Shown in pieces: positions 1 to 64,000 of a DNA stretch of 64,000 nucleotides. Positions within the stretch are counted from its first letter, which is position 1, and every line of letters starts with the position of its first letter. Location of the stretch: the NCBI GenBank assembly GCA_008632985.1, contig QPGO01000017.1, positions 1 to 64,000 on the forward strand, written 5' to 3'. The notes beneath the pieces were generated by a model. The model was not told where the DNA came from. It saw only the letters and a program-made list of their open reading frames with translations, and ran no database searches. Origin of the DNA: Psammoneis japonica (lineage: Eukaryota). The position numbers and the translations under genes were made by a program.

Positions 1-891
1 CGCGGTACTGCCTGGTATTAAACATGGAGCTTTCAACAATAGTGTCGATCCAATCATTGATGTGTCGTGCAAAATCATAATGAAGCCTTTGATTGGCGGG
101 GTTGTTGCAGGTAAGAGAAGGATCCAACTTGACCAAAGTGCAATCGACCTTCTCCTCCTTGATGTTTTTGGCTTGGTCTTTCTTTGGCAGCAGTACGACG
201 TTTCGTATTCGTATTCTTTTTGGTACCTGCATTCGCATTCTTGTTGGCGGCGCGTTTCGTCATGGCTCCAAGTGCGTCACTGGCTTGGTCTTTCTTTGCA
301 GCAGTACGACGTTTCGTATTCGTATTGTTTTGGGTACTAGCATTCGCAGTCTTGTTGGCGGCGCGTTTCGTCATGACTCCAAGTGCATCACTGGTTACGG
401 TCTTTCTTTGCAGAAGTACGACGTTTCGCACTCGTATTCTTTTTGGTGCCAGCATTCGCAGTCTTGTTGGCGGCGCGTTTCGTCATGGCTCCAAGTGCGT
501 CAGCAGCTGAAACGCAGAAGACGTGGCGGTTGTTTCGTCAGCTCATTGCCATTGGATGAAAGAAACAACACTTTGACATTATCCTGACGCTTACCTTTCT
601 TTTTGTTGTTGCTGGCGGCGGCGGGTTTGCCCCTTACTTTCAGATTGGAGCGAGGCGAAGCGGAATAACTTGGAGCCTTTTTCTTCGAAGGATCTTCTTC
701 ATCATCCGATGAAATAACTATGACCTCCCGCAAGAAGGTAATTTCTTCGTCACTGGATGGGTAATCGTCAGACGACTTGTGTTTCTTGGAGGCAGCGGGT
801 TTTCTCGTCGGAAGACGACTCTTCATCGTGGGACAAAGATCGATCACGACGCTCTTGTTGACTGCATCACTCATGGTTTGATGGTTTGCTC
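1..891 (-). pseudogene. Partial intron-containing K/S/D-rich gene or pseudogene with a 37-aa tandem repeat; runs off the window edge
   Basis: Acceptor TTTGCAG at ~892; exon MSDAVNKS...KKK; GTAAGC..TTTCAG intron 594-507; then repeats (DALGAMTKRAANKxANAxTxxNTxxKRRTxAKKD) with two +1 indels (~397, ~187); frame open again from ~170 to 1 (KNIKEEKVDC...TRQYR). Confidence 0.4.
170..502. repeat. Tandem repeat, ~3 copies of a 111-112 bp unit
   Basis: Anchor CATG(G/A)CTCCAAGTGC at 261, 372 and 484. Confidence 0.9.
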
Positions 892-2834
892 CTGCAAACA
901 AAAAGTAAGAACAGAAAAGTGAGCAGTCATGAGAGTAATGAAATGCAACAAGACAGCAAAACGCATAGGGCCTAATGCATTGTCAGCGTTATGAGTAGCT
1001 GAATCGCTTTTTCCCTGGAGTGCCGAGAAAGTGTTCGCGCCGTTTTCCTACTACTAAATTTGGAATTGGAAAATGAATGATGCAGAAAGAAAAATTTCAA
1101 ATAACATGTAACTATTCATGCTCTATATAGTCTATATTGATCGCAACGGATTCTATCCGAAACACGGGCATCCGACAGACGAAACACGTGGGATAGAAAT
1201 CACCCCAGTTTGGGATAGAAAATATAATGTTTCTGTGAAACCGAGACCGACAGTGAACGAAGTAAGCAAAACCGTTTTCTGATTTCAGGGTTATAAAGAA
1301 GGATTTCAAATCGGACGTGACTGACACACAACTGCTCTGGAAGCGCCACAGAGGTATTGCTTATTTGCCACCGACGCCAATCGAGTCACCAACGTAACGC
1401 CGACACCCGACACCTCACACTCACACTCACACCGATGAACGATGAGCCGCCGCCGCTCAAATTGTGAGCGCGAGCGCGAAAAGCGAAAAGGCCACGCACG
1501 CGATGATGCAGAATGGGCAGTCGGATCAGTCAATCAACATGCGTTAGACTCGTGACTGAGTCATTGAAGGGTGCAATCCACCCTCCAAGCGTCCCAAGTT
1601 GGCCGCACCAATGCTCAGGGAATACATTGCCAAGCTAGACCCGTCACGAAGCAACAGCCACACCAATCGTGGAGTCACATTTTTGCCGGATGTCAAGGTC
1701 GTGAAAAAAGTGGCAAAGAACAGTGGAGCTCCCACTTGGAGAGAAAGCCTCACCGTGGCTGACGAAAGTTCATTGTCAACCTTGCTCTTGACTTGAACTG
1801 TGACTTGCCTGACCACAATCACAAGCTTCTCATGGAGGAACACAAGATTGATCACGCAGATCATTGTCACCATGAGCGGGATGACCAGGCCCGTTTGGAA
1901 GCATTTCGTTTGCATGGGAACAAGGAACATTGCACAAAAGGCACTGTGTGAACACACACATGACATGCCAAATTTTGAATTGCCTGCCTTGGTCATTTTT
2001 GGGTTGGGATTGGGGTGCCATTGACTCTTGACCAAAGAGCTGGCTGTCACTCTGTTTTTGAGGCAATCAACAACAAACATTTGAGCACCAGCTGTTTTTG
2101 TCGTTCAACTGTTCGTCCCTCACATGTGGACAATGTGGTGTGTTGGGGCACTTGTTTTCCATTGAGATGATGGGTTTTTGGGTGTTGTGGTTTTGGTGTG
2201 CACAAGCTTGCTTTCAAACTGGCGATCATGCATGGACAACTCAACCCCCTTTGTTTCTGCACCTGACAAGGACAGTTGCACAATGCAAGCCCAAACAGCT
2301 GCTGTGCTGTTGGGGGGTCAAACCAATGTCTGATGTTCAAAACCTTTGGCAGCAATGCCTCACATTGTCACATGCAGCAGGAGCCTGCCAAGAGCCCTCT
2401 TGGAGCCCTCTTGTGTGCATGAAGTGACCAAGGAACTTGTTCATTCAAGTGACAGGCCCTTTGTTTTCCTGCCGCCAAGCTTGTCCTCATTTTTCTGGAG
2501 ACAAAGAGTTGTTTCTTGTTGTCACTCTAGAAAGAACTGCGTGAACCCATTTGTCTCTGCAGTTGGGGTTGATGATGCAACCAGGCTCTCTGTTGTCCTC
2601 CTCCCTGGAGCTTGTGTGCAGTTGTTGCACTGTTGCACAAAACCAGGAGCTGAGTCACAGCCATCCTCCAACCACCAATTCTTGGAGTTTTCTTGTCTGT
2701 GAAACCCATTGCAGGGAGAGGAAAGTTGACAACAAGAAATGTCTCCTTCCTCAGAGCCACACAAAATGGATCCCCCTTGCCTTGCTTTTCCTCATGCCTC
2801 AAGACAATGAACAGCCATCCACCAAAGTGTCCAA

Positions 2835-2896
2835 TCTGTCTGTCTGTCTGTCTGTCTGTTTGTTTGTTTGTCTGTTTGTCTGTTTGTCTGTCTGTC
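2835..2896. repeat. Compound (TCTG)n/(TTTG)n microsatellite
   Basis: Directly visible tetranucleotide run. Confidence 0.95.
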
Positions 2897-3539
2897 CATG
2901 TTGAGTCTTCCCACCACTCACATTGGACCAAATTGTTGGAGCTTGTGGCTCAACAACAAAACAAAACCCAAATTCCATGTTTTGGGTGCTGTTGCACTTC
3001 CATCCTGCAGCTCTGGCAACAAGCTGGCCTGCACCGCCCAGCACACAATTGGCGCAGCAGGGGCACGACCATTGTGTGGCAACCTGTGTCGGCAACCGAT
3101 GCCAGGTGGTGCCATGTTGAAACAACTGGCAATGGCATGAGTGCCTCTCACAGCAAGTTGTTTGGCTTCCTGGATGCTGGACTTAAATGTGGGATGCACC
3201 ATGGTCAACCAATTTTGCAGCCCATGGGTGGAGAGTGAGTCAGGTCGTGCTCATCTGCCGAGTCATCAAACAAAGTGCACCTTGTCTTTTGCCAAGCAGT
3301 CGTGGACTCATGTGCCAAGTGCCACCAAAAAATTCAAAAACTTACATCATCATGAGCAAGCAAAGCAGATTTTGATCATTTTGTGCAAAAAATCAAGCAG
3401 ATTTTTTACTTGTCTCAAGTGGATTTTTGCAGGCAATCTTGGTGCAGTTTGCAAATTGCTCTGGCTGGATGGAAGAGAAAAGAGTGAAGATTCTGACTTG
3501 AAGAACTGAGCAAGGCACCAAAAACCATCTTTTTGACCC

Positions 3540-4960
3540 TTTGAAGATCTGCAAGGAAAACCAGGGAAAACTTTGAGAATGGTGGCCAAGCTTGTCTGCA
3601 GCGCCGCTCCCCAGCCACGTCATTGACACCAGAATGAGAGCAAGAAATTGGCAACTCCAGAGTGAAAGGGCACCCTGATGCAACCAACCAACCCAACAAC
3701 TCCAGGCTGAGGGCATTGAAGGAACCAGAGGAACTCAGGGAACACTTTGAGAATGGCAGTGGAGTGTTGCAAAGCTCATCTGGTGCAGCTGCAGCTGCCA
3801 GTTGCTCAATCTGTGCCAGAGTGAGTCCTGAAACTCGCGATAAACCCATGGTGAAAGAACACCATCATGCAACCAACCAACCCAACAATTTCAAGCTGAG
3901 GGCATTGAAAGTCTCTTGTGGAACCCAAGGAACACTTTGAGAGCAGTGGTCAAGCATTGCAAGGCTCATCTGGTGCAATTGCAGCCACCAGTCACTTCAT
4001 CCATGCCAGAGTGAGAGAGCTGAAATTCCTGACTTCAGAGTGAAAGAATCCCCTTGTGCAAGCAACCAACCCAACAACTGCAAACTCAGGGCATTGAAGA
4101 TCTCCCATGGAACCCAGGGAACAGTGCATGGAGATCACTTCATCTGTGCCACAGTGAGAGAGCTGAAACTCCTGACTCCAGGTTGAAAGGACACTCTCAC
4201 TCAGCCAGCCAACCCAACAGCTGCAAACTCAGGGTGCCAACGATCTCCAATGGAGCCCAGAGAACATGTTGAGCTTGTTGGCAGAGTGTTGCAACAGCAC
4301 TCATCTGGTGCAGCAGCTGCAGCCCCCAGTCACTTCATCCATGCCAGAGTGAGACCTGACATTCCAACTGCTCCAGAGTGAAAGAACAGCCTGGTGCAAC
4401 CAACCAACCCAATGAGTGCAGGCTGAGGGCACTGATGGTTTCCAATGGAACCCTTCAAAACAGCAGTGGAGTGTTGAATCATTGTTGAGCTTGCAAGTTG
4501 ATGTTGCCAAAAGAGAACTGTGCAGGGCTTCCTGTGACACTCATCATGCTTGCCCTGGATGCCATGTTGGCTGTGGTTTGCCTGTTGTCACAGAGTGGAG
4601 TGTGTGCTGACAGATCAATTGGAGATCAACAAACATCGCTTGTTGTTGTTGTTTCACCAGATGATTCACTTCAAAGAGTGAGCACAAAAGGTTGGTGAGA
4701 TTGTGGTCAATGACAAAGGACATTCTTCATGGAACAGTCGTTGATGATCACAACTCCAGAGAGTGAAAGGAAACCATGATGCAGCCAACAAAGACACCAT
4801 CTGCAGACTGAGGATGTGTTGGTGGAGTTGGGTGGAACCCAGGGAACACTGTGAGAAGAGCTGTGGCTGAGCACTGCAAGGCCCATCTGGCATGCACCAG
4901 TTGTGTGGAGCCAAGTTTTTTCATTGCCACCACCCAGCCAGAAGAGAGAGTGAAACTTCA
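3540..4960 (-). repeat. Degenerate ~189-bp (63-codon) tandem repeat, at least 6 copies, probably once coding
   Basis: Anchor AACCCAA at 3690, 3879, 4068, 4211 and 4406, plus a degraded copy near 4780; minus strand reads ALSLELLGWLVASGCPFTLE. Confidence 0.8.
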
Positions 4961-7900
4961 AGCTCTCCCACAACCCATGTTGTCACAGATGGTGGAGAGT
5001 CATCAAACAATGTGATGGGACAAATCAAACATGCCCCAGATGGTCATCCACATTGCCAAGCTGAGCAAGGGACAAAATTGAAGGTCATCCTGGGCTTGCT
5101 TCCACCATTTCCTCATGTTGAGAAAGTTGCAAATGAGCACTTTGGCATGGCTGGACAGCCATGGGATCTTGAACCACCCTTCTTGTGTGGCGCACAACAG
5201 AGAAATGGCACCACAGACATGCACTGGGGGTGGGGGGACCTTGTGGGCCCAACATGCACAGTGGAGTGGAAGGGCTCTGGATGAACAAAATTGGTGCACT
5301 TTGCTTTCACACATCTCAGTGCAGTGGAACAGGACAAAAAATGTGCTTGCAGTTGCTGTCCTTGGCATGTCTGGCCCAAGACAGAAAATGCTTGCACAAG
5401 CTGTGTAAAGATGATGCTTCACTGTCATGACAAACAACTCTTCCTCTGCAGGATCATGACTTGTTGGCAGAGTTTTTTCTTGGAGGCTGGGAGGCTCCAA
5501 AAGCTGGGCTTCTTCCATCTTCTTTTTGATGGTCTTTGAACCCTCAAGCCCTTCCCATGCTGCATGCCAAGAAGATGATCTTGGCGAGTCATGAGCCTGA
5601 CTTGGGGATGGTGACAACTTGTTGCACCATCATTTTGTCACATCGTCTTTCAGAAGAAACATCTGTTGAGTCTTCTGGTGACAATGGTCAGAGAGACGCA
5701 ATCAACTGTTGGTCCAACTTGTCACTCAAACCCAAGTTAGAGATCATCTTGCAGTTCTTTGCATCTTTGGCATGCCTCATTGTCCCCTGCTGCATCTGTC
5801 ATCTTCAGTGCTTTGGCACACAACCTCAAAAGAGGCACGCCCATTAGATGCAGCTGTTGTTTAGCCCACTGCCCAGACCCACCCTCCCTTTTCCTGCACC
5901 TTTGGGTTGACCTTTGTTTCCCAACACATCTCAACTGTGTGAGCAATGGTGCTGGCATGAAGGGCTTCAAATGCTGAGATTAAGGACAAAAAACCAGAGA
6001 AAATTAAGATGCACAGAAGGGGTGTGCAGGAGCCAACTTGAGTGTCAACTTTTTGACCACCCACGCAGCAAAACAGAGTCAGCCTTCTGCAAAGCACCCA
6101 TTGTGACTCTTTCAACGCCAAAGCAAAAAAGGCAAGCTGCACTGACAAACATTGTTTTTGTGACACCACAAGTCCACACCAGTGCTTGATGCTCTGGCAC
6201 ATGGGGATTGCACACAACATCACTGGCATTGAAGACACACTGCCACAGAGTCACTCAACAAGTTGATGGTCATGACAATCACAAGCACAATTTACATGAA
6301 TCTGGCTGCTCATTGGGATGTGAGACACAAAGTCAAAGTTGTTTTCAGGTGGCCGGCAATGACAGCAGTGGTTTTTGTCTTGTTGCAGCACCCTTTGCTG
6401 ACACAGATTGATCATTTCCACTCTCGGAATTGTGCTTTAAGAATGTCCAAGTGAGAACAAATCTTGGATTCATTGCATGATGCAGTGCAGATGCAGTGTG
6501 ATGCATGGAAAACAGAGCCAACTCTGTGAATCATTGAACTTTTTGAAAGACAAGAAATCCAGACATTGTGATGCTCCATTCCAGACACTTGAGCAGTGTC
6601 ACAGTCATCTGGGCATGGAGCAATGGCATCAAAATGGGCATGGGTTCCAAAGCCATCAGCAGACACTGCAAGTTGCAGAGGTTGGATTGACAAGCTTTTG
6701 ACAAGCTTGAACAAACACTTGTCAACATGCAGTTTCGTCTCTGGCAAAACATTGCACATGATGGCACAAACCCTTGTCCACCACAAAAGCAATGTCGGTT
6801 GGAACAAAAGCCACATCACCCAACTCAACTTGATCACCATTCCATTTCAACAGATGAAGCAGGCAAAGCAGTCATTGGCAAAGGAATCCACAGACAACAT
6901 GACAAAAGGAAGCAATGTTGGCGCTCCTTCGAAGCATGCCCGTGACAAATTTTGTAAGCATGACTTTGGCATGTTGAGCAATGACACATGACAACCCAAA
7001 CCATGGACTCCACACAATGCTGCAAACTCCTTCTACTTAATCCAAGTCTGTCAAAGTGTGTCCAAAGCCCATCCAAGTCTAATCTGGCTTCAGGCAATGC
7101 ATTGGTGACAATGGATTGTTTTGTCTGCTTTGACATGGGGTGGGCTAGAGTCTTCTGGGACCTTGCTGTCTGTCTGCAATGCTGACTCTCCCAAGCCCAA
7201 TTGGTGTGTTGGTGTGTGTGGCCCACCAGCAAACTCCACAGTCTGGGTGACAGCTGGGGCAATGACATCTGCCAAGGGACATGGCAATGCTTCTCACATG
7301 CAAGCCGAGTCATTGCAAATCGCAGCCACAATTTCAAGTGGGCAACTCAAAGCCCAGTTCTTGCTCTGCTCCAATTCATTTCAAGTTGACCCATTCAGAC
7401 CACCGGCTCTGACTGGTCTTTTCATTTCATTGATTGAACAATCAAGAGTTGTTGCATCATGAAAAGCAAGATGCATCAAAGGACATCATTGGCACGGTTT
7501 CGTGCAGTGCAATCAAGAATTGAGACCATTGCTTGAAGTGTTGACCATCTCCTTGGTCAGTCATCACAGACTTTTGGCTCAACTTGGCTGTGGATGGCTC
7601 CAAGAGTGTGCTTGATTGCAACAAGGTGGCACCAAACAGCAGCAGAAATGCACTTCTCATCCCCACAATGCTGCTGCAACTGGGGCCTGTGGCAGCACAT
7701 CATGGTGGACCTGTGGCACTGGCCAGCAGGTGAAGGTGAAGAGTGACAAATGTGCGACCTTTGTCACCCCAATCCACCGTCTCACTCAACCGGTCCTGCT
7801 GCCTCAACCGGTCCCGCCGGCTGACCGATGGATGCTTGCTCCACTTGAATTCCAAGTGCCGCTGCTCTGCAGCATCAACCCCACAGCACAATGACAATGC

Positions 7901-9669
7901 AAGATGCCGGCAGTTTGTTCTTCCTGATGGACAAGCGACACAATCATGCCACTGGAGAAAACTGCAATGCCAAGAGTCATGCTGTCACACCTCCAAAGAA
8001 TGACAAAATGCCACAAGTTGTTTTAATGGATTGTCAGGCTTTTCGTCATTGACGGAAAATGCCAAAAATGCCGCTGCGAGTAGAAGGTCACAAATGGACA
8101 ATGCATTCAACAGTTTGCTTGATGCTTCCACAGTTGCTTCATGGATGCAAGACCAGGACAATGTGTTGAAAAACATTCAAAACATTTTGACAAGCAGGAG
8201 GAAAGCAACCAAGCCGAAATTGAAGGAAGCCAACAACCAGCTGGCATTGGTGTGAAACAGCCTCTCCATTTTGCAAGCAACGACAAAAGGAGCAACTGTG
8301 ACTTGAGCTGGGACCCAGAGACAAATGGTGTCCCTCTGCAGCTTTGACAGCTGCTGTCTCACACACATTGTCCTCCAGTGGTGTGAAGCCATCTACAAAT
8401 GGGTCAAAAAGAACAATGAGCTGCATCAGTCTCAGTGCTAAAAGAGGATGTGTTCTCAAGCAGCACTTGCCTTTTTGCACCAAGTCCCAATCAAAAGCAG
8501 TGGCACTCTCCACCAGAGAGTTCATCCCACAACAGTGGAGACTTTTGCACTTGGGCCGGTGCCGGCTCCCTGCTTCTAGCAGAGAGACATCTTTCCTGTG
8601 TCTTAGAACAGCCAATCGGCAAGTCATCATTCAAAATGGTGAAGTGCGCACACACTCTGCAGCACGCATGCGGTGTGCACCGTCCAGAAGCAACAGCACT
8701 TGCACCTGCACTCCATCCCACATGTTTCATCAAACAGTCACACATCTCTGCCAGAACGACTGGGAACTGAGAGCTCCAGGATCTGATTTCCCCACATGGG
8801 CAAAGAATGTCAAAAGATGTCTGTCATGTAGAATGTGGGCCTGGAAATGCCGCTGCAAGTTTTGACAGTCAACGACATTCACACTGGAAAATGACAGGCA
8901 AAATGAAAATGTGAGTGGAACAACGCACACAACAACAATTCATTGGGGTTGCACACAACAGTGTGCTCACTGGGAGCACCTTTTAAAGGCAAAGCTGAGT
9001 TGCCTTGCCAATTTTTATGCTTCCAAGTAACATCAGCGGTTTGTGGCATCTGTGCATTCAAGAGGAGGCAATGCGCCCACCAACACAAGCCTCGACCTTT
9101 CCCATTTTACCCATTGAAAAGCATGGAGTCGCAGTTGCACCACAAAGATCTCCCAAAGTAACATGGACAACATCACATCTTAGACAATGATGACAATGTG
9201 GTTGAAGGGCAGGTGGAAAGGGTCAAAAAGGACCAGATGCCCACAGGCATGATCGAGGCACACCAAAAAAGGCTCCTGACAAGGTGTGCAAGTTTCTCAT
9301 CAAAACGAGTCCAAAACTCAATCAATCACAACATGCTCACAGGGTTGCCTTTTTTGGACTGTGGCAAGGCTGTCTGACAAATGCCAACATTGTGAGTGTC
9401 CCCGAGACTCCATCGCATCATTTTGTTCCCATGGCGTGCACTTTCAAGAAATTGTTTTTGCCAAAAAATGACATGCTGTGACTGCGAGCCAACCAAGACC
9501 TTCGAAAAACATTCAAGCTTGTCACAAGTCCAAAAAACTGCACAAATGGATGAAGCAAAGGATGTGGATTAGGATGAAGCACAAGGCTCCCAAATGGACA
9601 GGCTTTTGTGATGATGATGATGATGTGAAAAAAAACACCCAAATCCATCAAATGAAAATCGACCACATG

Positions 9670-11700
9670 AAATGATGCGCTCACCGTTCAATCTTTGACA
9701 AAGCCCAAATGACCTCCACTCCACCAAATGAGCAAGTCTTGGCAACAACAAATGCCACTTCTGAATCTTCTGCAGCTGACTCCGGATTGCCAACACCATG
9801 GTCACAACCAACTCGCTCTGGTCACAAAATCCAAATGATCCAAAGGGCCATTGAGTCACAACTTCAACATGAACAAAACATTGTCTCACAAGCTGCAACT
9901 GCTTGTAAAGCCATTGCCCAGGACATGTGTCTCATTGACAATGACTGAAATCAACTCCAGAGGATCCCATTTTGCACAGCACCATGTGAAGGCTTCCAAT
10001 GACCCGGACACTTGTACATGCACGAGGCTCTTTGCGAACCAGATGCTCACAAATTCAACAAAGCTGTGGTTGAAGAAGCACAAGACCATGCCGACAGGAA
10101 GCATTGGCAAGCTGCTGAAAAAGCTGATGCACCCCAGGGTGAGACCATTCTTCCTGCAACATGGTCTGTGAAGTGCAAGCAACGCATGGCAACATGCAAA
10201 GTGTGCAAGTGGAAAAGCTGACTCAATTGGGAGGACACAAAATGAAGAAAGGAAAACACTGCAAGGAAACCCATGCTCCAACACTTTCTTGGACTGTTGT
10301 CCATCTGTTCCTCATCCTCTGCATCCTCTTCAAATGGAAATCAAGACAAGTTGATTTTGTGCTGGCATGTCCACAATCCACATGCTGACATTCCAAGGCC
10401 CACCTTTGTGGAATCACCAAGAGACATCAACTTTCCCAGTTTGGATCACAACAAGCATTGCTTGGAGACATTGAAAAATGCATGTGGTGGAAAAGACGCT
10501 GGGTGAATGTGGTTTGCATTTTTACGAGGCATTCTGCTTGACATTGGTTTTACACAGTCTTCATTCAACAAATGTGTTTTCTGCCGTGGTGCGATGACAT
10601 TCCTGGTGTGCACCAATGACGGTCTTACATTCAATCCCTTGGATGCTGAGATTGATCAATGCATCAAAGACCTCGGCACACGCACACACATTTCTGATCA
10701 AGGCAATGTCAGCCACTGCCTCAGCATCAAAATCAACCACAACTTGTTGACAGCATTCTCCAAGACCTTGGTCTCATTGGCACTTGCAACAACTTGAATT
10801 CAAACACTGCCAAAACACACAAGCTCCCAGCAAGCACTGCAAAACTTGTCGGACCCGATCCGGTTGGTGCACCTTTTCAGGAATCATGGAACTGCTGCTC
10901 TGTCATTGGAAAATTGAACTTCTTAGAAAAGTCAACATGCAGTGACATTGCACATGCTGCTCACCAATGCACCCGCTTCATGTCAAATCCAAAAGCTTCT
11001 CATGGCGCCGCTGTCAAGCACATTGGATGACATTTGCTCGCAACCAGAAATGAAGGATGCATCATCAAACCAGACAACACACATGGCCTTGATTGCTTTG
11101 TGGATGCTGATTTTTGTGGCAACTGGGACAAGGCTGTCACAGAAAATTGTCCTGATGCAGCACACTCTCATTCTGGTTTTGCTGTCAAATTTGCAAATGT
11201 GCCCCTGTGTTGGGCTTCCAAGCTGCAAACAATGTTTGCTCTCAGCAGTGCAGAATCTGAATGCATTGCTCTCTCTAAAGCTGCCAGACACGTTAAATCC
11301 ATCATGCACCTGTTGAAAGAACTCAAGGAGAGAAACATGAATGTGAGCGCTGCTCCTGTCATGCATTGCATGATGTTTGAGGACAACTCCACCGCACTGG
11401 AGATTGCACGTGCACCCAAGATGCACCTGACACTCAACACTTCAACGTCATGCTCCACCACCACTTTCACAATGAAGTCGCCAATGGCTGCATCCGAGTT
11501 CAACCCATTTGCACTGCCGATCAACAAGCCGATGTCTTCACAAAACAGCTGCCTGAGGAGACTTTCTACAAGCTCTGTCATTTGCTTTTCAGCTGGTGAA
11601 TGACCCAGCCATCTCATTGAATGATGAGGCACTCCTGGCTTGGGAGGTCTGCAATTGGTGCGGGAAGAAGAGTGCCGGCAAGAGCGAATGAGGGAGTGTG
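9670..11700 (+). mobile_element. Decayed Ty1/copia (CoDi-like) LTR retrotransposon pol, RT-RNaseH portion
   Basis: Motifs DPDTLYMHEAL, ETHAP, RQVDFVLA, FLVCTND (=YxDD), SVIGKLNFL, CFVDADFCGNW, WASKLQT, ALSSAESECIALS, FEDN, QQADVFTK; stop at 11597-11599; PPT-like GAGGGAG then TG at 11690-11698. Confidence 0.92.
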
Positions 11701-11938
11701 ACTGTTGATCTTGTTCATGCCTCACGACATCTATGACATTTGATTTCTATGGCCCCAAATTGTTTGCTCATGTGGCACACAAATTGTTGAAGACATCTCA
11801 AACATTTGTTGGAAAACACTTGTTGAGACATCTCTCTTCTCACCTTTTTGAGATTCAAAGCAATCACAATCAGTTTGTCTGTGTTCATCACAAGGCCAAT
11901 TGTCCGTTTGGTTCTTACTTTAAACTGTTTGCTCACAG

Positions 11939-12170
11939 TTGTTGCACATGATGGGTTGCAAAATGGGTGTGACGATTGGCAGAATGCCAAACAAGTGTCA
12001 CCCAGAAATGGCTGGGGAGGGCATTGAATGTTCTTGGGGACTCGCAAAGCAGCGTTGTTGTTTGCAACCTTTGTCAAGAAAGAGGGGAAAGCAAAACTTT
12101 AGAGAGTTGGTGCAAGAATCAATGTTTTCAACTGCACTCATGATGGACAGAAAAAACGCCCCTGACAGAT
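11939..12170 (+). mobile_element. Fragment of a DDE (IS630/Tc1-mariner-like) transposase
   Basis: KCHPEMAGEGIECSWGLAK...KRGKQNFRELV resembles the PKxHxELAGEGIEYSWG C-terminal catalytic motif. Confidence 0.65.
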
Positions 12171-13044
12171 TGACTGCGATGGCATTGAACAACACACCAA
12201 GCTTTGAACAACTTGTTCAGCACATTGGCAAGCTCAATGAGAGGGAGTCATCATGTCATCGTTGCAGCAACACCACAACAGATTGAGTTGTTCCGACAAG
12301 GCAGCCATGTTGGCACAGGCTTCTGAGGAAATGCAGGCTTTCTCGCCTGGCACTTGCAATGCTTTGAAGATTTCTGAATCAAAGAAGAATGACCTGGCCT
12401 GGAAAACTTGTGAGAAGAAAATGAAAGAAGAACAGAAGGATTCTGTGATGACTGCTTTGCAGCATGCGATTTCCAATTCCGGCAGTGTTCAGGTTGATGT
12501 CAATGGCAGTGTGTCAGGTGGCACCTCACATGTTGCCAGATGTTCTGGTGTCACCTTCATCGCTGGTGAGAATGTCAAGTCCGGAACCACCATCATGGAC
12601 ACAGTAGAAGAGAACTCATCTTTGTCTTCACACAGGAAAAAAAATGGCTGATGACGAAGTGCCGGAGCTGCAAGAGGAAGACTCACTCTACTCTAGAGGA
12701 CCAGAGGGCCCCAGCTGCTGGCTGTTCACACTTTCAACTTCGACCATAACCACCATGCTACCCCTGCCTATTTTCTAGAGAGAGAGCAACTGAATGTATC
12801 ATGGTAAGTTTCTGAAACAGATACACGCCCACAGCAAGGAAGCAGAAACAAAATAAATTGAAAACAGTAGCCTGATTTCAATATCTTGTTTTACTTCTAC
12901 TCGGTCGGGCTGTAGCTATGGTAGCGTTTTCTCTGATTTATCGATCAAGGTCGTTTGAAACAACACCGTTTTTTTTTTAACACATTAACACGTTTAAGAT
13001 ATGATCAGATTAAGAAAGGAGGCGGTAAAGGTTTGATGACCTCA

Positions 13045-14688
13045 TCATTTCCCGCACATAACGGTTAGGATCGACTTTTTCATTACGACAATCAGCTTGT
13101 CAATATCTTTCTTTGTGTGAATTGCAGACACTGTCATTCGCAATGCTGGCGCAGGGATGGTGTGCATGTGGCCTACTACATGTCGACCCGTCGACACCAT
13201 GGCTACTCCGTTCTTCAAACAATCTTTTGCAATTGAGTCGAGAAGGGCAGTGTTTTTGTCATCATCATACACGTCCTTCTCTTCAGGAGATACTTCGAGC
13301 ATGACAATGGGTGACCGGTCGTCACTCACCAGTATCAGAGTGTCTTGCTTTATTGACGCGACCATTGCGGCAAGCTGCTCATACAGGTATCGTTTGTTTT
13401 CGTTGAGCTGCTCAAGAAGTACGGGACGACTTTGAATCTGTTTCAAAGCAGCCATGGCGGCAGATGCAGTGAACGGCGGACAAGAGGCACTGAAACAATA
13501 CCCTGCGCCACTCAGTCTCTGATGATCTACGACTTCCTCATTCCCGACCGTCACTCCCCCAATACTCCCCAAGGAGTTTTCAAGGCTAATGGTAACAATC
13601 TCTGCGTCGTACATGTGCTTCTTTCCGTACAGTTCTAAAACACCACGTCCATTTTTTCCCAGTGTCCCGAATGAGAACGATTCGTCCAGGATAAGTCGGT
13701 AGTTGAATTCATTCTTGAGGTCAACAAGCTCGGACAATGGTACAATAGTTCCAAGATTCTTGTAAAGACCTTCCACAACGATGAAACGTCTCTGGTCACT
13801 GGGTTTTCTACCAAGGCGCTTGTCCGTTGATTTTACAGTCTCTAGCACCCTCCGAAGATCTTCCATATCATTGTGTCGAAACCATTTAACATTGGCGCGA
13901 CTGAGACTAACTCCACTCACAATCGGTTCGTACACCCCCTCGTCAACGACGAGCAGATCGCCACGTTTAGCAAAAGCTGCAATCGTCGACGTCACAGTAG
14001 ATGCACCGTCCGAGTACATGATAGCTCCCTCTGTCTCTGTAAATTTCGATATTGCTTCCTCGAGCTGCAGATGCACATCGATAGTTCCATAAAAGCCCCG
14101 AGGACCGCACGATCCGCATCCATACGTTGATAGAGCCTCCTGTGATGCATCCTTGATGTATTTGCCAGGTCCATCCTTTTCATCAGCAAGACTAGTGCAC
14201 GACATACCTAGGAAATCGTGCGTGGCAAAGTTCAGCACAGTGCGTTTCTTCTTGGATCCATCGCAATCTTGTATCGTCATGGTCCGTCCGTTAAGCTCAT
14301 GAACAATAACGTTGGAACCCAGATGTGGAATTTGTGCCGCCTCCTGCTCCTGTGGCACCAGTCTTTTCCGACCACGCTCACGCCATTCCTCAATGAGTTC
14401 CTCCTTTTCGGCCTCGGTCAATTTTTCTCTTTTGTCGCCTCTCCATTCCTTGCTCTGACTCACAATAATGTAGATGATTGACAGAATTAGCGTTGTCTCG
14501 ATAAACACGTGAACTGGATCGTTGGTTACGAGGTTCAACCACCAGTTCTTATAGAGCGAAGGAATATTCGCGACAGAACGCCACATTTCAGAAACAGGTG
14601 GAAGATCAGGCACGGTGTGATTTGAAAGCAGCTTCTGGACGGTTTGACCGGCGCTGTACCCCAGTGAATAGATGTTAGGAAGTAACAT
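13045..14688 (-). CDS. LCB1: Serine palmitoyltransferase subunit 1 (LCB1/SPTLC1)
   Basis: 547-aa ORF; N-terminal TM segment; YGCGSCGPRGFYGTIDVHL; LILDESFSFG; ISLENSLG lacks the PLP lysine, as expected for LCB1. Confidence 0.93.
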   Translation of the reverse strand: MLLPNIYSLGYSAGQTVQKLLSNHTVPDLPPVSEMWRSVANIPSLYKNWWLNLVTNDPVHVFIETTLILSIIYIIVSQSKEWRGDKREKLTEAEKEELIEEWRERGRKRLVPQEQEAAQIPHLGSNVIVHELNGRTMTIQDCDGSKKKRTVLNFATHDFLGMSCTSLADEKDGPGKYIKDASQEALSTYGCGSCGPRGFYGTIDVHLQLEEAISKFTETEGAIMYSDGASTVTSTIAAFAKRGDLLVVDEGVYEPIVSGVSLSRANVKWFRHNDMEDLRRVLETVKSTDKRLGRKPSDQRRFIVVEGLYKNLGTIVPLSELVDLKNEFNYRLILDESFSFGTLGKNGRGVLELYGKKHMYDAEIVTISLENSLGSIGGVTVGNEEVVDHQRLSGAGYCFSASCPPFTASAAMAALKQIQSRPVLLEQLNENKRYLYEQLAAMVASIKQDTLILVSDDRSPIVMLEVSPEEKDVYDDDKNTALLDSIAKDCLKNGVAMVSTGRHVVGHMHTIPAPALRMTVSAIHTKKDIDKLIVVMKKSILTVMCGK

Positions 14689-15129
14689 GACAATGTCGCG
14701 ACAGAGAAAAGAAATGGCACGTGCTTCCAGGATTACGCCGCAACGGCAACCGACTATTGAACAAAAAGGATGGGAATTGCTTCCTTAAGCCACCTTCAAA
14801 GGCACTCAGTATGGCAATGCTGGGTGCTGAAGATAGCCGTCACCCGTCACCGTCAGTCACCTTTGCACGGGGCTTTTTGACGGAATTCACGTGCAACGTC
14901 ACCTAGAGTGGCGCGGGGGGAGGGGCAGACGCGGAGCAAGGGCGGAACTAACTGAGTCATGCAGGTAGGAAAAGGGATGGATTTCGAGTTGGGGTTGGAG
15001 AGTTGGGATTGTAGTTTGGTGGAGTAGCGGGTCAATTGGTCAGCGAGTGATTTAGTGATTGCAAGGCTCAGGCTTTGGAGACCCCCCACTGTGATGGGGT
15101 GGAAGCGTGGTGGGTCAAGTGTCATCCAT

Positions 15130-18100
15130 TGTTTGCGTTGCTGCCTGCATCATTCTGCGTGGGATGTTTCATTGTGAAATTTTGGTGCAGGCTGGTGAAT
15201 CTACATTTCCAATGTCAATTGAAGGATAAATGGTGTGATTGAAGTTGAACACATTTTCTCAGAGGATTCGATCATCACACGCCCACACGACAGATGGCGA
15301 CCAAACCGCCCCGCCAGCGCCCACCCTTTGTCATCCGGAGACACAGAAGCTCACGCAAAGATTGGGTGCCAGTTTACCACACACCAAATGAAGAACTTTG
15401 TGAGGTTGTGTCCAGAGAGACTGGACAGTGGGGGGGGATTCTTGTTCACAGCCTTGTCCGTCAATGACCCACTGGTGTGGGTTGTGACTGTGACTGTGGC
15501 TCTCTACAATTCAGCTGGATTGGCGGAGATGAGCAATGTTGTGCACCACGGCAAATGCCATGATTGCAAAGGCAAAGTTGAAATTGAGTTGGCAAGTTCA
15601 ATGATCTATCCTGCTGCCGCAGCCAGCAGCGCATCACCCAAAAAGGGCGTTGCTGGCACTTTGATTTGAAAGGGAAGGTTGCAGCTCCTTGCAGTTTTCT
15701 GGCACCTGCAATGCTTTCCAGAGTGCTTCCCAAATTTCCTTTTGGCACAACTCAGTTGACTGCAAAATTATGTTGGTGCTCACAGCATTGCTGTGGTGGG
15801 TCTTGGCCTGCTCCTCTTGTCACCTCAAGTGCCGCCAAGCTGTCAAGAGGCTCTTGTGGTTTCCAAATTGTCATGGTGGCATTGATTGCTTCCTGCTGAG
15901 CCTTTTTGACATCAAGCAGCTTTGGAGTGATTCAGATGTGAGGCAGCCCTGTCATTTTCCATGCCCCCATCATCACAGCTTTGTCACAGCAGAGCTCAAC
16001 AAGGCTCCTTCTGACACTGGTGTGGTGCACACTCTGGCGTGTTTTGCATGATGACTCGCCTCAACAGAAAACACCCCCAATGGAGCTGCGCTGCTGTCAC
16101 TTTGAACTTTGCTCTGACTCAATGGCTGGTCTTGGCTGCTGTGCAGCTGGAAACTTTCAGGATTTTTGGAATTTTTTGAGTTGGGCTGGGGCACAACTCT
16201 GCACACAGAACATGCCAGCCTCTCTGCAACTGTGCTGTTTTGTTGTGCCAACAGCAGGAACAGTTGCGAGGGATTGTTGCACCTTCTTCCTTGTTTGTTG
16301 TTTGCAGCCTCTGGTGTGGGGCATGCCAAGAAAAGAAGTGAGCAAGAACCCCAAGGTTGCTGCTGCCACCCACTCTTTTGTGACTGCAGCTGCTTTGTCC
16401 TCTTTTGCTGCTCTTGCTCACTTGAGGTGGGATTTGCTGAAGCTCCTGTTTTGCTGTGGGCTTCATTTCTCAGCAGCAATGAACAACAAAGATGGTGTTG
16501 CACTTCATCATTTTTGCAGTTTCTTTTGCCAGTTGACTGCACTCATTGTTGTGGTGGAAAGCAGTGCTGCACTGCAACTTCCCTGGAGGATGACAAATCA
16601 CAGTGCTCAAAGACTGGTGGTCACTCACTGGGCTCCAAACAAATTTTCCTTTGCTGCACTGCACTGCTGCTGATCTCACTCTGGTTTGAAGGGTCCACAT
16701 GCAAGAATTGCCATTGCTTGGCAGCTCTGTCTTTTTTGGCAGTGGCAGCTTCTCCTTCCAAGATGACAGTGACAGCAAACTTTTGCTCATTCTGTTTTGC
16801 CTTCTTTCCTGGTGTGATTTTAAGAAGCTCCCACCAGCAACAGCAGCAGTGGAAGGAAAACAACAGAAGTGGTGTCATGAGCACAATGGAGGTGACCATG
16901 GTTGCCAGCAGCACAATGCCTGCAGCTTTGCTTCAAGATCCACCACCTGCTCTTCTGTGTTGGCAACATCCAACTGGGCTTCCACATCATTTGTGTTCAT
17001 TGCAGTCTTGTGCAGGTGCCTGTGAAACAGGCTTCTGCAGCAAAGGCACATGCAGAGTCAAGGCACTTCTGCTCATCATCCAACAACAGGCTTTTTGCAC
17101 AAATCCTTGCTGTCCTCTTGCAGCTCTTGCACCTTGGAGAGAATCCAGCAGTCTTTTGCAATGAGTCATCAGCAGCCTGAGCTCTGGCTGAGAGTCAAGG
17201 CAAAATTTTTCTGTGGAAACTTTGGCCTTCTTGCTTGATGACAGCCTTTTCTGCAGCTCAATCTTTTTGGCAAGCTCCTCATTCTTGATTTTCAATTTTG
17301 TGATCTTGGTGTGTGTGCCATCTGAGGGTGCACTCTCCAGGCGTGACCTTGTTGGTGGTCTTGAAATGCATTGGAGCAATGACAATGGCATGCAGAGCAG
17401 CCTGGTGCTTGAGAGCCAGACTCTCCAAAGGCCTTTTGCTGATGGGAGCTGCGCAAGCTGAGGGATCATCTGATGCAAGGAGGGCAATCTTAAACAAGGC
17501 TGGTGCACTCCAGCCCCTGCCAGGAAGGACTCTGAGTGACACAAGCCTGCAGAGGTCTCCTGTGCACTAGCTCCACAGCTCACACACTGGGCAATGGATG
17601 CATCACATTTGTCTTCAACATCTTTTGCAGTGCCATCACACCTCTTCATGCTCAAATGTTTTTGTGGTCCGTTTGTGCCAGGTGCCCCCCCCCCCCCCCC
17701 CCCCCCAACATCAAAGAGAACCACTTTGCACCAAAACTGTCAAAAAAGTTGTTGAATGGATCAACCAATGAGTGCACTGCAAAGTGATGCAAAATCAATC
17801 TGAAATGTGCACACACAAGCCAACACGTGGCACATGATTCAAAAAACCGCAACATCACAACCGAGCAGTGTGATGCCCTCGCTTGTTTTGCCCAGAGCTG
17901 GAAGATGCTGGCTGAGGAATGCAGCCTGGCTGGTCTTTTGTGACAGGCTCAACAATCACATGCTCATGCAAAGTTTGGCTGTCAGATCAAATGATGCCAC
18001 ATCAGGGGTTGGGACTGCAGGATGCAAAGAGCCCATCTGTCAAACAGATTGATGTCAGCAAAATGACAGCAACACAAAACAATGTTTTTGGCACACCAGC

Positions 18101-21100
18101 AGCCCACTGTGGGGCATGCTCATTCCAGCCCCAGGTGAGCACCTCTTGGCAATGCCACTTTTGAACAGATGTCTCATGTTCTTCATCATGTGTCAAGAGC
18201 TGAGTGTCAACAAAAAGCTTGAAAGGGCTGGCTTGCAATTTCTTGAAGTGTGTGAGCAAGTGTGTTTTTCTTCAATCTCCAAGAAAGCCCTCATTGCACA
18301 TGTGCTGCATCATTGTGTTCATCCTGAGAGTCCAGACTGATTGAGTTGGCATGACACAAGCATTGTTTGCACAAAGTGCCCCCACAGGCATGGAAAAATC
18401 ACCACACAATGATGGCAAAATGACACGGCAGCCACATGCGTGGCTGGAGCACATCTGACTGCTGCAACATGGGCCAAGAGTGGCAACAGGCAAGCAACCT
18501 GTGGGTGCTGGTGCAGCACTGGTCTCTGGACACAAGCTTGCTTGCACATGATTGCACATTAGAAACACATCTGTTTGAATGACAAGCTGCACTGCAACAC
18601 CCGCACCATTGGCAAATTCTGAAAATGAACATTTTTGCACACACCAATGGCAAGAAAGCCAGGTTGTTTGTGGACAAAGACATGACCATCAACTTTTTGC
18701 ATGTGCAATTTGTCATGGGCTTTGCTGAGGTTTTGGCCACCAATCAAGAGAAACTGATTGGTCATTGCTGGTGAGCTGTCAACTTTGACTGACAATTGAA
18801 AGAAGCACAGATGCATCTGCTGATGCATCAAGCTTGAGAATGTCTGCAGACATGCTCCATTGTCATCATGTCTGACCTCTCATCACAGCTCAGCTGGGGC
18901 TGATTGACTTGCTTGCTTTCTTTTGAACAGCCATCAACTTTGATTTTTCCAGCACATTTTTTCTTGCTTTTTTTTGCCAGCACAAACCTGGTGGACAGCT
19001 GTTGTTGATCACTTGACATTTTTCCACTCATCAGATTTCAAAGATGTGAGTGAGCACACCTGCAGCAATGAACATTTGCAAACAGCATCATTCAACTGCC
19101 TGCTCTTTGCAGTTTTTGAGGCAGCATGCTTGTGCAGGAACCCTTTTTGGAGTTTCAGCACTGGCATGGTCAATGGCCATTGAAGTGGTGCATGCTGCTT
19201 GGCATCTCATTGCATCTCAGGTCATCCAGCATCTGCTGTGCCACAGCTTGCACCATGAGCCAGCAAGATCAGCACTTTGAGCAATGCAAATTGAGTGCTG
19301 CTGAAGCTGACATGATTGAAGGGGTGTGGCAAATGATTTGATGAAAGAGTTGTTCTTTCTGATGCACCCAGAGTGCAGCTCTTGTTTGAAAAAAAAAAAT
19401 GGTGGCCTTGTTGATGCACCACACAAAATGACAGCAGCTCTTGTCTCACAAGAACATTGGTGGCAGAGAAGCCATTGGGTGATGGAGCCTTGTTGATGCA
19501 TCACACAAGATGACAGTCATGATGACTGGGCTCACAAGAATGAGAGCAAAACCCAGGTGGAACAAAATCATGTGTTCCCCCATCCATGTGGGGATGACAA
19601 ACACAATGGATCTGAGCAACAAAAGTGCTTGAAATTGCAAGGTTGCAAAAGGACAAAACAGCTCACTCTTGCCTGCTGTTGACAGAAGAATTTTTTGTTC
19701 AAAAAAAGTGAGAAAAAATCACATCATGTCATTTGGAAGTGACAAATGGGTGGTCAATTTTTTGTTCAGTGTTTCTTCTTGTTCCCCTTGCACAACTTAG
19801 TGCAACCCCCCATGCTGAAAGCTGGGATGATTGCACCAAAACAAAAAGCCATTTGCACTCATCCAGCCTGCACACCAATGCAACACCTCACCCAACCCAT
19901 CATCTTGATCCCACCATCACCTCTGCCACCACCAGCCACAGCCTCTCTCAGGTGACACAGGTGCACTTCCTGCAGATTTTGTTGACCACCTCCTCATCTG
20001 TGAAACCCAGAGAATGCGGTGCTGAGGAACTCAACACAACTGATTCAAGCCACTTGGGAGAAGCAACAATTAAGGGCCAAGTCTGTTTGTGAGACTCTGC
20101 TTGTTTTGTGCCACAGTCCTCCTCTCACCTGCTGACATCTCACATTTGATCTTCTTCATTCAAGGATGAGTTGCAACAAAGAGGAGTGGCTCAGGAGTGC
20201 ACCACACACAATGCAGAGGCTGACAATGATGTGACTGAAACAATGAATGTCAGTCAAGGAGGCTCAACAACCACTGGTTGCACCCAAGATTTGCTTGACA
20301 AGCACATCCTCATGCCAAGAGAGAAAAGACTGGCACTTGTCAATGGCTCAAAAACACATGACATTGATGACCAATGAGTGGCCATTGGGTGGCTTCCATT
20401 TGGGCAGGATTGCCTCCCAAGCCAACAGCAGCAATGATGCAATTCTGTCAACGACTCTTTTGGACACTTCAAAGTGTCTGGGGGTGAAGCACAAGCTGTG
20501 CATGAAGTTCAGCCCCAGGCAGCTGGACATGTTGTTCTTGCATCTGGGGTTGGAAAACATCATGCTCTTCAATGAGCTTCCTGCAGATGACCCCACAAGT
20601 TCTGCAAATGGCACAAGAGAGTCTAACCCTGATGGTTCTTGCTCAGCATCTTTGCTGTGTTCTTTGATTTTCAAACAAGCAGCCCGCAATGTGCTGTCCA
20701 TGAATTCAAATGTCCCTCTTTTTGGAAAACCCTCCAAGAAGTGACCCCTCCTTGATGACTTCCAACAAGCAAGCTCACACCAGGGCAGCTCAAGCTGTGG
20801 AACAGAGCCTGTCCAGCCTTCTCTGGCTCCTGAAGCTCTCTCCTCCACCACCACCTTGCTTCCAGCCTTGGCCAATGACAAACATGGTGAACATGCACCT
20901 GAAACTCATGGATGTGCTGCTGCCACTCCACCCTGGCTGTGGCTCTGGAGAGGGTGTGATGACTTGAGGTCAGCTGGGTCAAAAGGTGATGCATGCCTCA
21001 GCGCACTTCTTCTTTGAGAGAGGAGGAGGAGGAGGTTTTGAGGTCAGCAACAAGTGATGGTGTTGCCTTTCAAGAAGGAAAGTCGATCGCTCTGCACATG

Positions 21101-21910
21101 GCGCCTCTTGCTGGCATGTGTGCAGTGCACTCAGCTTTTGACACATTCTTTCAAGATGAAAGCAAAGAGCAAATGGGAAAACAATGCATCAACAACAAAT
21201 GCCCAGTTTGTTTGCTTTTTCCATCAACTCGGCTGCCACTTTGGGTGCTCACTTGTTTGGAAACAGTGCATGATGTCGGGAGCTCCCACCGAAGATCCAT
21301 GAACCACTTGATTGACAAAAGTGGCGCCACAAAGGCTTGACACAGAAGGAGCCACCCCAACAGTGGGCATGTCAGAAAAGCAAAAACAAAGTGATGCAAA
21401 CAGTCCCTTGTCACCAATGGAGCCACCCACCAGCTGGTCTGAAGATTGCTGCACACACTTGCGCCAGCGAAAAATCCCACATCCATGCCAGCTGCATTTT
21501 TCTGGTGTCTTCAGTCATTTGCAATGGGGACACTTCATTCAAGGCAATAAAAACCTGTTTGTGTTTACACCCAATCATGCCAATCTGAAATGACACCATT
21601 TTGCAAAACATGGGAGCCGACCAAGAGCCTCTCTCTCTCTTGGCTGCACTTGACAATGATGCCGGCGCTGCCACCTGTGCAAGAGAGAGAAAGCAATGAT
21701 GTGATGACAGCATTGTTTTCAATGATGAGGAACTGTCTCGTCCCACATCACTGAAATTGCACTCAAAATGAAACACGACACTTGCCACCACCATTGAGAA
21801 CAAGGCTGACATCTGTCACAGCAATGCCAGGGCAGCTCCAGCACACTTTTGAAAAACAGACTGGTCAATCTTGTCACACCGATCCACCGCACTGATGGCA
21901 TTCTCAACAC
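15130..21910. other. TpA- and CpG-depleted decayed-repeat block B (source elements not recognised)
   Basis: About 10 TA in 15800-21900 by manual count; ORFs in all frames are nearly Tyr-free and Cys/His-rich. Confidence 0.9.
17685..17706. repeat. Poly(C) tract, 22 nt
   Basis: Direct observation. Confidence 0.95.
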
Positions 21911-21926
21911 ACATACCCACGGTGGC

Positions 21927-21955
21927 TTGTTGTTGTTGTTGTTGCTGTTGTTGTT
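21927..21955. repeat. (TTG)n microsatellite
   Basis: Direct observation. Confidence 0.9.
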
Positions 21956-22068
21956 CATGGGTTGCACTTGGTGTTCACGTTTTGTTGTTGTGTCTCGAAC
22001 AAAATCGTGAATCTCCCTCCGACCGTACAGGCGGACGGACGGATTTTTGTTTCTGAGATAGTTGCGTT

Positions 22069-23201
22069 ATGTTGGTGATCATAAAGCTAATCGCAATGAT
22101 GCAACAAAACTGTCGTCATTCTTGTCTGCTTGTTTTCATGCTTACATGCTACTTGACGACGACAAGAGCCTTTACTTCCACGACGAGTCCTACTTTTGCA
22201 ACGAATGGACTGCCTTTGCAGAGACAAATGAGTACTTCTTCTTCTGATTTGGTGTTACACACTCCGCTGATACATTCTCGTGTGCTGTCGGACTTGTGTG
22301 AACGACCCGTTTATTTAAAGCTGGACGCATTGCAACCATCGGGTTCATTCAAGGACCGAGGCATGGCGCACTTGGCACAGAGTCTTCCGGAAATCAACAA
22401 ATTTATTTCCAGTTCGGGCGGAAACGCGGGACTCGCCATGGCAACCGTGGCTGCCTCGTTGAAAAAGGAAATTCACGTGGTGGTTCCGACAACCACAAAG
22501 CCGCTTGTTGTTGAAAAATTAAACAGCTTGGCGCTACCGTGACAGTACATGGGGAAAATTGGAATGCGGCAGATGCCTTGGCGCGACAATTGGTGGAGGA
22601 CGATACATCTGCATACTATGTAAGCCCGTACGACAATCCCCTCTTGTGGACGGGACATGCGAGTTTAATTACAGAGCTTGTTGAGGATTTGAAAGACACA
22701 CCCGTCTCTGCCATTGTCGCCAGTGTCGGTGGTGGTGGCTTGTTGTGTGGTATTTTGGAAGGACTGGAAAAACACGAGTTGAACTGGACTGTTGTTTCGG
22801 CTGAAACCGAGGGAGCCGCGAGCTTTGCAATGGCCAATTACAATTCCGATTTTAAACTTGAGGCAATCGACTCAGTGGCGACTTCGTTGGGTGCACTCCA
22901 AGTCACACCCGTGGCACTGGAACGTGCCAAGCAACACGACGGTACCGTCTTGGCCACGACGTGTACCGATGCCGAAGCGGTCGACGCCTGTGTTCAATTT
23001 GCATCCCATCATCGCATCCTGGTGGAACCCGCCTGTGGCGCGGCACTGGCCGTCGTGTACAGTAAACGGCTGCGAACAGAATTGTTGGAAACGCTGCCAA
23101 ACGATGGCGCCATTGTCGTGCAAGTGTGTGGAGGAGGTGGCGTAAATATGGAACTGTTGCAACAGTGGAAACATCAATATCTGGAAAGTGACAAGGAATG
23201 A
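22069..23201 (+). CDS. PLP-dependent L-serine/threonine dehydratase, probably plastid-targeted, with one frameshift at ~22521-22523
   Basis: LQPSGSFKDRG (PLP Lys), SSGGNAG, SVGGGGLLCG, LVEPACGAALA; leader ending TTRAF; adding one A restores KLKQLGATVTVHG across the two ORFs. Confidence 0.88.
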
Positions 23202-24113
23202 ATTAAAGTATTGTAGAAGCAATTACCGAAAACAAAAAAATATTATGGATATTGGCTGTAATACTGCATTTTCTCGCCCTCTCCCCAATTTTCACTGGTT
23301 CGACAACCACTCCTGAGTTTAGCCTAATCGCAAAGCTTGTGGATTAGCTCTCTTTTGATAGTGGTGTCCGGTTTCCAACACACAAATTATTGAGACTGCA
23401 ATGCATAGCACGATTATAATCTCTCATGTCTACTATCCCATTTGGCAATCATTGGTTCAACAGGTGCATTGCAAAATACAGCTCACCAGGACGGTTTTGA
23501 GATTGTACCGTGTTGCAAGCTCACAGAGTGGAAAATTACCCGTAGAGCGAGTGTGAAGAACATTCATATATCGTAAACGCCTTAGCATACCGTACTCCAG
23601 GGACGACAGATTTGTCTCAGGAGGACAGCGGGGTCGAGGAAGAAGACCAGGTTGTCGAATCAGCACGATGAAGCTGCGTTTCTAATACAACGACTAGACG
23701 AGAGGAAGCAGAAGATCCGCACGAAGACTCATCCCGACTTGACGACCGCCTTCTGTTTCTGAAGCTCTGAGACAAGCAGAAGCCTCTTCTTCATGTCTCT
23801 GTTCTTGAGAATGACATGGCAACGACGACACGACGCTTGATTATCCTGACTTGTCTTATGCTTCTTTCGCCCCGGAAACTGCGCTGTGGAAAGAGACGAT
23901 GCGGTGGACGTGCCCGCAGACCGATCGGATGAGGGCGAAAATCGTACGGTGTAGCAGTAGACGGATCCTCTCGTACATTCCAGGTTTAGCCATGCTGCTA
24001 GTACGAATGTCTCGACTCATAGATGGCTCTTCTTCGTCGCCTTCCTGATAATGCCGTTGATGATGCTCTCATGAATGAGTGATGACGGCTGACACTCTTC
24101 ATCCACAGTCTTA

Positions 24114-26090
24114 TTACTTGGATCCAAAAAAGGATGCGATCGTTCCTCGCTTTTCTTTCCTGCGTCGATTCTTCTGAGACTCGATATCCATCATCACTGA
24201 TAATCTGATGCTTTCAGGAAGCTCTTCCAAAACGACAGGGTCAATTTCATCCATGCTCGGTAGTGCCACAGCTGAGGGAATCGCGCTCGATCCAGAAGCG
24301 CTATGCAGTCTTCGTACCTCAGATGGGCGAGGAAGAAAATGGTGCAGCGTTTTCCTTTTCTTCGGCTGCCTCTCCAACACCTCACGGGATCGGAGTGTCG
24401 TCGCAAATCTACCACATGACTTTTGTGCGACTTCTGGGTCACCAAAGACCCTTACAACGGGTTGCCCATCATTGGATGCATCTTCAACTTGCACTTTTTG
24501 ACATTGGGAGACGCGCTTGAAGGCGTCCATGATAGAGGACGGACCGGCGGCCACATCAACAAATGACGTCGCCGTCACGGCCATGCCAACAATAGATATT
24601 GAATCGCAGGAAGTTTGGGTGCGAGATTTCGACGCGTCCAAGAGTTCGATTACCAGCTGAAGGGCAACCTCCCTGTACTGTTCTAGTTTCTTGGGGGCTC
24701 GTCGCGACTTGGATGAGTGCTTCTGTTGTTCATTTGTGCGAACAGAAACCACAAGCAAAGATGGGAAACGGTTGTTTTTCAGCTGGTCTGCTTTGACACG
24801 TTCGGTCAACTCGCCACATAACTCGCTTGTCCATTTACGGCACGCTTCATGGTCGGTGGCTGCAATAGCTAGTTTTCCACGAAACGTCTTGCTACTTTCA
24901 ATTGACTTGACCTTTGTCCTTTCTGCCACTGGGTCGCGACATATCCCTCTTGCAATATCGTACAGGAATCTGGCTGTCGGTTCATTACCAGAAAGAGTTG
25001 AAATCAAGCTTGCTAATGGCACACTGGCCAATTGACCCACAGTTGCAATGTTAAGTTTCGAGCTGATCTCGTCTCCGAATTTGCCACCCAATCCTTTAAT
25101 GCGGCCAAGTGGAAGAGGGTGGAAAAGCTTTTCAAGAGCACCGTTCCTATCCATTTGATTGATTAAAGTTTGTCGGTTTGGCTTTTTCAAACCGGATGCT
25201 AGTTTGGCCAGTGTCTTGTTGTTGGAAATACCCGCCGACAGCGTAAAGACCCCACCGGAAAATGATTTCAAGACTGCGTCGCGAGCCTTGGTCGCAAGAA
25301 ACGCTCCGCATGCTAGTTGAATCTCAACACTCGTCCATTCATTCAGTTTTCGATGCCACCAGTCGTCACTTCCAGAATCGATCGACACCGCTGATGAGTC
25401 CAGAACCTGTAGGTGCGACCCACGTCGGAGCTCATCTTTCTCGAGCGCATTTGCTGCTTCAGCGGCATGTGACAAAGTTTCCACACCTCCAATGGTAGTG
25501 CACCTCGACGCATGGTCAATAATGTCTTTCCATTCCTGAGGATCTATTTCAGCACTCGTAAGACGATCAGCCATGCTACGGCACCCATTGGTTACGTCCG
25601 CATACACTTCATCAATCGATGCAATCTCAACGTGGACGTGCTCCGCCGTGACTTTCGCACACTCTTTCCTCAAACAAGCTGAAAGAGTTTCCATCACTCT
25701 AGCACTTGCATTTCTGTACATCGTCAAGTCTGCTTTGCCGTGTTTTGTGGGCACTTGAACTATCCTAAGTTCTGGACACTTACTTAGCGCTTTCATTCCT
25801 CTGTCGTTTCGACGGACTCCTGCTGCTCGTGCTTCGTACGAAACTGCAATCAGACTCCCGTTGCAGTTGTCCTTACAGACACGCCCTGGACGCACTACAA
25901 GGCGCTGGTCCACATTATGAGAGGATCTCTCTTCCAGTTTCCCATATGGATTGTACTGACTTACAGCTAGAGGCACACCCCGCAACTCGTCGTTTAGCTC
26001 ACGTTCACATGCAACGTAGAATGCGTCAAGGTCAAAGTGAATCACCACTCTTTGATCCTCGAGCGTCTTTGATTGACTATGCTTTGACAT
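24114..26090 (-). CDS. POLH: Y-family DNA polymerase eta
   Basis: HFDLDAFY, AVSQY, IAVSYEAR, GKADLTMYR, SIDE, AKLASGLKKPNRQT, GLGGKFG; C-terminal UBM-like IDPVVLEELP and PIP-like TIASFF. Confidence 0.92.
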   Translation of the reverse strand: MSKHSQSKTLEDQRVVIHFDLDAFYVACERELNDELRGVPLAVSQYNPYGKLEERSSHNVDQRLVVRPGRVCKDNCNGSLIAVSYEARAAGVRRNDRGMKALSKCPELRIVQVPTKHGKADLTMYRNASARVMETLSACLRKECAKVTAEHVHVEIASIDEVYADVTNGCRSMADRLTSAEIDPQEWKDIIDHASRCTTIGGVETLSHAAEAANALEKDELRRGSHLQVLDSSAVSIDSGSDDWWHRKLNEWTSVEIQLACGAFLATKARDAVLKSFSGGVFTLSAGISNNKTLAKLASGLKKPNRQTLINQMDRNGALEKLFHPLPLGRIKGLGGKFGDEISSKLNIATVGQLASVPLASLISTLSGNEPTARFLYDIARGICRDPVAERTKVKSIESSKTFRGKLAIAATDHEACRKWTSELCGELTERVKADQLKNNRFPSLLVVSVRTNEQQKHSSKSRRAPKKLEQYREVALQLVIELLDASKSRTQTSCDSISIVGMAVTATSFVDVAAGPSSIMDAFKRVSQCQKVQVEDASNDGQPVVRVFGDPEVAQKSCGRFATTLRSREVLERQPKKRKTLHHFLPRPSEVRRLHSASGSSAIPSAVALPSMDEIDPVVLEELPESIRLSVMMDIESQKNRRRKEKRGTIASFFGSK

Positions 26091-26566
26091 TATCAAAGAT
26101 TAAAAACCAGGTAAGTTCACTACGCTTTTGTAAATTCGCGCCGCTGCGAGGGGCATTGCCGATTGCTGAGGAGCGAGTCCGTCTGGAGTCTGCTGGAGGC
26201 AGGGCGAGCGAATGGATGGCGCGGGACGTGCGACGACAGACACCAGGTATTTTTTATGTAGAAACCTACATACTGTAGTCCTATATTGCACGATAGTATG
26301 TCAAAATAGAATGTCAGACACGCAGACAACCAGCGCTTTTTTGGAGGGAATTGCGCCGGAGGGAGCTCGAGCAAGATCCAGTGTATGAAAAAAGCGAAAC
26401 AAGACGACCACGACCAGACAAACGGTATGTACTTACTATTAGAGGCAATCACGAACTGCATTCTTCTTGTTGCTAACCGATGAAAAGAGACGATCAGTGA
26501 GGATTCAGGGTCCCGAGTTAGGTAACTGTAAGAGGTAGGGTCCTGCCAAAAGAAAGGCGAGCTGCG

Positions 26567-29500
26567 ATGGATGATTTGACGACCAATAGAGTCGACGAGC
26601 CCGAGGAGCCTCCGCCAATCGCTGAACCCGACTACACCAAGGCAAATAAGTTGTTGTTCTCAGATGTCTGTAGGAAGCTTGAGGTACTGTGGAAACAACG
26701 CGCGAAAAGATCTGGCAAGCAAGGAAAGGAGGAGCTATTGAAGTACCTGCTACCTCCGGCACTGAGCAGGTACTTTGCGGGTTCGGAAGGACAAAGCAAT
26801 TCTCCTTTTCCTCTATTCCGATTGCTCATGCCTGATATTGACACAACACGACCTCACAGTGGAATGAAAGAAGCCACAATTGCAACCGTCTGGGCTGAAG
26901 CATTAGGATTTAGCAAAGGCACCAGTCCATACATGAAGCTGACACATTACAAAGATCCCGCACATGCTGGCCCTACCGCAAAAGGCGATTTGTCGGTTGC
27001 GCTTAGAGAGGTGCTGGAAGAACGATTTCCATTCTCTCCCTCAAAAGTTACGATAGGCCAAATCAATGATATGTTAGACGAGCTCGCAAATCTTCGTGGG
27101 CGACAATCTAGTTCCGCGCATGAATGGCGAGCCAATAATAGCGGCGACAAGCGTACGCAGAAAAAAGGGCCCACCAAGAAGGAGCGACAAGTCCAATGGG
27201 TAAGAAAGCTATTGGAACTAGAATTAAGCGTAAGTGTCGAATGTGCTGTTCCGTTTGTTTTTCGAGCATCCCCTCATTCGTCTGGTTGTCGTTTTGAAGC
27301 CACTGGAACATAAATGGATTTCCCGAATTCTTTTGCAAAAGCTGGAAATGGGCGTTGGATCCATGGCTATTCTCAAGTACTACAGTCCTTGGGCTGAAGA
27401 AGTTCATAATGCAAATAACAGTTTGAAAAGGCTCTGTGCAACAATTAGCGACCCAGCCTGGGTAAAGCGACGTGAAGCCCAGCGTGAGAAAGAAAAGCAA
27501 TTAATGATGGAGGGACAAAAGTAAGTAAGTGGATCTTTACTTTTGTAAGAATTTTTCTCGACTCATGCCTTGTTCTTATTTGCAATACTTAGACAGAACT
27601 ACATGCCCCGATCACAAGCGCAGGCGAAATTCGGGAACACAATTGCTCCCATGCTATCGCAGAAGACAAGCTTCTCAAGGGCGTTGACGGATATCACCGC
27701 GCGACATCGAGAATACGCCAAGAATCTTGCTAGCGATCACCTTGGAGCTTCTAGTCTCGCCCTTAATTTTCCAGCTTTTATTTGCGAGGTGAAAATTGAT
27801 GGCGAGAGAATGATCTCTCACGTAGAACGCGGTGTTGTCACTATGCAGGTATGTATGCTTTCCGGTTGACAGCTGGTTGGAAGCTCATCACCTCAACCTA
27901 TTTACCCCTCGTTTTCCTTTACTCAGACAAGGAATTCTAAGTGGTACAGGTAAGACGAATGTAGGCAACCATCCGTCGAACAATGACAACTTCGCTCACT
28001 GGCCCGAGTTCTCGTCTTGTCTGCTTACGACATGGACAGTCCGCAGTACAGTCCGATTCTTGGTCCTGCAATTCGTCGTGCAATTGCAAACTTTGATGTT
28101 GATGTTATTCTTGACGGGGAGGTCATCTCGTGGGACGATTGCAAAAAGGAGACTATTGCATTTGGAAACAATCGCACCGTAGCGAAAAGCCGCAGGGAGT
28201 ACTTGAGTCGACACGGAATGATTCACGAGCTTGATCTCAATTTGCATAAACACGATCAAGACAAGACGGTGATCTGGGCCGCCCCCGATTCGTACAAGCC
28301 CAATAGGGAGGACGACGAGCACGAAGAAGGAGCTGAATGTTGGCTAAAGTACGTCGTGTTTGACGTATTGTACGTTGGTGGGCCGGAGGCGTCAAAGCTG
28401 ATTTCACAATGCGTGTCTCGAGACACGAAATACACGACAGGATCAGTCTTAAATCTCGACACCATAACGAGAAAGAGAATCTTGTATAAATTGCTTGAGC
28501 CGCAGCAAAACCAGGTCACCATTGTATCTTCGGTGGTTGTGAGGCCTAGTGGAACGACAGTGAATGCTGACGAATACTTCTCACCGAGCAACCCTCCATG
28601 CGACGGAGGGCACCTGTCATCGACTGTAGATTCGATTGAATGTGCGTTGCGAGGAGAAGTATTGAGTTTGTCTGAAATCGACAAGGAGCTACGCGCTGGC
28701 CGTTCTGATGCCGAACTTGAAAGTCGCAGAGTTGCTGCCATGGAACACTTTTACGACGAAATCGTTGAACGAAGATGTCAAGAGGGTTTAGTCTTCAAAG
28801 ATTTGGCATCTCCATATGTATTGGGTTCAGCTTCTCGAAGTCTTGGATACTGGTATGTACGACCACCATTAGTTACACAACGTCTGAAACAAACTGTTTT
28901 TCACTAGAAGCTCTTGTCCTTTGCTCGTTGTATTATAGGTGGAAGATAAAGCCCGATTACAACCAGAGTGGCCATGCTGCCGATGTTGATGTCATTGTTC
29001 TAGGAGGAAGCTTTGCTACTGGCTTGAGCCGAGCTGGAATCCTCAATCAGCTTTTAGTTGGTTGCGTTGATCCAGACTCGGGTAGTCCGGTGAAGTACAT
29101 GACACTAGCAAACGTGAATGGGGGTTCCACACCAAGGGAGCAAATGGACCTGCTGCTGAAGAAAACTGGATTCAAAGCAGCATCTAGCACGGAAGAGTTG
29201 AGTTACGGGAAGTGGTACAAAGAAAGCGATCATGCGCTTCCTGATTTCTTGTCAAAGCGTTCATTCCAACGAAGTCGCAGAGGCGATGAGAACGGCTGGA
29301 CCTTCACACGAGACACTTACCCGGGCTTGTGGATTCATCCAGAAGACTCCGTAGCTTTAACGATAAATTCGGGCGAAATTGTTGCCTCGGACAAATTCTC
29401 GGCTGGAGTTTCTTTGAGGTTTCCACGAATATCTCGAGTTCGGCTTGGCGAGGACGCAAAGGATGCGGAAGAGTGCGAGACTGTCGATGAGCTTCACCGC

Positions 29501-30946
29501 CTCTACGAGGACCGCGCGAATCGAGCAGCAGCCAGTGGAGAAATCAGCCTTACTTCCGGTTCTCCGTTGAGGCGCAAATGCGATTCCACCCGTCGATTCT
29601 TGACACATGAGGAGCTAACGAAGCGGAAACGACAAGCACCGCCAAGAAAGAAAGAATCAGCTCTACCTTCTACACGTCGAATCCCAACAGTGAATCGTGT
29701 GAAAAGCACAGCGCTAAAAGGACTGACATTCACAGTTCTCGAAGGTACTTTTTCCTTAGACGAGAACAGTCTGGACGCGGAGGAAGCCAAAGAAGAGAAT
29801 TGGTATGAGCAGGCGAGTGCAGTGGGCTCTCGCGAAGACGTAATCAAATTCATAGCAGAGCATAGTGGCACGTGCATGCTAATAACAGGAACCAAAACAA
29901 ACTACACTCTAGGGGGGAGGAATGATGACGCACGAGTGTCAAATTATCGTCGGGCGCTGATGGACGTAGCGGGCGCTGATATCGATGGACGTTCCAAATC
30001 TGCGAAAAACCTGCGAGATGTCCTTGGGAGTGGAGGTGTGCTAAAGTGGACCTTTGTGTACGCGTTGATTAGCAAATGGAAAATGCATCAAAAGCCTGAT
30101 GTCGACTCTGGCCTCGAACCCGAGGAAGAAATGGGAACGATCATTGACAATGCACCGCATCTGCTCAAGCTGAAGCGCCATAACTTTCTCGCTATTTCGC
30201 CATTTGCAGAAGAAGCCCTTCAGCAATCGGATGGCGTCTTCGGCATAAACATTGACGGCAATGTAAATATGATAGATTTCAGAAGGGGCTTCAATGAGGT
30301 ACGGGTTCGTTCGCGAAACGACTATGCTCCTGATGAATGCTCGGTCCCAATGAAGAAAGCCAAGTTTGCACAGGCACTGAATTCAACGACCACCAGCCCA
30401 TCTTGTGTGCCTTGGCAGTATGCTGCATTTTGTCATTTGGAAAGGGCGGATCGTTGGGTGATGGCTGGTTCACATCAACATGCTTGGCCGTACAGGTCAA
30501 CAGACGAGAACGTGAAATGTGACAACAAGGAAGTACCAATGATCATTTATCCTCACTTTTTCTTGTCAGGATTGGGCCTATCAGACCAAGCGGAGGCACA
30601 GAAGGAAGTCCTTTCTGGAACAAAGTCGAGTCGATGGGACGAGGTGGCTTTAGATATACAGTTGAGCAATGTGAAGTCGTCACTTCCTCTCGCTCGCGTC
30701 ATGGGGTTCCAAGTCACCTGTCACCTCCATTCTGGTGTGACTCACGTCCTTTGCGATTTCTTGCGAGACAGCACGAGCATCGTCTGGACAGCCGAATCAG
30801 ACCTATATAGATTCTCTCAAGAACAAACAGTAAAAGAATTACAGAAGCGCCTACGAAGCTTGCACGGGAGATCTTCAGAAGACGCAAAGGACCGTGTTTT
30901 ACTAGTTTCTCCGCAATGGATACATGATGCTTGGGACAAAGCATAG
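26567..30946 (+). CDS. LIG4: DNA ligase IV, 6 predicted exons: 26567-27229, 27300-27520, 27593-27848, 27927-27949, 28040-28852, 28939-30946
   Basis: EVKIDGER, ILDGEV, VFDVLY, EGLVFKD, WKIKPDY, SLRFPR; two C-terminal BRCT-like regions; GT-AG introns keep the frame. Confidence 0.92.
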
Positions 30947-32469
30947 CTAAAAAAGTGTCGCTATCTCTCAGGGAGACGAGCAGAAATAACAGCGTTCAAA
31001 AGCCCTTGTAGATTTCGTCATACTTGTCCTCCACAGCTTGGAAAATTGCATCAAAAACGCCAGCATGACACGACGCTGCTCAGCCTTGATCCCACATTCT
31101 TGACATGAGTTCCCATGCGGTCCTTCCTGTCACCAGTTTGCCAATCACTTGGCCACGAGTTGTTTCCGATTGTGGTGCTGATTGCTGGAGTGCGCAATTC
31201 GGTCTCTCTAAAACTTTGTTTGGATGGTTGCATTTGCCCATGGATGCAAAAAACAGCTTGGCAATTTCCACTGCAATGTGATTGCCCTTGCACTCCATGA
31301 CAACAAATGAGTGCTCGTGGCACTCTCTGTCCAGTTTGGTCATGCTGCTGCTGCTGCAACTGCCAATGAAGAGGATGTTCTTGTCTTGTGCTGGCAAAGT
31401 TGTTCATCCACAGGTGTCTTGCAGATGGCACGTGGGACAATTGCAAGGAGCAGCCAAACAGTGAACTGGGGTGCATGGAATCACATCCAAATCAGCACCC
31501 CAGGTTGACTTGTCACCCAGCTGCAGTGAACACAAATGTGGACAATGATGGTGACAAGGGTGCAACAAACTGCCAAGCATGTGACACGTGGTTGACAGCT
31601 GCGTTCTTTGCTTGCAGCAAAACACTTGTGTTGGCATTGCTGCATTTGCACCAAACAACTCATTTTTGAACAACAGCTGGTGTTTTGTGCAACAATCTTT
31701 TGAAAAATTCAAGCTGGCAACTCTGAACAGCAGCGGCTCCAGCTGGGTGCCCACAGCCACCATGAAAATGGCGTGTTGGCGCCACAGAAAAATTCTTGGG
31801 AGCCACTCCACACTTGGCATTTGCTGCACATTCAGGTGTCACTGCATGCGGTCATGGCACCAAACACACTGGCAGACAAGCCCTGGCAAACAATGTGAGG
31901 TTGCCCTTGCTGGCGGGTGCAGTTGTGCGGTGTGACACTGGGTGAACCCAGCGCCATGGTCGTCAAAAAACAGAAAAAGCTCAACACCCCAAATCAAATC
32001 TCAAGCACAGTGCAGAGAAGATCCAAGCTCAAATTGGGCATCTCCTGCCTCCCACAGCATCAGCCCCTCCATCCTCTCCAAAGCCCAATGGCGCGAGCCT
32101 TTCTCCCATTTTTCCCTGCATGCCCAGCTGCCAGCCCATGTTTTCCAGCTCCACGAAGTTGTCAAAATGGCTTGCAGCTTGGCTTGCAGCCTTGCTTTCA
32201 GAGCTGGCTGCGGAGCTTGGCTCAAACAAAAACAGCAAGATGTGCAAAAAAGCCAGGAGCTGGGCACCGGAAGCCCCCAGAATCAAAAGATGACGCGCAG
32301 CAGTTCAACATCACACCCAAGACTTCCAGGCAAGGGAAAATTTTTTTGGTTCCAGTTTTTGTTCCGCAGTTGGTTCCAGTTGGGCAGGATTGTGTGGTGT
32401 GAGAACAATGCAATGCATGAGCAACTGCTGCAGTCTCTGCTCTCTGCTGTGGCCACTCTAGCACCGCTG

Positions 32470-32838
32470 GTTGGTCATCCGCACAAATGCCACATTTGCC
32501 CCAAATGTGGCACGAACATGGCATTTTGATCCCAAACGCCACCACTGTTTTTCCAATGATCCCTGGTTGTTTTGCCGTTGACAGCAAAGCGTTAAACACC
32601 GCAGGGCGTGGGGGCTCATTGTTAACACAAGGGAAAAGCGATCGGAAGAAGCATTGGAAGGCTTCTGAACACATGAGAAATGAGTTCGGTGGCAGTCGGG
32701 GGCCACGAATCAATCGCCGGCACGCTTTTTCACGCGCAAAATGTGGCATTTTATGTGGCATTGCGTAGAATCAGCACCAGTTTTGCCGTAGAAAGAAATG
32801 CCATATGTGGCATTGTGGCATTTGTGTGGATAACCAAC
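32470..32838. mobile_element. MITE, ~370 bp, 25-bp imperfect TIRs, subterminal ATGCCACA/TGTGGCAT motifs
   Basis: Left GTTGGTCATCCGCACAAATGCCACA versus right (revcomp) GTTGGTTATCCACACAAATGCCACA; TG on both flanks. Confidence 0.8.
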
Positions 32839-33979
32839 TGGGTCTCTAGAGAGCAGTGGCCCTGCACTGGGCATTTTTTTACCTGGTGTGGGCAGCAGGT
32901 TTTGATTAACTCGACTCGAGCGAAGCGAGAGTCAACTCGCAAAAGTAACCCGGATGTCAAAGTGGGGAGAACAAACAACTCTGCACAAGCACCCATCACC
33001 AAAGGCATCTCCTCTCAAAAGGACAAGGAACAACATTTGAAGCAAAGTGCAACATGCAGACAAGGAGCTTGTGCCAAAACAGAGTGTCTGGCCACAGCAC
33101 CAGTGGCTGCAACAAAAGGCAAAGCAGCAACAAGAGGCAAAAAAGATGCACAGAGAGCCAGAGGAAGAGGGGCAAGAGCCGGGGTGCAGAGAGGAGAGTG
33201 GTGTGTGCTGTGCACTTAAGAACTGGGTGGAAGGGGTGAACAAAATGCCAAAAAGGGAAAATTGTGAGACTGTTTTGGGCACCAAAAGCAAGCAGCAGTT
33301 GAGAGATGCTCTGCAGCGTGTTGTGCTGTGACCCAGCAGCAAGAGAGCTGGCTGCTGCCCCCCAGCTGGCCCCAGCCAAGAAGGCCGAAGGTTGTCCGCA
33401 GCCAAGCAGCACCCCACAAAGTGTTTTCAATGCCATTTTGGGGTGTGTGACAGCTGCGCCAGTTGAGATTTGCCCCACAATTTGGTGTAAAAACAAAGTG
33501 TGGCGTGCAGACAAGGAGAGTTTGTGCAGAACCAGTGTGTCCAGCTGCAGCTCTGATGGCTGCAAGAGGCAAAGCAAAAGAAGCCAGGATGGCACCACAT
33601 GCCAGCTCTCACAGAGAGCCCTGCTGCATGCTGCATCTTGAAGAAACAGGTGGAAGGGATGAACAAGATGCCAAAAGAGAAACTTGTGAGACGGCTTTGG
33701 GTGCCAAAAGCACAAGCAGCTGAGATGCTCTACACAGCACAACCCAGCAAGAGCTCATTGCCACCACAGCAAGCCAGCTGAGAAACTCTGCATGTTGTCC
33801 ATGACCAAGCAACACCTTGCAAACTGCAAAGTGTTCTCAGCACCACTTTGGGGTTTGGCCCAGTTGTTGTTGAGAGCTGCCTCACAAAGAACTGCTGCTT
33901 TGATGCTTGTTGCAGATCTGGAAAATCATCTCTTTGCAGCTTTGGCAAGGAGCTCCCCAGCATGATGATCATGAACAAA

Positions 33980-33985
33980 AGCAGC

Positions 33986-34021
<36 letters not shown>
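33980..34021. repeat. (CAG)n microsatellite
   Basis: Direct observation, ~14 units with one CGG variant. Confidence 0.95.
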
Positions 34022-34023
<2 letters not shown>

Positions 34024-34495
34024 AAAAGCAGTGCTCTGTGTGTTGGAGCAGCAAGAAGCCAGAGCAACAACAAAAAGAAAAGACAAAAAGCACAGACAAG
34101 TTCGCAGGCATGCAGCATCTGAGGTGGCCAGAAATGATCTCCAGCACATGCCAAAGCCCAAGGTGAGCAGCAGCAGAAAGCAGAAGCAGGGCAAGGAAAC
34201 AAAGGCTTGCTTTTGTGAGGATGGCATGAGCAAAGTCAAGAAGCCACAGCGCCAAGCTTTTCGGATGAATTGCACAATTTTTGTTAAGAAATCAAAAACA
34301 AACAGGAAAATCGGCGAAAGCGTCATTGAGACATCATGCCGTAAAGTGAGACACCGGCGGCACGCATCATTGTGGTGCTGCAGTTTGTTGCGTGGTGCCT
34401 GCGAAGCATGCATATATTCATCGATGTATGTCGGTGATCCAAACTGAAAATTGACCCATTACCTTTCTGTCTTTCTTCATAATTGTGGATGTCAC

Positions 34496-34652
34496 TTTAT
34501 AGCGTACATAGGGGAGATTTGTAGCGTACATAGAAGCAGAATGACCCTATAACGTCAGCAGCTCTTTATGTACGCTATAAACTTTATAGCGTACATAGGG
34601 CTACTTACTTAAAGGATGACCGTCTGCGTCAGCAACGTCGTTATGTACGCTA
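34496..34652. repeat. Array of five TAGCGTACATA 11-mers (3 forward, 2 reverse), including a 31-bp hairpin
   Basis: Copies at 34500, 34522, 34587 (+) and 34567, 34642 (-); TATGTACGCTATAAA-C-TTTATAGCGTACATA at 34567-34597. Confidence 0.9.
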
Positions 34653-34778
34653 ACCCACACCATTTGACGACCTGCCCTGCACTGCCATCAAAGCACCACG
34701 CACACTCAAAAACAAGCAAGGCAAGCGAGGCGGGCGCGCAATCGTCAATCAATTACGCAGCCGCCTAAAACAAATACG

Positions 34779-34850
34779 TGCCTGGTCGGAGAATCGAACT
34801 CCGGTCAATGCAACCACAATGCATTATACTAACCACTGTACGAACCAAGC
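34779..34850 (-). tRNA. tRNA-His (GUG)
   Basis: Cloverleaf: acceptor GCTTGGT/ACCAGGC, D arm GTAC-AGTGGTTA-GTAT, anticodon arm ATGCA-TTGTGGT-TGCAT, T arm CGGAG-TTCGATT-CTCCG; T-run downstream. Confidence 0.95.
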
Positions 34851-36450
34851 CGGCATCGTACGCGTCAAATGATTATTTAACTGCTGTTCAAAAAGACGAA
34901 AAGCTGCGAAGCGAACTCACGTGCTGCACCGTACAAATGCACGTGTTCTTCATGCCGCCGATTGAACGCGGTCATGCATGCCACAAAACCTGAGCGAGGG
35001 AAGTGTGGTGCAGACATGCCCACAATCAAAGAACACTGTGGGTCGACAATTTTGCCTTGGCCAGATGATCAAGCTCTGGCCAATGCAACCAAAGCACATT
35101 GTGCCAGCAGCCAGGACTGCACTGGCCAAGCCAGTGACTGGCTGTGTGCTGGTCAGAGCTGAGCTCAAAAAGGCTCTGCCAGATTTTGTCGCTTGGGCAA
35201 GCTGCCGGTGCTCAAAGCTGCCAAAGCAATGGCTGTGCAGAGAGAAGTTTGAGTGCGCTCTGCACATTGTTGCACAAATGCATGAGTGCATGTCAGGATG
35301 CTCACGCTGTTGGAGAAAATGTGTGGCGCACAAGCCAAGACCTCGCAGCTCAGCTGGGGACTCAATTTGGGCAAACAAGTGGGATGACATCACAAGGAAA
35401 GCATGCTTTTGAGGGCTGGCCACCATCGAGGGCTGCATGTGATCATGAAAAATGTTGGGTTGGACTCTGGTGCCCCAGCTTTGTTGCAGACAACAAAGCA
35501 CAGCTCAGAATCATGGTGACGCCGCTGTGACTCTGAGCCACTCTTGAGCAAACAATTCCTCCACAGCTGCAACAAAAAAAGCTGAATGCACCGTTTTCTG
35601 CTCCAACACAGCAAGAAGCTTGGTGAGAGCTTTTGCCATGTCCGCCCCAGTGTGTGCAATGAGGTGGTCACCCCACGCCATTTTCAAGTGCAGCAGTCAA
35701 CAGCCAACAGCCACTTTCTTCTCAGCTGCCATTCCTGTCAAAGAGCTGACTTTCTCTTGGTCAAATGTTGGCTCCCTCAACTTGCTTTTCATCTCCAAGT
35801 TTGAGCTTGTCAACTTGGATGAAACTGCAAGAAGAGGAAATGCACAAACTCTGATGATTGACAGAGTGCTGCAACACTCTTGGGCTTGATTTTGTCAAGT
35901 GGCAGAGATCACTTGTTTTGAAAAAGCAGGTCAATCTGAAACAAGCAATGCTGAAACCAGCATGCCTTGCATCACATGCAAGCAGCTCTTGTTGCACATG
36001 GTGGATTTGATTGGGGGGAGACTGATCTGTTGTGTTGGAAATGAAGCTGCAACAAGAGGCAGCACACTCCCCATCACCCCCCCCCCCCCTGCATGGCGCT
36101 TTGCTGCAACAGCCCCAACACACCTCTTCTTGCTCTTGTTGATGGCAAACAATCTCATTGGGGTTAAGTGTGCTGCCCCACAAAATCAAGTCATCCTTGA
36201 CATTTTTTGAAAAGTCCACAGAAACACAACTGTCTTGGGCATCTGTGCTCTGTGCAGCTCTTCCAACTCTGCAACTGTGGCACAAACTTCAGCTTTCTGC
36301 ATGCCCTTGCAGCCACAAGTTTCTTCAAAGGGCTGAGCCACTTTGCCATGGATGCAAAAGAGATCTGTTGTCTGTGTTGATGTCAAGCCCCGGTGCCATG
36401 ATGGCACAAAAAAGAGCACATTTTGATGTGGTGGTGTGGTGCCTTTTGTG

Positions 36451-36471
36451 CCCCCCCCCCCCCCCCCCCCC
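36451..36471. repeat. Poly(C) tract, 21 nt
   Basis: Direct observation. Confidence 0.95.
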
Positions 36472-36799
36472 TCCTGCCAGCGATGTTTCCTCCTGGTGCA
36501 AATGTCAAACAATGTGGTCTTTTCCATTCATCATGGTGTGGACAAAGACATGTTGTTGGAACATTGGGGTGTGAGGTGGTTTTTGCAGGACAGACAGACA
36601 GTGTTGCAGTGAAAGGCGTGCTGATGACTGTTGATGATGTGGTCGTGAATTTACATTCACAATTCACAGCCGATGATCAGCTTTGGGTGTTTTGCTCACT
36701 TTTTAGCTTCTGCACCCAGTTGACATGGCAATGACATTGACAGCATTGGAGCTGTGTTTGTGATTCATGTGGAGAGTTTGGGGGTTGGTGAGACTGAGC

Positions 36800-37900
36800 A
36801 TGTGCCAGTTCTTTTGGCAAGCAACAAAACTCCAACACAGAAGCTGAAAAGGCTTGCTGGGGAGTCATCAAGAATCCAGAGGTGTGTGGCTTGTGTCAGT
36901 GGATTGTGGCAAACAAGCTGGCTGGATAAAGGAAAGAGACAGTTCCTGGAGGACCTTGCTGCAGACAAGTGTGAGAGCACAGTGGATTTCTTGAAGGAGC
37001 AGGTGCATGGTGCCATTGCCAAAAGTTGGGTTGACAGGCAGAAGGGCACAAAGACCACAAGGAAAACAAGGGAGCATGGTGAAACAGTGTTTGGGGGCCA
37101 GAGTTGCAGGCACTGGCATCTCTGATGCTGGAGCACAAACTGGAAGAGCCAGAATGTCCATCGGGTGCAACCATGTTGGAGAAGGACAAGGCAATCTGGG
37201 GGAAGCAATGCAATCCCTGTGTGAAACAGGGTGCAATCTGCAAGATGCAGAAGGTGAGGGCATTCAGTGCAATTGTGGGACAGTGCACCAAGGCCATCCA
37301 ACACAAGGTTGAAGGAGTGGCAGAGTTTGTGGATGTGGTGGCACCATTGGAAATTCTCAAGTTGTTGATCTTCTTGTTCAATGCAAACGGGAGAGTCTGC
37401 TCACAGGCACAGGCAGTTGAGGCTTGGAAGCACTTGGCACTCATTTATCAAGGTGAAGGAGAGGCACTTCAACATTGCTGCAATTGGCTCACAAATGTTG
37501 TTGAGATGGTGGAGCAAGGGTCCTGTGGCATGGCAGGATTTTTCCCATCCAGAAGAAATTGCCCAGGAGAAAGAGGGCGGGTCAATCAACACAGATGATG
37601 ACAGCTGACAATGCCCAGAAAAAAGAAAGGAACAAGTTGTCAGCGGCACTGCCAATGGAAGGTGCCAAGGAACATTGGCGCATCTTGGAAGACCTGTGCC
37701 AGTCATCCACACTGGGGATTCACAGCTGCTCCAAGCCAATTCGGCCAAGGAGACACTGCAGGTGTTGGACACAGGCAAGGCCAACAAAAACCCTGAGGGC
37801 ACAAGTTTTTCACAAAACAAGAAGAAACATCTTGAATGCTGGAAATGCAACAAGGTTTGGCATGTGAAGAAAGGCTGTCCTTTGTTCAATGATGACGATG
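36800..37900 (+). mobile_element. Decayed LTR-retrotransposon gag with CCHC zinc knuckle
   Basis: CWKCNKVWHVKKGC (CX2CX4HX4C) at 37837-37878; upstream AFSAIVGQCTKAI and IYQGEGEALQHCCN resemble diatom copia gag. Confidence 0.7.
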
Positions 37901-39005
37901 ATCATCCATCGGTGGAGTCAGATCACAATGTGTTGGCACCACGGGGATCAATGAGGAGGCAGTTGACACCATGTTGGATGGCATGGATTCCAGCTGGCAT
38001 CATCCTTTGGTCAGTGTGCATGAGGCCAATCAATTGATGGCTTGTGCAAAGGAGTGTGTTGGAACATCATGGTGCGATGCAGCTTTCACAGGACAGACAC
38101 AGACAAAGTTCTTGCGGCAAAGGATGCACTGACAACTGTTGATGACGTGTTGAATTTGCACTTGCAGCTGATGATTGGTTGTGGGTCTTGTGCTCGCTTT
38201 TTAGCTTGCGCATCCGGTTGACACAGCAATGGTGACAATGGCGCTCAAAATGTGTTCGCAGCCCAGAGCATGCCGTGAGTTCAGGGGGGTCAATGAGACC
38301 AAGCAGGGAGACCAAGTGTGCATCAGCCGGCAAGCCGTGAAATTCCAACACACATTGTCTGATGCATTTTTGAAGGTTCTTGTCCACACTGAATGTTTCA
38401 GATGGCACACCTCGCCCCCAAGAACGTCCATTGCTTTTGTGTCAAACTTGCAGCGGCTGTCACCGCTTTTCTCGTTTATCCTCGGCAGAGTGATTCAAGC
38501 TAGGAGACAAGACACAATAGGACCAAATCCAATGGGCAGGAGTGGAGATGGCTTTGCTAGCGCTGTAGGAAGCCCTTCTCCCAAACCCAAGCTGGACGGC
38601 AGGTTGCAGAGCAAACACGTGCGAGCAGACTTTGGCTCACGCTTTTTCGAGTGCTTTTGGCGAAAAAAAAAAAAAATTACGCGAAAGCCTCCCCCTTCGC
38701 AATTTGCGCAGGCTTGTGCACTGTGCACTTCACTGCGCAATGTGCAGAGTTAGTGTTGAGTGCGTTGTTCTTCTCCATACTCTCTCGTTTAGTGCCGGTC
38801 TGCAGAAATCCTTAGTAGATGTTCATGGAGGAGGAGGAACTGTGAAAACGACAGTTGTTTTGAGAGGCAAAGCTTCTGAAGAAGGGTATATTCGCTGGTG
38901 TCGTGTCTAACTGTCTAACGCCACTCGGTGTTCCACATACCTACTCCTAGAGTAGGAACATTTTTATTGCGTTGATTGCACTTCCTGCTCACGAATCACG
39001 CGAGA

Positions 39006-40751
39006 ATGGGGAGCTATCATGGTATCGCCGCGAAAAGCAGGCGAGAGAAGGATGATGCCATGACCTGTCCTGTCTGCAAGACGAGCTTTCTGTCACCTGT
39101 GAGTATATACCCTGTCTGACTGCTCTGTGGCCTTGCAGTCCCTCATGAACGACTAACGTTGTCGCTTCTCTCAGAAGAAGGAAAAGGGTGAGCTTTTGAA
39201 GCACGTTATCAAATGTTCGGCGTTGCCAAACTCGTCATCTGGGACTGACGAAAAGAACGTGAGTTCCCAGCTTGTGGGGTCAACGGAAGCTCACACACAA
39301 TCATGTTCAGAAATAGGTGCTGGTATCCATTCCGAAACTCTTGACCACTCGGGCGGTGAACGAACAACATTCACGTCCGTGGCTCAGTATTCAGGTGTGA
39401 GACCGACGCGACGCCAAAAGAGTCGAGAAGTAACTTCGGATCAAATTGGTCGACACGAACTAAGGAGACGTAGATCCGCCGAATCGGCTCCATTTAAATG
39501 CCCTGAATGCCACAAACAGTTTCCTGCGGCAGTGAGTGTCCTTCTCTGTGCACATGGCCATGCAGGTTATTTCGTTTTGTAACAAATCCTTCCCTCATTC
39601 TTTTGTGATGTTTACGCCAACTACGTTGCAACAGAAATACACCGATGTTGACAACTTGGAGAAAGCTATTGTAGCACACATGATGAAATGCTCTGCTTCG
39701 AATGGAGCTGGTGCTAAAAAATTTGCGGAGCGGGAGGCAATCGAAGTAACAGAATTCCCCTCCATCGCTAACTCGACTGCACCAGATCGGAAACGGCATG
39801 CGACGGCAGTGCCGTCTAAGAAGGCCAAGAAACGGCCTTTAGCCCGCGGATCTAGTGGTGTCGCTGTTCAAGATGAAGCAGTTCGCTGCGGAGAGCACAG
39901 CTTACCCGTGGCAAAGTTTCCTGTGAACTCAACAACATCCGCTGCTGATTCTTCCGCCTTGTTACCGGAAGAAGGAGGTTATGCCGCGTCAGTGGCGAAA
40001 CCTGTGCATGTAGTTGAGTCAGGTCACTTGCTTACGCAGACCTGGTGGAAAAAAGACCCACCAAAAGAGACGACCGATACTAGCCGACGATTACGAACCT
40101 CGTCGAAAGCTCTAGCAAAGTTCAACTTAGAAAGCTGCATTATGAAGGAAGCGAAAGGCTCTTTGGTGACGGAACGAAAGAAAGAAGTTGTTGAAGGGTC
40201 TACAGTGAGAAAAAGTACAAGAATACGAGAACGGCAATCGGAGGCTGAATTGAAGCTTTGTTGTCCTATCTGCCAAAGGGTCTTCTCACTTTCTTGGATG
40301 GTACGTGACGTAGATGTTGTTATTTGGTGTGACCCGCCTTATTCCCCTTTGTCGCGTGGTTATATTGCAACATTACGTTGACCCGCCGTTTCTCGAACTC
40401 TCTATGAATTGTGAACTCTCCTCCTCTCTGAAGGACATGAGTGAACAAGCTATGAGTATCCATATTTCACGCTGCAGAGCATTGCACCTTGGAAATTTAT
40501 CAGAGGGAGAAAAAAATGCTGCGATTCCGCACGGAAGAACTAGTGAGTCGACATTGTCCAGGCAAGGCGTGGCAGGCAAGGCTAAGCGAGTATCTGTCGC
40601 GGGACCATGTCGACGCAATGGCCAAGTCGGGTCGCGTCGAAAGCGGGGCGCTAGTGCCGCCGCTTCTGCAGCGCGAACCAGAAGCATGCAATTTCTTGGA
40701 GAGCGAAAACACCAAAGAACTGCGTACGATATACTTTTAGGCGGGTCTTAA
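39006..40751 (+). CDS. Protein with three C2HC (UBZ-like) zinc fingers; exons 39006-39098, 39175-39531, 39635-40300, 40434-40751
   Basis: Splicing at GT-AG sites joins CPVC..HVIKC, CPEC..HMMKC and CPIC..HISRC; all three introns are phase 0 and all exon lengths are multiples of 3. Confidence 0.75.
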
Positions 40752-40908
40752 CAATGGTAGGGCACATTGTCGAATATTTATTTACGCTCCTGCATATATG
40801 TCCTACCGGTATGCATTTTTTACGTTAAGAACGAGGTGACACCATTATTTGACTTATGTAGCAATTGAAAGACCACTGTCCATCCGCTTCAACGCAGGAG
40901 AGGGCACT

Positions 40909-42389
40909 TCACGACGACGCACAGAAGGCCGAGATAGCCTCGACTGCACCTTCGTGTGTATTTCCAGATGGCGCAGTTGGGCTGTAAGGACTTTGTCGCA
41001 ACCACAGCTGAGCAATCCATTTGTCATGCTTGGCATCCGCGGAGACAGCCTCCCCGCAATGTAGGGTACGAATGTCGAAGGGGCAGTTGTTGATGCCCCC
41101 CGCAGCTGGGAAAAATAGCAAGGCCGAGCCCTTCTTGGGCCTCCTGTATGCATAGAGAAGCCGGTGCTCAGGTCAGGTCCACCAAGGACTGAACAACAGC
41201 GACGAAAATTAGGAGCAGGTTCACTTACATTTTCAGCGGACCGTTGGTAGCCCCCAGGTCACGAAACATTGTCGCACCTCCTTCTTCGTCTGTCAAGTCC
41301 GCTAAGTATACCAGTAAAGTTGCAATTCGTTGACCACCGTTGGATACCTCATTCGGCGAAAGCGCGTCGAGATGCCATGTAAACTTTTCGGTGCGCCGAT
41401 AACTGGGGACAGGAAAGTGAAATAATATAAGGTAACGATGAACACAGAGTGACTAAGTGCACAAACATTATCGGTTTGGCGATGTCGTTTTCTCACCGTA
41501 CGGTTTGCGGTTCCTCCCAACAATCGATATTTTCCAACCCGAGAAGACGTGATGCCTTCGCCATGAGCTCAGGGACGTCCTTGTAATGGTGAAACCAGGT
41601 GGTACTGGTTCGCTGTGACTTGGCAGCATTGTCTTTCCCGACCGTTCTAGATCGAATTTGCATTGGACCTCCTTCAGGTCCAGACGGGGCTTTGGACATG
41701 GAAATGTACTTTTCGCAAAGTTCATCCGGCATGAAATTATCGATAGCAAGCACTAGCGGGTCAACGTGGAGAACTCTGAAATCTTTGAAAGTTTTGAGGC
41801 TTGAGAGTGGAAGTTTTGCCTTTTTCAATGATTTAGGCCCACTATTGTCCCCAGTGGCAACTGCAAGAAGATCTCCAAAGGAATCCCCAGAAGATGGATT
41901 ATTTAGAATATCGTCAAATTCGGAATTCTTCTTCGAACCGACGGACGACGTAATAAGCTCTTCAAAAGACACAGAAGTCTCCGATTCGCTCTGCTCCCCT
42001 GATTCGTAGTTGAACCGGGGAAAACCATAAATCTGCCCAAGACGATCCAAAATTTCAGGAGGTAAATCACCACCAGCGTCTTCGGAAGTCTCCCCTAACC
42101 AGGGAACAAGTGTCTCCCGTATGTTTGGTTCCAAATCAGGGAACACGGAATAATCGCCGTCAAAGTCTGGAGTTTTCGGCTGGGAGGTCTTTCCGAAGCC
42201 ACCAGCGCTTGCCTTTGATGCTTGCTTCTTCTTTTTCTTAGGGTTTTTTGCTTTTGCGCACAGCCTTGTTTCCGCCATAAAGATCGGTTGTGATGGAGGT
42301 CCTACAGTAAATGCATTTGTTGACCCCCGAAGGTATACCAGTGCCATGATAGCCCCAGTGATGCAATTGTGTTTCCTGAGATGATCCAT
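40909..42389 (-). CDS. Prolyl 4-hydroxylase-like 2OG-Fe(II) oxygenase, probably plastid-targeted; exons 42389-41497, 41402-41229, 41143-40909
   Basis: DPLVLAIDNF, RTSTT, EEPQTVRY, WHLD (HxD), GQRIATLLVYL, GGATMF, TLHCG, KWIAQLW; leader ending TNAF. Confidence 0.88.
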
Positions 42390-42754
42390 TGCGAAATGGG
42401 CACCTTTGGATGACAAATAGATATGGTATGGTGGGACTTAAGTGGTGTCAATGCTGCTAACTACTGCCTGATATGGCAATCGTTGTGTTGGCTTGATGTT
42501 CAATGTGTGATGGTGATGGGGCTTGTGGCTTGTGTCTTGCTTGTTGTGTCGCACACTGCTGGGTGGTGTCTTTGTGCGTGTGTCTGCTCCTTTTCAAAGT
42601 TTGTTTGGCGCTCGCCGATCGCATCGCGCGAGCGCGGACACTGACCACTCGACGTCATGCTGATGTCATGCCACGTGACGTGGGCGAAGCAAGACCCGCC
42701 GCCACATTTTTCTCTTTGTCCAGTCTGTTGTTGTATATTATAAACAACTTTCTC

Positions 42755-43569
42755 ATGACGATGTTGAATGGTTTTTTGTTTGCTTATGCCTTAACGGTGG
42801 TTCCAAGTAGCTTAGCGTTCCTTGTGGATTACGGGTCTTCGAAGGGGAGAGCCAATTCCATTCCCAGACTCTCTTTGGAAGGGACGGCAATCAATGAGGT
42901 TGAGAGTATGGAGCGGGGGCATGTTGTAAATATTTCGTATGAAGGGCGTGAAGTTGATGTTTTGGTGGAACCTGAAGAGACCATTTTGTCCGCAATCGAA
43001 AGATCTCATGTTGCTGATCGATTAGCTATTCATTCGGTTCCATTTGATTGTAGACGGGGAAACTGTTTGACATGCACCGCAACTCATGCACATGACAGTG
43101 AAGAATCAAGTCTCAAGGTTAGTAGTATGCCGCTGACATTCTTGATGTGTTTGCATCAACTTATTCTCCGACTCGTCTCTTCGTACAGCGTGGCATGGAC
43201 GGTCTGTCACCAAATATGTCAGAAGAAGTCAAAAATAGAGGCTATGTGTTGACATGTTCAAGTCGTGTAGTTGGAGATGGTCTCAAGCTCACGCTTGGAC
43301 AGAACAATGATGTCTGGCAAGAACTTCATTGTTCGCGTTTCAGAGAAGAAGCGTCTCAATTAACAAGGAGAGAGGTACGAGTTGAAGATCAAAGGGGCTT
43401 GATGCACTGAGGTAAAAACGAAACTTACCCAACTGCGCCATACTGTTTCTTTCACACTCAATTTACTCTATAGGCAAGTGCGAGGGCAATGCGTTTGGCA
43501 GCCGAACAAAACGTTCCAAAGTGGACCAGAACGACAGAGAGGGTATTGGAAAGCAGTCCAGAGCAATGA
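42755..43569 (+). CDS. 2Fe-2S ferredoxin-like protein, probably plastid-targeted; exons 42755-43117, 43189-43374, 43474-43569
   Basis: PFDCRRGNCLTC...YVLTCSS; leader ending SSLAF. Confidence 0.85.
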
Positions 43570-43684
43570 ACCGCAGACTCGAACAACCAGAGTAGTAGCC
43601 TATTGCAGGGTTGGCAGTGACTCGCTCATAAAAGAGAGATGTTAAAAAAACTAGATTACACGTCTTTTTTGCCGGAAGATCCTA

Positions 43685-46492
43685 TTAAACGACTGGGGCT
43701 GGACCGCCACTCGGTGTGAAGGCATCAATCGTCGCTTTCGGCCACCTTGTCCACAAGATTCTGTTGATCTGTGGAGCGAGTTTCATCTCAACAACTAGTT
43801 TCTGCCTGTCCTTTAAACGAAAATATGGAATCCAATTGTCTGCTGTCTCTGCATGCGAGCCAAGGTCAAACCTCCATCGTTGATACTCTTTTGGGTAGAA
43901 CTTCGCATCCTCCGAGTTCACCCGCACCCGATCTATCTCGTCCTTCGTAATGATACTTTCTGTGTCCTCAGCCCGAGGTTCGTTTTCACCCGAGCTCGCC
44001 ACCAGAATACTCTTCTGACGCCGCCTCAGAAGGATTGAATCAGACACAGTCTGCCTTAATGGAGACGAGCTCAGCTTCCTTTGAGTGGGTGCTACCCAAG
44101 CGCCTCGCGCTGTATTCACGCGCATCCCAGTCCGGTGCCTCTGGCCGTACCAGCAGTTCCAATGAGTAACCTGAAACGTGACTCCTGGTTTGTCCAAATC
44201 GCTTACAACGCCAGAGTTGTCCTTGGGCGGGTTGACCCATAACACCGAGTAGCTCGTTTCGCCACGGAGAATCCAAACATTTCGTCCAGTCTCTTCGAGA
44301 GCTCTCCCGATCTCGCCTCGTTGGCCGGAAAGCAGTCCGACTTGAAGAGCGTTGGTAGACCATCCCTTCAGTTCAGAGTAAACTTGCCCCGTCAGCACCA
44401 GGCTGAAAAGTTCAATCCCGATACACTCATGCCGAAGTGGTGAGGTATCGATGAATTTCGCCTTCGACCGAATGGCAGGGGACGGCGGTGGTTGCGCTTT
44501 CCAGCGCTCTACGCAATCGCACGACACGAGCGACTTGTTGTTCTGCGGAAGTCCAAGTTTCTTTCTAGACCGACGAATCATAGACTCGACACAGCTCTTT
44601 CCGTGGATACGAAGAATTGTTTCTAGAAACAAGGCGACTCCACCTCTCCCCATAAAGGAGCGCAAATTGCTGCGAACGTAAGAGCGAATGTCGTAGATGC
44701 TGGAGAGTGACGTCGCGATCTGCATTCGTTTTCCAGCGTCTGCGCCCTCGGGAGGATGACCATCGTCGGTAGCAGTATCCTCGTCCCAAACCGAAGTGGG
44801 ACACAGATGTAGTCTACGTTCAATCGTTTGCTCCGTCATTGAACGACAGTCACCATCGCCTTGTTTTCTTTTATCAATGACCCGTTTCTTCCGATTCATG
44901 GACGCTTTTGCGGCGATGAAGATTAGTGACGACAGGGCATCAGTTAACCTTGAATCAAACTCCCGCAAACGTTCTTCTTGGGAGAGCTCGGCAAAGGGCC
45001 TGCGGTCAGCATTGCAATCAACCTGTGCCCCTTGTATCGAGGCGCCAGTATACATGAGAGCAGTAACAGCAGAAAGAATTGCTGTAACTCCCCGGCAATA
45101 ATAGGGCGCGAACTGGGGAGATTTCGAAGCGCCAGCTCGACTCTGCCGCCATCGAATCAACGCAACTTCTTCCTGTGGAGGGTTCTTCGTCACGAGTCCC
45201 GTCCCACACGGTGACATGGAGAAGCCAGCATGCAGCCAGGTTGAAGGGATTCCAACTTGAGAGGAGGAAGCGGAATTCTCCTCATTAACCACATCGTTGG
45301 CATTGCTTTCACCGGCATTTGCCTGTTTGCCCCATAACAACGTTTCTGGTTTTTGAAGCGAAGCAATGTCCTCTTCGAAAACCCATTCATTTTCACTGAG
45401 GTCATCATCATGACTTGCATCGCGCTTTGCGCGTGTAGAAGCGGCTTGTTTGGAACCCTCCTGGGCGTCAGCGCTATCTGATACAAAACGACGGACCCTT
45501 TCGCCCTCCTGTAAGTGACGTTGCACATGACGCTGACCACCTTGGTCGATACGCTGGCTTCGTCTCTCTTCATTTGCTCCACCCCTAATAACGGCATCTT
45601 CGTCGTCGGAATTGTTCCGGCGTCTTCGCGAAAGTTTCATTCTGCATCCATTGGCGGCTTCGTCGTCAGAAATTGACACACTCTCGCCGTGGTCTGCGTC
45701 ATCCGGAGCAACCTCAGCCGCATCCAAGTTGGGTACGGCAACTGCTTCAGGTGCATCATCCTCGTCGTTGTTTGGGTCTTGTCCGTCTTGAGGCTCTTGC
45801 TCTTCCTCCTGTTGCCCGTTTGCTCCCTGGTTGACGGCTTCAAACTGGCGGTCCAATCTCCTTCGCACCCGACGTTCTTCTTCGTTGGGCGGCCCCGCTG
45901 GAGGTGCCTCCCCGTCTTGTCGAGCCCCAGATACATCGTCGTTGTCCGCTTCAGCTGTCGCCTCGTCCTCCTCGTCGGCAGGGTCGTAACCGGCAGCAGC
46001 AAGCGCAGCTTCCTGAGCTTCCAAAGCAGCACCTTCTGAATAAAGCGAAGCAGCCAGCTCAATGTTTCCAGAGCTGGCCTCCAGAAGGTAGCGGGCCATC
46101 GTGACATTAAGTGGAATTTCATTCGCACCGTCACCTGCGGGATCCTCTTGAGAGTAATGGTCCCTCAGTCTCTCTAAGAGAGAAGCGAGTGCAGGCTCGT
46201 CAGCATAAAGCTCAGCCGGGTCGTCACCAGAAGCACTCTTCTTGCGACGGCGTTTACGACCACTTGAATTTTCAGGAGGAGCTTTCTTACGAGACCTACT
46301 TGAGCCAGAACGCGCGGGATCATCCGAGGACCTTTGAGCCGATGCCCTTCTGGATGCCGCACCACCACGTGCAGCTGCGGCCATGGGCGGTATCCACGGT
46401 TCATTCGCCGCAGCTGCTGCGGGTTGTTCCTGCCCTTCCGCTTCTCTCTTGTTTCTCCCTCGGGAACCACGACGACTCCGACGGCCGTCCAT
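43685..46492 (-). CDS. UBA-like plus MINDY-3/4-like (DUF4205) domain protein
   Basis: ~935-aa ORF from first ATG; ARYLLEASSGNIELAASLY (UBA-like); C-terminal SYSVLW and INRILWTRWPKA resemble MINDY3/4; family call tentative. Confidence 0.6.
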   Translation of the reverse strand: MDGRRSRRGSRGRNKREAEGQEQPAAAAANEPWIPPMAAAARGGAASRRASAQRSSDDPARSGSSRSRKKAPPENSSGRKRRRKKSASGDDPAELYADEPALASLLERLRDHYSQEDPAGDGANEIPLNVTMARYLLEASSGNIELAASLYSEGAALEAQEAALAAAGYDPADEEDEATAEADNDDVSGARQDGEAPPAGPPNEEERRVRRRLDRQFEAVNQGANGQQEEEQEPQDGQDPNNDEDDAPEAVAVPNLDAAEVAPDDADHGESVSISDDEAANGCRMKLSRRRRNNSDDEDAVIRGGANEERRSQRIDQGGQRHVQRHLQEGERVRRFVSDSADAQEGSKQAASTRAKRDASHDDDLSENEWVFEEDIASLQKPETLLWGKQANAGESNANDVVNEENSASSSQVGIPSTWLHAGFSMSPCGTGLVTKNPPQEEVALIRWRQSRAGASKSPQFAPYYCRGVTAILSAVTALMYTGASIQGAQVDCNADRRPFAELSQEERLREFDSRLTDALSSLIFIAAKASMNRKKRVIDKRKQGDGDCRSMTEQTIERRLHLCPTSVWDEDTATDDGHPPEGADAGKRMQIATSLSSIYDIRSYVRSNLRSFMGRGGVALFLETILRIHGKSCVESMIRRSRKKLGLPQNNKSLVSCDCVERWKAQPPPSPAIRSKAKFIDTSPLRHECIGIELFSLVLTGQVYSELKGWSTNALQVGLLSGQRGEIGRALEETGRNVWILRGETSYSVLWVNPPKDNSGVVSDLDKPGVTFQVTHWNCWYGQRHRTGMRVNTARGAWVAPTQRKLSSSPLRQTVSDSILLRRRQKSILVASSGENEPRAEDTESIITKDEIDRVRVNSEDAKFYPKEYQRWRFDLGSHAETADNWIPYFRLKDRQKLVVEMKLAPQINRILWTRWPKATIDAFTPSGGPAPVV

Positions 46493-46727
46493 CTCGTATT
46501 GTAAGGTAGGGACTGCTGTTCTTGCGTTTCCCAAGCTTTTCACAGCGGTCGTTGGAGCATTGTGATGAAAGCCGTTCCACTCTCACGAAAGCCTTGGCAT
46601 CTTTCACGTAGAGTTCCATACAGTTTCTACAGTACGAAATGAAGAGCGAGCGAGCGAGGAGGGCCGGCAGCCGTGTAAGTCCGTCGTCCGTCGTCCGTCA
46701 TGAGGAGAAGCGGTGTGAAGGCCCTGG

Positions 46728-46870
46728 TCCTCTACTCTACTACCGGTAGTAGTAGAGCTAGCCCTCTCTACTCTCTAGATAGATAGAGAGGGCCCTCTAC
46801 TCTGCTAGCTAGAGTAGAGGGTACTGTATGTTGTACTCTAGAGGCCTACGGATACTCTACTACTCTTGAA
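46728..46870. repeat. TA-rich low-complexity palindromic tract (CTAC/GTAG/CTAG)
   Basis: Perfect 16-bp palindrome CTACTACCGGTAGTAG at 46737-46752 and repeated CTCTAC/GTAGAG words. Confidence 0.75.
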
Positions 46871-46961
46871 AAAGAGAGACAAGAGGGTAAACTAACCGGT
46901 ACTGCACATTTAGTTTGATGCTTGATGTTATATATTATTCATATGTAATTGTAGTGCGTCT

Positions 46962-48155
46962 CTAACGCACAATCGTCATGGATGACCTGCGATTCCTGCC
47001 GGGTAGGTTCCATGCCTGGTTTTTGTGTTTGGCATAGAGCTCTTCGAGTGCCGTGATATACTTCTTATGCCACTCCTTCACCAGTTCTCCATCCGCATTC
47101 AAAGCCTCATCGGTCTTTCGATCAATATCCGGACGAAAACTCTTCCGCCTCTCGGCACTAAGTTTTGGGGGTTCAATAGGCGCACCCACCACCACCACAA
47201 CGGGTTTGCGTTCAGGCATGACACCGAGATCTCGCAGAAAGATGCTCCTTCCCTTGAAGATTGGCATGCCCAATCCAGCGACGCGGTGGACCATTTTCTG
47301 GATCTTCACTATCCAGTGGTTCTTCTCACCCGGCCGGTACACGTGATAAAGATCAGTCTCACCAAAACCAATCACAGGTACCAGACACGCCCCAGCCATT
47401 ATGGCCTCTCTGACAAAGCCCCTTCTCTTCCCCAATACCAACTGGATTGTACCGTCATCCGCCATGAGACTTTCTGCCGCTCCACCTACAACAACCACCA
47501 CGGCATTTCCCTCATCCTTCAGCACAGAACGAAACGTTTCCTTGGCGGATGTACACGCACCTAGACTGAGAAAGTACTCTCTTAAGAATGGAGTTGAGAA
47601 ATTCTGTGTCAAGGTAACCACCCGCCGATTAATGCCGGGAAAGAGCGATGAAAAGCCACGATCACCCCCACGCGCTTTAGAGTTCCGAACCAGACTCATG
47701 GTTCTGGCACCGTTCGTGGCAAACGCACCAAAGCATCCAACAGATATAATTCCATGCGGGTGATAGCCCAACACGTACTTTTTGTCTGCTGGTAATTCTG
47801 CTGTCTTGACCAGTAATAGTGGTAGGTAGTCGCACGAATAAGTCCACCAATCCAGATTACGAAGGAAGGGTCGCCTTGAACCATTCGTAGGAGATTGATC
47901 GATCAGCATAATATATGATAGGTACAATATCATGAAAACTGCTAGAACTCTGGAGTACAAGAGCAAGTAGATAGAGAAGCACCAACAACCAACGAGACTA
48001 GGAAGGATGAAGTACAAGCTGCAGCTAAACATACAAATCGTCTGCCAACGACGCTCCTTTGTGCTTCCGAAGCTTACCCCTCCCAAGACGGGTGCTTGTA
48101 TAATAACACTGCCATCCGCAATGCTTGGATGTGGCGCCATGGTAGGTGTTTTCAT
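46962..48155 (-). CDS. DGAT2: Type-2 diacylglycerol acyltransferase
   Basis: N-terminal TM hairpin, YLP, YHPHG, GGAAES, RRGFVREA, FGE, VVGAPI motifs. Confidence 0.92.
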   Translation of the reverse strand: MKTPTMAPHPSIADGSVIIQAPVLGGVSFGSTKERRWQTICMFSCSLYFILPSLVGCWCFSIYLLLYSRVLAVFMILYLSYIMLIDQSPTNGSRRPFLRNLDWWTYSCDYLPLLLVKTAELPADKKYVLGYHPHGIISVGCFGAFATNGARTMSLVRNSKARGGDRGFSSLFPGINRRVVTLTQNFSTPFLREYFLSLGACTSAKETFRSVLKDEGNAVVVVVGGAAESLMADDGTIQLVLGKRRGFVREAIMAGACLVPVIGFGETDLYHVYRPGEKNHWIVKIQKMVHRVAGLGMPIFKGRSIFLRDLGVMPERKPVVVVVGAPIEPPKLSAERRKSFRPDIDRKTDEALNADGELVKEWHKKYITALEELYAKHKNQAWNLPGRNRRSSMTIVR

Positions 48156-49083
48156 GATGTTCTCTTGTTCTTGAAGTTGCTGCCAGCTTTTGTTCTTCGG
48201 GTAGGCAGAGGGTGGAAGATGGAAGGATCTTTCCAAACAACCTGAAACTAAACCCGCCACCCGCCGCCAGGATCTTCAACGGGGGAAACCTGGTAGGAGG
48301 ACAGACGCCGTGGTCCTCTGCTCTATCTACGCTACCGGCAGGTTCTCTATGATATCTCGCACTTGCAACTACCGGTACTGTAACTCTTCACAATCTCAAG
48401 AATCAAAGAGCTTCGCTCTCTAGAGCATGTAGAGAGCTACCTGCTGCACCACTTTCCCTTCCCGGATATGACCCGGCCGCTCTTCAGTGCTCACACTTCT
48501 GCTGGCGTCTTTTCTCGCAAGGCAGTCTCCAGCCGAGGACGGACGGCATGATGGGAACTAGAGGTTGGGGCCTGACTTCTTGCCACCTGTTCAAATCTCG
48601 TTTCCAAGTGTATCTTCTATCTCCGTGTATTCTGCTCTTGCCCACGTTCGAATTGAGCGTTGCGCAAAGAGGGACGTGCATCAGCATCTTTAAATGTCCT
48701 GGAGAAACAAAAGAGTTATTACGCCATTTTATGTCGTATTTTCTTCAATGTATACGCGCTTTTTTGACAAATTCTTGATGACGAGAGGTATCTAATATCT
48801 TCAAGCAAAGAGTGATGTTCTTTCGTGACAAGTACAGTACCTAGGCCAGAACTGGTGGAAACACGCGCGAAGGGTTTGCCTCGCCACCAGAGGCGGGACG
48901 CCAATTAGAAGCAGCGTCGAGCATTGCCTGATATATGGTTACACCCCCCTCTAGTACTCCACCAGTCGAGCACACCTTACGGGATTACGTCAAGCTATTA
49001 GAAAAGCACGAATCGTGCATTTAAAAGTAGGAGCCATTCCTTAAACAATTATTGGTAGCATCGATGTGTGCGCAATACCGATG

Positions 49084-49743
49084 TCATGGTGGCTCTTCCT
49101 TCATTACGATATCATCGCTTGTTCCAGATGATATTATTTCCATGTAATCCTGCTGTTGTGATTCTCGTTTTTTAAATTCGTCCAAGGTTCCATTTTCCAT
49201 AGAGACAACGCCATTGGTTCCGTCGGGAATCTCTTGCATTTTCTGATCGTTCGTTTCGCTTGTCTGTCGTACATGCGAACCAACTAGTTGGAGCAACTCT
49301 TCTTGTCGCTCGTCAGACATTCGTGAATGCAAATCCTCAATCATCAAATGGATATCAACGGACTCCTGTGGCATGAAATTTAATATTTGTAGTGTCTCTG
49401 CTTCAGTCAGGTCGAAACAATCCTGTTCGTTTTCTTCATTCAAACCAGGCGATATCTTTTTCTCCTTATTTGTGTCACTTTTCTTTCTCCTGAGAGCAGC
49501 TACTAGTTGTGGCATTCTTTCAATATCTACATTTGCGCATGGTGTCGACTTAATATACGCTAGTACGTTTTCTTCGATCCAATCGCGATGCTGGAGCTGC
49601 GGGTGTTGTTTTGCTCGCTTCTTTCGAGAGGTCGACCCGTTCTCTTCTAACTTCTTTCTAGCTTCAATCCGTTCAGAGAGAATTTCCATTACTTCGATAT
49701 TGGACAGAAGCGTGGGAGAGTCGTTCTTGGAGAGTGTCTCCAT
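49084..49743 (-). CDS. RPC9: RNA polymerase III subunit RPC9/C17 (Rpb4 family)
   Basis: LLSNIEVMEIL, LTEAETLQILNFMP, HLMIEDLHSRMSDERQEELL. Confidence 0.8.
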   Translation of the reverse strand: METLSKNDSPTLLSNIEVMEILSERIEARKKLEENGSTSRKKRAKQHPQLQHRDWIEENVLAYIKSTPCANVDIERMPQLVAALRRKKSDTNKEKKISPGLNEENEQDCFDLTEAETLQILNFMPQESVDIHLMIEDLHSRMSDERQEELLQLVGSHVRQTSETNDQKMQEIPDGTNGVVSMENGTLDEFKKRESQQQDYMEIISSGTSDDIVMKEEPP

Positions 49744-50038
49744 TTCGGGCTGTCAGGGTGTGGTTGCGGCCGCTCGTCGGTTGACAGGCGCCCAGCACGA
49801 AGCTGACGATGTTTTCGTGTTGAGCTGGGAGATAAAGAATTTACGATGTACTTTGGGTTGAGCTCTACCGAGTGTCAGCAAAATGTTGGATGAATTGATG
49901 TTATGTAACAATGCAATTTGCCAATAGCAGTCACGCGGTTGTTGTGTCAATGTCGTTCTGTGTTCATCATTGTCACGAGTTTATTTTTTTTCATGGCGGA
50001 AAGCAAGTTGGGCCGCGTTTGGGGCGCGCAGCGCGTGA

Positions 50039-50360
50039 TACTACAAATTGCAAAACAATTGCGCGATACACGTGCCCGAAGGTCGAATATCGTTGCCCGA
50101 AGCAACATTCTTCCTTCGCGCAGATGTCCATTCTACATAGTATATGGTATTGAAAATCTCATTGTAGTCGCATGAGTCGTTGCAGTAATTTCATAAATGA
50201 CCTCTGTGGTACTGTGCTACGTGATCTACACAAATCGGACATTCTCGAATGCTGGTATATTTTCTACGGACTCTACGTGCGCGAAGCTCGAATTTCGTGC
50301 CCGAAGCAACAATCACCCTTCGGGCACGTGTATCGCGCAATTGTTCAGCAATTCGTAGTA
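50039..50360. mobile_element. MITE, ~320 bp, ~42-bp TIRs, TA flanks (Tc1/mariner-type)
   Basis: Perfect 29-bp inverted repeat AACAATTGCGCGATACACGTGCCCGAAGG at 50054-50082 and 50317-50345, extending imperfectly to TA-CTAC...GTAG-TA; internal repeat TGCCCGAAGCAACA. Confidence 0.85.
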
Positions 50361-50612
50361 GCAGACAGACGCCACATATTATGTTTTTATCAAAATGCGG
50401 CTTAGGCGATCGTGCTGTCTTTGGCTCGAGAGGACTTATTTTCAACAAAACTGATCCTCTTTTGCTCTAGACTCAAGGCGACTAGATAGATCTAGCATTC
50501 AAGAAAGCGGTATGGTATGGAAATGCATGCATACAAGGCCAAAGACAGGACGAATGCCAGATGCCTGGCAGACATCACGTCATAGCTCTCTTTTGTTACA
50601 TAACCTACTTCG

Positions 50613-51074
50613 TTATGAGAAAGGATTGACCTTGAAATGCAAGTTGATCAGAGAAAAGATCAGTGATTTGATATCTTGCGAGAGATAATAAAACGTGCCC
50701 AGCCCTTTCGGATCGGCACTGTTCTGTACATCGCTCATGCTGCCGATCTCTCCACATGTGAAAGCTAGGTGTTCGTTTCCAATCTTTATTTCGAGCTCTT
50801 GTCGTCCAGCTTCCTTCTCTGGCTCTTTCCAGTTGCTGTCGTCTACTTTTGTGATGTCGCTGTCAAGAACAATTCGACGAATTTCATCCACAACTGCAGG
50901 CGACACGAACACTTCCTTGCGAATCATTGTGTCGTGTTTGTAGTTCGAGTTGTTTGCGTATCGTAGCTTTCCACTTGGGTACAATTCAAACTCCGTAAAC
51001 TCGTGACCAAATGCCCCTTTGTGGCCAACATAAAATCGAACGTAGAAGTCATCGTGCTCTGACTCTACTGCCAT
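50613..51074 (-). CDS. MAGOH: Mago nashi exon-junction complex subunit
   Basis: [47 protein letters not shown]. Confidence 0.96.
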
Positions 51075-51545
51075 GTTCTCCTTGGAATTACAATGCAACT
51101 GGAAGAGAAGAAGGAGAAATCGTTAGAGTTGGTATGCTTGAAGCTTTTTGCACCTTCTTCTCGAAACTTTCACTCCAACGCTGCTTCTTTTACATTGCTC
51201 TGACAATGGATACAATTCCATGCTTAGCAAACACGTCGTCGCAGAAATCTCCAGAACATACATCACCTTGAACCTACCGATGTCCGTTGTGTTATGGGTT
51301 CTGTGGGTTATGAAGCAAGGAGGGGGGCGGCGGGGGGGAAATAGTAAAGGCTGCAATTGGTAGCTCTACTGAAGAGTGAGTGCTATACCTACTCTACAGT
51401 ACCAAAGATCAAAATCTAGCTCTAGAGGGCGGGCCGCGGGCCCCGGCCGCCGCACCAAGGCGTACTATCCATACTGTATTATTTTTCTCCCTGAGCGAGC
51501 CCTGAGATCTAATAAGACGACTCGCCACATTCATCCCGGTTCACC

Positions 51546-54419
51546 ATGTCGGAACACCAGCATGCGACAGAGAATTTGATTGATCTCCTTGTGAAGCGCG
51601 GTTACTTTCATGATGGATTGGAGACGCCATTGGCGGAGGTCGAACACGCGGAGTCCGTTGAAGGCATGAAAAGGGCACGGAAGTCGAAACGTGACGCTTA
51701 TTCTGAGACGGATGATGCCTGCTGGTTGATGTCGTCTTTGAGTAATGGATTTTACTGCACCCGATCAAAATTGTGGATGGATTTACTGAACGAGACTCGA
51801 GCTTGTGGAGGTCGGCTATCCTTAAAGGATGCAGCCATTATTTTAGGTGTCGATGTCTCCCACGTTAAACGCATGGCATCATCGATTGAAAGCGAAAACG
51901 GCTTACAAGTTGTCGGGGGCGAGCTTATAACAGAAGAGTACATGGATGAGCTAATGACTGGTATCGTCTCGCAACTTTCCTTGGCTACAAGTTTACGTGT
52001 TTCGCACTTGGCCGAGTTTGCCTGTTTGCCAAAGGATCTCATGAGTCGATTGCTGTCAGATCGCATTTCGCAAAAGGTGGTCCAAGCGAGAATAGTATCA
52101 TTAGGAGGCGTGAAGGAGGTCGTTTCTCCCATGTTCGAAGATTTGCAGCTCATCAGGGTTCGCAGTACCTTGGCGTCACTAACAGCGCCCAGCTCTCTGG
52201 ATTCCGTATGTGCTGACATGGGTTGGGAACCGTCCTTTGTTATTCCCATAGTCAGACACTTGTGCGAGAAAAGCGAAGTTCCCGGGGAACTTCATGAATC
52301 AGCATCATCTTCGTCCGGGGCAATGTATGTCCCAAAGTTCTACATCCGCATGCAACGCAAGAGCGTTGATGATTACTTCTCGCTGAATGGCTTTATATCG
52401 GCAGAAACTAGCCAATCGATGGGTCTTGCGGCACCGAGAATGGGAGACTTTGTGAAAGAATCGTTCGTAAGTCGAGCGAGGCCAATATTTGAGATTAACT
52501 TTTGTTCTTTTGTCTCAGTCTTGCTTTTGTTGCTGTGCAGCCTGATGCAGTTTCACTTCCACACTCTGTTATCAACGTAAATGTAATCGTCAGTCCGTTA
52601 GAGATCGCAGTAGGAGAGTGCATCTCAAGCAAGTCGTTTGTCGATCTGAAGTTCCACCTCCCTGTAGATTATTCAAACACAAGTGACATTGGTGAGATTG
52701 TGAATAGTATAGTCTTGCCAAAGCTGGGAAATCCTGGTGCCAATACTTGCCTGTTTCTGGCTGTGGACGGAGAAGCATTGTTTTTCAGCGGTGGCATGAT
52801 TGAAGACATAAGAAAACAGCTCATTCCTCTCGTCGAGGCATATGGAAAGTCACGGGCGGACGAGCTTCATCGTCTCGAGGAGGCAGAACTAAGTAAGACT
52901 GCATCCAAGGGCTCGAGATCAATGGATTCGGAGGATAGCACGGGTGAAAGTGGGAAAGCGAAAGTAAAAGCAAGGAGGAGAGCCACTAAAAAAGCCGCAG
53001 GCGCAAAAAGGGGGAAAGAGTCCTCAGTAGATTGTGATTTCGGGGTCGTGCCGTTGTGTGTCATCGCCAGAGACGTCGCAAGAAAGTACCCCGACTTGGC
53101 TGAAATCCAGGAAATGCACGGCCCGTTGTTTGAAGGAACCGAACAAGAGGCGCCCGTTTGGAATTCAAGTGGAGAATCCGAAGAAGCTATCACTGGTGGC
53201 CCAATCTACGAATTCTGCCGAGTTGCATTGTTCACTTCTTCTCTGCGGGAAAGTTGTCATCTAGCTGTTCAAGCTGAGTTGGATCGACTGAAAGCGATAA
53301 AAGAGGCATTTGCTCTCAGCAGTCGAAAGGACGGCGCCGCAAAGATTCGCAGCATCGAGCACGCATTTGAAGATAGCTTTCCCGCTACTTGCAACGTTGT
53401 CCTCATGTTGTCGAAGTTCATTGACTATACAGCATCGCTGGACGTCGACGAGGGATTGGTATCTGACCTAAAGAAAGACTTTCTGAGAGGATGCGCTGCC
53501 GACTTTGTTTGGCGTATCACAGAATACTGCCTATTCAAGAATGATGTGAGAGAAGGAGTTTTCGTCTTTCATCAGACGAGGGCGGCCTCTGTGTCGAGTC
53601 AGCCAGACGAGACTCTTCCTGCGTTTTGCAAACCTATGGATGCCTCTACATCCTTCTTTCCTGGTGTAATCTTGTCTTGCACTCCCGGGGACGACGGAGT
53701 TGCTCGTGAACCACTTCCAATGATACGAAAGCTTTTGTCTGGCAACGTCGGCGTTTCGCTAGCGCGGATGTGGTCCTTCTGTGGCGGAGACTGTTATCAA
53801 GGGGGTACAAAGGTTTCAGAAGATGGCTTGGAATACACGCGATCGGGAGACTACGATGGGTTTCTTAGAATCGCAAAAGATTCTTGTCTGTGCGTTCTCT
53901 TTGTGTATATTTCCACTTTGTTCGACTTTCTTGTGACTTCTTACCAACGCTCATTCCAATTCTACTTTGTCAAAACAGGACGATATGTGGTCTGCCTTTC
54001 AAGCAGCAGCTAGATAGGAAGTCCGAGAAACAAATGATGTTCATGAGAAGGCAAGAGTTGACCAAGAGACTGGAAGAAGCTTCAGATGCAAACGTTATTC
54101 TCGACACAACAGTAATGCTGTTGTTTCAGCAAGTGAGACTATGCGAGTCGTGGGCTGTACGTTCGTTCCGTTCTGATACTTACCATCTTTGCCATGTTAT
54201 TTCCTTACCCAGGTCAAGCAAATGGCGGTGTGCGGAAAGCACTTGAGTGGGATTATCCTTCGGGTTTTGACGAGAGAGAAGAAGATTCCTGGCGCAGTTT
54301 CATCCTTGTTGACAGATCTTGCAGACTGTCTCCACCGCAATGAAAAGGTCGAAACGGAACTTCTAGACGCTGTAAAGACCTGTGGTCTTTGTAGAGATAT
54401 TTCAAAACATGAAGTCTGA
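51546..54419 (+). CDS. UFL1: E3 UFM1-protein ligase 1-like; exons 51546-52466, 52541-53889, 53979-54132, 54213-54419
   Basis: GGRLSLKDAAIILGVDVSHV, GELITEEYMDEL, AMYVPKFYIRMQRKSVDDYFSLNGFI resemble the UFL1 N-terminal domain; GT-AG introns keep the frame. Confidence 0.75.
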
Positions 54420-54532
54420 GGGGTGGAGCTTCAACCCCGCTGACACAGACAGGATAGCCTCACTGTGCAAGAGCATATTATTATAGATGTGCATCATTAT
54501 TTATTTCTAGAAGAGAGAAACTTTATTACTTA

Positions 54533-55966
54533 CTATGCGCGCTTACAGTCATCTATCGTCTTCTTCGCCAAACGGTCAAGTGCAATCATTTCTAAGGACT
54601 CGTTGTTCTCGTCGGTTACCCGTAATACTTCCCCATTCAACGAAAAACGGACATAATGTTCAACTCCTGCATCTCCTGCGCCGACTTTGCTCACTTCAAT
54701 GAGTTCAATCTTCAGAAAACTACCATACTCTGGCCATTTCGCGGGTTGCTCCAGCCCATAGGCACACATAAGTCCTATCAACGTTGAATCATGCGCGCTG
54801 TAGATGTGAAGAGCGTGCTCGTCCTCACTAACTGATTGCCCTGTTTTTCGATGCATCGAGCTAACCATACGCGATACCATGTTATTCATCGCAAGGAACG
54901 CTAGTCTAGGGTGCCGAAGGTTCTCAAACCATCTCCATGCTGCGTGGGCTGATATTGCTTCTTGATCTTCATCCGATATTGATGTGGGTAGCAAATCTCG
55001 AACTTGAAGACATTTTGTTATCTCTGAAAGCTGCGCCCAGGGCAAAGGTTCTGAGAGAGAAGAAGTCGTTTCGTCCTTTTCCTCGCCAATGCCAAAGGAT
55101 ACGTCGTAAGCGCCTTCCCCGAGGATGTCGCGCAGCGCGGTCGTGCTTCGCACCGCAAGATCTCTCATCACTTCTTCCTTCTCCTTCAAATGCGGTCGCT
55201 CCGCAAGCATCACCTCGAGTTCCTCCTGCTCCTTTGTCTGACGTGGCTGTGGATCCGGTATCATAATGTTTGTGTGACGCACATCTATCTCGATCGGTTC
55301 ATTCTGTTCTTCAAAGAGCCCCACTAGCACTCCCTGAACACTTTGTATAGTCCGTGCGAAATCTGTACTGACAACCTTTACTTTGCTGGGATGAAGTGGA
55401 TTTTCTGGGTGGAACAACCGACCCTTGTGAAAGTGATGGTGCCCTTGCTCGTCCACGTGATGATCGTCGACAGCCTCCGCGTATAATTCTTCCCGTAATC
55501 TGTTTCCTAGTTCAACCATCTGGAACAACCCCATCTGTGTTAACTTCCCAAAGGCTCCACGTCCGCCAGCAGCGTGATTGGAACCCTCGGTGTTTGAAGA
55601 TTCGTCTCTGATCAACTTTGTGTTCTCTGCAATCTTGTCGAGAACATGCGGCTGGGGAAGGTGTGACTGCCAAAACGCTTCGTCATTCAGAGGCGTGATT
55701 GGTGTTCGGTCCCCGTGGCGGTGAACGATGTGAACCTGCACGACCTTGTAGATCTTTCTATCTTTCCGCAAAGAATCGCCGCCTCCTGACAAACTGAGCA
55801 GTCGATTGAAATCATCATTTACTCGTGATGACACATCGGACGACGGTTTCTTTGAATGTGAGACAAGTTTTCGAGATGGGGGGAGTCTCGCAGCTGCGAC
55901 GTGACGACCGCGCCTGGCAGCAACCAGCACAAGAGTTGCCAGCTTAAAAAGAAGTTGCCTTTTCAT
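54533..55966 (-). CDS. Histidine acid phosphatase (ACP6/lysophosphatidic acid phosphatase-like)
   Basis: RHGDRTP and SAHDST catalytic motifs, GKLTQMG, RTIQS; start placed at MKRQLLFK leader. Confidence 0.88.
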   Translation of the reverse strand: MKRQLLFKLATLVLVAARRGRHVAAARLPPSRKLVSHSKKPSSDVSSRVNDDFNRLLSLSGGGDSLRKDRKIYKVVQVHIVHRHGDRTPITPLNDEAFWQSHLPQPHVLDKIAENTKLIRDESSNTEGSNHAAGGRGAFGKLTQMGLFQMVELGNRLREELYAEAVDDHHVDEQGHHHFHKGRLFHPENPLHPSKVKVVSTDFARTIQSVQGVLVGLFEEQNEPIEIDVRHTNIMIPDPQPRQTKEQEELEVMLAERPHLKEKEEVMRDLAVRSTTALRDILGEGAYDVSFGIGEEKDETTSSLSEPLPWAQLSEITKCLQVRDLLPTSISDEDQEAISAHAAWRWFENLRHPRLAFLAMNNMVSRMVSSMHRKTGQSVSEDEHALHIYSAHDSTLIGLMCAYGLEQPAKWPEYGSFLKIELIEVSKVGAGDAGVEHYVRFSLNGEVLRVTDENNESLEMIALDRLAKKTIDDCKRA

Positions 55967-56368
55967 TCTTCTCTTGCAGGCGAGGAATTCTTTTATGGTT
56001 GCTGTCACACAAAGCAAAAGAAACTCCTGTGAAATGCCGAAACAAGGATCAAGGAGGAGCCAAATACAAGACCGACCCCCGACCCGGGTCGGCTCGGTGC
56101 GCATCGCAAAAAATTCCGAAATCTGCCACGCGTTACTGGTGACGTCATTGTTAGAACATTCTTCTCTGTTCTCCCAGTCCACGTCATCCCCAAGCTTTCC
56201 GAAATATCGGTAAAATCGTCAGAAAAAAGAAAGCTCTCGTCGTCGTAACCTTACATACCATACCGATAGACCCCTGACAATCATGGTACTGAGGGTTTGG
56301 CCGCTCTTACTAGACTACTTCTAGAAGTACCATTCTCCAATATTTTTTAGTTTTCAAGAGAAGACTCC

Positions 56369-57082
56369 ATGTTAGAAACTGTTGCAGTTCTCGCGTTGTG
56401 GGTTCTCCCATCTGCCATGGGCTTTTCTGCTCCAATCGCGGGCCTGCGTTTCGTGACACCGTCAAGGACTGAAGCGCTTCTTGCCATGCCAAACCTGCTT
56501 TCGTTGACTTTGGAGAAGCCACTAGGAATCATTTTAGAAGAGATTGAAGAGGGAGCAAGTGAAGGCGTGAAAGTTGAAGAAATAGCCGACACTGGTTCAG
56601 CGTACGAATCTGAATACCGAGACCAGCTCCTTGGCTTGAAGGTCGCTCAAGTTATGGGCGAGGACGTCACGGCTCTCAATTTTGACAGAGTAATGGAAAA
56701 ACTTATCGACGCGCCTTCTCCCCTTACGATTGAATTTGAACTTCCTGAGGAAGTGGCGCCCCCCAAATACGAAGTTGGAACCTCGGTTACTATAAACGTC
56801 ATTCAAGAGGGGAAACCAGATATGGCTATCAACGCCAAAGTCGGCGACAATTTACGAAAAGTTTTGCTCGAGAATAATGTAGAGCTGTATCGTGGTCTCA
56901 AAAAGAAAATGGGCAATTGTGGAGGCGGCGGCCAGTGCACGTTCTGTGCGGTAGATTTTAAAGAGAACGACGGATGGGAACCGAGATCAGACTACGAAGA
57001 AAGCAAAATTGGAAAATACCCGACCGCACGTTTAGCATGCATGAACAATATTCAGGGACCTGCGACGATTAGGATACAATAG
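56369..57082 (+). CDS. PDZ-like plus 2Fe-2S ferredoxin protein, probably plastid-targeted
   Basis: Leader ending AMGFSAP; LEKPLGIILEE (PDZ-like); NCGGGGQCTFC...RLAC. Confidence 0.88.
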   Translation: MLETVAVLALWVLPSAMGFSAPIAGLRFVTPSRTEALLAMPNLLSLTLEKPLGIILEEIEEGASEGVKVEEIADTGSAYESEYRDQLLGLKVAQVMGEDVTALNFDRVMEKLIDAPSPLTIEFELPEEVAPPKYEVGTSVTINVIQEGKPDMAINAKVGDNLRKVLLENNVELYRGLKKKMGNCGGGGQCTFCAVDFKENDGWEPRSDYEESKIGKYPTARLACMNNIQGPATIRIQ

Positions 57083-57104
57083 TAATAGTAGAGCTCAACG
57101 ACTC

Positions 57105-60100
57105 CTATTCATTGTTTGTTTCCGTAGGACTATCGAAACCATGTGACTGTGGCTTCACACCATCCTCCCTAGCCTGCCGCATGTGCGACTTCAACACGAC
57201 AAGTTTCTTCCTTGTAGCTTGCAGTTGCTGAGCCATGGCTTCAGCTACAGTCATTTGATACGCCATTGCCCGCGTTGCGCTGGTTGCACATGCCCAGTGT
57301 CTAAAAGCCTTCCTACTGAAGCCTTTCTCCGACTCTCGAGTATCTGGCACACGATTCTTGCGCTCGCGGATTTCATCGCACTATGAGCAGCTCCGACTTT
57401 ATCATCATCCGACTGCCTTCTAGATTGCGCTACCTTTGAAACTCGGTCGATGTCTTCGGCTTGCTCTCTCATGAGATTTTCAGATCTAACTCGAGATATC
57501 GTGGACTGGAGAATTTGTACGTGTGCCTTGAGGTGATCAATATGATTATCTCGTTCTCGAAGATCATGCTCCATGCTCTTGGAAGCAACGACTTGTGAAG
57601 ACAACAATTCTCGACTCTCGCCCTCCTGTTGTAGAGAGCGTTGGTACTCACACTTTAACAGCCTGTTCTCTTCCAAAGCTTTTTCAGTGACTGTTCGTGC
57701 TTCGTCCACTTCTCTTTGCAACATCGCATTCCGTGCTTCGACCGATTCATGAGAAGAAGACTTTGCAAGGAGGGAGCCTTGTAGCTCGCTGACAACTTCC
57801 TTCAGTGCGCCAATTTGCTCGTTAAGGGAATCCGCATCTCGCTTTGACTGCTGTGAGACGTTTGTATCGCTTGTATTGATGCCTTCTGCTCCGCGATAAG
57901 CTTCAACGCGTTTTCGAGCTCGCTCTTGGCGTATTCGCTTTCCGATTGAGCTTCCGTGAGTTTCTGATTGCTTTTAGTTGCCTCTTGGGTGATACTACGG
58001 AGCTTGTCCTCGCACGTACTGAGGTTCTCCACGAGGCCGTCAATCTTCCGTTTAGAAGCTCCAACCTGCGTCTGTGACGATGTCAACTGATCCTCGAGTT
58101 TTGATACCTGATCTCGAAGACCACCAATCTGTGCCTCAAATTGTTTCCGTGATACCTCCTGCTGATCGTGGAGAGCAGCGATTTCGTTGTCGCGAACGGT
58201 TATTTCGTTGCGTAAAGACACCATGTCGCTCTCGCATTGCTTTAGGTCGCGTTGAAGCAACAACGCTTCGCCAGCTTTTTTCTCCGCATCAGTGACAGCC
58301 GAATCGCATCGCTCCTCGGCATCTCTCAGAGATTCCCTCAGAGATTTAGTATACGCATCATAGCGCGACTCTCTTTCTTTGCTTGCTGCCTTCATATCGC
58401 TGATTTCAGACTCATAAACTCGGCGCCTTTTCTTCATCTCCTCGTTCTCTTGCTGTTGCTGCTCAAGTGACAATTCAAGCGCGGCTACTGCATGTTGTAG
58501 ATCAGCGATTTCTTCCCCAAGATGTTTCTCGGTATCTAGCGACCACTTCGATCTCTCCTCCAGTTGTTTGATCGATTCCATCTGCTCCAGAATACGAGCA
58601 CGAGCTTCGTTGACTTCGTTTTCGGCATTTCTCAGCTGTAATTCAACAACTGGCAGCCTTCTACTTTCCTCTCTGGCTGCTTTCAAGTTCGATTCGAGTT
58701 GGTCTTCCAAAGACAAAATTGTTTGCTTCAACTCTTTCACGCAACCCTGTGAAGAGGCCAACGCTTCTGCCTTAGCTTCGGCTTCGTCATGGAGCGATGA
58801 GACCTGCAGTTCGAAATCGTTTCTTGATTTCAGCGCTTCACCACGAAGTACTTCAAGATTAGATTCTAAATCGCTGACAACTTCTCGCAACGACGCTAAT
58901 TCACTTTCCCTCGTGCTCAAATCACGTTGAAGCCCAGACAGCTCCTTGCTTTTGTCGCCCAAATTGGTCAAAGCAACATTTCTTTCCGTCTCTATGTTGA
59001 TGATCGTTTGTTTTAACTCTCGTACAATGGACTCGGACGCATCTTCGTTCTCTTTCAATTTCCTTGTAAGTTCAAGTATCTCCAAGTCATCCCTAGCTTT
59101 TGATCGAGAACAAATATCAAGCTGCGTCTGCATGCGAGATGCAGCGTTTTGCTGATTTAGCAAATCGGCATTCAGCACGCCAATATGATCGTCCAAAGTC
59201 TTCTGCGCAGACTTTGCTTCCCGTAGTTTTTCTTCAATCTTCTTGTTCGTGTTTACGAGAAGGTTCACTTCGCGCGACATCGCTTCAAGATCACTCTCGA
59301 GGCTTTTCACTCTACGATAATGTTGAACGGCTTCGGTTCGAGCTTCCCTCAAGTGAAAGTCAGATTTGGAAAGAGCGTTTTCTAGGTGGCAGCACTTCAT
59401 CCCAAGTTCCGTCTTCGAGAGCTCCATCCACCTTTGAAACGTGACAGGCGATGACACAAGTGCTCCAGTACATCCTATGCCATCGTATTCAAGCGATGCG
59501 GTTCCATCGACATCTTCGGTACTGTCGCAAATATTTTGAAGCTGTTCGATGCAATCATCCCTCTTTCGAATTGCTTCGTCCTTCTCCCTCGATAAATCGA
59601 CAATTTGTTTTTCCAAAGAAAGTATCACACGATCCTTTTCGCGTAAGAAAAAAGCTGAGGCCTCCTTGTCAAATATCTCCAGGTTACCAATCTTCTCTTC
59701 GTAGAAATTTTTCGATCGAGCCAATGATTCAGTCAGTTCGGCAACGCGGGTGTTCGATTTCTTCAGCTTTTCTTCTAAACGAATGAGTTCCTCGTCCTTT
59801 TCCTCTAGACGCTCTTTCAAGTGTTCGCATAAAACTCCGTCATCACCGTTCCGTCGAACGGCTTTGATTGCCGTGTTGGTGGATGAGAACTCTTTTGCAA
59901 TTTGCGACTCTAGTTCCGTAGCCAGCTGCCTCGCATTCTCAAGCTCAGAATCCTTAGAAATCAATAATCGGGTTTTCTCGCCAATTTCAGTCTTCAAAGC
60001 GTCGCTTTCTGCCTTGAGGCCATCAACCATCTGCATTGAAACTCGAAGGCCGTCGTCTTTCTCCTTTAGCTCTTGTCGAAGGATGATAATTTCTTCTTCG

Positions 60101-62127
60101 TATTCCTCGTTCTTGCATCGGGGCCCTACTGAAAGTTTCTCATCGCCATTTTTCTCTTCCTCAACGACAGACGCATTTTTTTTAGCATCTGAGAGGTCCC
60201 TTCGGAGCGATTCGCATTCCAACTCAAGCGCTTCAATGCGACTTTTCATGTTACGTTCCCTTACGCAATACTTGTCGATTTCTTTGAGACAGCAATCCCG
60301 TTCGTCTTTAAGAGAATCAAGAGCGCTGCTCTGAGTATCTAGCTCCATCGAATTCGTTGACAACTGAACTCGTACTTTCTCCAGGTCGGAGGCAAGTCGA
60401 TTCATATGAGCTCTGGAGGAGGCCAATTCTTGTTCCAGTTCAAGTTGTGCCTTGGGAGGGTGTTCAGTGTCCTTCCTCGCGTGACTTCTCCGTTCTTGTT
60501 CCAGCTGGTTTCGAAGCTTGTCATTCTCGCGTTCCTTACTCTGAAGACGTTGGCTCATGTCTTGCTCGGTACTCTGCAGTTGCTGAACGAGCTGTCTTTC
60601 ATTACCAAGCTCATGCATGATACGTTCAAACTCTTTTTCTTTGTCTGCCGCGAGTTTCACCGCCATTTCCTATTGAATATGGAAAGAGAGCACATGTGCA
60701 CCGTAAGCCTATGCCACATGTACAGCTTAGACTCTTAGGAAGACGTACACGAACTTACCTTCCACTTTGTTTCTGAGATCAGCTTAGCGTCCATTTCTTC
60801 TCTTGCACATCTCTCCTTGTCGGTACTGAATGCATCCAACTTTGCCTTGGCTCTGCTCAATTCGTCCAGAAGACCCATTTTCAATTTTGCCGCTTCGTCA
60901 AACTCGCTGGAAGAGTGGCCAACCAATACCTCACCAAGTTTTGTAGACACAGCCGAAGTTACGTTTGACGTCAACGAGTAAGCTGGGGTGACATGCTTTA
61001 CAATTTTCCTGAAACCCGAATCCTTCGGTGCACTTTCTTGGTAGTCTAAGATCGTCTTTACTTTCGATGGAGACAAGCAGGATATCTCTTCGGACGAAGG
61101 GCACAGCTTGTCGTGTGGCTTTGGCGAGTTGGAAACCTCGTTTGTCGATGCAACCACGCTGGACTGCGGATCCAAGTCGTTGGTTGAAGAAAGCACGGAA
61201 CAAAACATCATATTTTCTTTATCTTCCATATCTGTTCTTTCAGAAGAAGGTGAGAAGGAGACGGACTCTTCCTTTCTAGAAGTATTCTCCTCGAAAAGCG
61301 GTTGCCACACACTTCGAAATGTCAAAACGCGTCCGCTTGGGGCAGGCCATTTGAGCCTGTCAACAACATCGGGATAGTTCCAAGATATGACGTCGGTATC
61401 GTCGATAGCTGTGACTAGATCTCTATGTAGGAAAAAGAAATGGAGTTGGTGAGCTTGTGTGAGTCGCAAACGCCCAGGAGCGACGATGAGAAGGCTTACC
61501 CTGGTCGTATCTTTCCAGACTTTCGTGCTTGTCCAGGAATTTTTGGTCCTCTATCAGCGAACCTCATTACGCGACAGCCGACTTCCCTGCCCATTGTCTT
61601 GACAACAGGCTCTAGATGCAAGCCGATTGGCCCAGGAGCGAACGTCACCTTGTATTCAAGGTCACTTGCTTCGACTTCTGTGGGATCAATTATGCTTGGC
61701 GTGTTTTTTATCACAAGTACCTTAGGGTCCTTCAATGAAAGCGGCAAACGATGTGATGCGCTTTCCAAAGGTTCCTTTGCCTGGCGAGTACGTTGTTTAT
61801 AAGAGTTTTTCAGAACTTGATCGAGTCTTTTCGCGGATGGCACATTTCCCCGTGTCGCCGCTGCCTCGGCAGAAAGGTTTGCCCCAAATTTCCGCAAGGG
61901 CGTCAACGATGGCTAAAAGATACATTCGAAAATATCGTGAGTTATAGCTTGTGTGCGCGAAATACTAAAAGCAGCGGTGTTTCTCAGATACTCAGTATGA
62001 AGTTACTTCGAGCCACACTATACCGGTAGTTTTCTGTCAAACGAAAAAACGATGAACTTACCGGTACGTCTTGAAGCGATTGAGACTCAGATCTCCAATC
62101 AGTCTCCTCTGAAGAGGATTCCATCAT
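57105..62127 (-). CDS. PDZ-domain long coiled-coil protein; exons 62127-62062, 61912-61500, 61422-60759, 60669-57105, with two apparent frameshifts (~57862, ~57310)
   Basis: FAPGPIGLHLE...IRPG/DLVTAID PDZ joined across an intron; over 1000 aa of heptad-rich E/K/L/Q sequence. Confidence 0.75.
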
Positions 62128-62280
62128 GTTGAAAGTAAACGTACTAGCCCGATCTTCTCTCAATCAACGCAAAACAAAACAGTACGGTAGCGGGCAGCGG
62201 CAATTCCTTCACTTCTCATTGTAGCCTTTGGCAATCAAGGAAATGGAATATTATTTGTCGGCCAGCAAATAGATACCCAT

Positions 62281-62425
62281 TAAAATAACATATAAAAATA
62301 TATTTGTATTCATGCATTGATTGACATAACCATATTATTTTATTAATAAATTAATATTTTATATACATATTTTAAACGAGCAACATGATATTTTCTGTTG
62401 CAATAAATTCATAGATATCCATGTA
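62281..62425. other. Very AT-rich intergenic tract
   Basis: Nearly all A/T over ~140 bp, unlike the rest of the window. Confidence 0.7.
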
Positions 62426-62729
62426 CAAGACAAAACATAAAAAGATATCGATCCCCCCACCACCACCCCAAAGAAGGAAGAATAGAAGGACCCTCTCCCG
62501 GCTTGGGAGAAGGACTTGAGGACCCAAAAGGTGGTGGAAAGCCCCAAAGGGTATTCATACAGTACTCTAGTAGGGCCCTACTGTAGAGTTTCTCTCCATT
62601 TCGGTATTCCTAGGCCCCCTACCGGTAGTACTCGCACCAACCATGAACCTTGAGGAGGAGGTGACACTTCTAGGTAACCATACGGTATATTGGATTGACT
62701 TGTAATTCAGGCTGGTGATAATTTTGCTC

Positions 62730-63929
62730 CTATTTAAGTGGTATCGATTCGAAATTAAGCTCGTTGTCCGAATTCAACGTGACCATGACTGCTTCGCCTG
62801 GGCGGTTAAGTCCAAAGTCCTTGACATTGTCTACCGTGGTAAACGTGTCTCCAATGCAAACTAATTCAGCATCAAAACTAGTTGCAAATATCCTTGCCGC
62901 TTCCGTTTCTTCGCCAGCTACCAAACCAGCCAATGCCCTACCACGCAAGTTTCCAAAAATGAATATATCTCTGTCCGCAAGAACCTCTCCTCCAGAGCTA
63001 ACAGAACCAATGATAACCAATGACTGGTTCCTCTCAGCTGCAATCTGCTGCCCTGATCGAACATTCCCATGGAATACTCTGGTACCGCCGACCACTTTCT
63101 CCACATATCTGTCCGAATCTTCCGTGACGCTGTTCATGGCAGGAACGTTCTCAGTTCCTTCGTCAATTTCTTCACAAGACGAACATTGATCAGTGGTGCA
63201 GCCGTTAAGCTCTTCTGCTTCTTCGCTTTCTTCCACCAAACTGACAGGACTTGTTTCGTTCTTGTTCTCTTCTTCCGAAACCCTATTCAGTATTAATTGA
63301 ACAACATCTTTAATTGCAAAGGTCGTATCCCTCTGACGATCCAGTGCGCGACTTTTTGACAAGATTGACGGCAAGCCCAATCGATTGACAGCGTCATGCT
63401 CCAGTTCTGGTGGAGCGTTTGTCACCCCCACAACGGAAATACCAAAGTCACCAAGTGCAGCTACAACTTCAGTCAAGAGTCCTTCATCCGGAGGGACATG
63501 GTGGGGCGATCCATCAGGAACAAGAGCGCCGAGATCTAAAACGATGGGAGCGCTCCATCTAACCTTGCTGTCCTTTGTTTCTTTGCCTCGAAGCATTGAC
63601 CGTATGACTGTTGATGACGGTGATGTTGGGCACTCCTGTATAGCCAGAGAAATGCGCTTCGAGATGGATTCAGCCGTATCGTTCCGCTCTAGCCTCAATG
63701 TGGGCATAATATACGACGAGCCACTAAGGAGTAACGGAGATACGTGTTTTTGAGCACTGTGACTGGGACGAGATGGTCGAGAGGGATTAGCATTCTGAGT
63801 GTTATTTTTCGGTGTTGCCGATCCGACCCAGGTATCGAGGTATTTTTGAACGTTATGAGCATTAGATGACGTTTGACGGCAGAGGATCCGGACACGCTGC
63901 GCAAATGGCAATCGACTTAAGCAAGACAT
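62730..63929 (-). CDS. minC: Septum site-determining MinC homologue, probably mitochondrion-targeted
   Basis: FHGNVRSGQQI, LVIIGSVSSGGEVLAD, IFGNLRGRALAG, ARIFATSFDAELVCIG; APIVLDL N-domain motif; Arg/Ser/Leu-rich acid-free leader. Confidence 0.9.
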   Translation of the reverse strand: MSCLSRLPFAQRVRILCRQTSSNAHNVQKYLDTWVGSATPKNNTQNANPSRPSRPSHSAQKHVSPLLLSGSSYIMPTLRLERNDTAESISKRISLAIQECPTSPSSTVIRSMLRGKETKDSKVRWSAPIVLDLGALVPDGSPHHVPPDEGLLTEVVAALGDFGISVVGVTNAPPELEHDAVNRLGLPSILSKSRALDRQRDTTFAIKDVVQLILNRVSEEENKNETSPVSLVEESEEAEELNGCTTDQCSSCEEIDEGTENVPAMNSVTEDSDRYVEKVVGGTRVFHGNVRSGQQIAAERNQSLVIIGSVSSGGEVLADRDIFIFGNLRGRALAGLVAGEETEAARIFATSFDAELVCIGDTFTTVDNVKDFGLNRPGEAVMVTLNSDNELNFESIPLK

Positions 63930-64000
63930 TCTGTTGTAAGTAACGATAACCTTTGATAGCTTGCTGAGATGAAGGTACGGTGGTGTTGCCAGTGGGCGTC

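Follow-up and report, generated by a model that had tools for sequence, protein, structure and literature searches.

Results

Features of the locus

The window analysed here is one stretch of 64,000 nt of Psammoneis japonica DNA (assembly GCA_008632985.1, contig QPGO01000017.1, positions 1-64,000, forward strand). It contains four blocks poor in both TA and CG, whose limits are given below by likelihood change points in TA, together with intact genes.

1396..12688, no strand: block A (TA change points 1396 and 12689; CG change points 1908 and 12902)
3598..4895, no strand: diverged tandem array in block A, unit ~189 bp (unit alignment)
9697..11656, + strand: decayed Ty1/copia reverse transcriptase and RNase H relic, the C-terminal half of a polyprotein (weak Pfam RVT_2 match; tblastn, three frames)
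13045..14784, - strand: intact class I/II aminotransferase ORF (579-aa open frame; Pfam Aminotran_1_2, E 4.3e-32)
15054..22025, no strand: block B (TA change points 15054 and 22026; CG change points 15355 and 21880)
31022..34412, no strand: block C (TA change points 31022 and 34413; CG change points 31201 and 34250)
34413..34932, no strand: spared island separating blocks C and D, TA and CG at normal levels (TA 74.5-77.9/kb, CG 64.5-71.4/kb at the island side of the change points)
34778..34850, - strand: tRNA-His(GTG) gene in the spared island (ARAGORN; Rfam tRNA, 56.7 bits)
34933..38476, no strand: block D (TA change points 34933 and 38477; CG change points 34996 and 38075)
36480..38300, + strand: direct repeat pair in block D (36480-36800 and 37985-38300; self-BLAST and alignment)

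In 1-kb bins within the blocks (approximately 2001-12000, 15001-22000, 31001-34000 and 35001-38000), TA amounts to 0-8/kb (O/E 0.00-0.12) and CG to 0-18/kb (O/E 0.00-0.34); the bins outside have 19-78 TA and 35-79 CG per kb. The pooled block sequence (23,650 bp) contains TA at 3.4/kb (O/E 0.05), CG at 11.3/kb (O/E 0.19), CA at 116.5/kb (O/E 1.76) and TG at 110.5/kb (O/E 1.88), and the pooled sequence outside (37,603 bp) contains TA at 38.6/kb (O/E 0.58), CG at 59.0/kb (O/E 1.02), CA at 67.1/kb (O/E 1.11) and TG at 70.5/kb (O/E 1.09). In absolute counts TA is thus down 11-fold and CG 5-fold, the loss of CpG is matched by a gain of TpG and CpA, and CA and TG are each nearly doubled. The YR total stays constant (241.7/kb in blocks, 235.1/kb outside), base composition is nearly equal, and G+C is 0.484 in the block cores and 0.481 outside. 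AA is not depleted, at 90.1/kb (O/E 1.22) in the blocks and 71.4/kb (O/E 1.16) outside. Bins and pooled counts together confirm the four TA- and CG-poor, CA- and TG-rich blocks of the original prediction, which had placed their limits no more than a few hundred bases from the likelihood change points and, counting by hand, had found ~4 TA/kb in block A and ~1.5/kb in block B, close to the measured 4.2 and 1.9/kb.

The blocks differ in content. Block A is a composite of repeats, the Copia relic and the tandem array among them; 46 TA (4.2/kb) and 134 CG remain in the 10.9 kb from 1701 to 12600, and its CG-depleted core begins only at 1908. Parts of it are multi-copy in a public sequencing run (X1), where the summed depth reaches ~2,900 against ~60 for single copy. 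Block B, among the two most depleted, retains 12 TA in 6.35 kb (1.9/kb; TA O/E 0.028, CG O/E 0.106) and looks single-copy in the same run, with a depth of ~50-78 at 80% likeness up to position 20000. Block C is less uniform (TA O/E 0.089, CG O/E 0.302), its sub-block at 32459-32951 being less depleted, and block D has a TA O/E of 0.025 and a CG O/E of 0.164. No protein homology was found in blocks B-D, block B having been searched against Pfam and Copia proteins. The proposal that the blocks are transposons is thus borne out, by Copia homology, for part of block A, and gains no protein match in the other three.

The depletion is restricted to the blocks. The ligase ORF ends 76 bp from the start of block C (31022), and the aminotransferase ORF, which sits between blocks A and B, ends 356 bp from the end of block A (12689) on one side and 270 bp from the start of block B (15054) on the other, in agreement with the claim that the edges fall within 80-400 bp of intact genes. 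The bins that hold this ORF (13001-15000) are normal (TA 35-38, CG 57-59). The TA-depleted domain is wider than the CG-depleted domain by 63-512 bp at seven of the eight edges, which is weak as a sign test, the exception being the right end of block A. The margins (1,766 bp), defined post hoc by the TA and CG change points, contain 9 TA against 68 expected (Poisson P ~2.5e-19). Chance is excluded as the cause of the TA depletion.

Within the blocks, residual TA follows residual CG (Spearman 0.58, P 0.006, 21 windows) and lnS(TA)/lnS(CG) is steady at 1.3-1.7 in five segments, so that the two dinucleotides decay together in a clock-like manner. Survival of TA by tetranucleotide runs from 0.8-1.4% in ATAT, GTAC and ATAC/GTAT to 45% in TTAA, and CG survives most in CCGG and GCGC and least in TCGA and ACGT. 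Regeneration of TA by C>T at TC and CC would account for the context of the surviving TA just as well, and this context hence provides no clean enzyme footprint.

Read support

Contigs built from exact 31-mers of run X1, at a k-mer depth of ~48-63, match pieces of the blocks with 1-9 other letters per 0.8-2 kb. The reads thus agree with the assembled bases, and assembly or consensus error is excluded; X1 is possibly the assembly's own sample and so not an independent biological replication. Differences between paralogues in X1 comprise 765 transitions and 212 transversions overall, and among 40 differences listed of 1,028, paralogues hold TA at 11 sites and CG at 14 at which the window reads TG or CA.

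Direction of change in the Copia relic

At E<=1e-5 the Copia relic has 196 homologues, whose identity to it peaks at 57-59%. Named relatives occur in Nitzschia, Fragilaria, Epithemia and Attheya, and the homology supports a diatom origin of the DNA. By tblastn it aligns to residues ~740-1350 of intact polyproteins of 1,350-1,394 aa, in the order expected of Ty1/copia, a Copia-type reverse transcriptase followed by RNase H. Upstream, where GAG, protease and integrase would lie, there was no match to the N-terminal halves of 120 polyproteins or fragments, and no LTR-like self-match was found around it, indicating that the relic is truncated. With six stops it is also dead. Its composition (Tyr 0.3%, Cys 5.2%, His 5.5%, Arg 2.9%) may be set beside that of four intact relatives (Tyr 3.6-4.3%, Cys 1.1-1.4%, His 2.7-3.5%, Arg 6.0-7.0%).

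The changes were polarised over 341 columns conserved in at least seven of ten intact homologues, a test that covers one 1.96-kb relic of ~23.6 kb of blocks, with homologues 57-59% identical. Only one of the 16 conserved Tyr columns is kept, six having become Cys (TGY) and four His (CAY). Among 27 conserved Arg columns, nine are kept and the others include Cys (6), His (4), Gln (2) and TGA stop (3); by codon, nine are TGN and six CAN. Pro (20/20), Asn (9/9), Trp (8/9) and Cys (5/5) columns are kept, the Pro, Asn, His and Gln codons of the relic being almost untouched. There are 113 differing columns, of which 84 could be classified as single-step changes, the 29 needing more than one step being left out. 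They comprise TA>TG (21), TA>CA (9), CG>CA (18), CG>TG (12), other transitions (10) and transversions (14). The 30 TA-context transitions compare with three T>C and no A>G elsewhere, and the base preceding the inferred A>G changes is T in 21/21 cases and A in none. Direction and dinucleotide specificity are therefore read from the alignment itself, and the 30 TA-context and 30 CG-context transitions agree with the original prediction of a second, T:A>C:G process at TpA on top of CG>TG/CA, the polarised spectrum holding an evident TpA excess over the 10 other transitions and 14 transversions.

The suggestion in the same prediction that the true context might be YpA>YpG is contradicted. None of the 21 conserved His (13) and Gln (8) columns became Arg, Cys, Trp or stop, and no CA>CG occurs among the 84 single-step changes. 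Such a process was rejected, as the CAN columns lack the CA>CG change.

Both strands are affected. On the sense strand the relic has gained ~30 CA/kb and 48 TG/kb over seven relatives, and strand runs of TG or CA outcomes are absent from the four blocks (runs-test z -0.46 to +0.87). In the tandem array TG and CA are mixed in 7 of 26 column pairs containing only YR dinucleotides, and in the block D repeat pair CA stands against TG in 15 of 51 adjacent double differences, the next commonest type numbering four. Since repeat copies within a block resolved the same sites differently, mutation took place in DNA and after duplication.

Discussion

Loss of CG from transposons is in itself a familiar outcome, and methyl-CpG decay would account for the CG>TG/CA part of what is seen, 30 of the 84 single-step changes. 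In contrast to the blocks described here, however, it leaves TpA alone, and 5-methylcytosine decay fails as the sole cause, given that another 30 of the 84 are TA>TG/CA and that TA drops from 38.6 to 3.4/kb. Related Copia loci from metagenomes (n=79) have a TA O/E of 0.35-0.92 (median 0.68), and some among them combine a CG O/E of 0.07-0.22 with a TA O/E of 0.67-0.92. Relatives in other diatoms thus undergo CG decay without TA loss, and intact relatives are not TA-poor.

We consider it probable, leaving the chemistry aside, that a real TpA-specific mutational process distinct from CpG decay has acted on this DNA in place. The blocks would be what is left of transposons and further repeats in the nuclear genome of a diatom, a transposon origin being shown for part of block A. 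Mutation would have struck them in place, as double-stranded DNA, through two transition processes that act site by site and each yield TG and CA. The first, CG>TG/CA, is presumably deamination of 5-methylcytosine. The second would be a separate, strictly TpA-specific A:T>G:C process (TA>TG/CA), running at perhaps 1.3-1.7 times the rate of CpG loss and some two orders of magnitude faster than background. Its outcome would be irreversible, with Tyr codons turned into Cys or His and Arg codons into Cys, His, Gln or stop.

As to how this comes about, TpA is self-complementary like CpG, and in silenced repeat chromatin some base-modifying activity may mark or attack it and leave a product that miscodes. 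TpA-directed deamination or oxidation of a base is our best guess, the remaining odds going to a passive repair defect or to something that we have not imagined. Conversion of adenine to hypoxanthine by a deaminase preferring 5' T is one possible, if unlikely, chemistry; a still less likely one is oxidation of the thymine methyl group (to 5-hydroxymethyl- or 5-formyluracil, by a TET/JBP-type enzyme), with mispairing to G. We know of no natural eukaryotic DNA adenine deaminase and of no 5hmU in diatoms, and among the matches listed for 5-hydroxymethyluracil and diatoms in the literature there were only dinoflagellate reports. The 5-hydroxymethyluracil of dinoflagellates and the telomeric base J of kinetoplastids nevertheless set a precedent for a eukaryotic enzyme choosing T in TpA, and an oxidised thymine can likewise mispair with G; to our knowledge, mutational erosion of TpA has never been linked to thymine hypermodification. 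In its most specific form, which we put forward tentatively and at somewhat less than an even chance, the proposal is of a pathway of genome defence or heterochromatin in this lineage of diatoms that chemically targets palindromic TpA in repeats, through a natural DNA adenine deaminase preferring 5' T or else a thymine oxidase of TET/JBP type whose mark at TpA would be heritable, and by its miscoding erases TpA faster than methyl-CpG decay.

The alternative that survives best, although we regard it as improbable, is that TpA loss is a passive by-product of heterochromatin. Replication errors or spontaneous lesions at the weakly stacked TpA would persist in repeat chromatin to which mismatch repair has poor access, and the outcome would be T>C at NTA alongside C>T at CpG without any dedicated enzyme or mark. 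In mismatch-repair-deficient tumours the T>C signature occurs together with that of CpG C>T, and the site-autonomous, strand-random outcomes of the runs test, as well as a TA loss that accumulates with CG loss at a steady ratio like slow clock-like decay, would fit. However, the specificity is extreme, TA is lost at a rate exceeding CpG decay, and related elements in other diatoms lose CG without TA, so that repeat chromatin alone is not enough.

A non-canonical mismatch repair, in which the T:G mismatch from 5-methylcytosine deamination recruits MSH2/6 and Exo1 and Pol eta fills the gap with A>G at WA, had been offered as a mechanism in the original prediction. The A:T phase of somatic hypermutation (MSH2/6 and Pol eta, WA>WG) resembles the present pattern in that A>G shows a 5' T preference and is secondary to cytosine deamination. 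A Pol eta gene is present within the window, and TA loss in and around CG-depleted DNA, with its overshoot at the edges, is what excision tracts might leave. In immunoglobulin hypermutation, though, Pol eta mutates AA at roughly half the TA rate, whereas AA, itself a WA motif, is untouched in the blocks and no polarised A>G change follows A; TA is moreover lost faster than the CG needed as trigger. These results contradict the WA>WG mechanism, to which we give very little credence.

Editing before integration, in which hyperediting of retrotransposon RNA or cDNA (A>I of ADAR type, C>U of APOBEC type) precedes insertion of the dead copies, fares slightly worse still. It would explain the sharp block edges next to intact genes and a tRNA gene, one block does hold a retrotransposon relic, and ADAR and TadA-type enzymes prefer 5' U, so that ADAR A>I resembles TA>TG among the dense transitions by which such editing kills retroelements. 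ADAR and APOBEC, however, modify a single strand, of RNA or cDNA, ahead of integration, and the resulting clusters are strand-biased. In the blocks the changes lie on both strands (Tyr>Cys 6 against Tyr>His 4, Arg>TGN 9 against Arg>CAN 6), strand-coherent runs are absent, the tandem array is affected too, and copies within a block differ as CA or TG at the same sites and were thus mutated after duplication. Editing of the ADAR/APOBEC type was rejected on the runs test and the CA/TG discordance.

The suspicion of an artefact or native composition, be it base-calling or assembly error at modified bases (both lost dinucleotides could bear symmetric modifications, and X1 may be the assembly's own data), foreign DNA of odd composition or an O/E effect, is hardly credible, in that 31-mer contigs reproduce the blocks with 1-9 differences per piece, TA falls 11-fold in absolute counts and not in O/E alone, the relic codons decayed from a Tyr- and Arg-bearing ancestor and include six stops, and intact relatives keep a TA O/E of 0.35-0.92. 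The O/E effect in question, namely that CpG decay alone lowers TpA O/E, is that of Duret and Galtier (2000) as cited in PMC3829696.

The TpA-specific process that we favour is best understood beside the known systems of repeat mutation. It resembles fungal RIP in the irreversible crippling of repeat or transposon DNA by dense transitions in a fixed dinucleotide context, on both strands, with neighbouring genes spared and coding sequence turned into stops and missense. Unlike it, RIP is C:G>T:A, mostly CpA>TpA, and so creates TpA and lowers G+C, whereas in the blocks TpA is destroyed, CpA and TpG are the products and G+C is flat. RIP is usually called at TpA/ApT above 0.89 and (CpA+TpG)/(ApC+GpT) below 1.03; the blocks give 3.4/54.3 = 0.06 and 227.0/112.8 = 2.0. 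Fungal-type RIP was rejected, TpA being removed in the polarised changes and G+C not lowered. RIP is also confined to duplicated sequence, is premeiotic and needs a RID/DNMT4-type enzyme; of the blocks, A is multi-copy in parts and B looks single-copy at 80% likeness, and Hoguin et al. (2023) describe DNMT4 as present in many diatoms with a function still unknown. Context-specific hypermutation of repeats is otherwise known as C>T chemistry (RIP, methyl-CpG decay, APOBEC editing). We found no description of TpA-erasing hypermutation of repeats in the literature, and no described counterpart to a domain-restricted A:T>G:C process of near-absolute TpA specificity that outpaces CpG decay. If a lineage TpA pathway exists, it would be the mirror image of RIP, by a reaction unknown from any genome-defence system. 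If the process is enzymatic, diatoms, major marine primary producers, would turn out to possess either a DNA adenine editor native to eukaryotes or a thymine modification not yet known, and either would bear on epigenetics and genome evolution and could supply enzymes for base editing.

Relics of this kind evade homology-based annotation of transposons, a protein match being absent from three of the four blocks, and, TGA being the only stop left in them, they bear long spurious ORFs. Dinucleotide-based proxies of methylation in diatom genomes would also be biased by them. Their signature, low TA and CG with high CA and TG at flat G+C, can be scanned for, which makes the claim testable in any diatom assembly.

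Joint loss of TA and CG from four blocks

Counts per 1-kb bin divide the window into two composition states. In the low state, found at about 2001-12000, 15001-22000, 31001-34000 and 35001-38000, TA runs at 0-8/kb and CG at 0-18/kb, with CA and TG at an observed/expected ratio (O/E) of 1.5-2.1; the rest of the window has 19-78 TA/kb and 35-79 CG/kb. Likelihood change points delimit four TA-depleted domains:

1396-12688, block A
15054-22025, block B
31022-34412, block C
34933-38476, block D

These limits, together with the pooled counts in the table, are close to the block limits and TA counts of the original prediction, which had proposed TpA hypermutation here.

Table. Pooled dinucleotide densities per kb, with O/E in parentheses (blocks, 23,650 bp; outside, 37,603 bp)
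Step	Blocks	Outside
TA	3.4 (0.05)	38.6 (0.58)
CG	11.3 (0.19)	59.0 (1.02)
CA	116.5 (1.76)	67.1 (1.11)
TG	110.5 (1.88)	70.5 (1.09)
All four pyrimidine-purine steps	241.7	235.1

The summed pyrimidine-purine steps do not change and G+C is the same in blocks as outside, as predicted if both CG and TA undergo transitions to TG/CA. AA, AT and the remaining steps are not depleted in the pooled block counts. Two other accounts were rejected: that CpG decay merely lowers TA O/E, because TA also falls in absolute number, and GC-biased gene conversion, given the flat G+C and undepleted AA and AT.

Direction and specificity of the change

The direction of change was read from a decayed Ty1/copia element:

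9697-11656, + strand, relic of a reverse transcriptase-RNase H, inside block A

Because the relic and its closest metagenome locus share only 65-67% DNA similarity, which is too low for a polarised nucleotide spectrum, polarity was taken from 341 relic codons whose residue is agreed on by at least seven of ten intact homologues, a set covering one relic, distant homologues and one window. Where Tyr is conserved (16 columns), the relic has Tyr once, Cys (TGY) six times, His (CAY) four times, Trp once and other residues four times; where Arg is conserved (27 columns), it has nine Arg, six Cys, four His, two Gln, three TGA stops and three others. Pro (20/20), Asn (9/9), Trp (8/9) and Cys (5/5) are retained. 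Overall the relic contains 0.3% Tyr, 5.2% Cys, 5.5% His, 2.9% Arg and six stops, compared with 3.6-4.3%, 1.1-1.4%, 2.7-3.5% and 6.0-7.0% of these residues in four intact relatives. A single nucleotide change accounts for 84 of the 113 differing columns (21 TA>TG, 9 TA>CA, 18 CG>CA, 12 CG>TG, 10 other transitions and 14 transversions); the other 29 require two or more steps and stay unclassified. Paralogues in X1, a public sequencing run stored as contigs, carry TA at 11 and CG at 14 sites where the window has TG or CA, and the reverse holds at 4 sites, among 40 listed of 1,028 differences. Together, the relic codons and the paralogue differences indicate an ancestor that carried TA and lost it through mutation; intact relatives are not TA-poor, in agreement with the original prediction.

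The same prediction placed T:A>C:G changes at TpA, and in the polarised relic set this context holds 30 of the 84 changes, as many as the CG context. Every one of the 21 A>G changes is preceded by T, none by A, C or G. About 94% of Tyr codons are lost, against a background of 24 non-TA, non-CG changes across conserved columns, and these codon counts suggest a TpA rate some two orders of magnitude over background. A proposed extension to YpA>YpG is contradicted by the CAN columns (13 conserved His, 8 Gln), none of which has turned into Arg, Cys, Trp or stop, which puts CA>CG outside the process. A UV-type process, which would act by C>T at dipyrimidines, was rejected as the main cause because the observed changes are A:T>G:C at TpA.

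Relative to its density outside, surviving TA amounts to 0.8-1.4% in ATAT, GTAC and ATAC/GTAT, 11% in CTAG and 45% in TTAA. These ratios fit a model with additive contributions from each strand, where loss is fastest when a pyrimidine comes after TA, slower at TAG and slowest at TAA. Regeneration of TA via C>T at TC/CC would also give this pattern, and we therefore do not take the flank dependence as an enzyme footprint.

Both strands are mutated, the sense strand of the relic having about 30 CA/kb and 48 TG/kb more than seven relatives. TG and CA outcomes are without strand clustering (runs-test z -0.46 to +0.87 in the four blocks, like controls), and the events look independent, site by site, rather than processive. 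Duplicate copies within blocks have resolved the same sites differently: CA stands against TG in 15 of 51 adjacent double differences of a repeat pair in block D (next type, 4), and TG and CA are mixed in 7 of 26 pyrimidine-purine column pairs of a diverged 189-bp tandem array in block A. This discordance indicates that mutation occurred in DNA, after duplication.

Relation to CpG decay

In 21 windows of 1 kb, the amounts of TA and CG left are positively correlated (Spearman 0.58, P 0.006), and lnS(TA)/lnS(CG), with outside densities as the start, is 1.3-1.7 in five segments, meaning that TA was lost somewhat faster than CG. At seven of the eight boundaries, the exception being the right end of block A, the TA-poor domain extends 63-512 bp beyond the CG-poor one, giving change-point margins at 1396-1907, 15054-15354, 21880-22025, 31022-31200, 34250-34412, 34933-34995 and 38075-38476. 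Pooled over 1,766 bp, these margins show a TA O/E of 0.08 and a CG O/E of 0.78, with CA and TG nearly at core level; as they are TA-low and CG-high by construction, weight is placed only on the consistent direction. TA-poor margins with near-normal CG indicate that the footprints of the two processes differ.

None of 79 metagenome Copia relatives, picked via conserved peptide motifs, is TA-poor (TA O/E 0.35-0.92, median 0.68), and several have a CG O/E of 0.07-0.22 yet a TA O/E of 0.67-0.92. CpG decay thus does not bring TA loss, and, as judged against these loci with their bias toward intact copies, the TA process appears to be a separate, lineage-restricted feature. Five of the loci (L050, L074, L053, L060 and L075; CG O/E 0.07-0.15, TA 0.67-0.92, G+C 0.40-0.44) have the look of usual CpG loss through methylation in hosts other than this one.

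Content and surroundings of the blocks

In six-frame Pfam scans with stops read as X, the relic gave a weak RVT_2 match, the only one in block A, and blocks B-D gave none. The relic has 196 homologues (best 57-59% identity), and its coding sequence is scattered across three frames. Neither tblastn nor window self-BLAST recovered its GAG-integrase half or a pair of LTRs, and internal repeats were scarce in the self-BLAST. With 120 Copia polyproteins and fragments as queries, tblastn matched at 9697-11656 only and nowhere in blocks B-D; on composition alone, these blocks would derive from transposons. X1 depth sums to as much as about 2,900 over parts of block A, marking them as highly repeated, and block B appears single-copy in that run at 80% likeness, to position 20000. 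Just beyond block A lies a 112-bp tandem repeat (169-502, three copies, 91% matches) with normal CG and TA.

Blocks C and D are separated by an island of 520 bp (34413-34932) whose TA and CG are normal. Genes in the island and nearby are:

24114-26099, - strand, DNA polymerase eta orthologue with IMS, PolH/Rev1 HhH, IMS_C and UBM domains
27987-30946, + strand, ATP-dependent DNA ligase in two overlapping frames, adjoining the Pol eta gene
34778-34850, - strand, tRNA-His(GTG) gene, in the island

The best matches of the Pol eta orthologue are diatom proteins (Attheya, Amphora, Ditylum, Chaetoceros) at only 51-53% identity, and the host is evidently a diatom. Either transposons landed beside the tRNA gene, or an active Pol III locus was shielded. 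Short TA-rich repeats lie beside this gene, at about 34460-34651. Within block C, a less depleted sub-block (32459-32951; 12 TA and about 25 CG in 0.5 kb) contains many copies, direct as well as inverted, of words such as ATGTGGCAT / ATGCCACAT; possible readings are an array of binding sites or a younger insertion. An Rfam search returned tRNA only, and no RNA gene to account for the sub-block.

Discussion

In the repeat blocks, and only there, A:T pairs are converted to G:C in place, on both strands and site-autonomously, specifically at TpA and beside CpG decay. Methyl-CpG decay accounts for half of the block pattern. We class the TpA process as a new form of repeat-directed hypermutation. 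It resembles RIP in being an irreversible, context-specific killing of repeats. However, the blocks fail the RIP composition tests, with TpA/ApT at 0.06, (CpA+TpG)/(ApC+GpT) at 2.0 and G+C not lowered. Among the matches listed from full text that was largely non-subscription, judged by titles, abstract openings and term counts, we saw no account of TpA erosion in transposons, whether in diatoms or elsewhere; nor does it come up in passages of Maumus et al. 2009 or of Hoguin et al. 2023.

The chemistry behind the TpA process has a substantial chance of being new in kind. TpA is self-complementary, like CpG, which would allow a symmetric mark or symmetric recognition, and a miscoding mark or lesion at TpA would yield the random TG-or-CA outcome seen. 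Our tentative first choice is adenine deamination to hypoxanthine by a 5'-T-preferring deaminase; TadA/ADAT/ADAR enzymes favour 5'-U. A TET/JBP-type enzyme that oxidises thymine to 5hmU/5fU is a somewhat weaker candidate; dinoflagellate 5hmU favours TpA, and 5-formyluracil mispairs with G. Passive poor repair ranks third among the named routes and seems rather improbable; a fair share of the probability stays with mechanisms not named here. The Pol eta WA>WG route, a candidate of the original prediction, is very unlikely, as AA is undepleted and no A>G follows A (0/21), and that a Pol eta gene lies close to the blocks is coincidental and lends this idea no support. Pre-integration editing of RNA or cDNA is slightly less credible still, given that duplicates inside the blocks differ in TG versus CA at the same sites and mutation thus followed duplication.

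Least probable of all, and scarcely worth entertaining, is that the TA and CG loss is an artefact, given that X1 contigs reproduce the blocks and that the relic codon evidence is platform-independent. Built from exact 31-mers at a depth of about 48-63, these contigs differ from the assembly at 1-9 letters per 0.8-2 kb over the stretches of blocks A and B that they cover, and so back the assembled bases; X1 may be the assembly's own sample, in which case it excludes consensus or assembly error and adds no independent isolate. Another public run, X2, matched the window in parts only, mostly by paralogues, and a further one, X3, gave no matching contigs.

TAA and TAG are nearly gone from blocks A-D, TGA being the sole stop left, and this near-absence gives rise to long overlapping open frames of 208-348 aa on both strands, all without a Pfam match. 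Two such frames in block B are:

16118-17164, + strand, open frame
15942-16673, + strand, open frame

Gene callers could take frames of this kind for genes.

Follow-up and report, generated by a model that had tools for sequence, protein, structure and literature searches.

The diatom Psammoneis japonica carries, in the 64,000 bp stretch of DNA analysed here (the window; contig QPGO01000017.1, positions 1 to 64,000), a copia-like reverse transcriptase with cysteine, histidine or stop codons at positions where relatives have tyrosine or arginine. The locus raises the questions of which way these changes ran, whether they were made in DNA or in the RNA of the element, and whether a single process accounts for them. 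An earlier reading of the letters alone (the sequence-only reading) had proposed a strand-symmetric process at TpA dinucleotides that acts on DNA. The features of the locus are listed in Table 1.

Table 1. Features of the window, with coordinates and strand
Feature	Position	Strand	Remarks
Block 1	1856–12685	.	~10.8 kb; TpA and CpG near absent; copia fragment, degenerate tandem array (3598–4890), rest unrecognisable
Ty1/copia pol fragment, 5′-truncated	9790–11596	+	Integrase linker end, RT and RNase H; tblastn of P0004 residues 753–1340
In-frame TGA on conserved Arg column	10219–10221	+	Arg in 53/58 relatives
In-frame TGA on conserved Arg column	10504–10506	+	Arg in 41/71 relatives
RT catalytic motif, YTDD to CTND (TGC ACC AAT GAC)	10609–10620	+	Tyr>Cys is TA>TG; Asp>Asn is CG>CA across the codon boundary
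In-frame TGA on conserved Arg column	11028–11030	+	Arg in 117/150 relatives
Block 2	15619–21888	.	TA 10 and CG 36 in 6270 bp; TpA-free zone 15055 to 22025
Block 3a	31194–34312	.	TpA change point 31025, CpG change point 31205
tRNA-His(GTG) gene	34778–34850	-	In a ~680 bp island (34312–34968) between blocks 3a and 3b
Block 3b	34968–38195	.	CpG back at 38075; TpA-free shoulder on to 38475
Direct repeat, core copy	36533–36800	+	Partner 38037–38305; pair 86% alike in purine/pyrimidine, ~70% in bases
Direct repeat, edge copy	38037–38305	+	In CpG-retaining edge of block 3b

A decayed copia fragment

The fragment belongs to the Ty1/copia group, judged by an RVT_2-type reverse transcriptase with RNase H after it. 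Its best full-length relative, P0004, has the domain order typical of Ty1/copia (gag_pre-integrase, integrase SH3, RVT_2), and PF07727 is present in the relatives tested (P0004, P0041 and P0058). A phmmer search with the interval 10740–11600 gave a best E-value of 4.7e-71 and 183 proteins at E ≤ 1e-30; the named relatives are diatom proteins (from Fragilaria, Attheya and Epithemia), as are those of the flanking host gene, and the clade is presumably the one labelled 'CoDi' (diatom CoDi-like). The raw translation matches the Pfam RVT_2 family with an E-value of 0.0028 and 17.7 bits, short of the gathering score of 31.6, and this weak match is the sole family in a six-frame search of positions 1501–13004.

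The reading frame is broken into five segments (9790–10225, 10233–10376, 10378–10738, 10740–11423 and 11426–11596) by four frame changes caused by indels, and the 600 codons include two for Tyr, 33 for Cys and 35 for His. With CTND in place of YxDD, five in-frame TGA codons and these frame changes, the fragment does not have the features of an active member. The sequence-only reading had asked whether reverting TG and CA would restore an open frame, and by counting it could not: three of the five TGA codons lie on Arg columns, yet the frame changes are indels. The N-terminal 800 residues of nine full-length relatives, used as tblastn queries, revealed no integrase or gag remnant upstream of position 9630 at E < 1, and no repeat pair that would represent LTRs brackets the fragment in self-comparisons, either in bases by blastn or in a purine/pyrimidine code that is blind to transitions.

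Direction and context of the changes

Seven altered motifs had been named in the sequence-only reading (CTND, ETHAP, VFCRG, NCCS, IAHA, ECIALS and AG*MW, where the asterisk is a stop codon), and all seven are in place, position for position. For the catalytic motif, Y is present in 69 of 75 relatives and D in 72 of 75, and T occupies the second position in 24 of 75 and in six of the nine closest relatives among the matches listed, so that YTDD is taken to be the form of this clade. Relatives have Tyr at the CAT codon of ETHAP (position 10272; 16/16), at the Cys of VFCRG (10582; 39/73), at the His of IAHA (10953; 80/146) and at the Cys of ECIALS (11262; 114/143), and at the two Cys codons of NCCS (10893 and 10896) they have Tyr in 123/132 and Arg in 100/132. 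The stop of AG*MW is one of the TGA codons on conserved Arg columns (Table 1).

We defined a conserved column as one with the same residue in at least 50% of at least 10 relatives, and judged the fragment against the consensus of these sequences (identity ≤52%) rather than against the true ancestor. On this basis 198 of 302 conserved columns are kept and 104 are changed. Among the 16 conserved Tyr columns only one is kept, with Cys in six, His in four and Phe in five, and the changes to Phe are transversions that match Phe variation in intact relatives. Arg is kept in six of 20 columns, the others having His (4), Cys (4), stop (3), Gln (1), Lys (1) and Asp (1). The column counts thus confirm the systematic replacement of Tyr by Cys or His and of Arg by Cys or stop that had been read from the motifs.

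One transition at a TA or CG site is enough to account for 38 of the 104 changed columns. Twenty of these fit TA>TG (16) or TA>CA (4), and ten of the 16 conserved Tyr columns now have Cys or His, the signature of TpA hypermutation; the other 18 fit CG>TG (7) or CG>CA (11) which, with the CG observed/expected ratio (o/e) of 0.18 in the surrounding blocks (see below), is the signature of methylated-CpG decay. The remaining changed columns require another transition (9), a transversion (30), or two or more changes (27). The in-context share of single transitions (38 of 47) compares with 22.0 expected without a context effect (binomial P = 1.7e-6), so the single transitions are context-dependent, as had been predicted. 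Over the interval 9990–11599 there are 8 TA where 62.5 are expected from host frequencies (Poisson P = 4.8e-18) and 28 CG where 93.8 are expected (Poisson P = 1.5e-15).

Six intact relatives keep the conserved Tyr in 13/20, 16/21, 16/21, 18/21, 16/21 and 12/14 columns, and their replacements include Cys in no case and His in one, so Cys and His at these positions are not a trait shared with active relatives. Arg is kept in 26–30 of 30–32 columns, and in 16/17 in the shortest relative. Intact relatives therefore have Tyr and Arg where the fragment has Cys/His and Cys/His/stop, in agreement with the direction that had been proposed. Among the 40 listed of 1028 read differences there are 25 in which a paralogous contig from the same sample has TA or CG and the window TG or CA, and four of the reverse type. 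Contigs with ~88% likeness are present at high depth in runs X1 and X2. The protein consensus at ≤52% identity and these 40 of 1028 read differences support Tyr and Arg as the probable ancestral states.

Blocks depleted in TpA and CpG

The depletion is not confined to the copia fragment. Four blocks totalling 23.2 kb contain 77 TA (o/e 0.05), 250 CG (0.18), 2566 TG (1.88) and 2715 CA (1.77), and the corresponding o/e values in 37.1 kb of host DNA are 0.58, 1.00, 1.10 and 1.12. By arithmetic on these counts, the loss of TA and CG (~1920) is roughly equal to the gain of TG and CA (~2075), and the GC content of the blocks is unchanged at ~0.48. CpG o/e falls to 0.0–0.1 in several 1-kb bins. Host DNA outside the long open reading frames (ORFs) has o/e values of 0.78 for TA and 0.93 for CG, which excludes genome-wide neutral decay.

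The signature is restricted to the blocks, with sharp change points at the edges, and host DNA is spared; the island between blocks 3a and 3b has normal TpA and CpG content. Recognisable copia makes up 1.8 kb of the 23.2 kb, and is the sole part identified as mobile DNA. Outside the copia fragment, 38 stop-to-stop ORFs taken from block 1 and the other three blocks matched no Pfam family at E ≤ 0.01, and none of the 14 ORFs tested in block 2 has a Pfam domain. Our best reading is that the blocks are mobile-element-derived DNA in a diatom chromosome, with copia as the only identified portion.

Two separable processes

At five of the six block edges the TA change point lies 145–595 bp outside the CG change point, the exception being the right edge of block 1. 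One example is the left side of block 1, where TpA changes at 1400 and CpG at 1765. A second line of evidence comes from two database copia proteins. In P0041, Tyr is kept in 2 of 19 columns (Cys 9, His 4) and Arg in 21 of 23; in P0058, Tyr is kept in none of 14 (Cys 6, His 4) and Arg in 15 of 18. The offset edges and the loss of Tyr without loss of Arg in these proteins indicate that the TpA and CpG processes are separable. The single TpA process of the sequence-only reading stands for the loss of Tyr, and the loss of Arg belongs to a separable CpG process.

The residual TpA sites are unevenly distributed by context. Fitted per-strand loss exponents are 2.46, 1.73, 1.19 and 0.37 for A, G, C and T, respectively, at the base 5′ of the T, and four exponents fit better than one (likelihood-ratio chi2 78.4, df 3, P = 7e-17), in a model in which host tetranucleotide frequencies replace the ancestral composition and some of the residual TA may be new mutations. 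This suggests a site preference of ATA>GTA>CTA>>TTA.

Strand symmetry and evidence for action on DNA

The coding strand of the fragment carries both TA>TG and TA>CA changes (16 and 4), and the TG and CA counts in the blocks are nearly equal. Strand-coordinated runs are absent (runs test z from -0.5 to +1.2), and a strand-coordinated, kataegis-like mode was ruled out by this test, the power of which is diluted by native TG and CA. The direct repeats of block 3b are informative, and in 251 aligned bp the two copies differ by TG versus CA at 14 sites, by TG or CA versus CG at ten and by TA versus TG at one, with a further 22 other transitions and 19 transversions. At eight of the ten sites with CG in one copy and TG or CA in the other, it is the edge copy that has kept CG.

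Three observations argue for action on DNA and not on RNA: copia can be recognised in only 1.8 kb of the 23 kb that bear the signature, the two repeats resolved the same sites differently, and TpA loss runs past the CpG-depleted cores. Together with the near equality of TG and CA and the lack of runs, the extent of the signature and the divergence of the repeat pair uphold the earlier claim of a strand-symmetric process on DNA.

Alternative explanations

Three public sequencing runs come from one sample in one study, and the run that confirms the window, X1, is possibly the assembly's own source and so is not independent of it. Contigs from run X1 agree with the blocks and with the single-copy gene beside them at a word depth of ~55–62, which is the single-copy depth, with 1–3 other letters per 0.8–2 kb (records 1–5) or 7–9 per 0.9–1.4 kb (records 6–8). 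There are a few full-depth differences between the window and the run, several of them in TA/CG context (e.g. 1624, 3056, 4638, 5868 and 12868), as might arise from a sequencing or assembly artefact such as systematic miscalls at modified bases. However, contigs of 0.8–2 kb repeat the TG/CA-rich sequence at the depth of the flanking gene, the amino-acid replacements obey codon logic over 600 codons, and Tyr-less copia proteins of a similar kind are found in other public assemblies; we regard an artefact as extremely improbable. A second possibility is that nothing targeted these blocks, and that they reflect either long, ordinary context-dependent neutral decay or an element family intrinsically selected against UpA and CpG. 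TpA is indeed under-represented genome-wide, and the three intact metagenome copia loci with the lowest TA (L012, L019 and L040; TA ~0.3, CG ~0.25–0.3) keep their conserved Tyr and Arg, which suggests some TpA/CpG avoidance in working elements and eliminates these three as hypermutated relics. None of 75 metagenome loci has the destructive pattern (TA o/e ≤0.1), in a sample recovered with the patterns [AS][VI]W..RKR.. and FEDN.., which require intact Arg-rich motifs and so are biased against mutated copies. Untargeted decay is difficult to reconcile with the TA and CG levels of host non-ORF DNA, the sharp edges and the normal tRNA island, or with only nine other-context transitions over 302 conserved columns where 95% of TA is gone (an estimated rate ratio of ~100 or more), and the loss of the catalytic Tyr and Asp is incompatible with selection on a working element. 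We consider this explanation very unlikely.

The signature might also be one of RNA or cDNA editing. The substrates of APOBEC3 and ADAR are cDNA or RNA of a replicating element, and strand-asymmetric clusters result. ADAR-like A-to-I editing of element RNA, or deamination of minus-strand cDNA, or both, could in principle be fixed over many cycles of retrotransposition: in those systems clustered deaminase transitions inactivate retroelements, ADARs favour a 5′ U according to the available text of a recent preprint (Mettrop et al., bioRxiv 10.64898/2026.01.13.699255), and the recognisable part of block 1 is a retroelement. Here, in contrast, A>G and T>C both occur on the coding strand, TG and CA are alike in number without strand-coordinated tracts, and more than 20 kb of the signature lacks retroelement homology and continues past the block cores. 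The repeat pair diverged after duplication within the locus, TA and CG persist in paralogous contigs found at high depth in the same sample, and a copy with stops, frameshifts and damage to its catalytic residues would have been unable to go on cycling. We therefore regard ADAR or APOBEC editing fixed by retrotransposition as very unlikely, given changes that are symmetric, unclustered, present outside the copia homology and made in place. A further alternative is a single coupled process, either mismatches at deaminated methylated CpG that recruit error-prone, polymerase eta-like patch repair and so mutate nearby TpA, or one deaminase with dual activity on A and C. Polymerase eta is known for the WA->WG pattern seen in somatic hypermutation. 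In each of the four blocks TpA loss and CpG loss occur together, the TpA-free zone extends past the CpG core at five of six edges as repair patches might, and the same preprint, in its available text, refers to ADAT2 enzymes with deaminase activity on A as well as C in DNA. However, WA->WG should deplete ApA, and o/e values in blocks and host are the same for AA (0.92 and 0.89) and AG (1.03 and 1.04), which rules out the polymerase eta pattern; moreover, single-substitution changes at TA-containing sites are transitions only. In P0041 and P0058 Tyr is lost while Arg is intact, and CpG has no occurrences in the available text on Bigelowiella natans in that preprint. Coupling of the two losses thus seems unlikely, although not to the degree of the alternatives above.

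Comparison with known systems

Fungal repeat-induced point mutation (RIP) makes dinucleotide-specific, strand-symmetric transitions in DNA that wreck repeated mobile elements in place, and it can leak into flanking sequence. By changing CpA into TpA it raises TpA, lowers GC and makes many stop codons, whereas in the blocks TpA is depleted 20-fold against the expectation from base composition, GC is unchanged, and TpA->TpG/CpA changes cannot make any stop; RIP was rejected on the first two of these grounds. Methylated-CpG decay of silenced transposons in vertebrates and plants has in common with this locus the conversion of CpG to TpG/CpA, the replacement of Arg by Cys, His or stop, and restriction to transposon blocks. 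However, it accounts for the Arg half only and cannot remove TpA, and the CpG depletion in the lowest bins is extreme for a unicellular alga.

The closest parallel is in the chlorarachniophyte B. natans, for which the available text of the preprint describes integrated viral DNA in which 230 of 231 mutations in hypermutable regions are A->G or T->C, all on TpA, at a rate of ~6e-7 per site per generation in mutation-accumulation lines, and TpA-depleted coding sequences in which reverse transcriptase and DDE endonuclease domains are over-represented. In that system the per-generation rate is raised ~1000-fold and varies episodically between lines. Both cases show TpA->TpG/CpA on both strands of foreign or mobile DNA, a lasting loss of TpA with gain of CpA and TpG, and TpA-depleted ORFs with reverse-transcriptase domains. 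They differ in host (a diatom, in Stramenopila, rather than a member of Rhizaria) and in target, which here consists of a copia retrotransposon together with repeat blocks of no identifiable kind rather than integrated viral DNA. The TpA depletion in the blocks (o/e 0.05) is near saturation, compared with a Rho of 0.45 for the NCLDV region of B. natans, and it is accompanied by CpG loss, a subject absent from the preprint text available.

Proposed explanation and its implications

The TpA/CpG signature, with its direction, strand symmetry, sharp-edged confinement and separable components, is probably explained by an old, inactive copia RT–RNase H fragment within a mobile-derived block that was mutated in place on both strands by a CpG and a TpA process. 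After insertion, the block would have been struck in place, on both DNA strands and near to completion, by two dinucleotide-specific transition processes. One would convert CpG to TpG/CpA, as expected of methylated-CpG decay, and so turn Arg CGN codons into TGN (Cys, Trp or stop) or CAN (His or Gln). The other would convert TpA to TpG/CpA through A-to-G change at the A of TpA on either strand, turning Tyr TAY into Cys TGY or His CAY and, across codon borders, Met or Ile into Val, Lys into Glu and Thr into Ala. We infer that an enzyme drives the TpA loss and that silenced mobile DNA is its target; the most likely candidate would be a polynucleotide adenine deaminase for which each strand is a separate substrate, with the preference given above. 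The CpG component presumably reflects 5-methylcytosine, and CpG methylation of diatom LTR elements is described in the available portions of two reports (PMC2806351, PMC9998398).

Our literature search returned no account of TpA being lost from the transposons of diatoms, and neither 'dinucleotide' nor 'mutated' occurs in the text of PMC2806351. It found one report of targeted TpA->TpG/CpA hypermutation, the 2026 chlorarachniophyte preprint, the available text of which identifies no enzyme. A diatom footprint would show that the process is not limited to one species and place it in a major phytoplankton group with genetic tools, and the process would act on retrotransposons besides viral inserts and be separable from CpG decay. 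The window offers testable specifics in the flanking-base preference, the footprint wider than the CpG-depleted core and the spared tRNA island. There is also a consequence for annotation. Because TpA hypermutation eliminates TAA and TAG and is unable to create stops, long ORFs persist in wrecked elements, and gene callers would predict these as Tyr-free, Cys- and His-rich 'proteins' of a kind that Pfam nearly misses, as with the RVT_2 match here.

More tentatively, and with the odds in our view against it, diatoms may have a dedicated genome-defence pathway homologous to the B. natans system, in which DNA adenine is deaminated at TpA in silenced mobile-element domains, each strand independently and in the order ATA>GTA>CTA>>TTA, distinct from CpG methylation decay yet co-located with it. 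If so, TpA hypermutation would be ancient within the SAR supergroup and would mirror fungal RIP, as a pathway that wipes out Tyr codons and TAA/TAG stops and never makes a stop codon.

Structure of the copia fragment

The interval 9990–11599 falls within a degenerate Ty1/copia pol fragment. Searched against 1.84 billion representative proteins, the translation of 10740–11600 through its single TGA matches 12,465 at E≤0.001, of which 183 reach E≤1e-30. Among the best of these is P0004, a full-length polyprotein (1348 aa, 50% identity) with domains in the copia order (gag_pre-integrase, integrase SH3 domain, RVT_2), and its residues 753–1340 align to window positions 9811–11572, spread over three frames. 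Comparison of the window translation with the consensus of its relatives divides the fragment into five frame segments joined by four frame changes, and Pfam RVT_2 is detected on the raw translation only at E 0.0028, under the gathering score. The named relatives of this copia clade are in Fragilaria, Attheya and Epithemia. A search upstream found no integrase or gag remnant, and there is no bracketing LTR pair in either base space or purine/pyrimidine code; the fragment is thus a 5′-truncated relic.

Substitutions at conserved codons

The sequence-only reading had noted Tyr to Cys or His and Arg to Cys or stop changes in the RT/RNaseH region, and all of the motifs it listed are found where it placed them. 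The catalytic motif is CTND (10609–10620), at which 69 of 75 relatives have Y and 72 of 75 have D, the closest relatives having YTDD. In conserved columns (at least ten aligned relatives, at least half agreeing), 198 of 302 residues are kept overall, with only one of 16 Tyr columns (6 Cys, 4 His, 5 Phe) and six of 20 Arg columns kept (4 His, 4 Cys, 3 stop, and one each of Gln, Lys and Asp). We count the five Tyr to Phe changes as lineage variation because they are transversions and are also present in intact relatives. Six intact relatives given identical treatment keep Tyr in 12–18 of 14–21 columns, where Cys never replaces it and His does so once; Arg is kept in 26–30 of 30–32 (16 of 17 in the shortest).

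The 104 changed columns include TA>TG (16), TA>CA (4), CG>TG (7) and CG>CA (11) changes, with the rest being other transitions (9), transversions (30) or codons with at least two changes (27). Single transitions are thus in TA/CG context in 38 of 47 cases, against 22.0 expected (binomial 1.7e-6), and A>G and T>C both occur on the one coding strand, as had been claimed. There are only 2 Tyr in 600 codons, with 33 Cys and 35 His (medians in the relatives are 3.3%, 1.9% and 3.4% respectively), and 9990–11599 contains 8 TA and 28 CG where host frequencies predict 62.5 and 93.8. All five in-frame stops are TGA, three of them at conserved Arg columns, and stop triplets in the depleted blocks (see below) number 33 TAA, 21 TAG and 604 TGA; TpA to TpG/CpA change removes TAA and TAG and cannot make a stop codon. 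The motif pattern is real and far beyond chance.

Extent of the depleted blocks

The copia fragment is a small portion of a larger mutated region, comprising four blocks delimited by per-kilobase dinucleotide ratios and a density scan.

Coordinates of features in and around the TpA/CpG-depleted blocks
Feature	Position	Strand	Description
Block 1	1856-12685		TpA/CpG-depleted
Degenerate tandem array	3598-4890		units ~143-190 bp; within block 1
Serine palmitoyltransferase gene	13045-14688	minus	flanks copia block; single-copy
Block 2	15619-21888		TpA/CpG-depleted
DNA polymerase eta/Rev1-like gene	24114-26096	minus	domains IMS, POLH-Rev1 HhH, IMS_C
Block 3a	31194-34312		TpA/CpG-depleted
tRNA-His(GTG) gene	34778-34850	minus	inside island 34312-34968
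Block 3b	34968-38195		TpA/CpG-depleted
Direct repeat pair	36533-36800 and 38037-38305		86% alike in purine/pyrimidine code, ~70% in bases

Together the blocks (23.2 kb) contain 77 TA (o/e 0.05), 250 CG (0.18), 2566 TG (1.88) and 2715 CA (1.77), compared with ratios of 0.58, 1.00, 1.10 and 1.12 respectively in the host DNA of the window, and GC content is equal in and out of the blocks. Arithmetic on the block counts gives a TA+CG deficit of ~1920, close to the TG+CA surplus of ~2075. Outside long ORFs, host DNA has ratios of 0.78 (TA) and 0.93 (CG), and the loss in the blocks therefore does not reflect a genome-wide neutral trend. Outside the copia fragment, none of 38 ORFs in the blocks matches a Pfam family.

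Blocks 3a and 3b are separated by an island of ~680 bp with normal TpA and CpG content, which holds the tRNA-His gene and in which a TATAGCGTACATAG-like motif occurs three times (34499–34600). Either old elements inserted beside the tRNA gene, or the process spares this Pol III locus. Microsatellites, (GTT)n at 21926–21956 and (AAC)n at 33979–34024, lie at the edges of blocks 2 and 3a, and a tandem repeat of ~112 bp (copies 91–95% identical) is present in host-type DNA at the left window end (162–509).

Direction and strand symmetry

The claimed direction of change and its strand symmetry are supported. Its action on DNA is further borne out by the near equality of TG and CA in the blocks, by the extent of the signature over >20 kb that lacks homology to retroelements, and by the direct repeat pair. 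Over 251 aligned bases the repeat copies have 14 TG/CA double differences, 10 sites of TG/CA versus CG and one of TA versus TG; the other differences between them are 19 transversions and 22 transitions. The TG/CA pairs are as expected if a single ancestral TA or CG had been resolved independently in the two copies. By eye, copies in the tandem array of block 1 also differ largely by TG/CA alternation. A runs test found no strand-coordinated tracts in the four blocks (z −0.5 to +1.2), its power being diluted by native TG/CA.

Separation of TpA and CpG loss

The losses of TpA and CpG are separable, because their edges are offset, CG is retained in the repeat copy at a block edge, and two database proteins have a Tyr-only effect. 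Maximum-likelihood change points place the TA-loss edge 145–595 bp outside the CG-loss edge at five of six block edges, the exception being the right edge of block 1. Where the repeat copies differ as CG versus TG/CA (10 sites), it is the edge copy (38037–38305) that has CG in 8 cases, and both copies are nearly devoid of TA. The two proteins, P0041 and P0058, belong to other public assemblies and are copia RTs that gene callers predicted as open proteins; P0058 is encoded on a contig of a public run, and those of its relatives that have names are from diatoms. Tyr is kept in 2 of 19 columns in P0041 (9 Cys, 4 His) and in none of 14 in P0058 (6 Cys, 4 His), with Arg kept in 21 of 23 and 15 of 18 respectively, a pattern of TpA-type hypermutation without CpG decay.

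Residual TA counts were scaled against host tetranucleotide counts, with the composition of the host standing in for that of the ancestor. TA survival runs from 0.45 in TTAA down to 0.014 in GTAC and ATAT, and none of ~129 host-scaled ATAC/GTAT sites remains. Under a tentative model of independent A loss on the two strands, with the rate depending on which base lies 5′ of T, the exponents are 2.46 (A), 1.73 (G), 1.19 (C) and 0.37 (T); this model fits better than a single rate (chi2 78.4, df 3, p 7e-17). For CpG, survival peaks in CCGG (0.58) and is least in TCGA (0.08).

Representation in sequencing reads

The stretch is present in a single public sample, which belongs to one study and has three coded runs. 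Contigs of run X1 with word depths of ~55–62 span the blocks and the adjoining single-copy gene, with 1–3 other letters per 0.8–2 kb in records 1–5 and 7–9 per 0.9–1.4 kb in records 6–8. This match rules out sporadic error and is not independent replication, as X1 may be the assembly's own source. Where X1 single-copy contigs depart from the window (including sites 1624, 3056, 4638, 5868 and 12868), five of eight differences are TA/CG versus TG/CA; differences at this depth may reflect polishing error, or polymorphism between alleles or cultures that a still-active process has generated.

Other contigs, many of high depth, are 80–95% alike and differ from the window mainly by transitions (in X1, A>G 188, G>A 221, C>T 168, T>C 188; 21–30 of each transversion type). 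Among 40 listed of the 1028 differences, the window has TG/CA against TA/CG in the contig in 25 and the reverse in four; the genome therefore also has less-mutated paralogues. In run X2 (window 1–20000), the kind of which is guessed as DNA, one 1800-base contig matches the palmitoyltransferase gene with short flanks, 15342–20000 has no cover, and very deep contigs are ~88% alike over 6306–6477, 8680–8863 and 9348–9614. X2 has the look of a transcriptome in which less-mutated paralogues are expressed.

Host and comparison with known systems

The host is a diatom; the best named relatives of the palmitoyltransferase are in Nitzschia, Cylindrotheca, Fistulifera and Seminavis (49–59% identity), and its best matches overall have 61–64% identity. 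The polymerase eta/Rev1-like gene is an ordinary host gene; we considered polymerase eta as the origin of the TpA changes and rejected it.

Fungal RIP is the nearest concept, although it acts in the opposite direction (CpA to TpA). Full-text searches found hypermutation specific to TpA described once (Mettrop et al., bioRxiv 10.64898/2026.01.13.699255). Of the 231 mutations recorded there across two integrated viral regions of B. natans mutation-accumulation lines, 230 are A>G or T>C, those all on TpA, at ~6e-7 per site per generation and in some lines only. Its TpA-depleted CDS are enriched in reverse transcriptase and DDE domains and an ADAT2-like deaminase is proposed; the available text makes no mention of CpG, diatoms or copia. 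Diatom copia LTR elements are CpG-methylated (PMC2806351), and the words 'dinucleotide' and 'mutated' are absent from the available text of that classic paper. Loss of DNMT5a in P. tricornutum removes methylation and de-represses young transposons, and RID-related DNMT4 genes are widespread among diatoms (PMC9998398).

None of 75 metagenome relatives has a TA o/e below 0.30, which is weak evidence since the search patterns required intact Arg-rich motifs. The three lowest loci (L012, L019 and L040; TA ~0.3, CG ~0.25–0.3) retain Tyr at 22 of 27, 19 of 23 and 16 of 20 conserved positions respectively, with Arg kept, and are apparently intact, working elements with milder TA/CG avoidance rather than relics. 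They may have shed dispensable TA/CG under the same pressures, or reflect plain host composition.

We consider it probable that two processes have acted here, in place and confined to the blocks. CpG would have been lost by decay, and TpA would have been converted to TpG/CpA by a hypermutation like that of B. natans, which would here extend to a diatom and to a retrotransposon.
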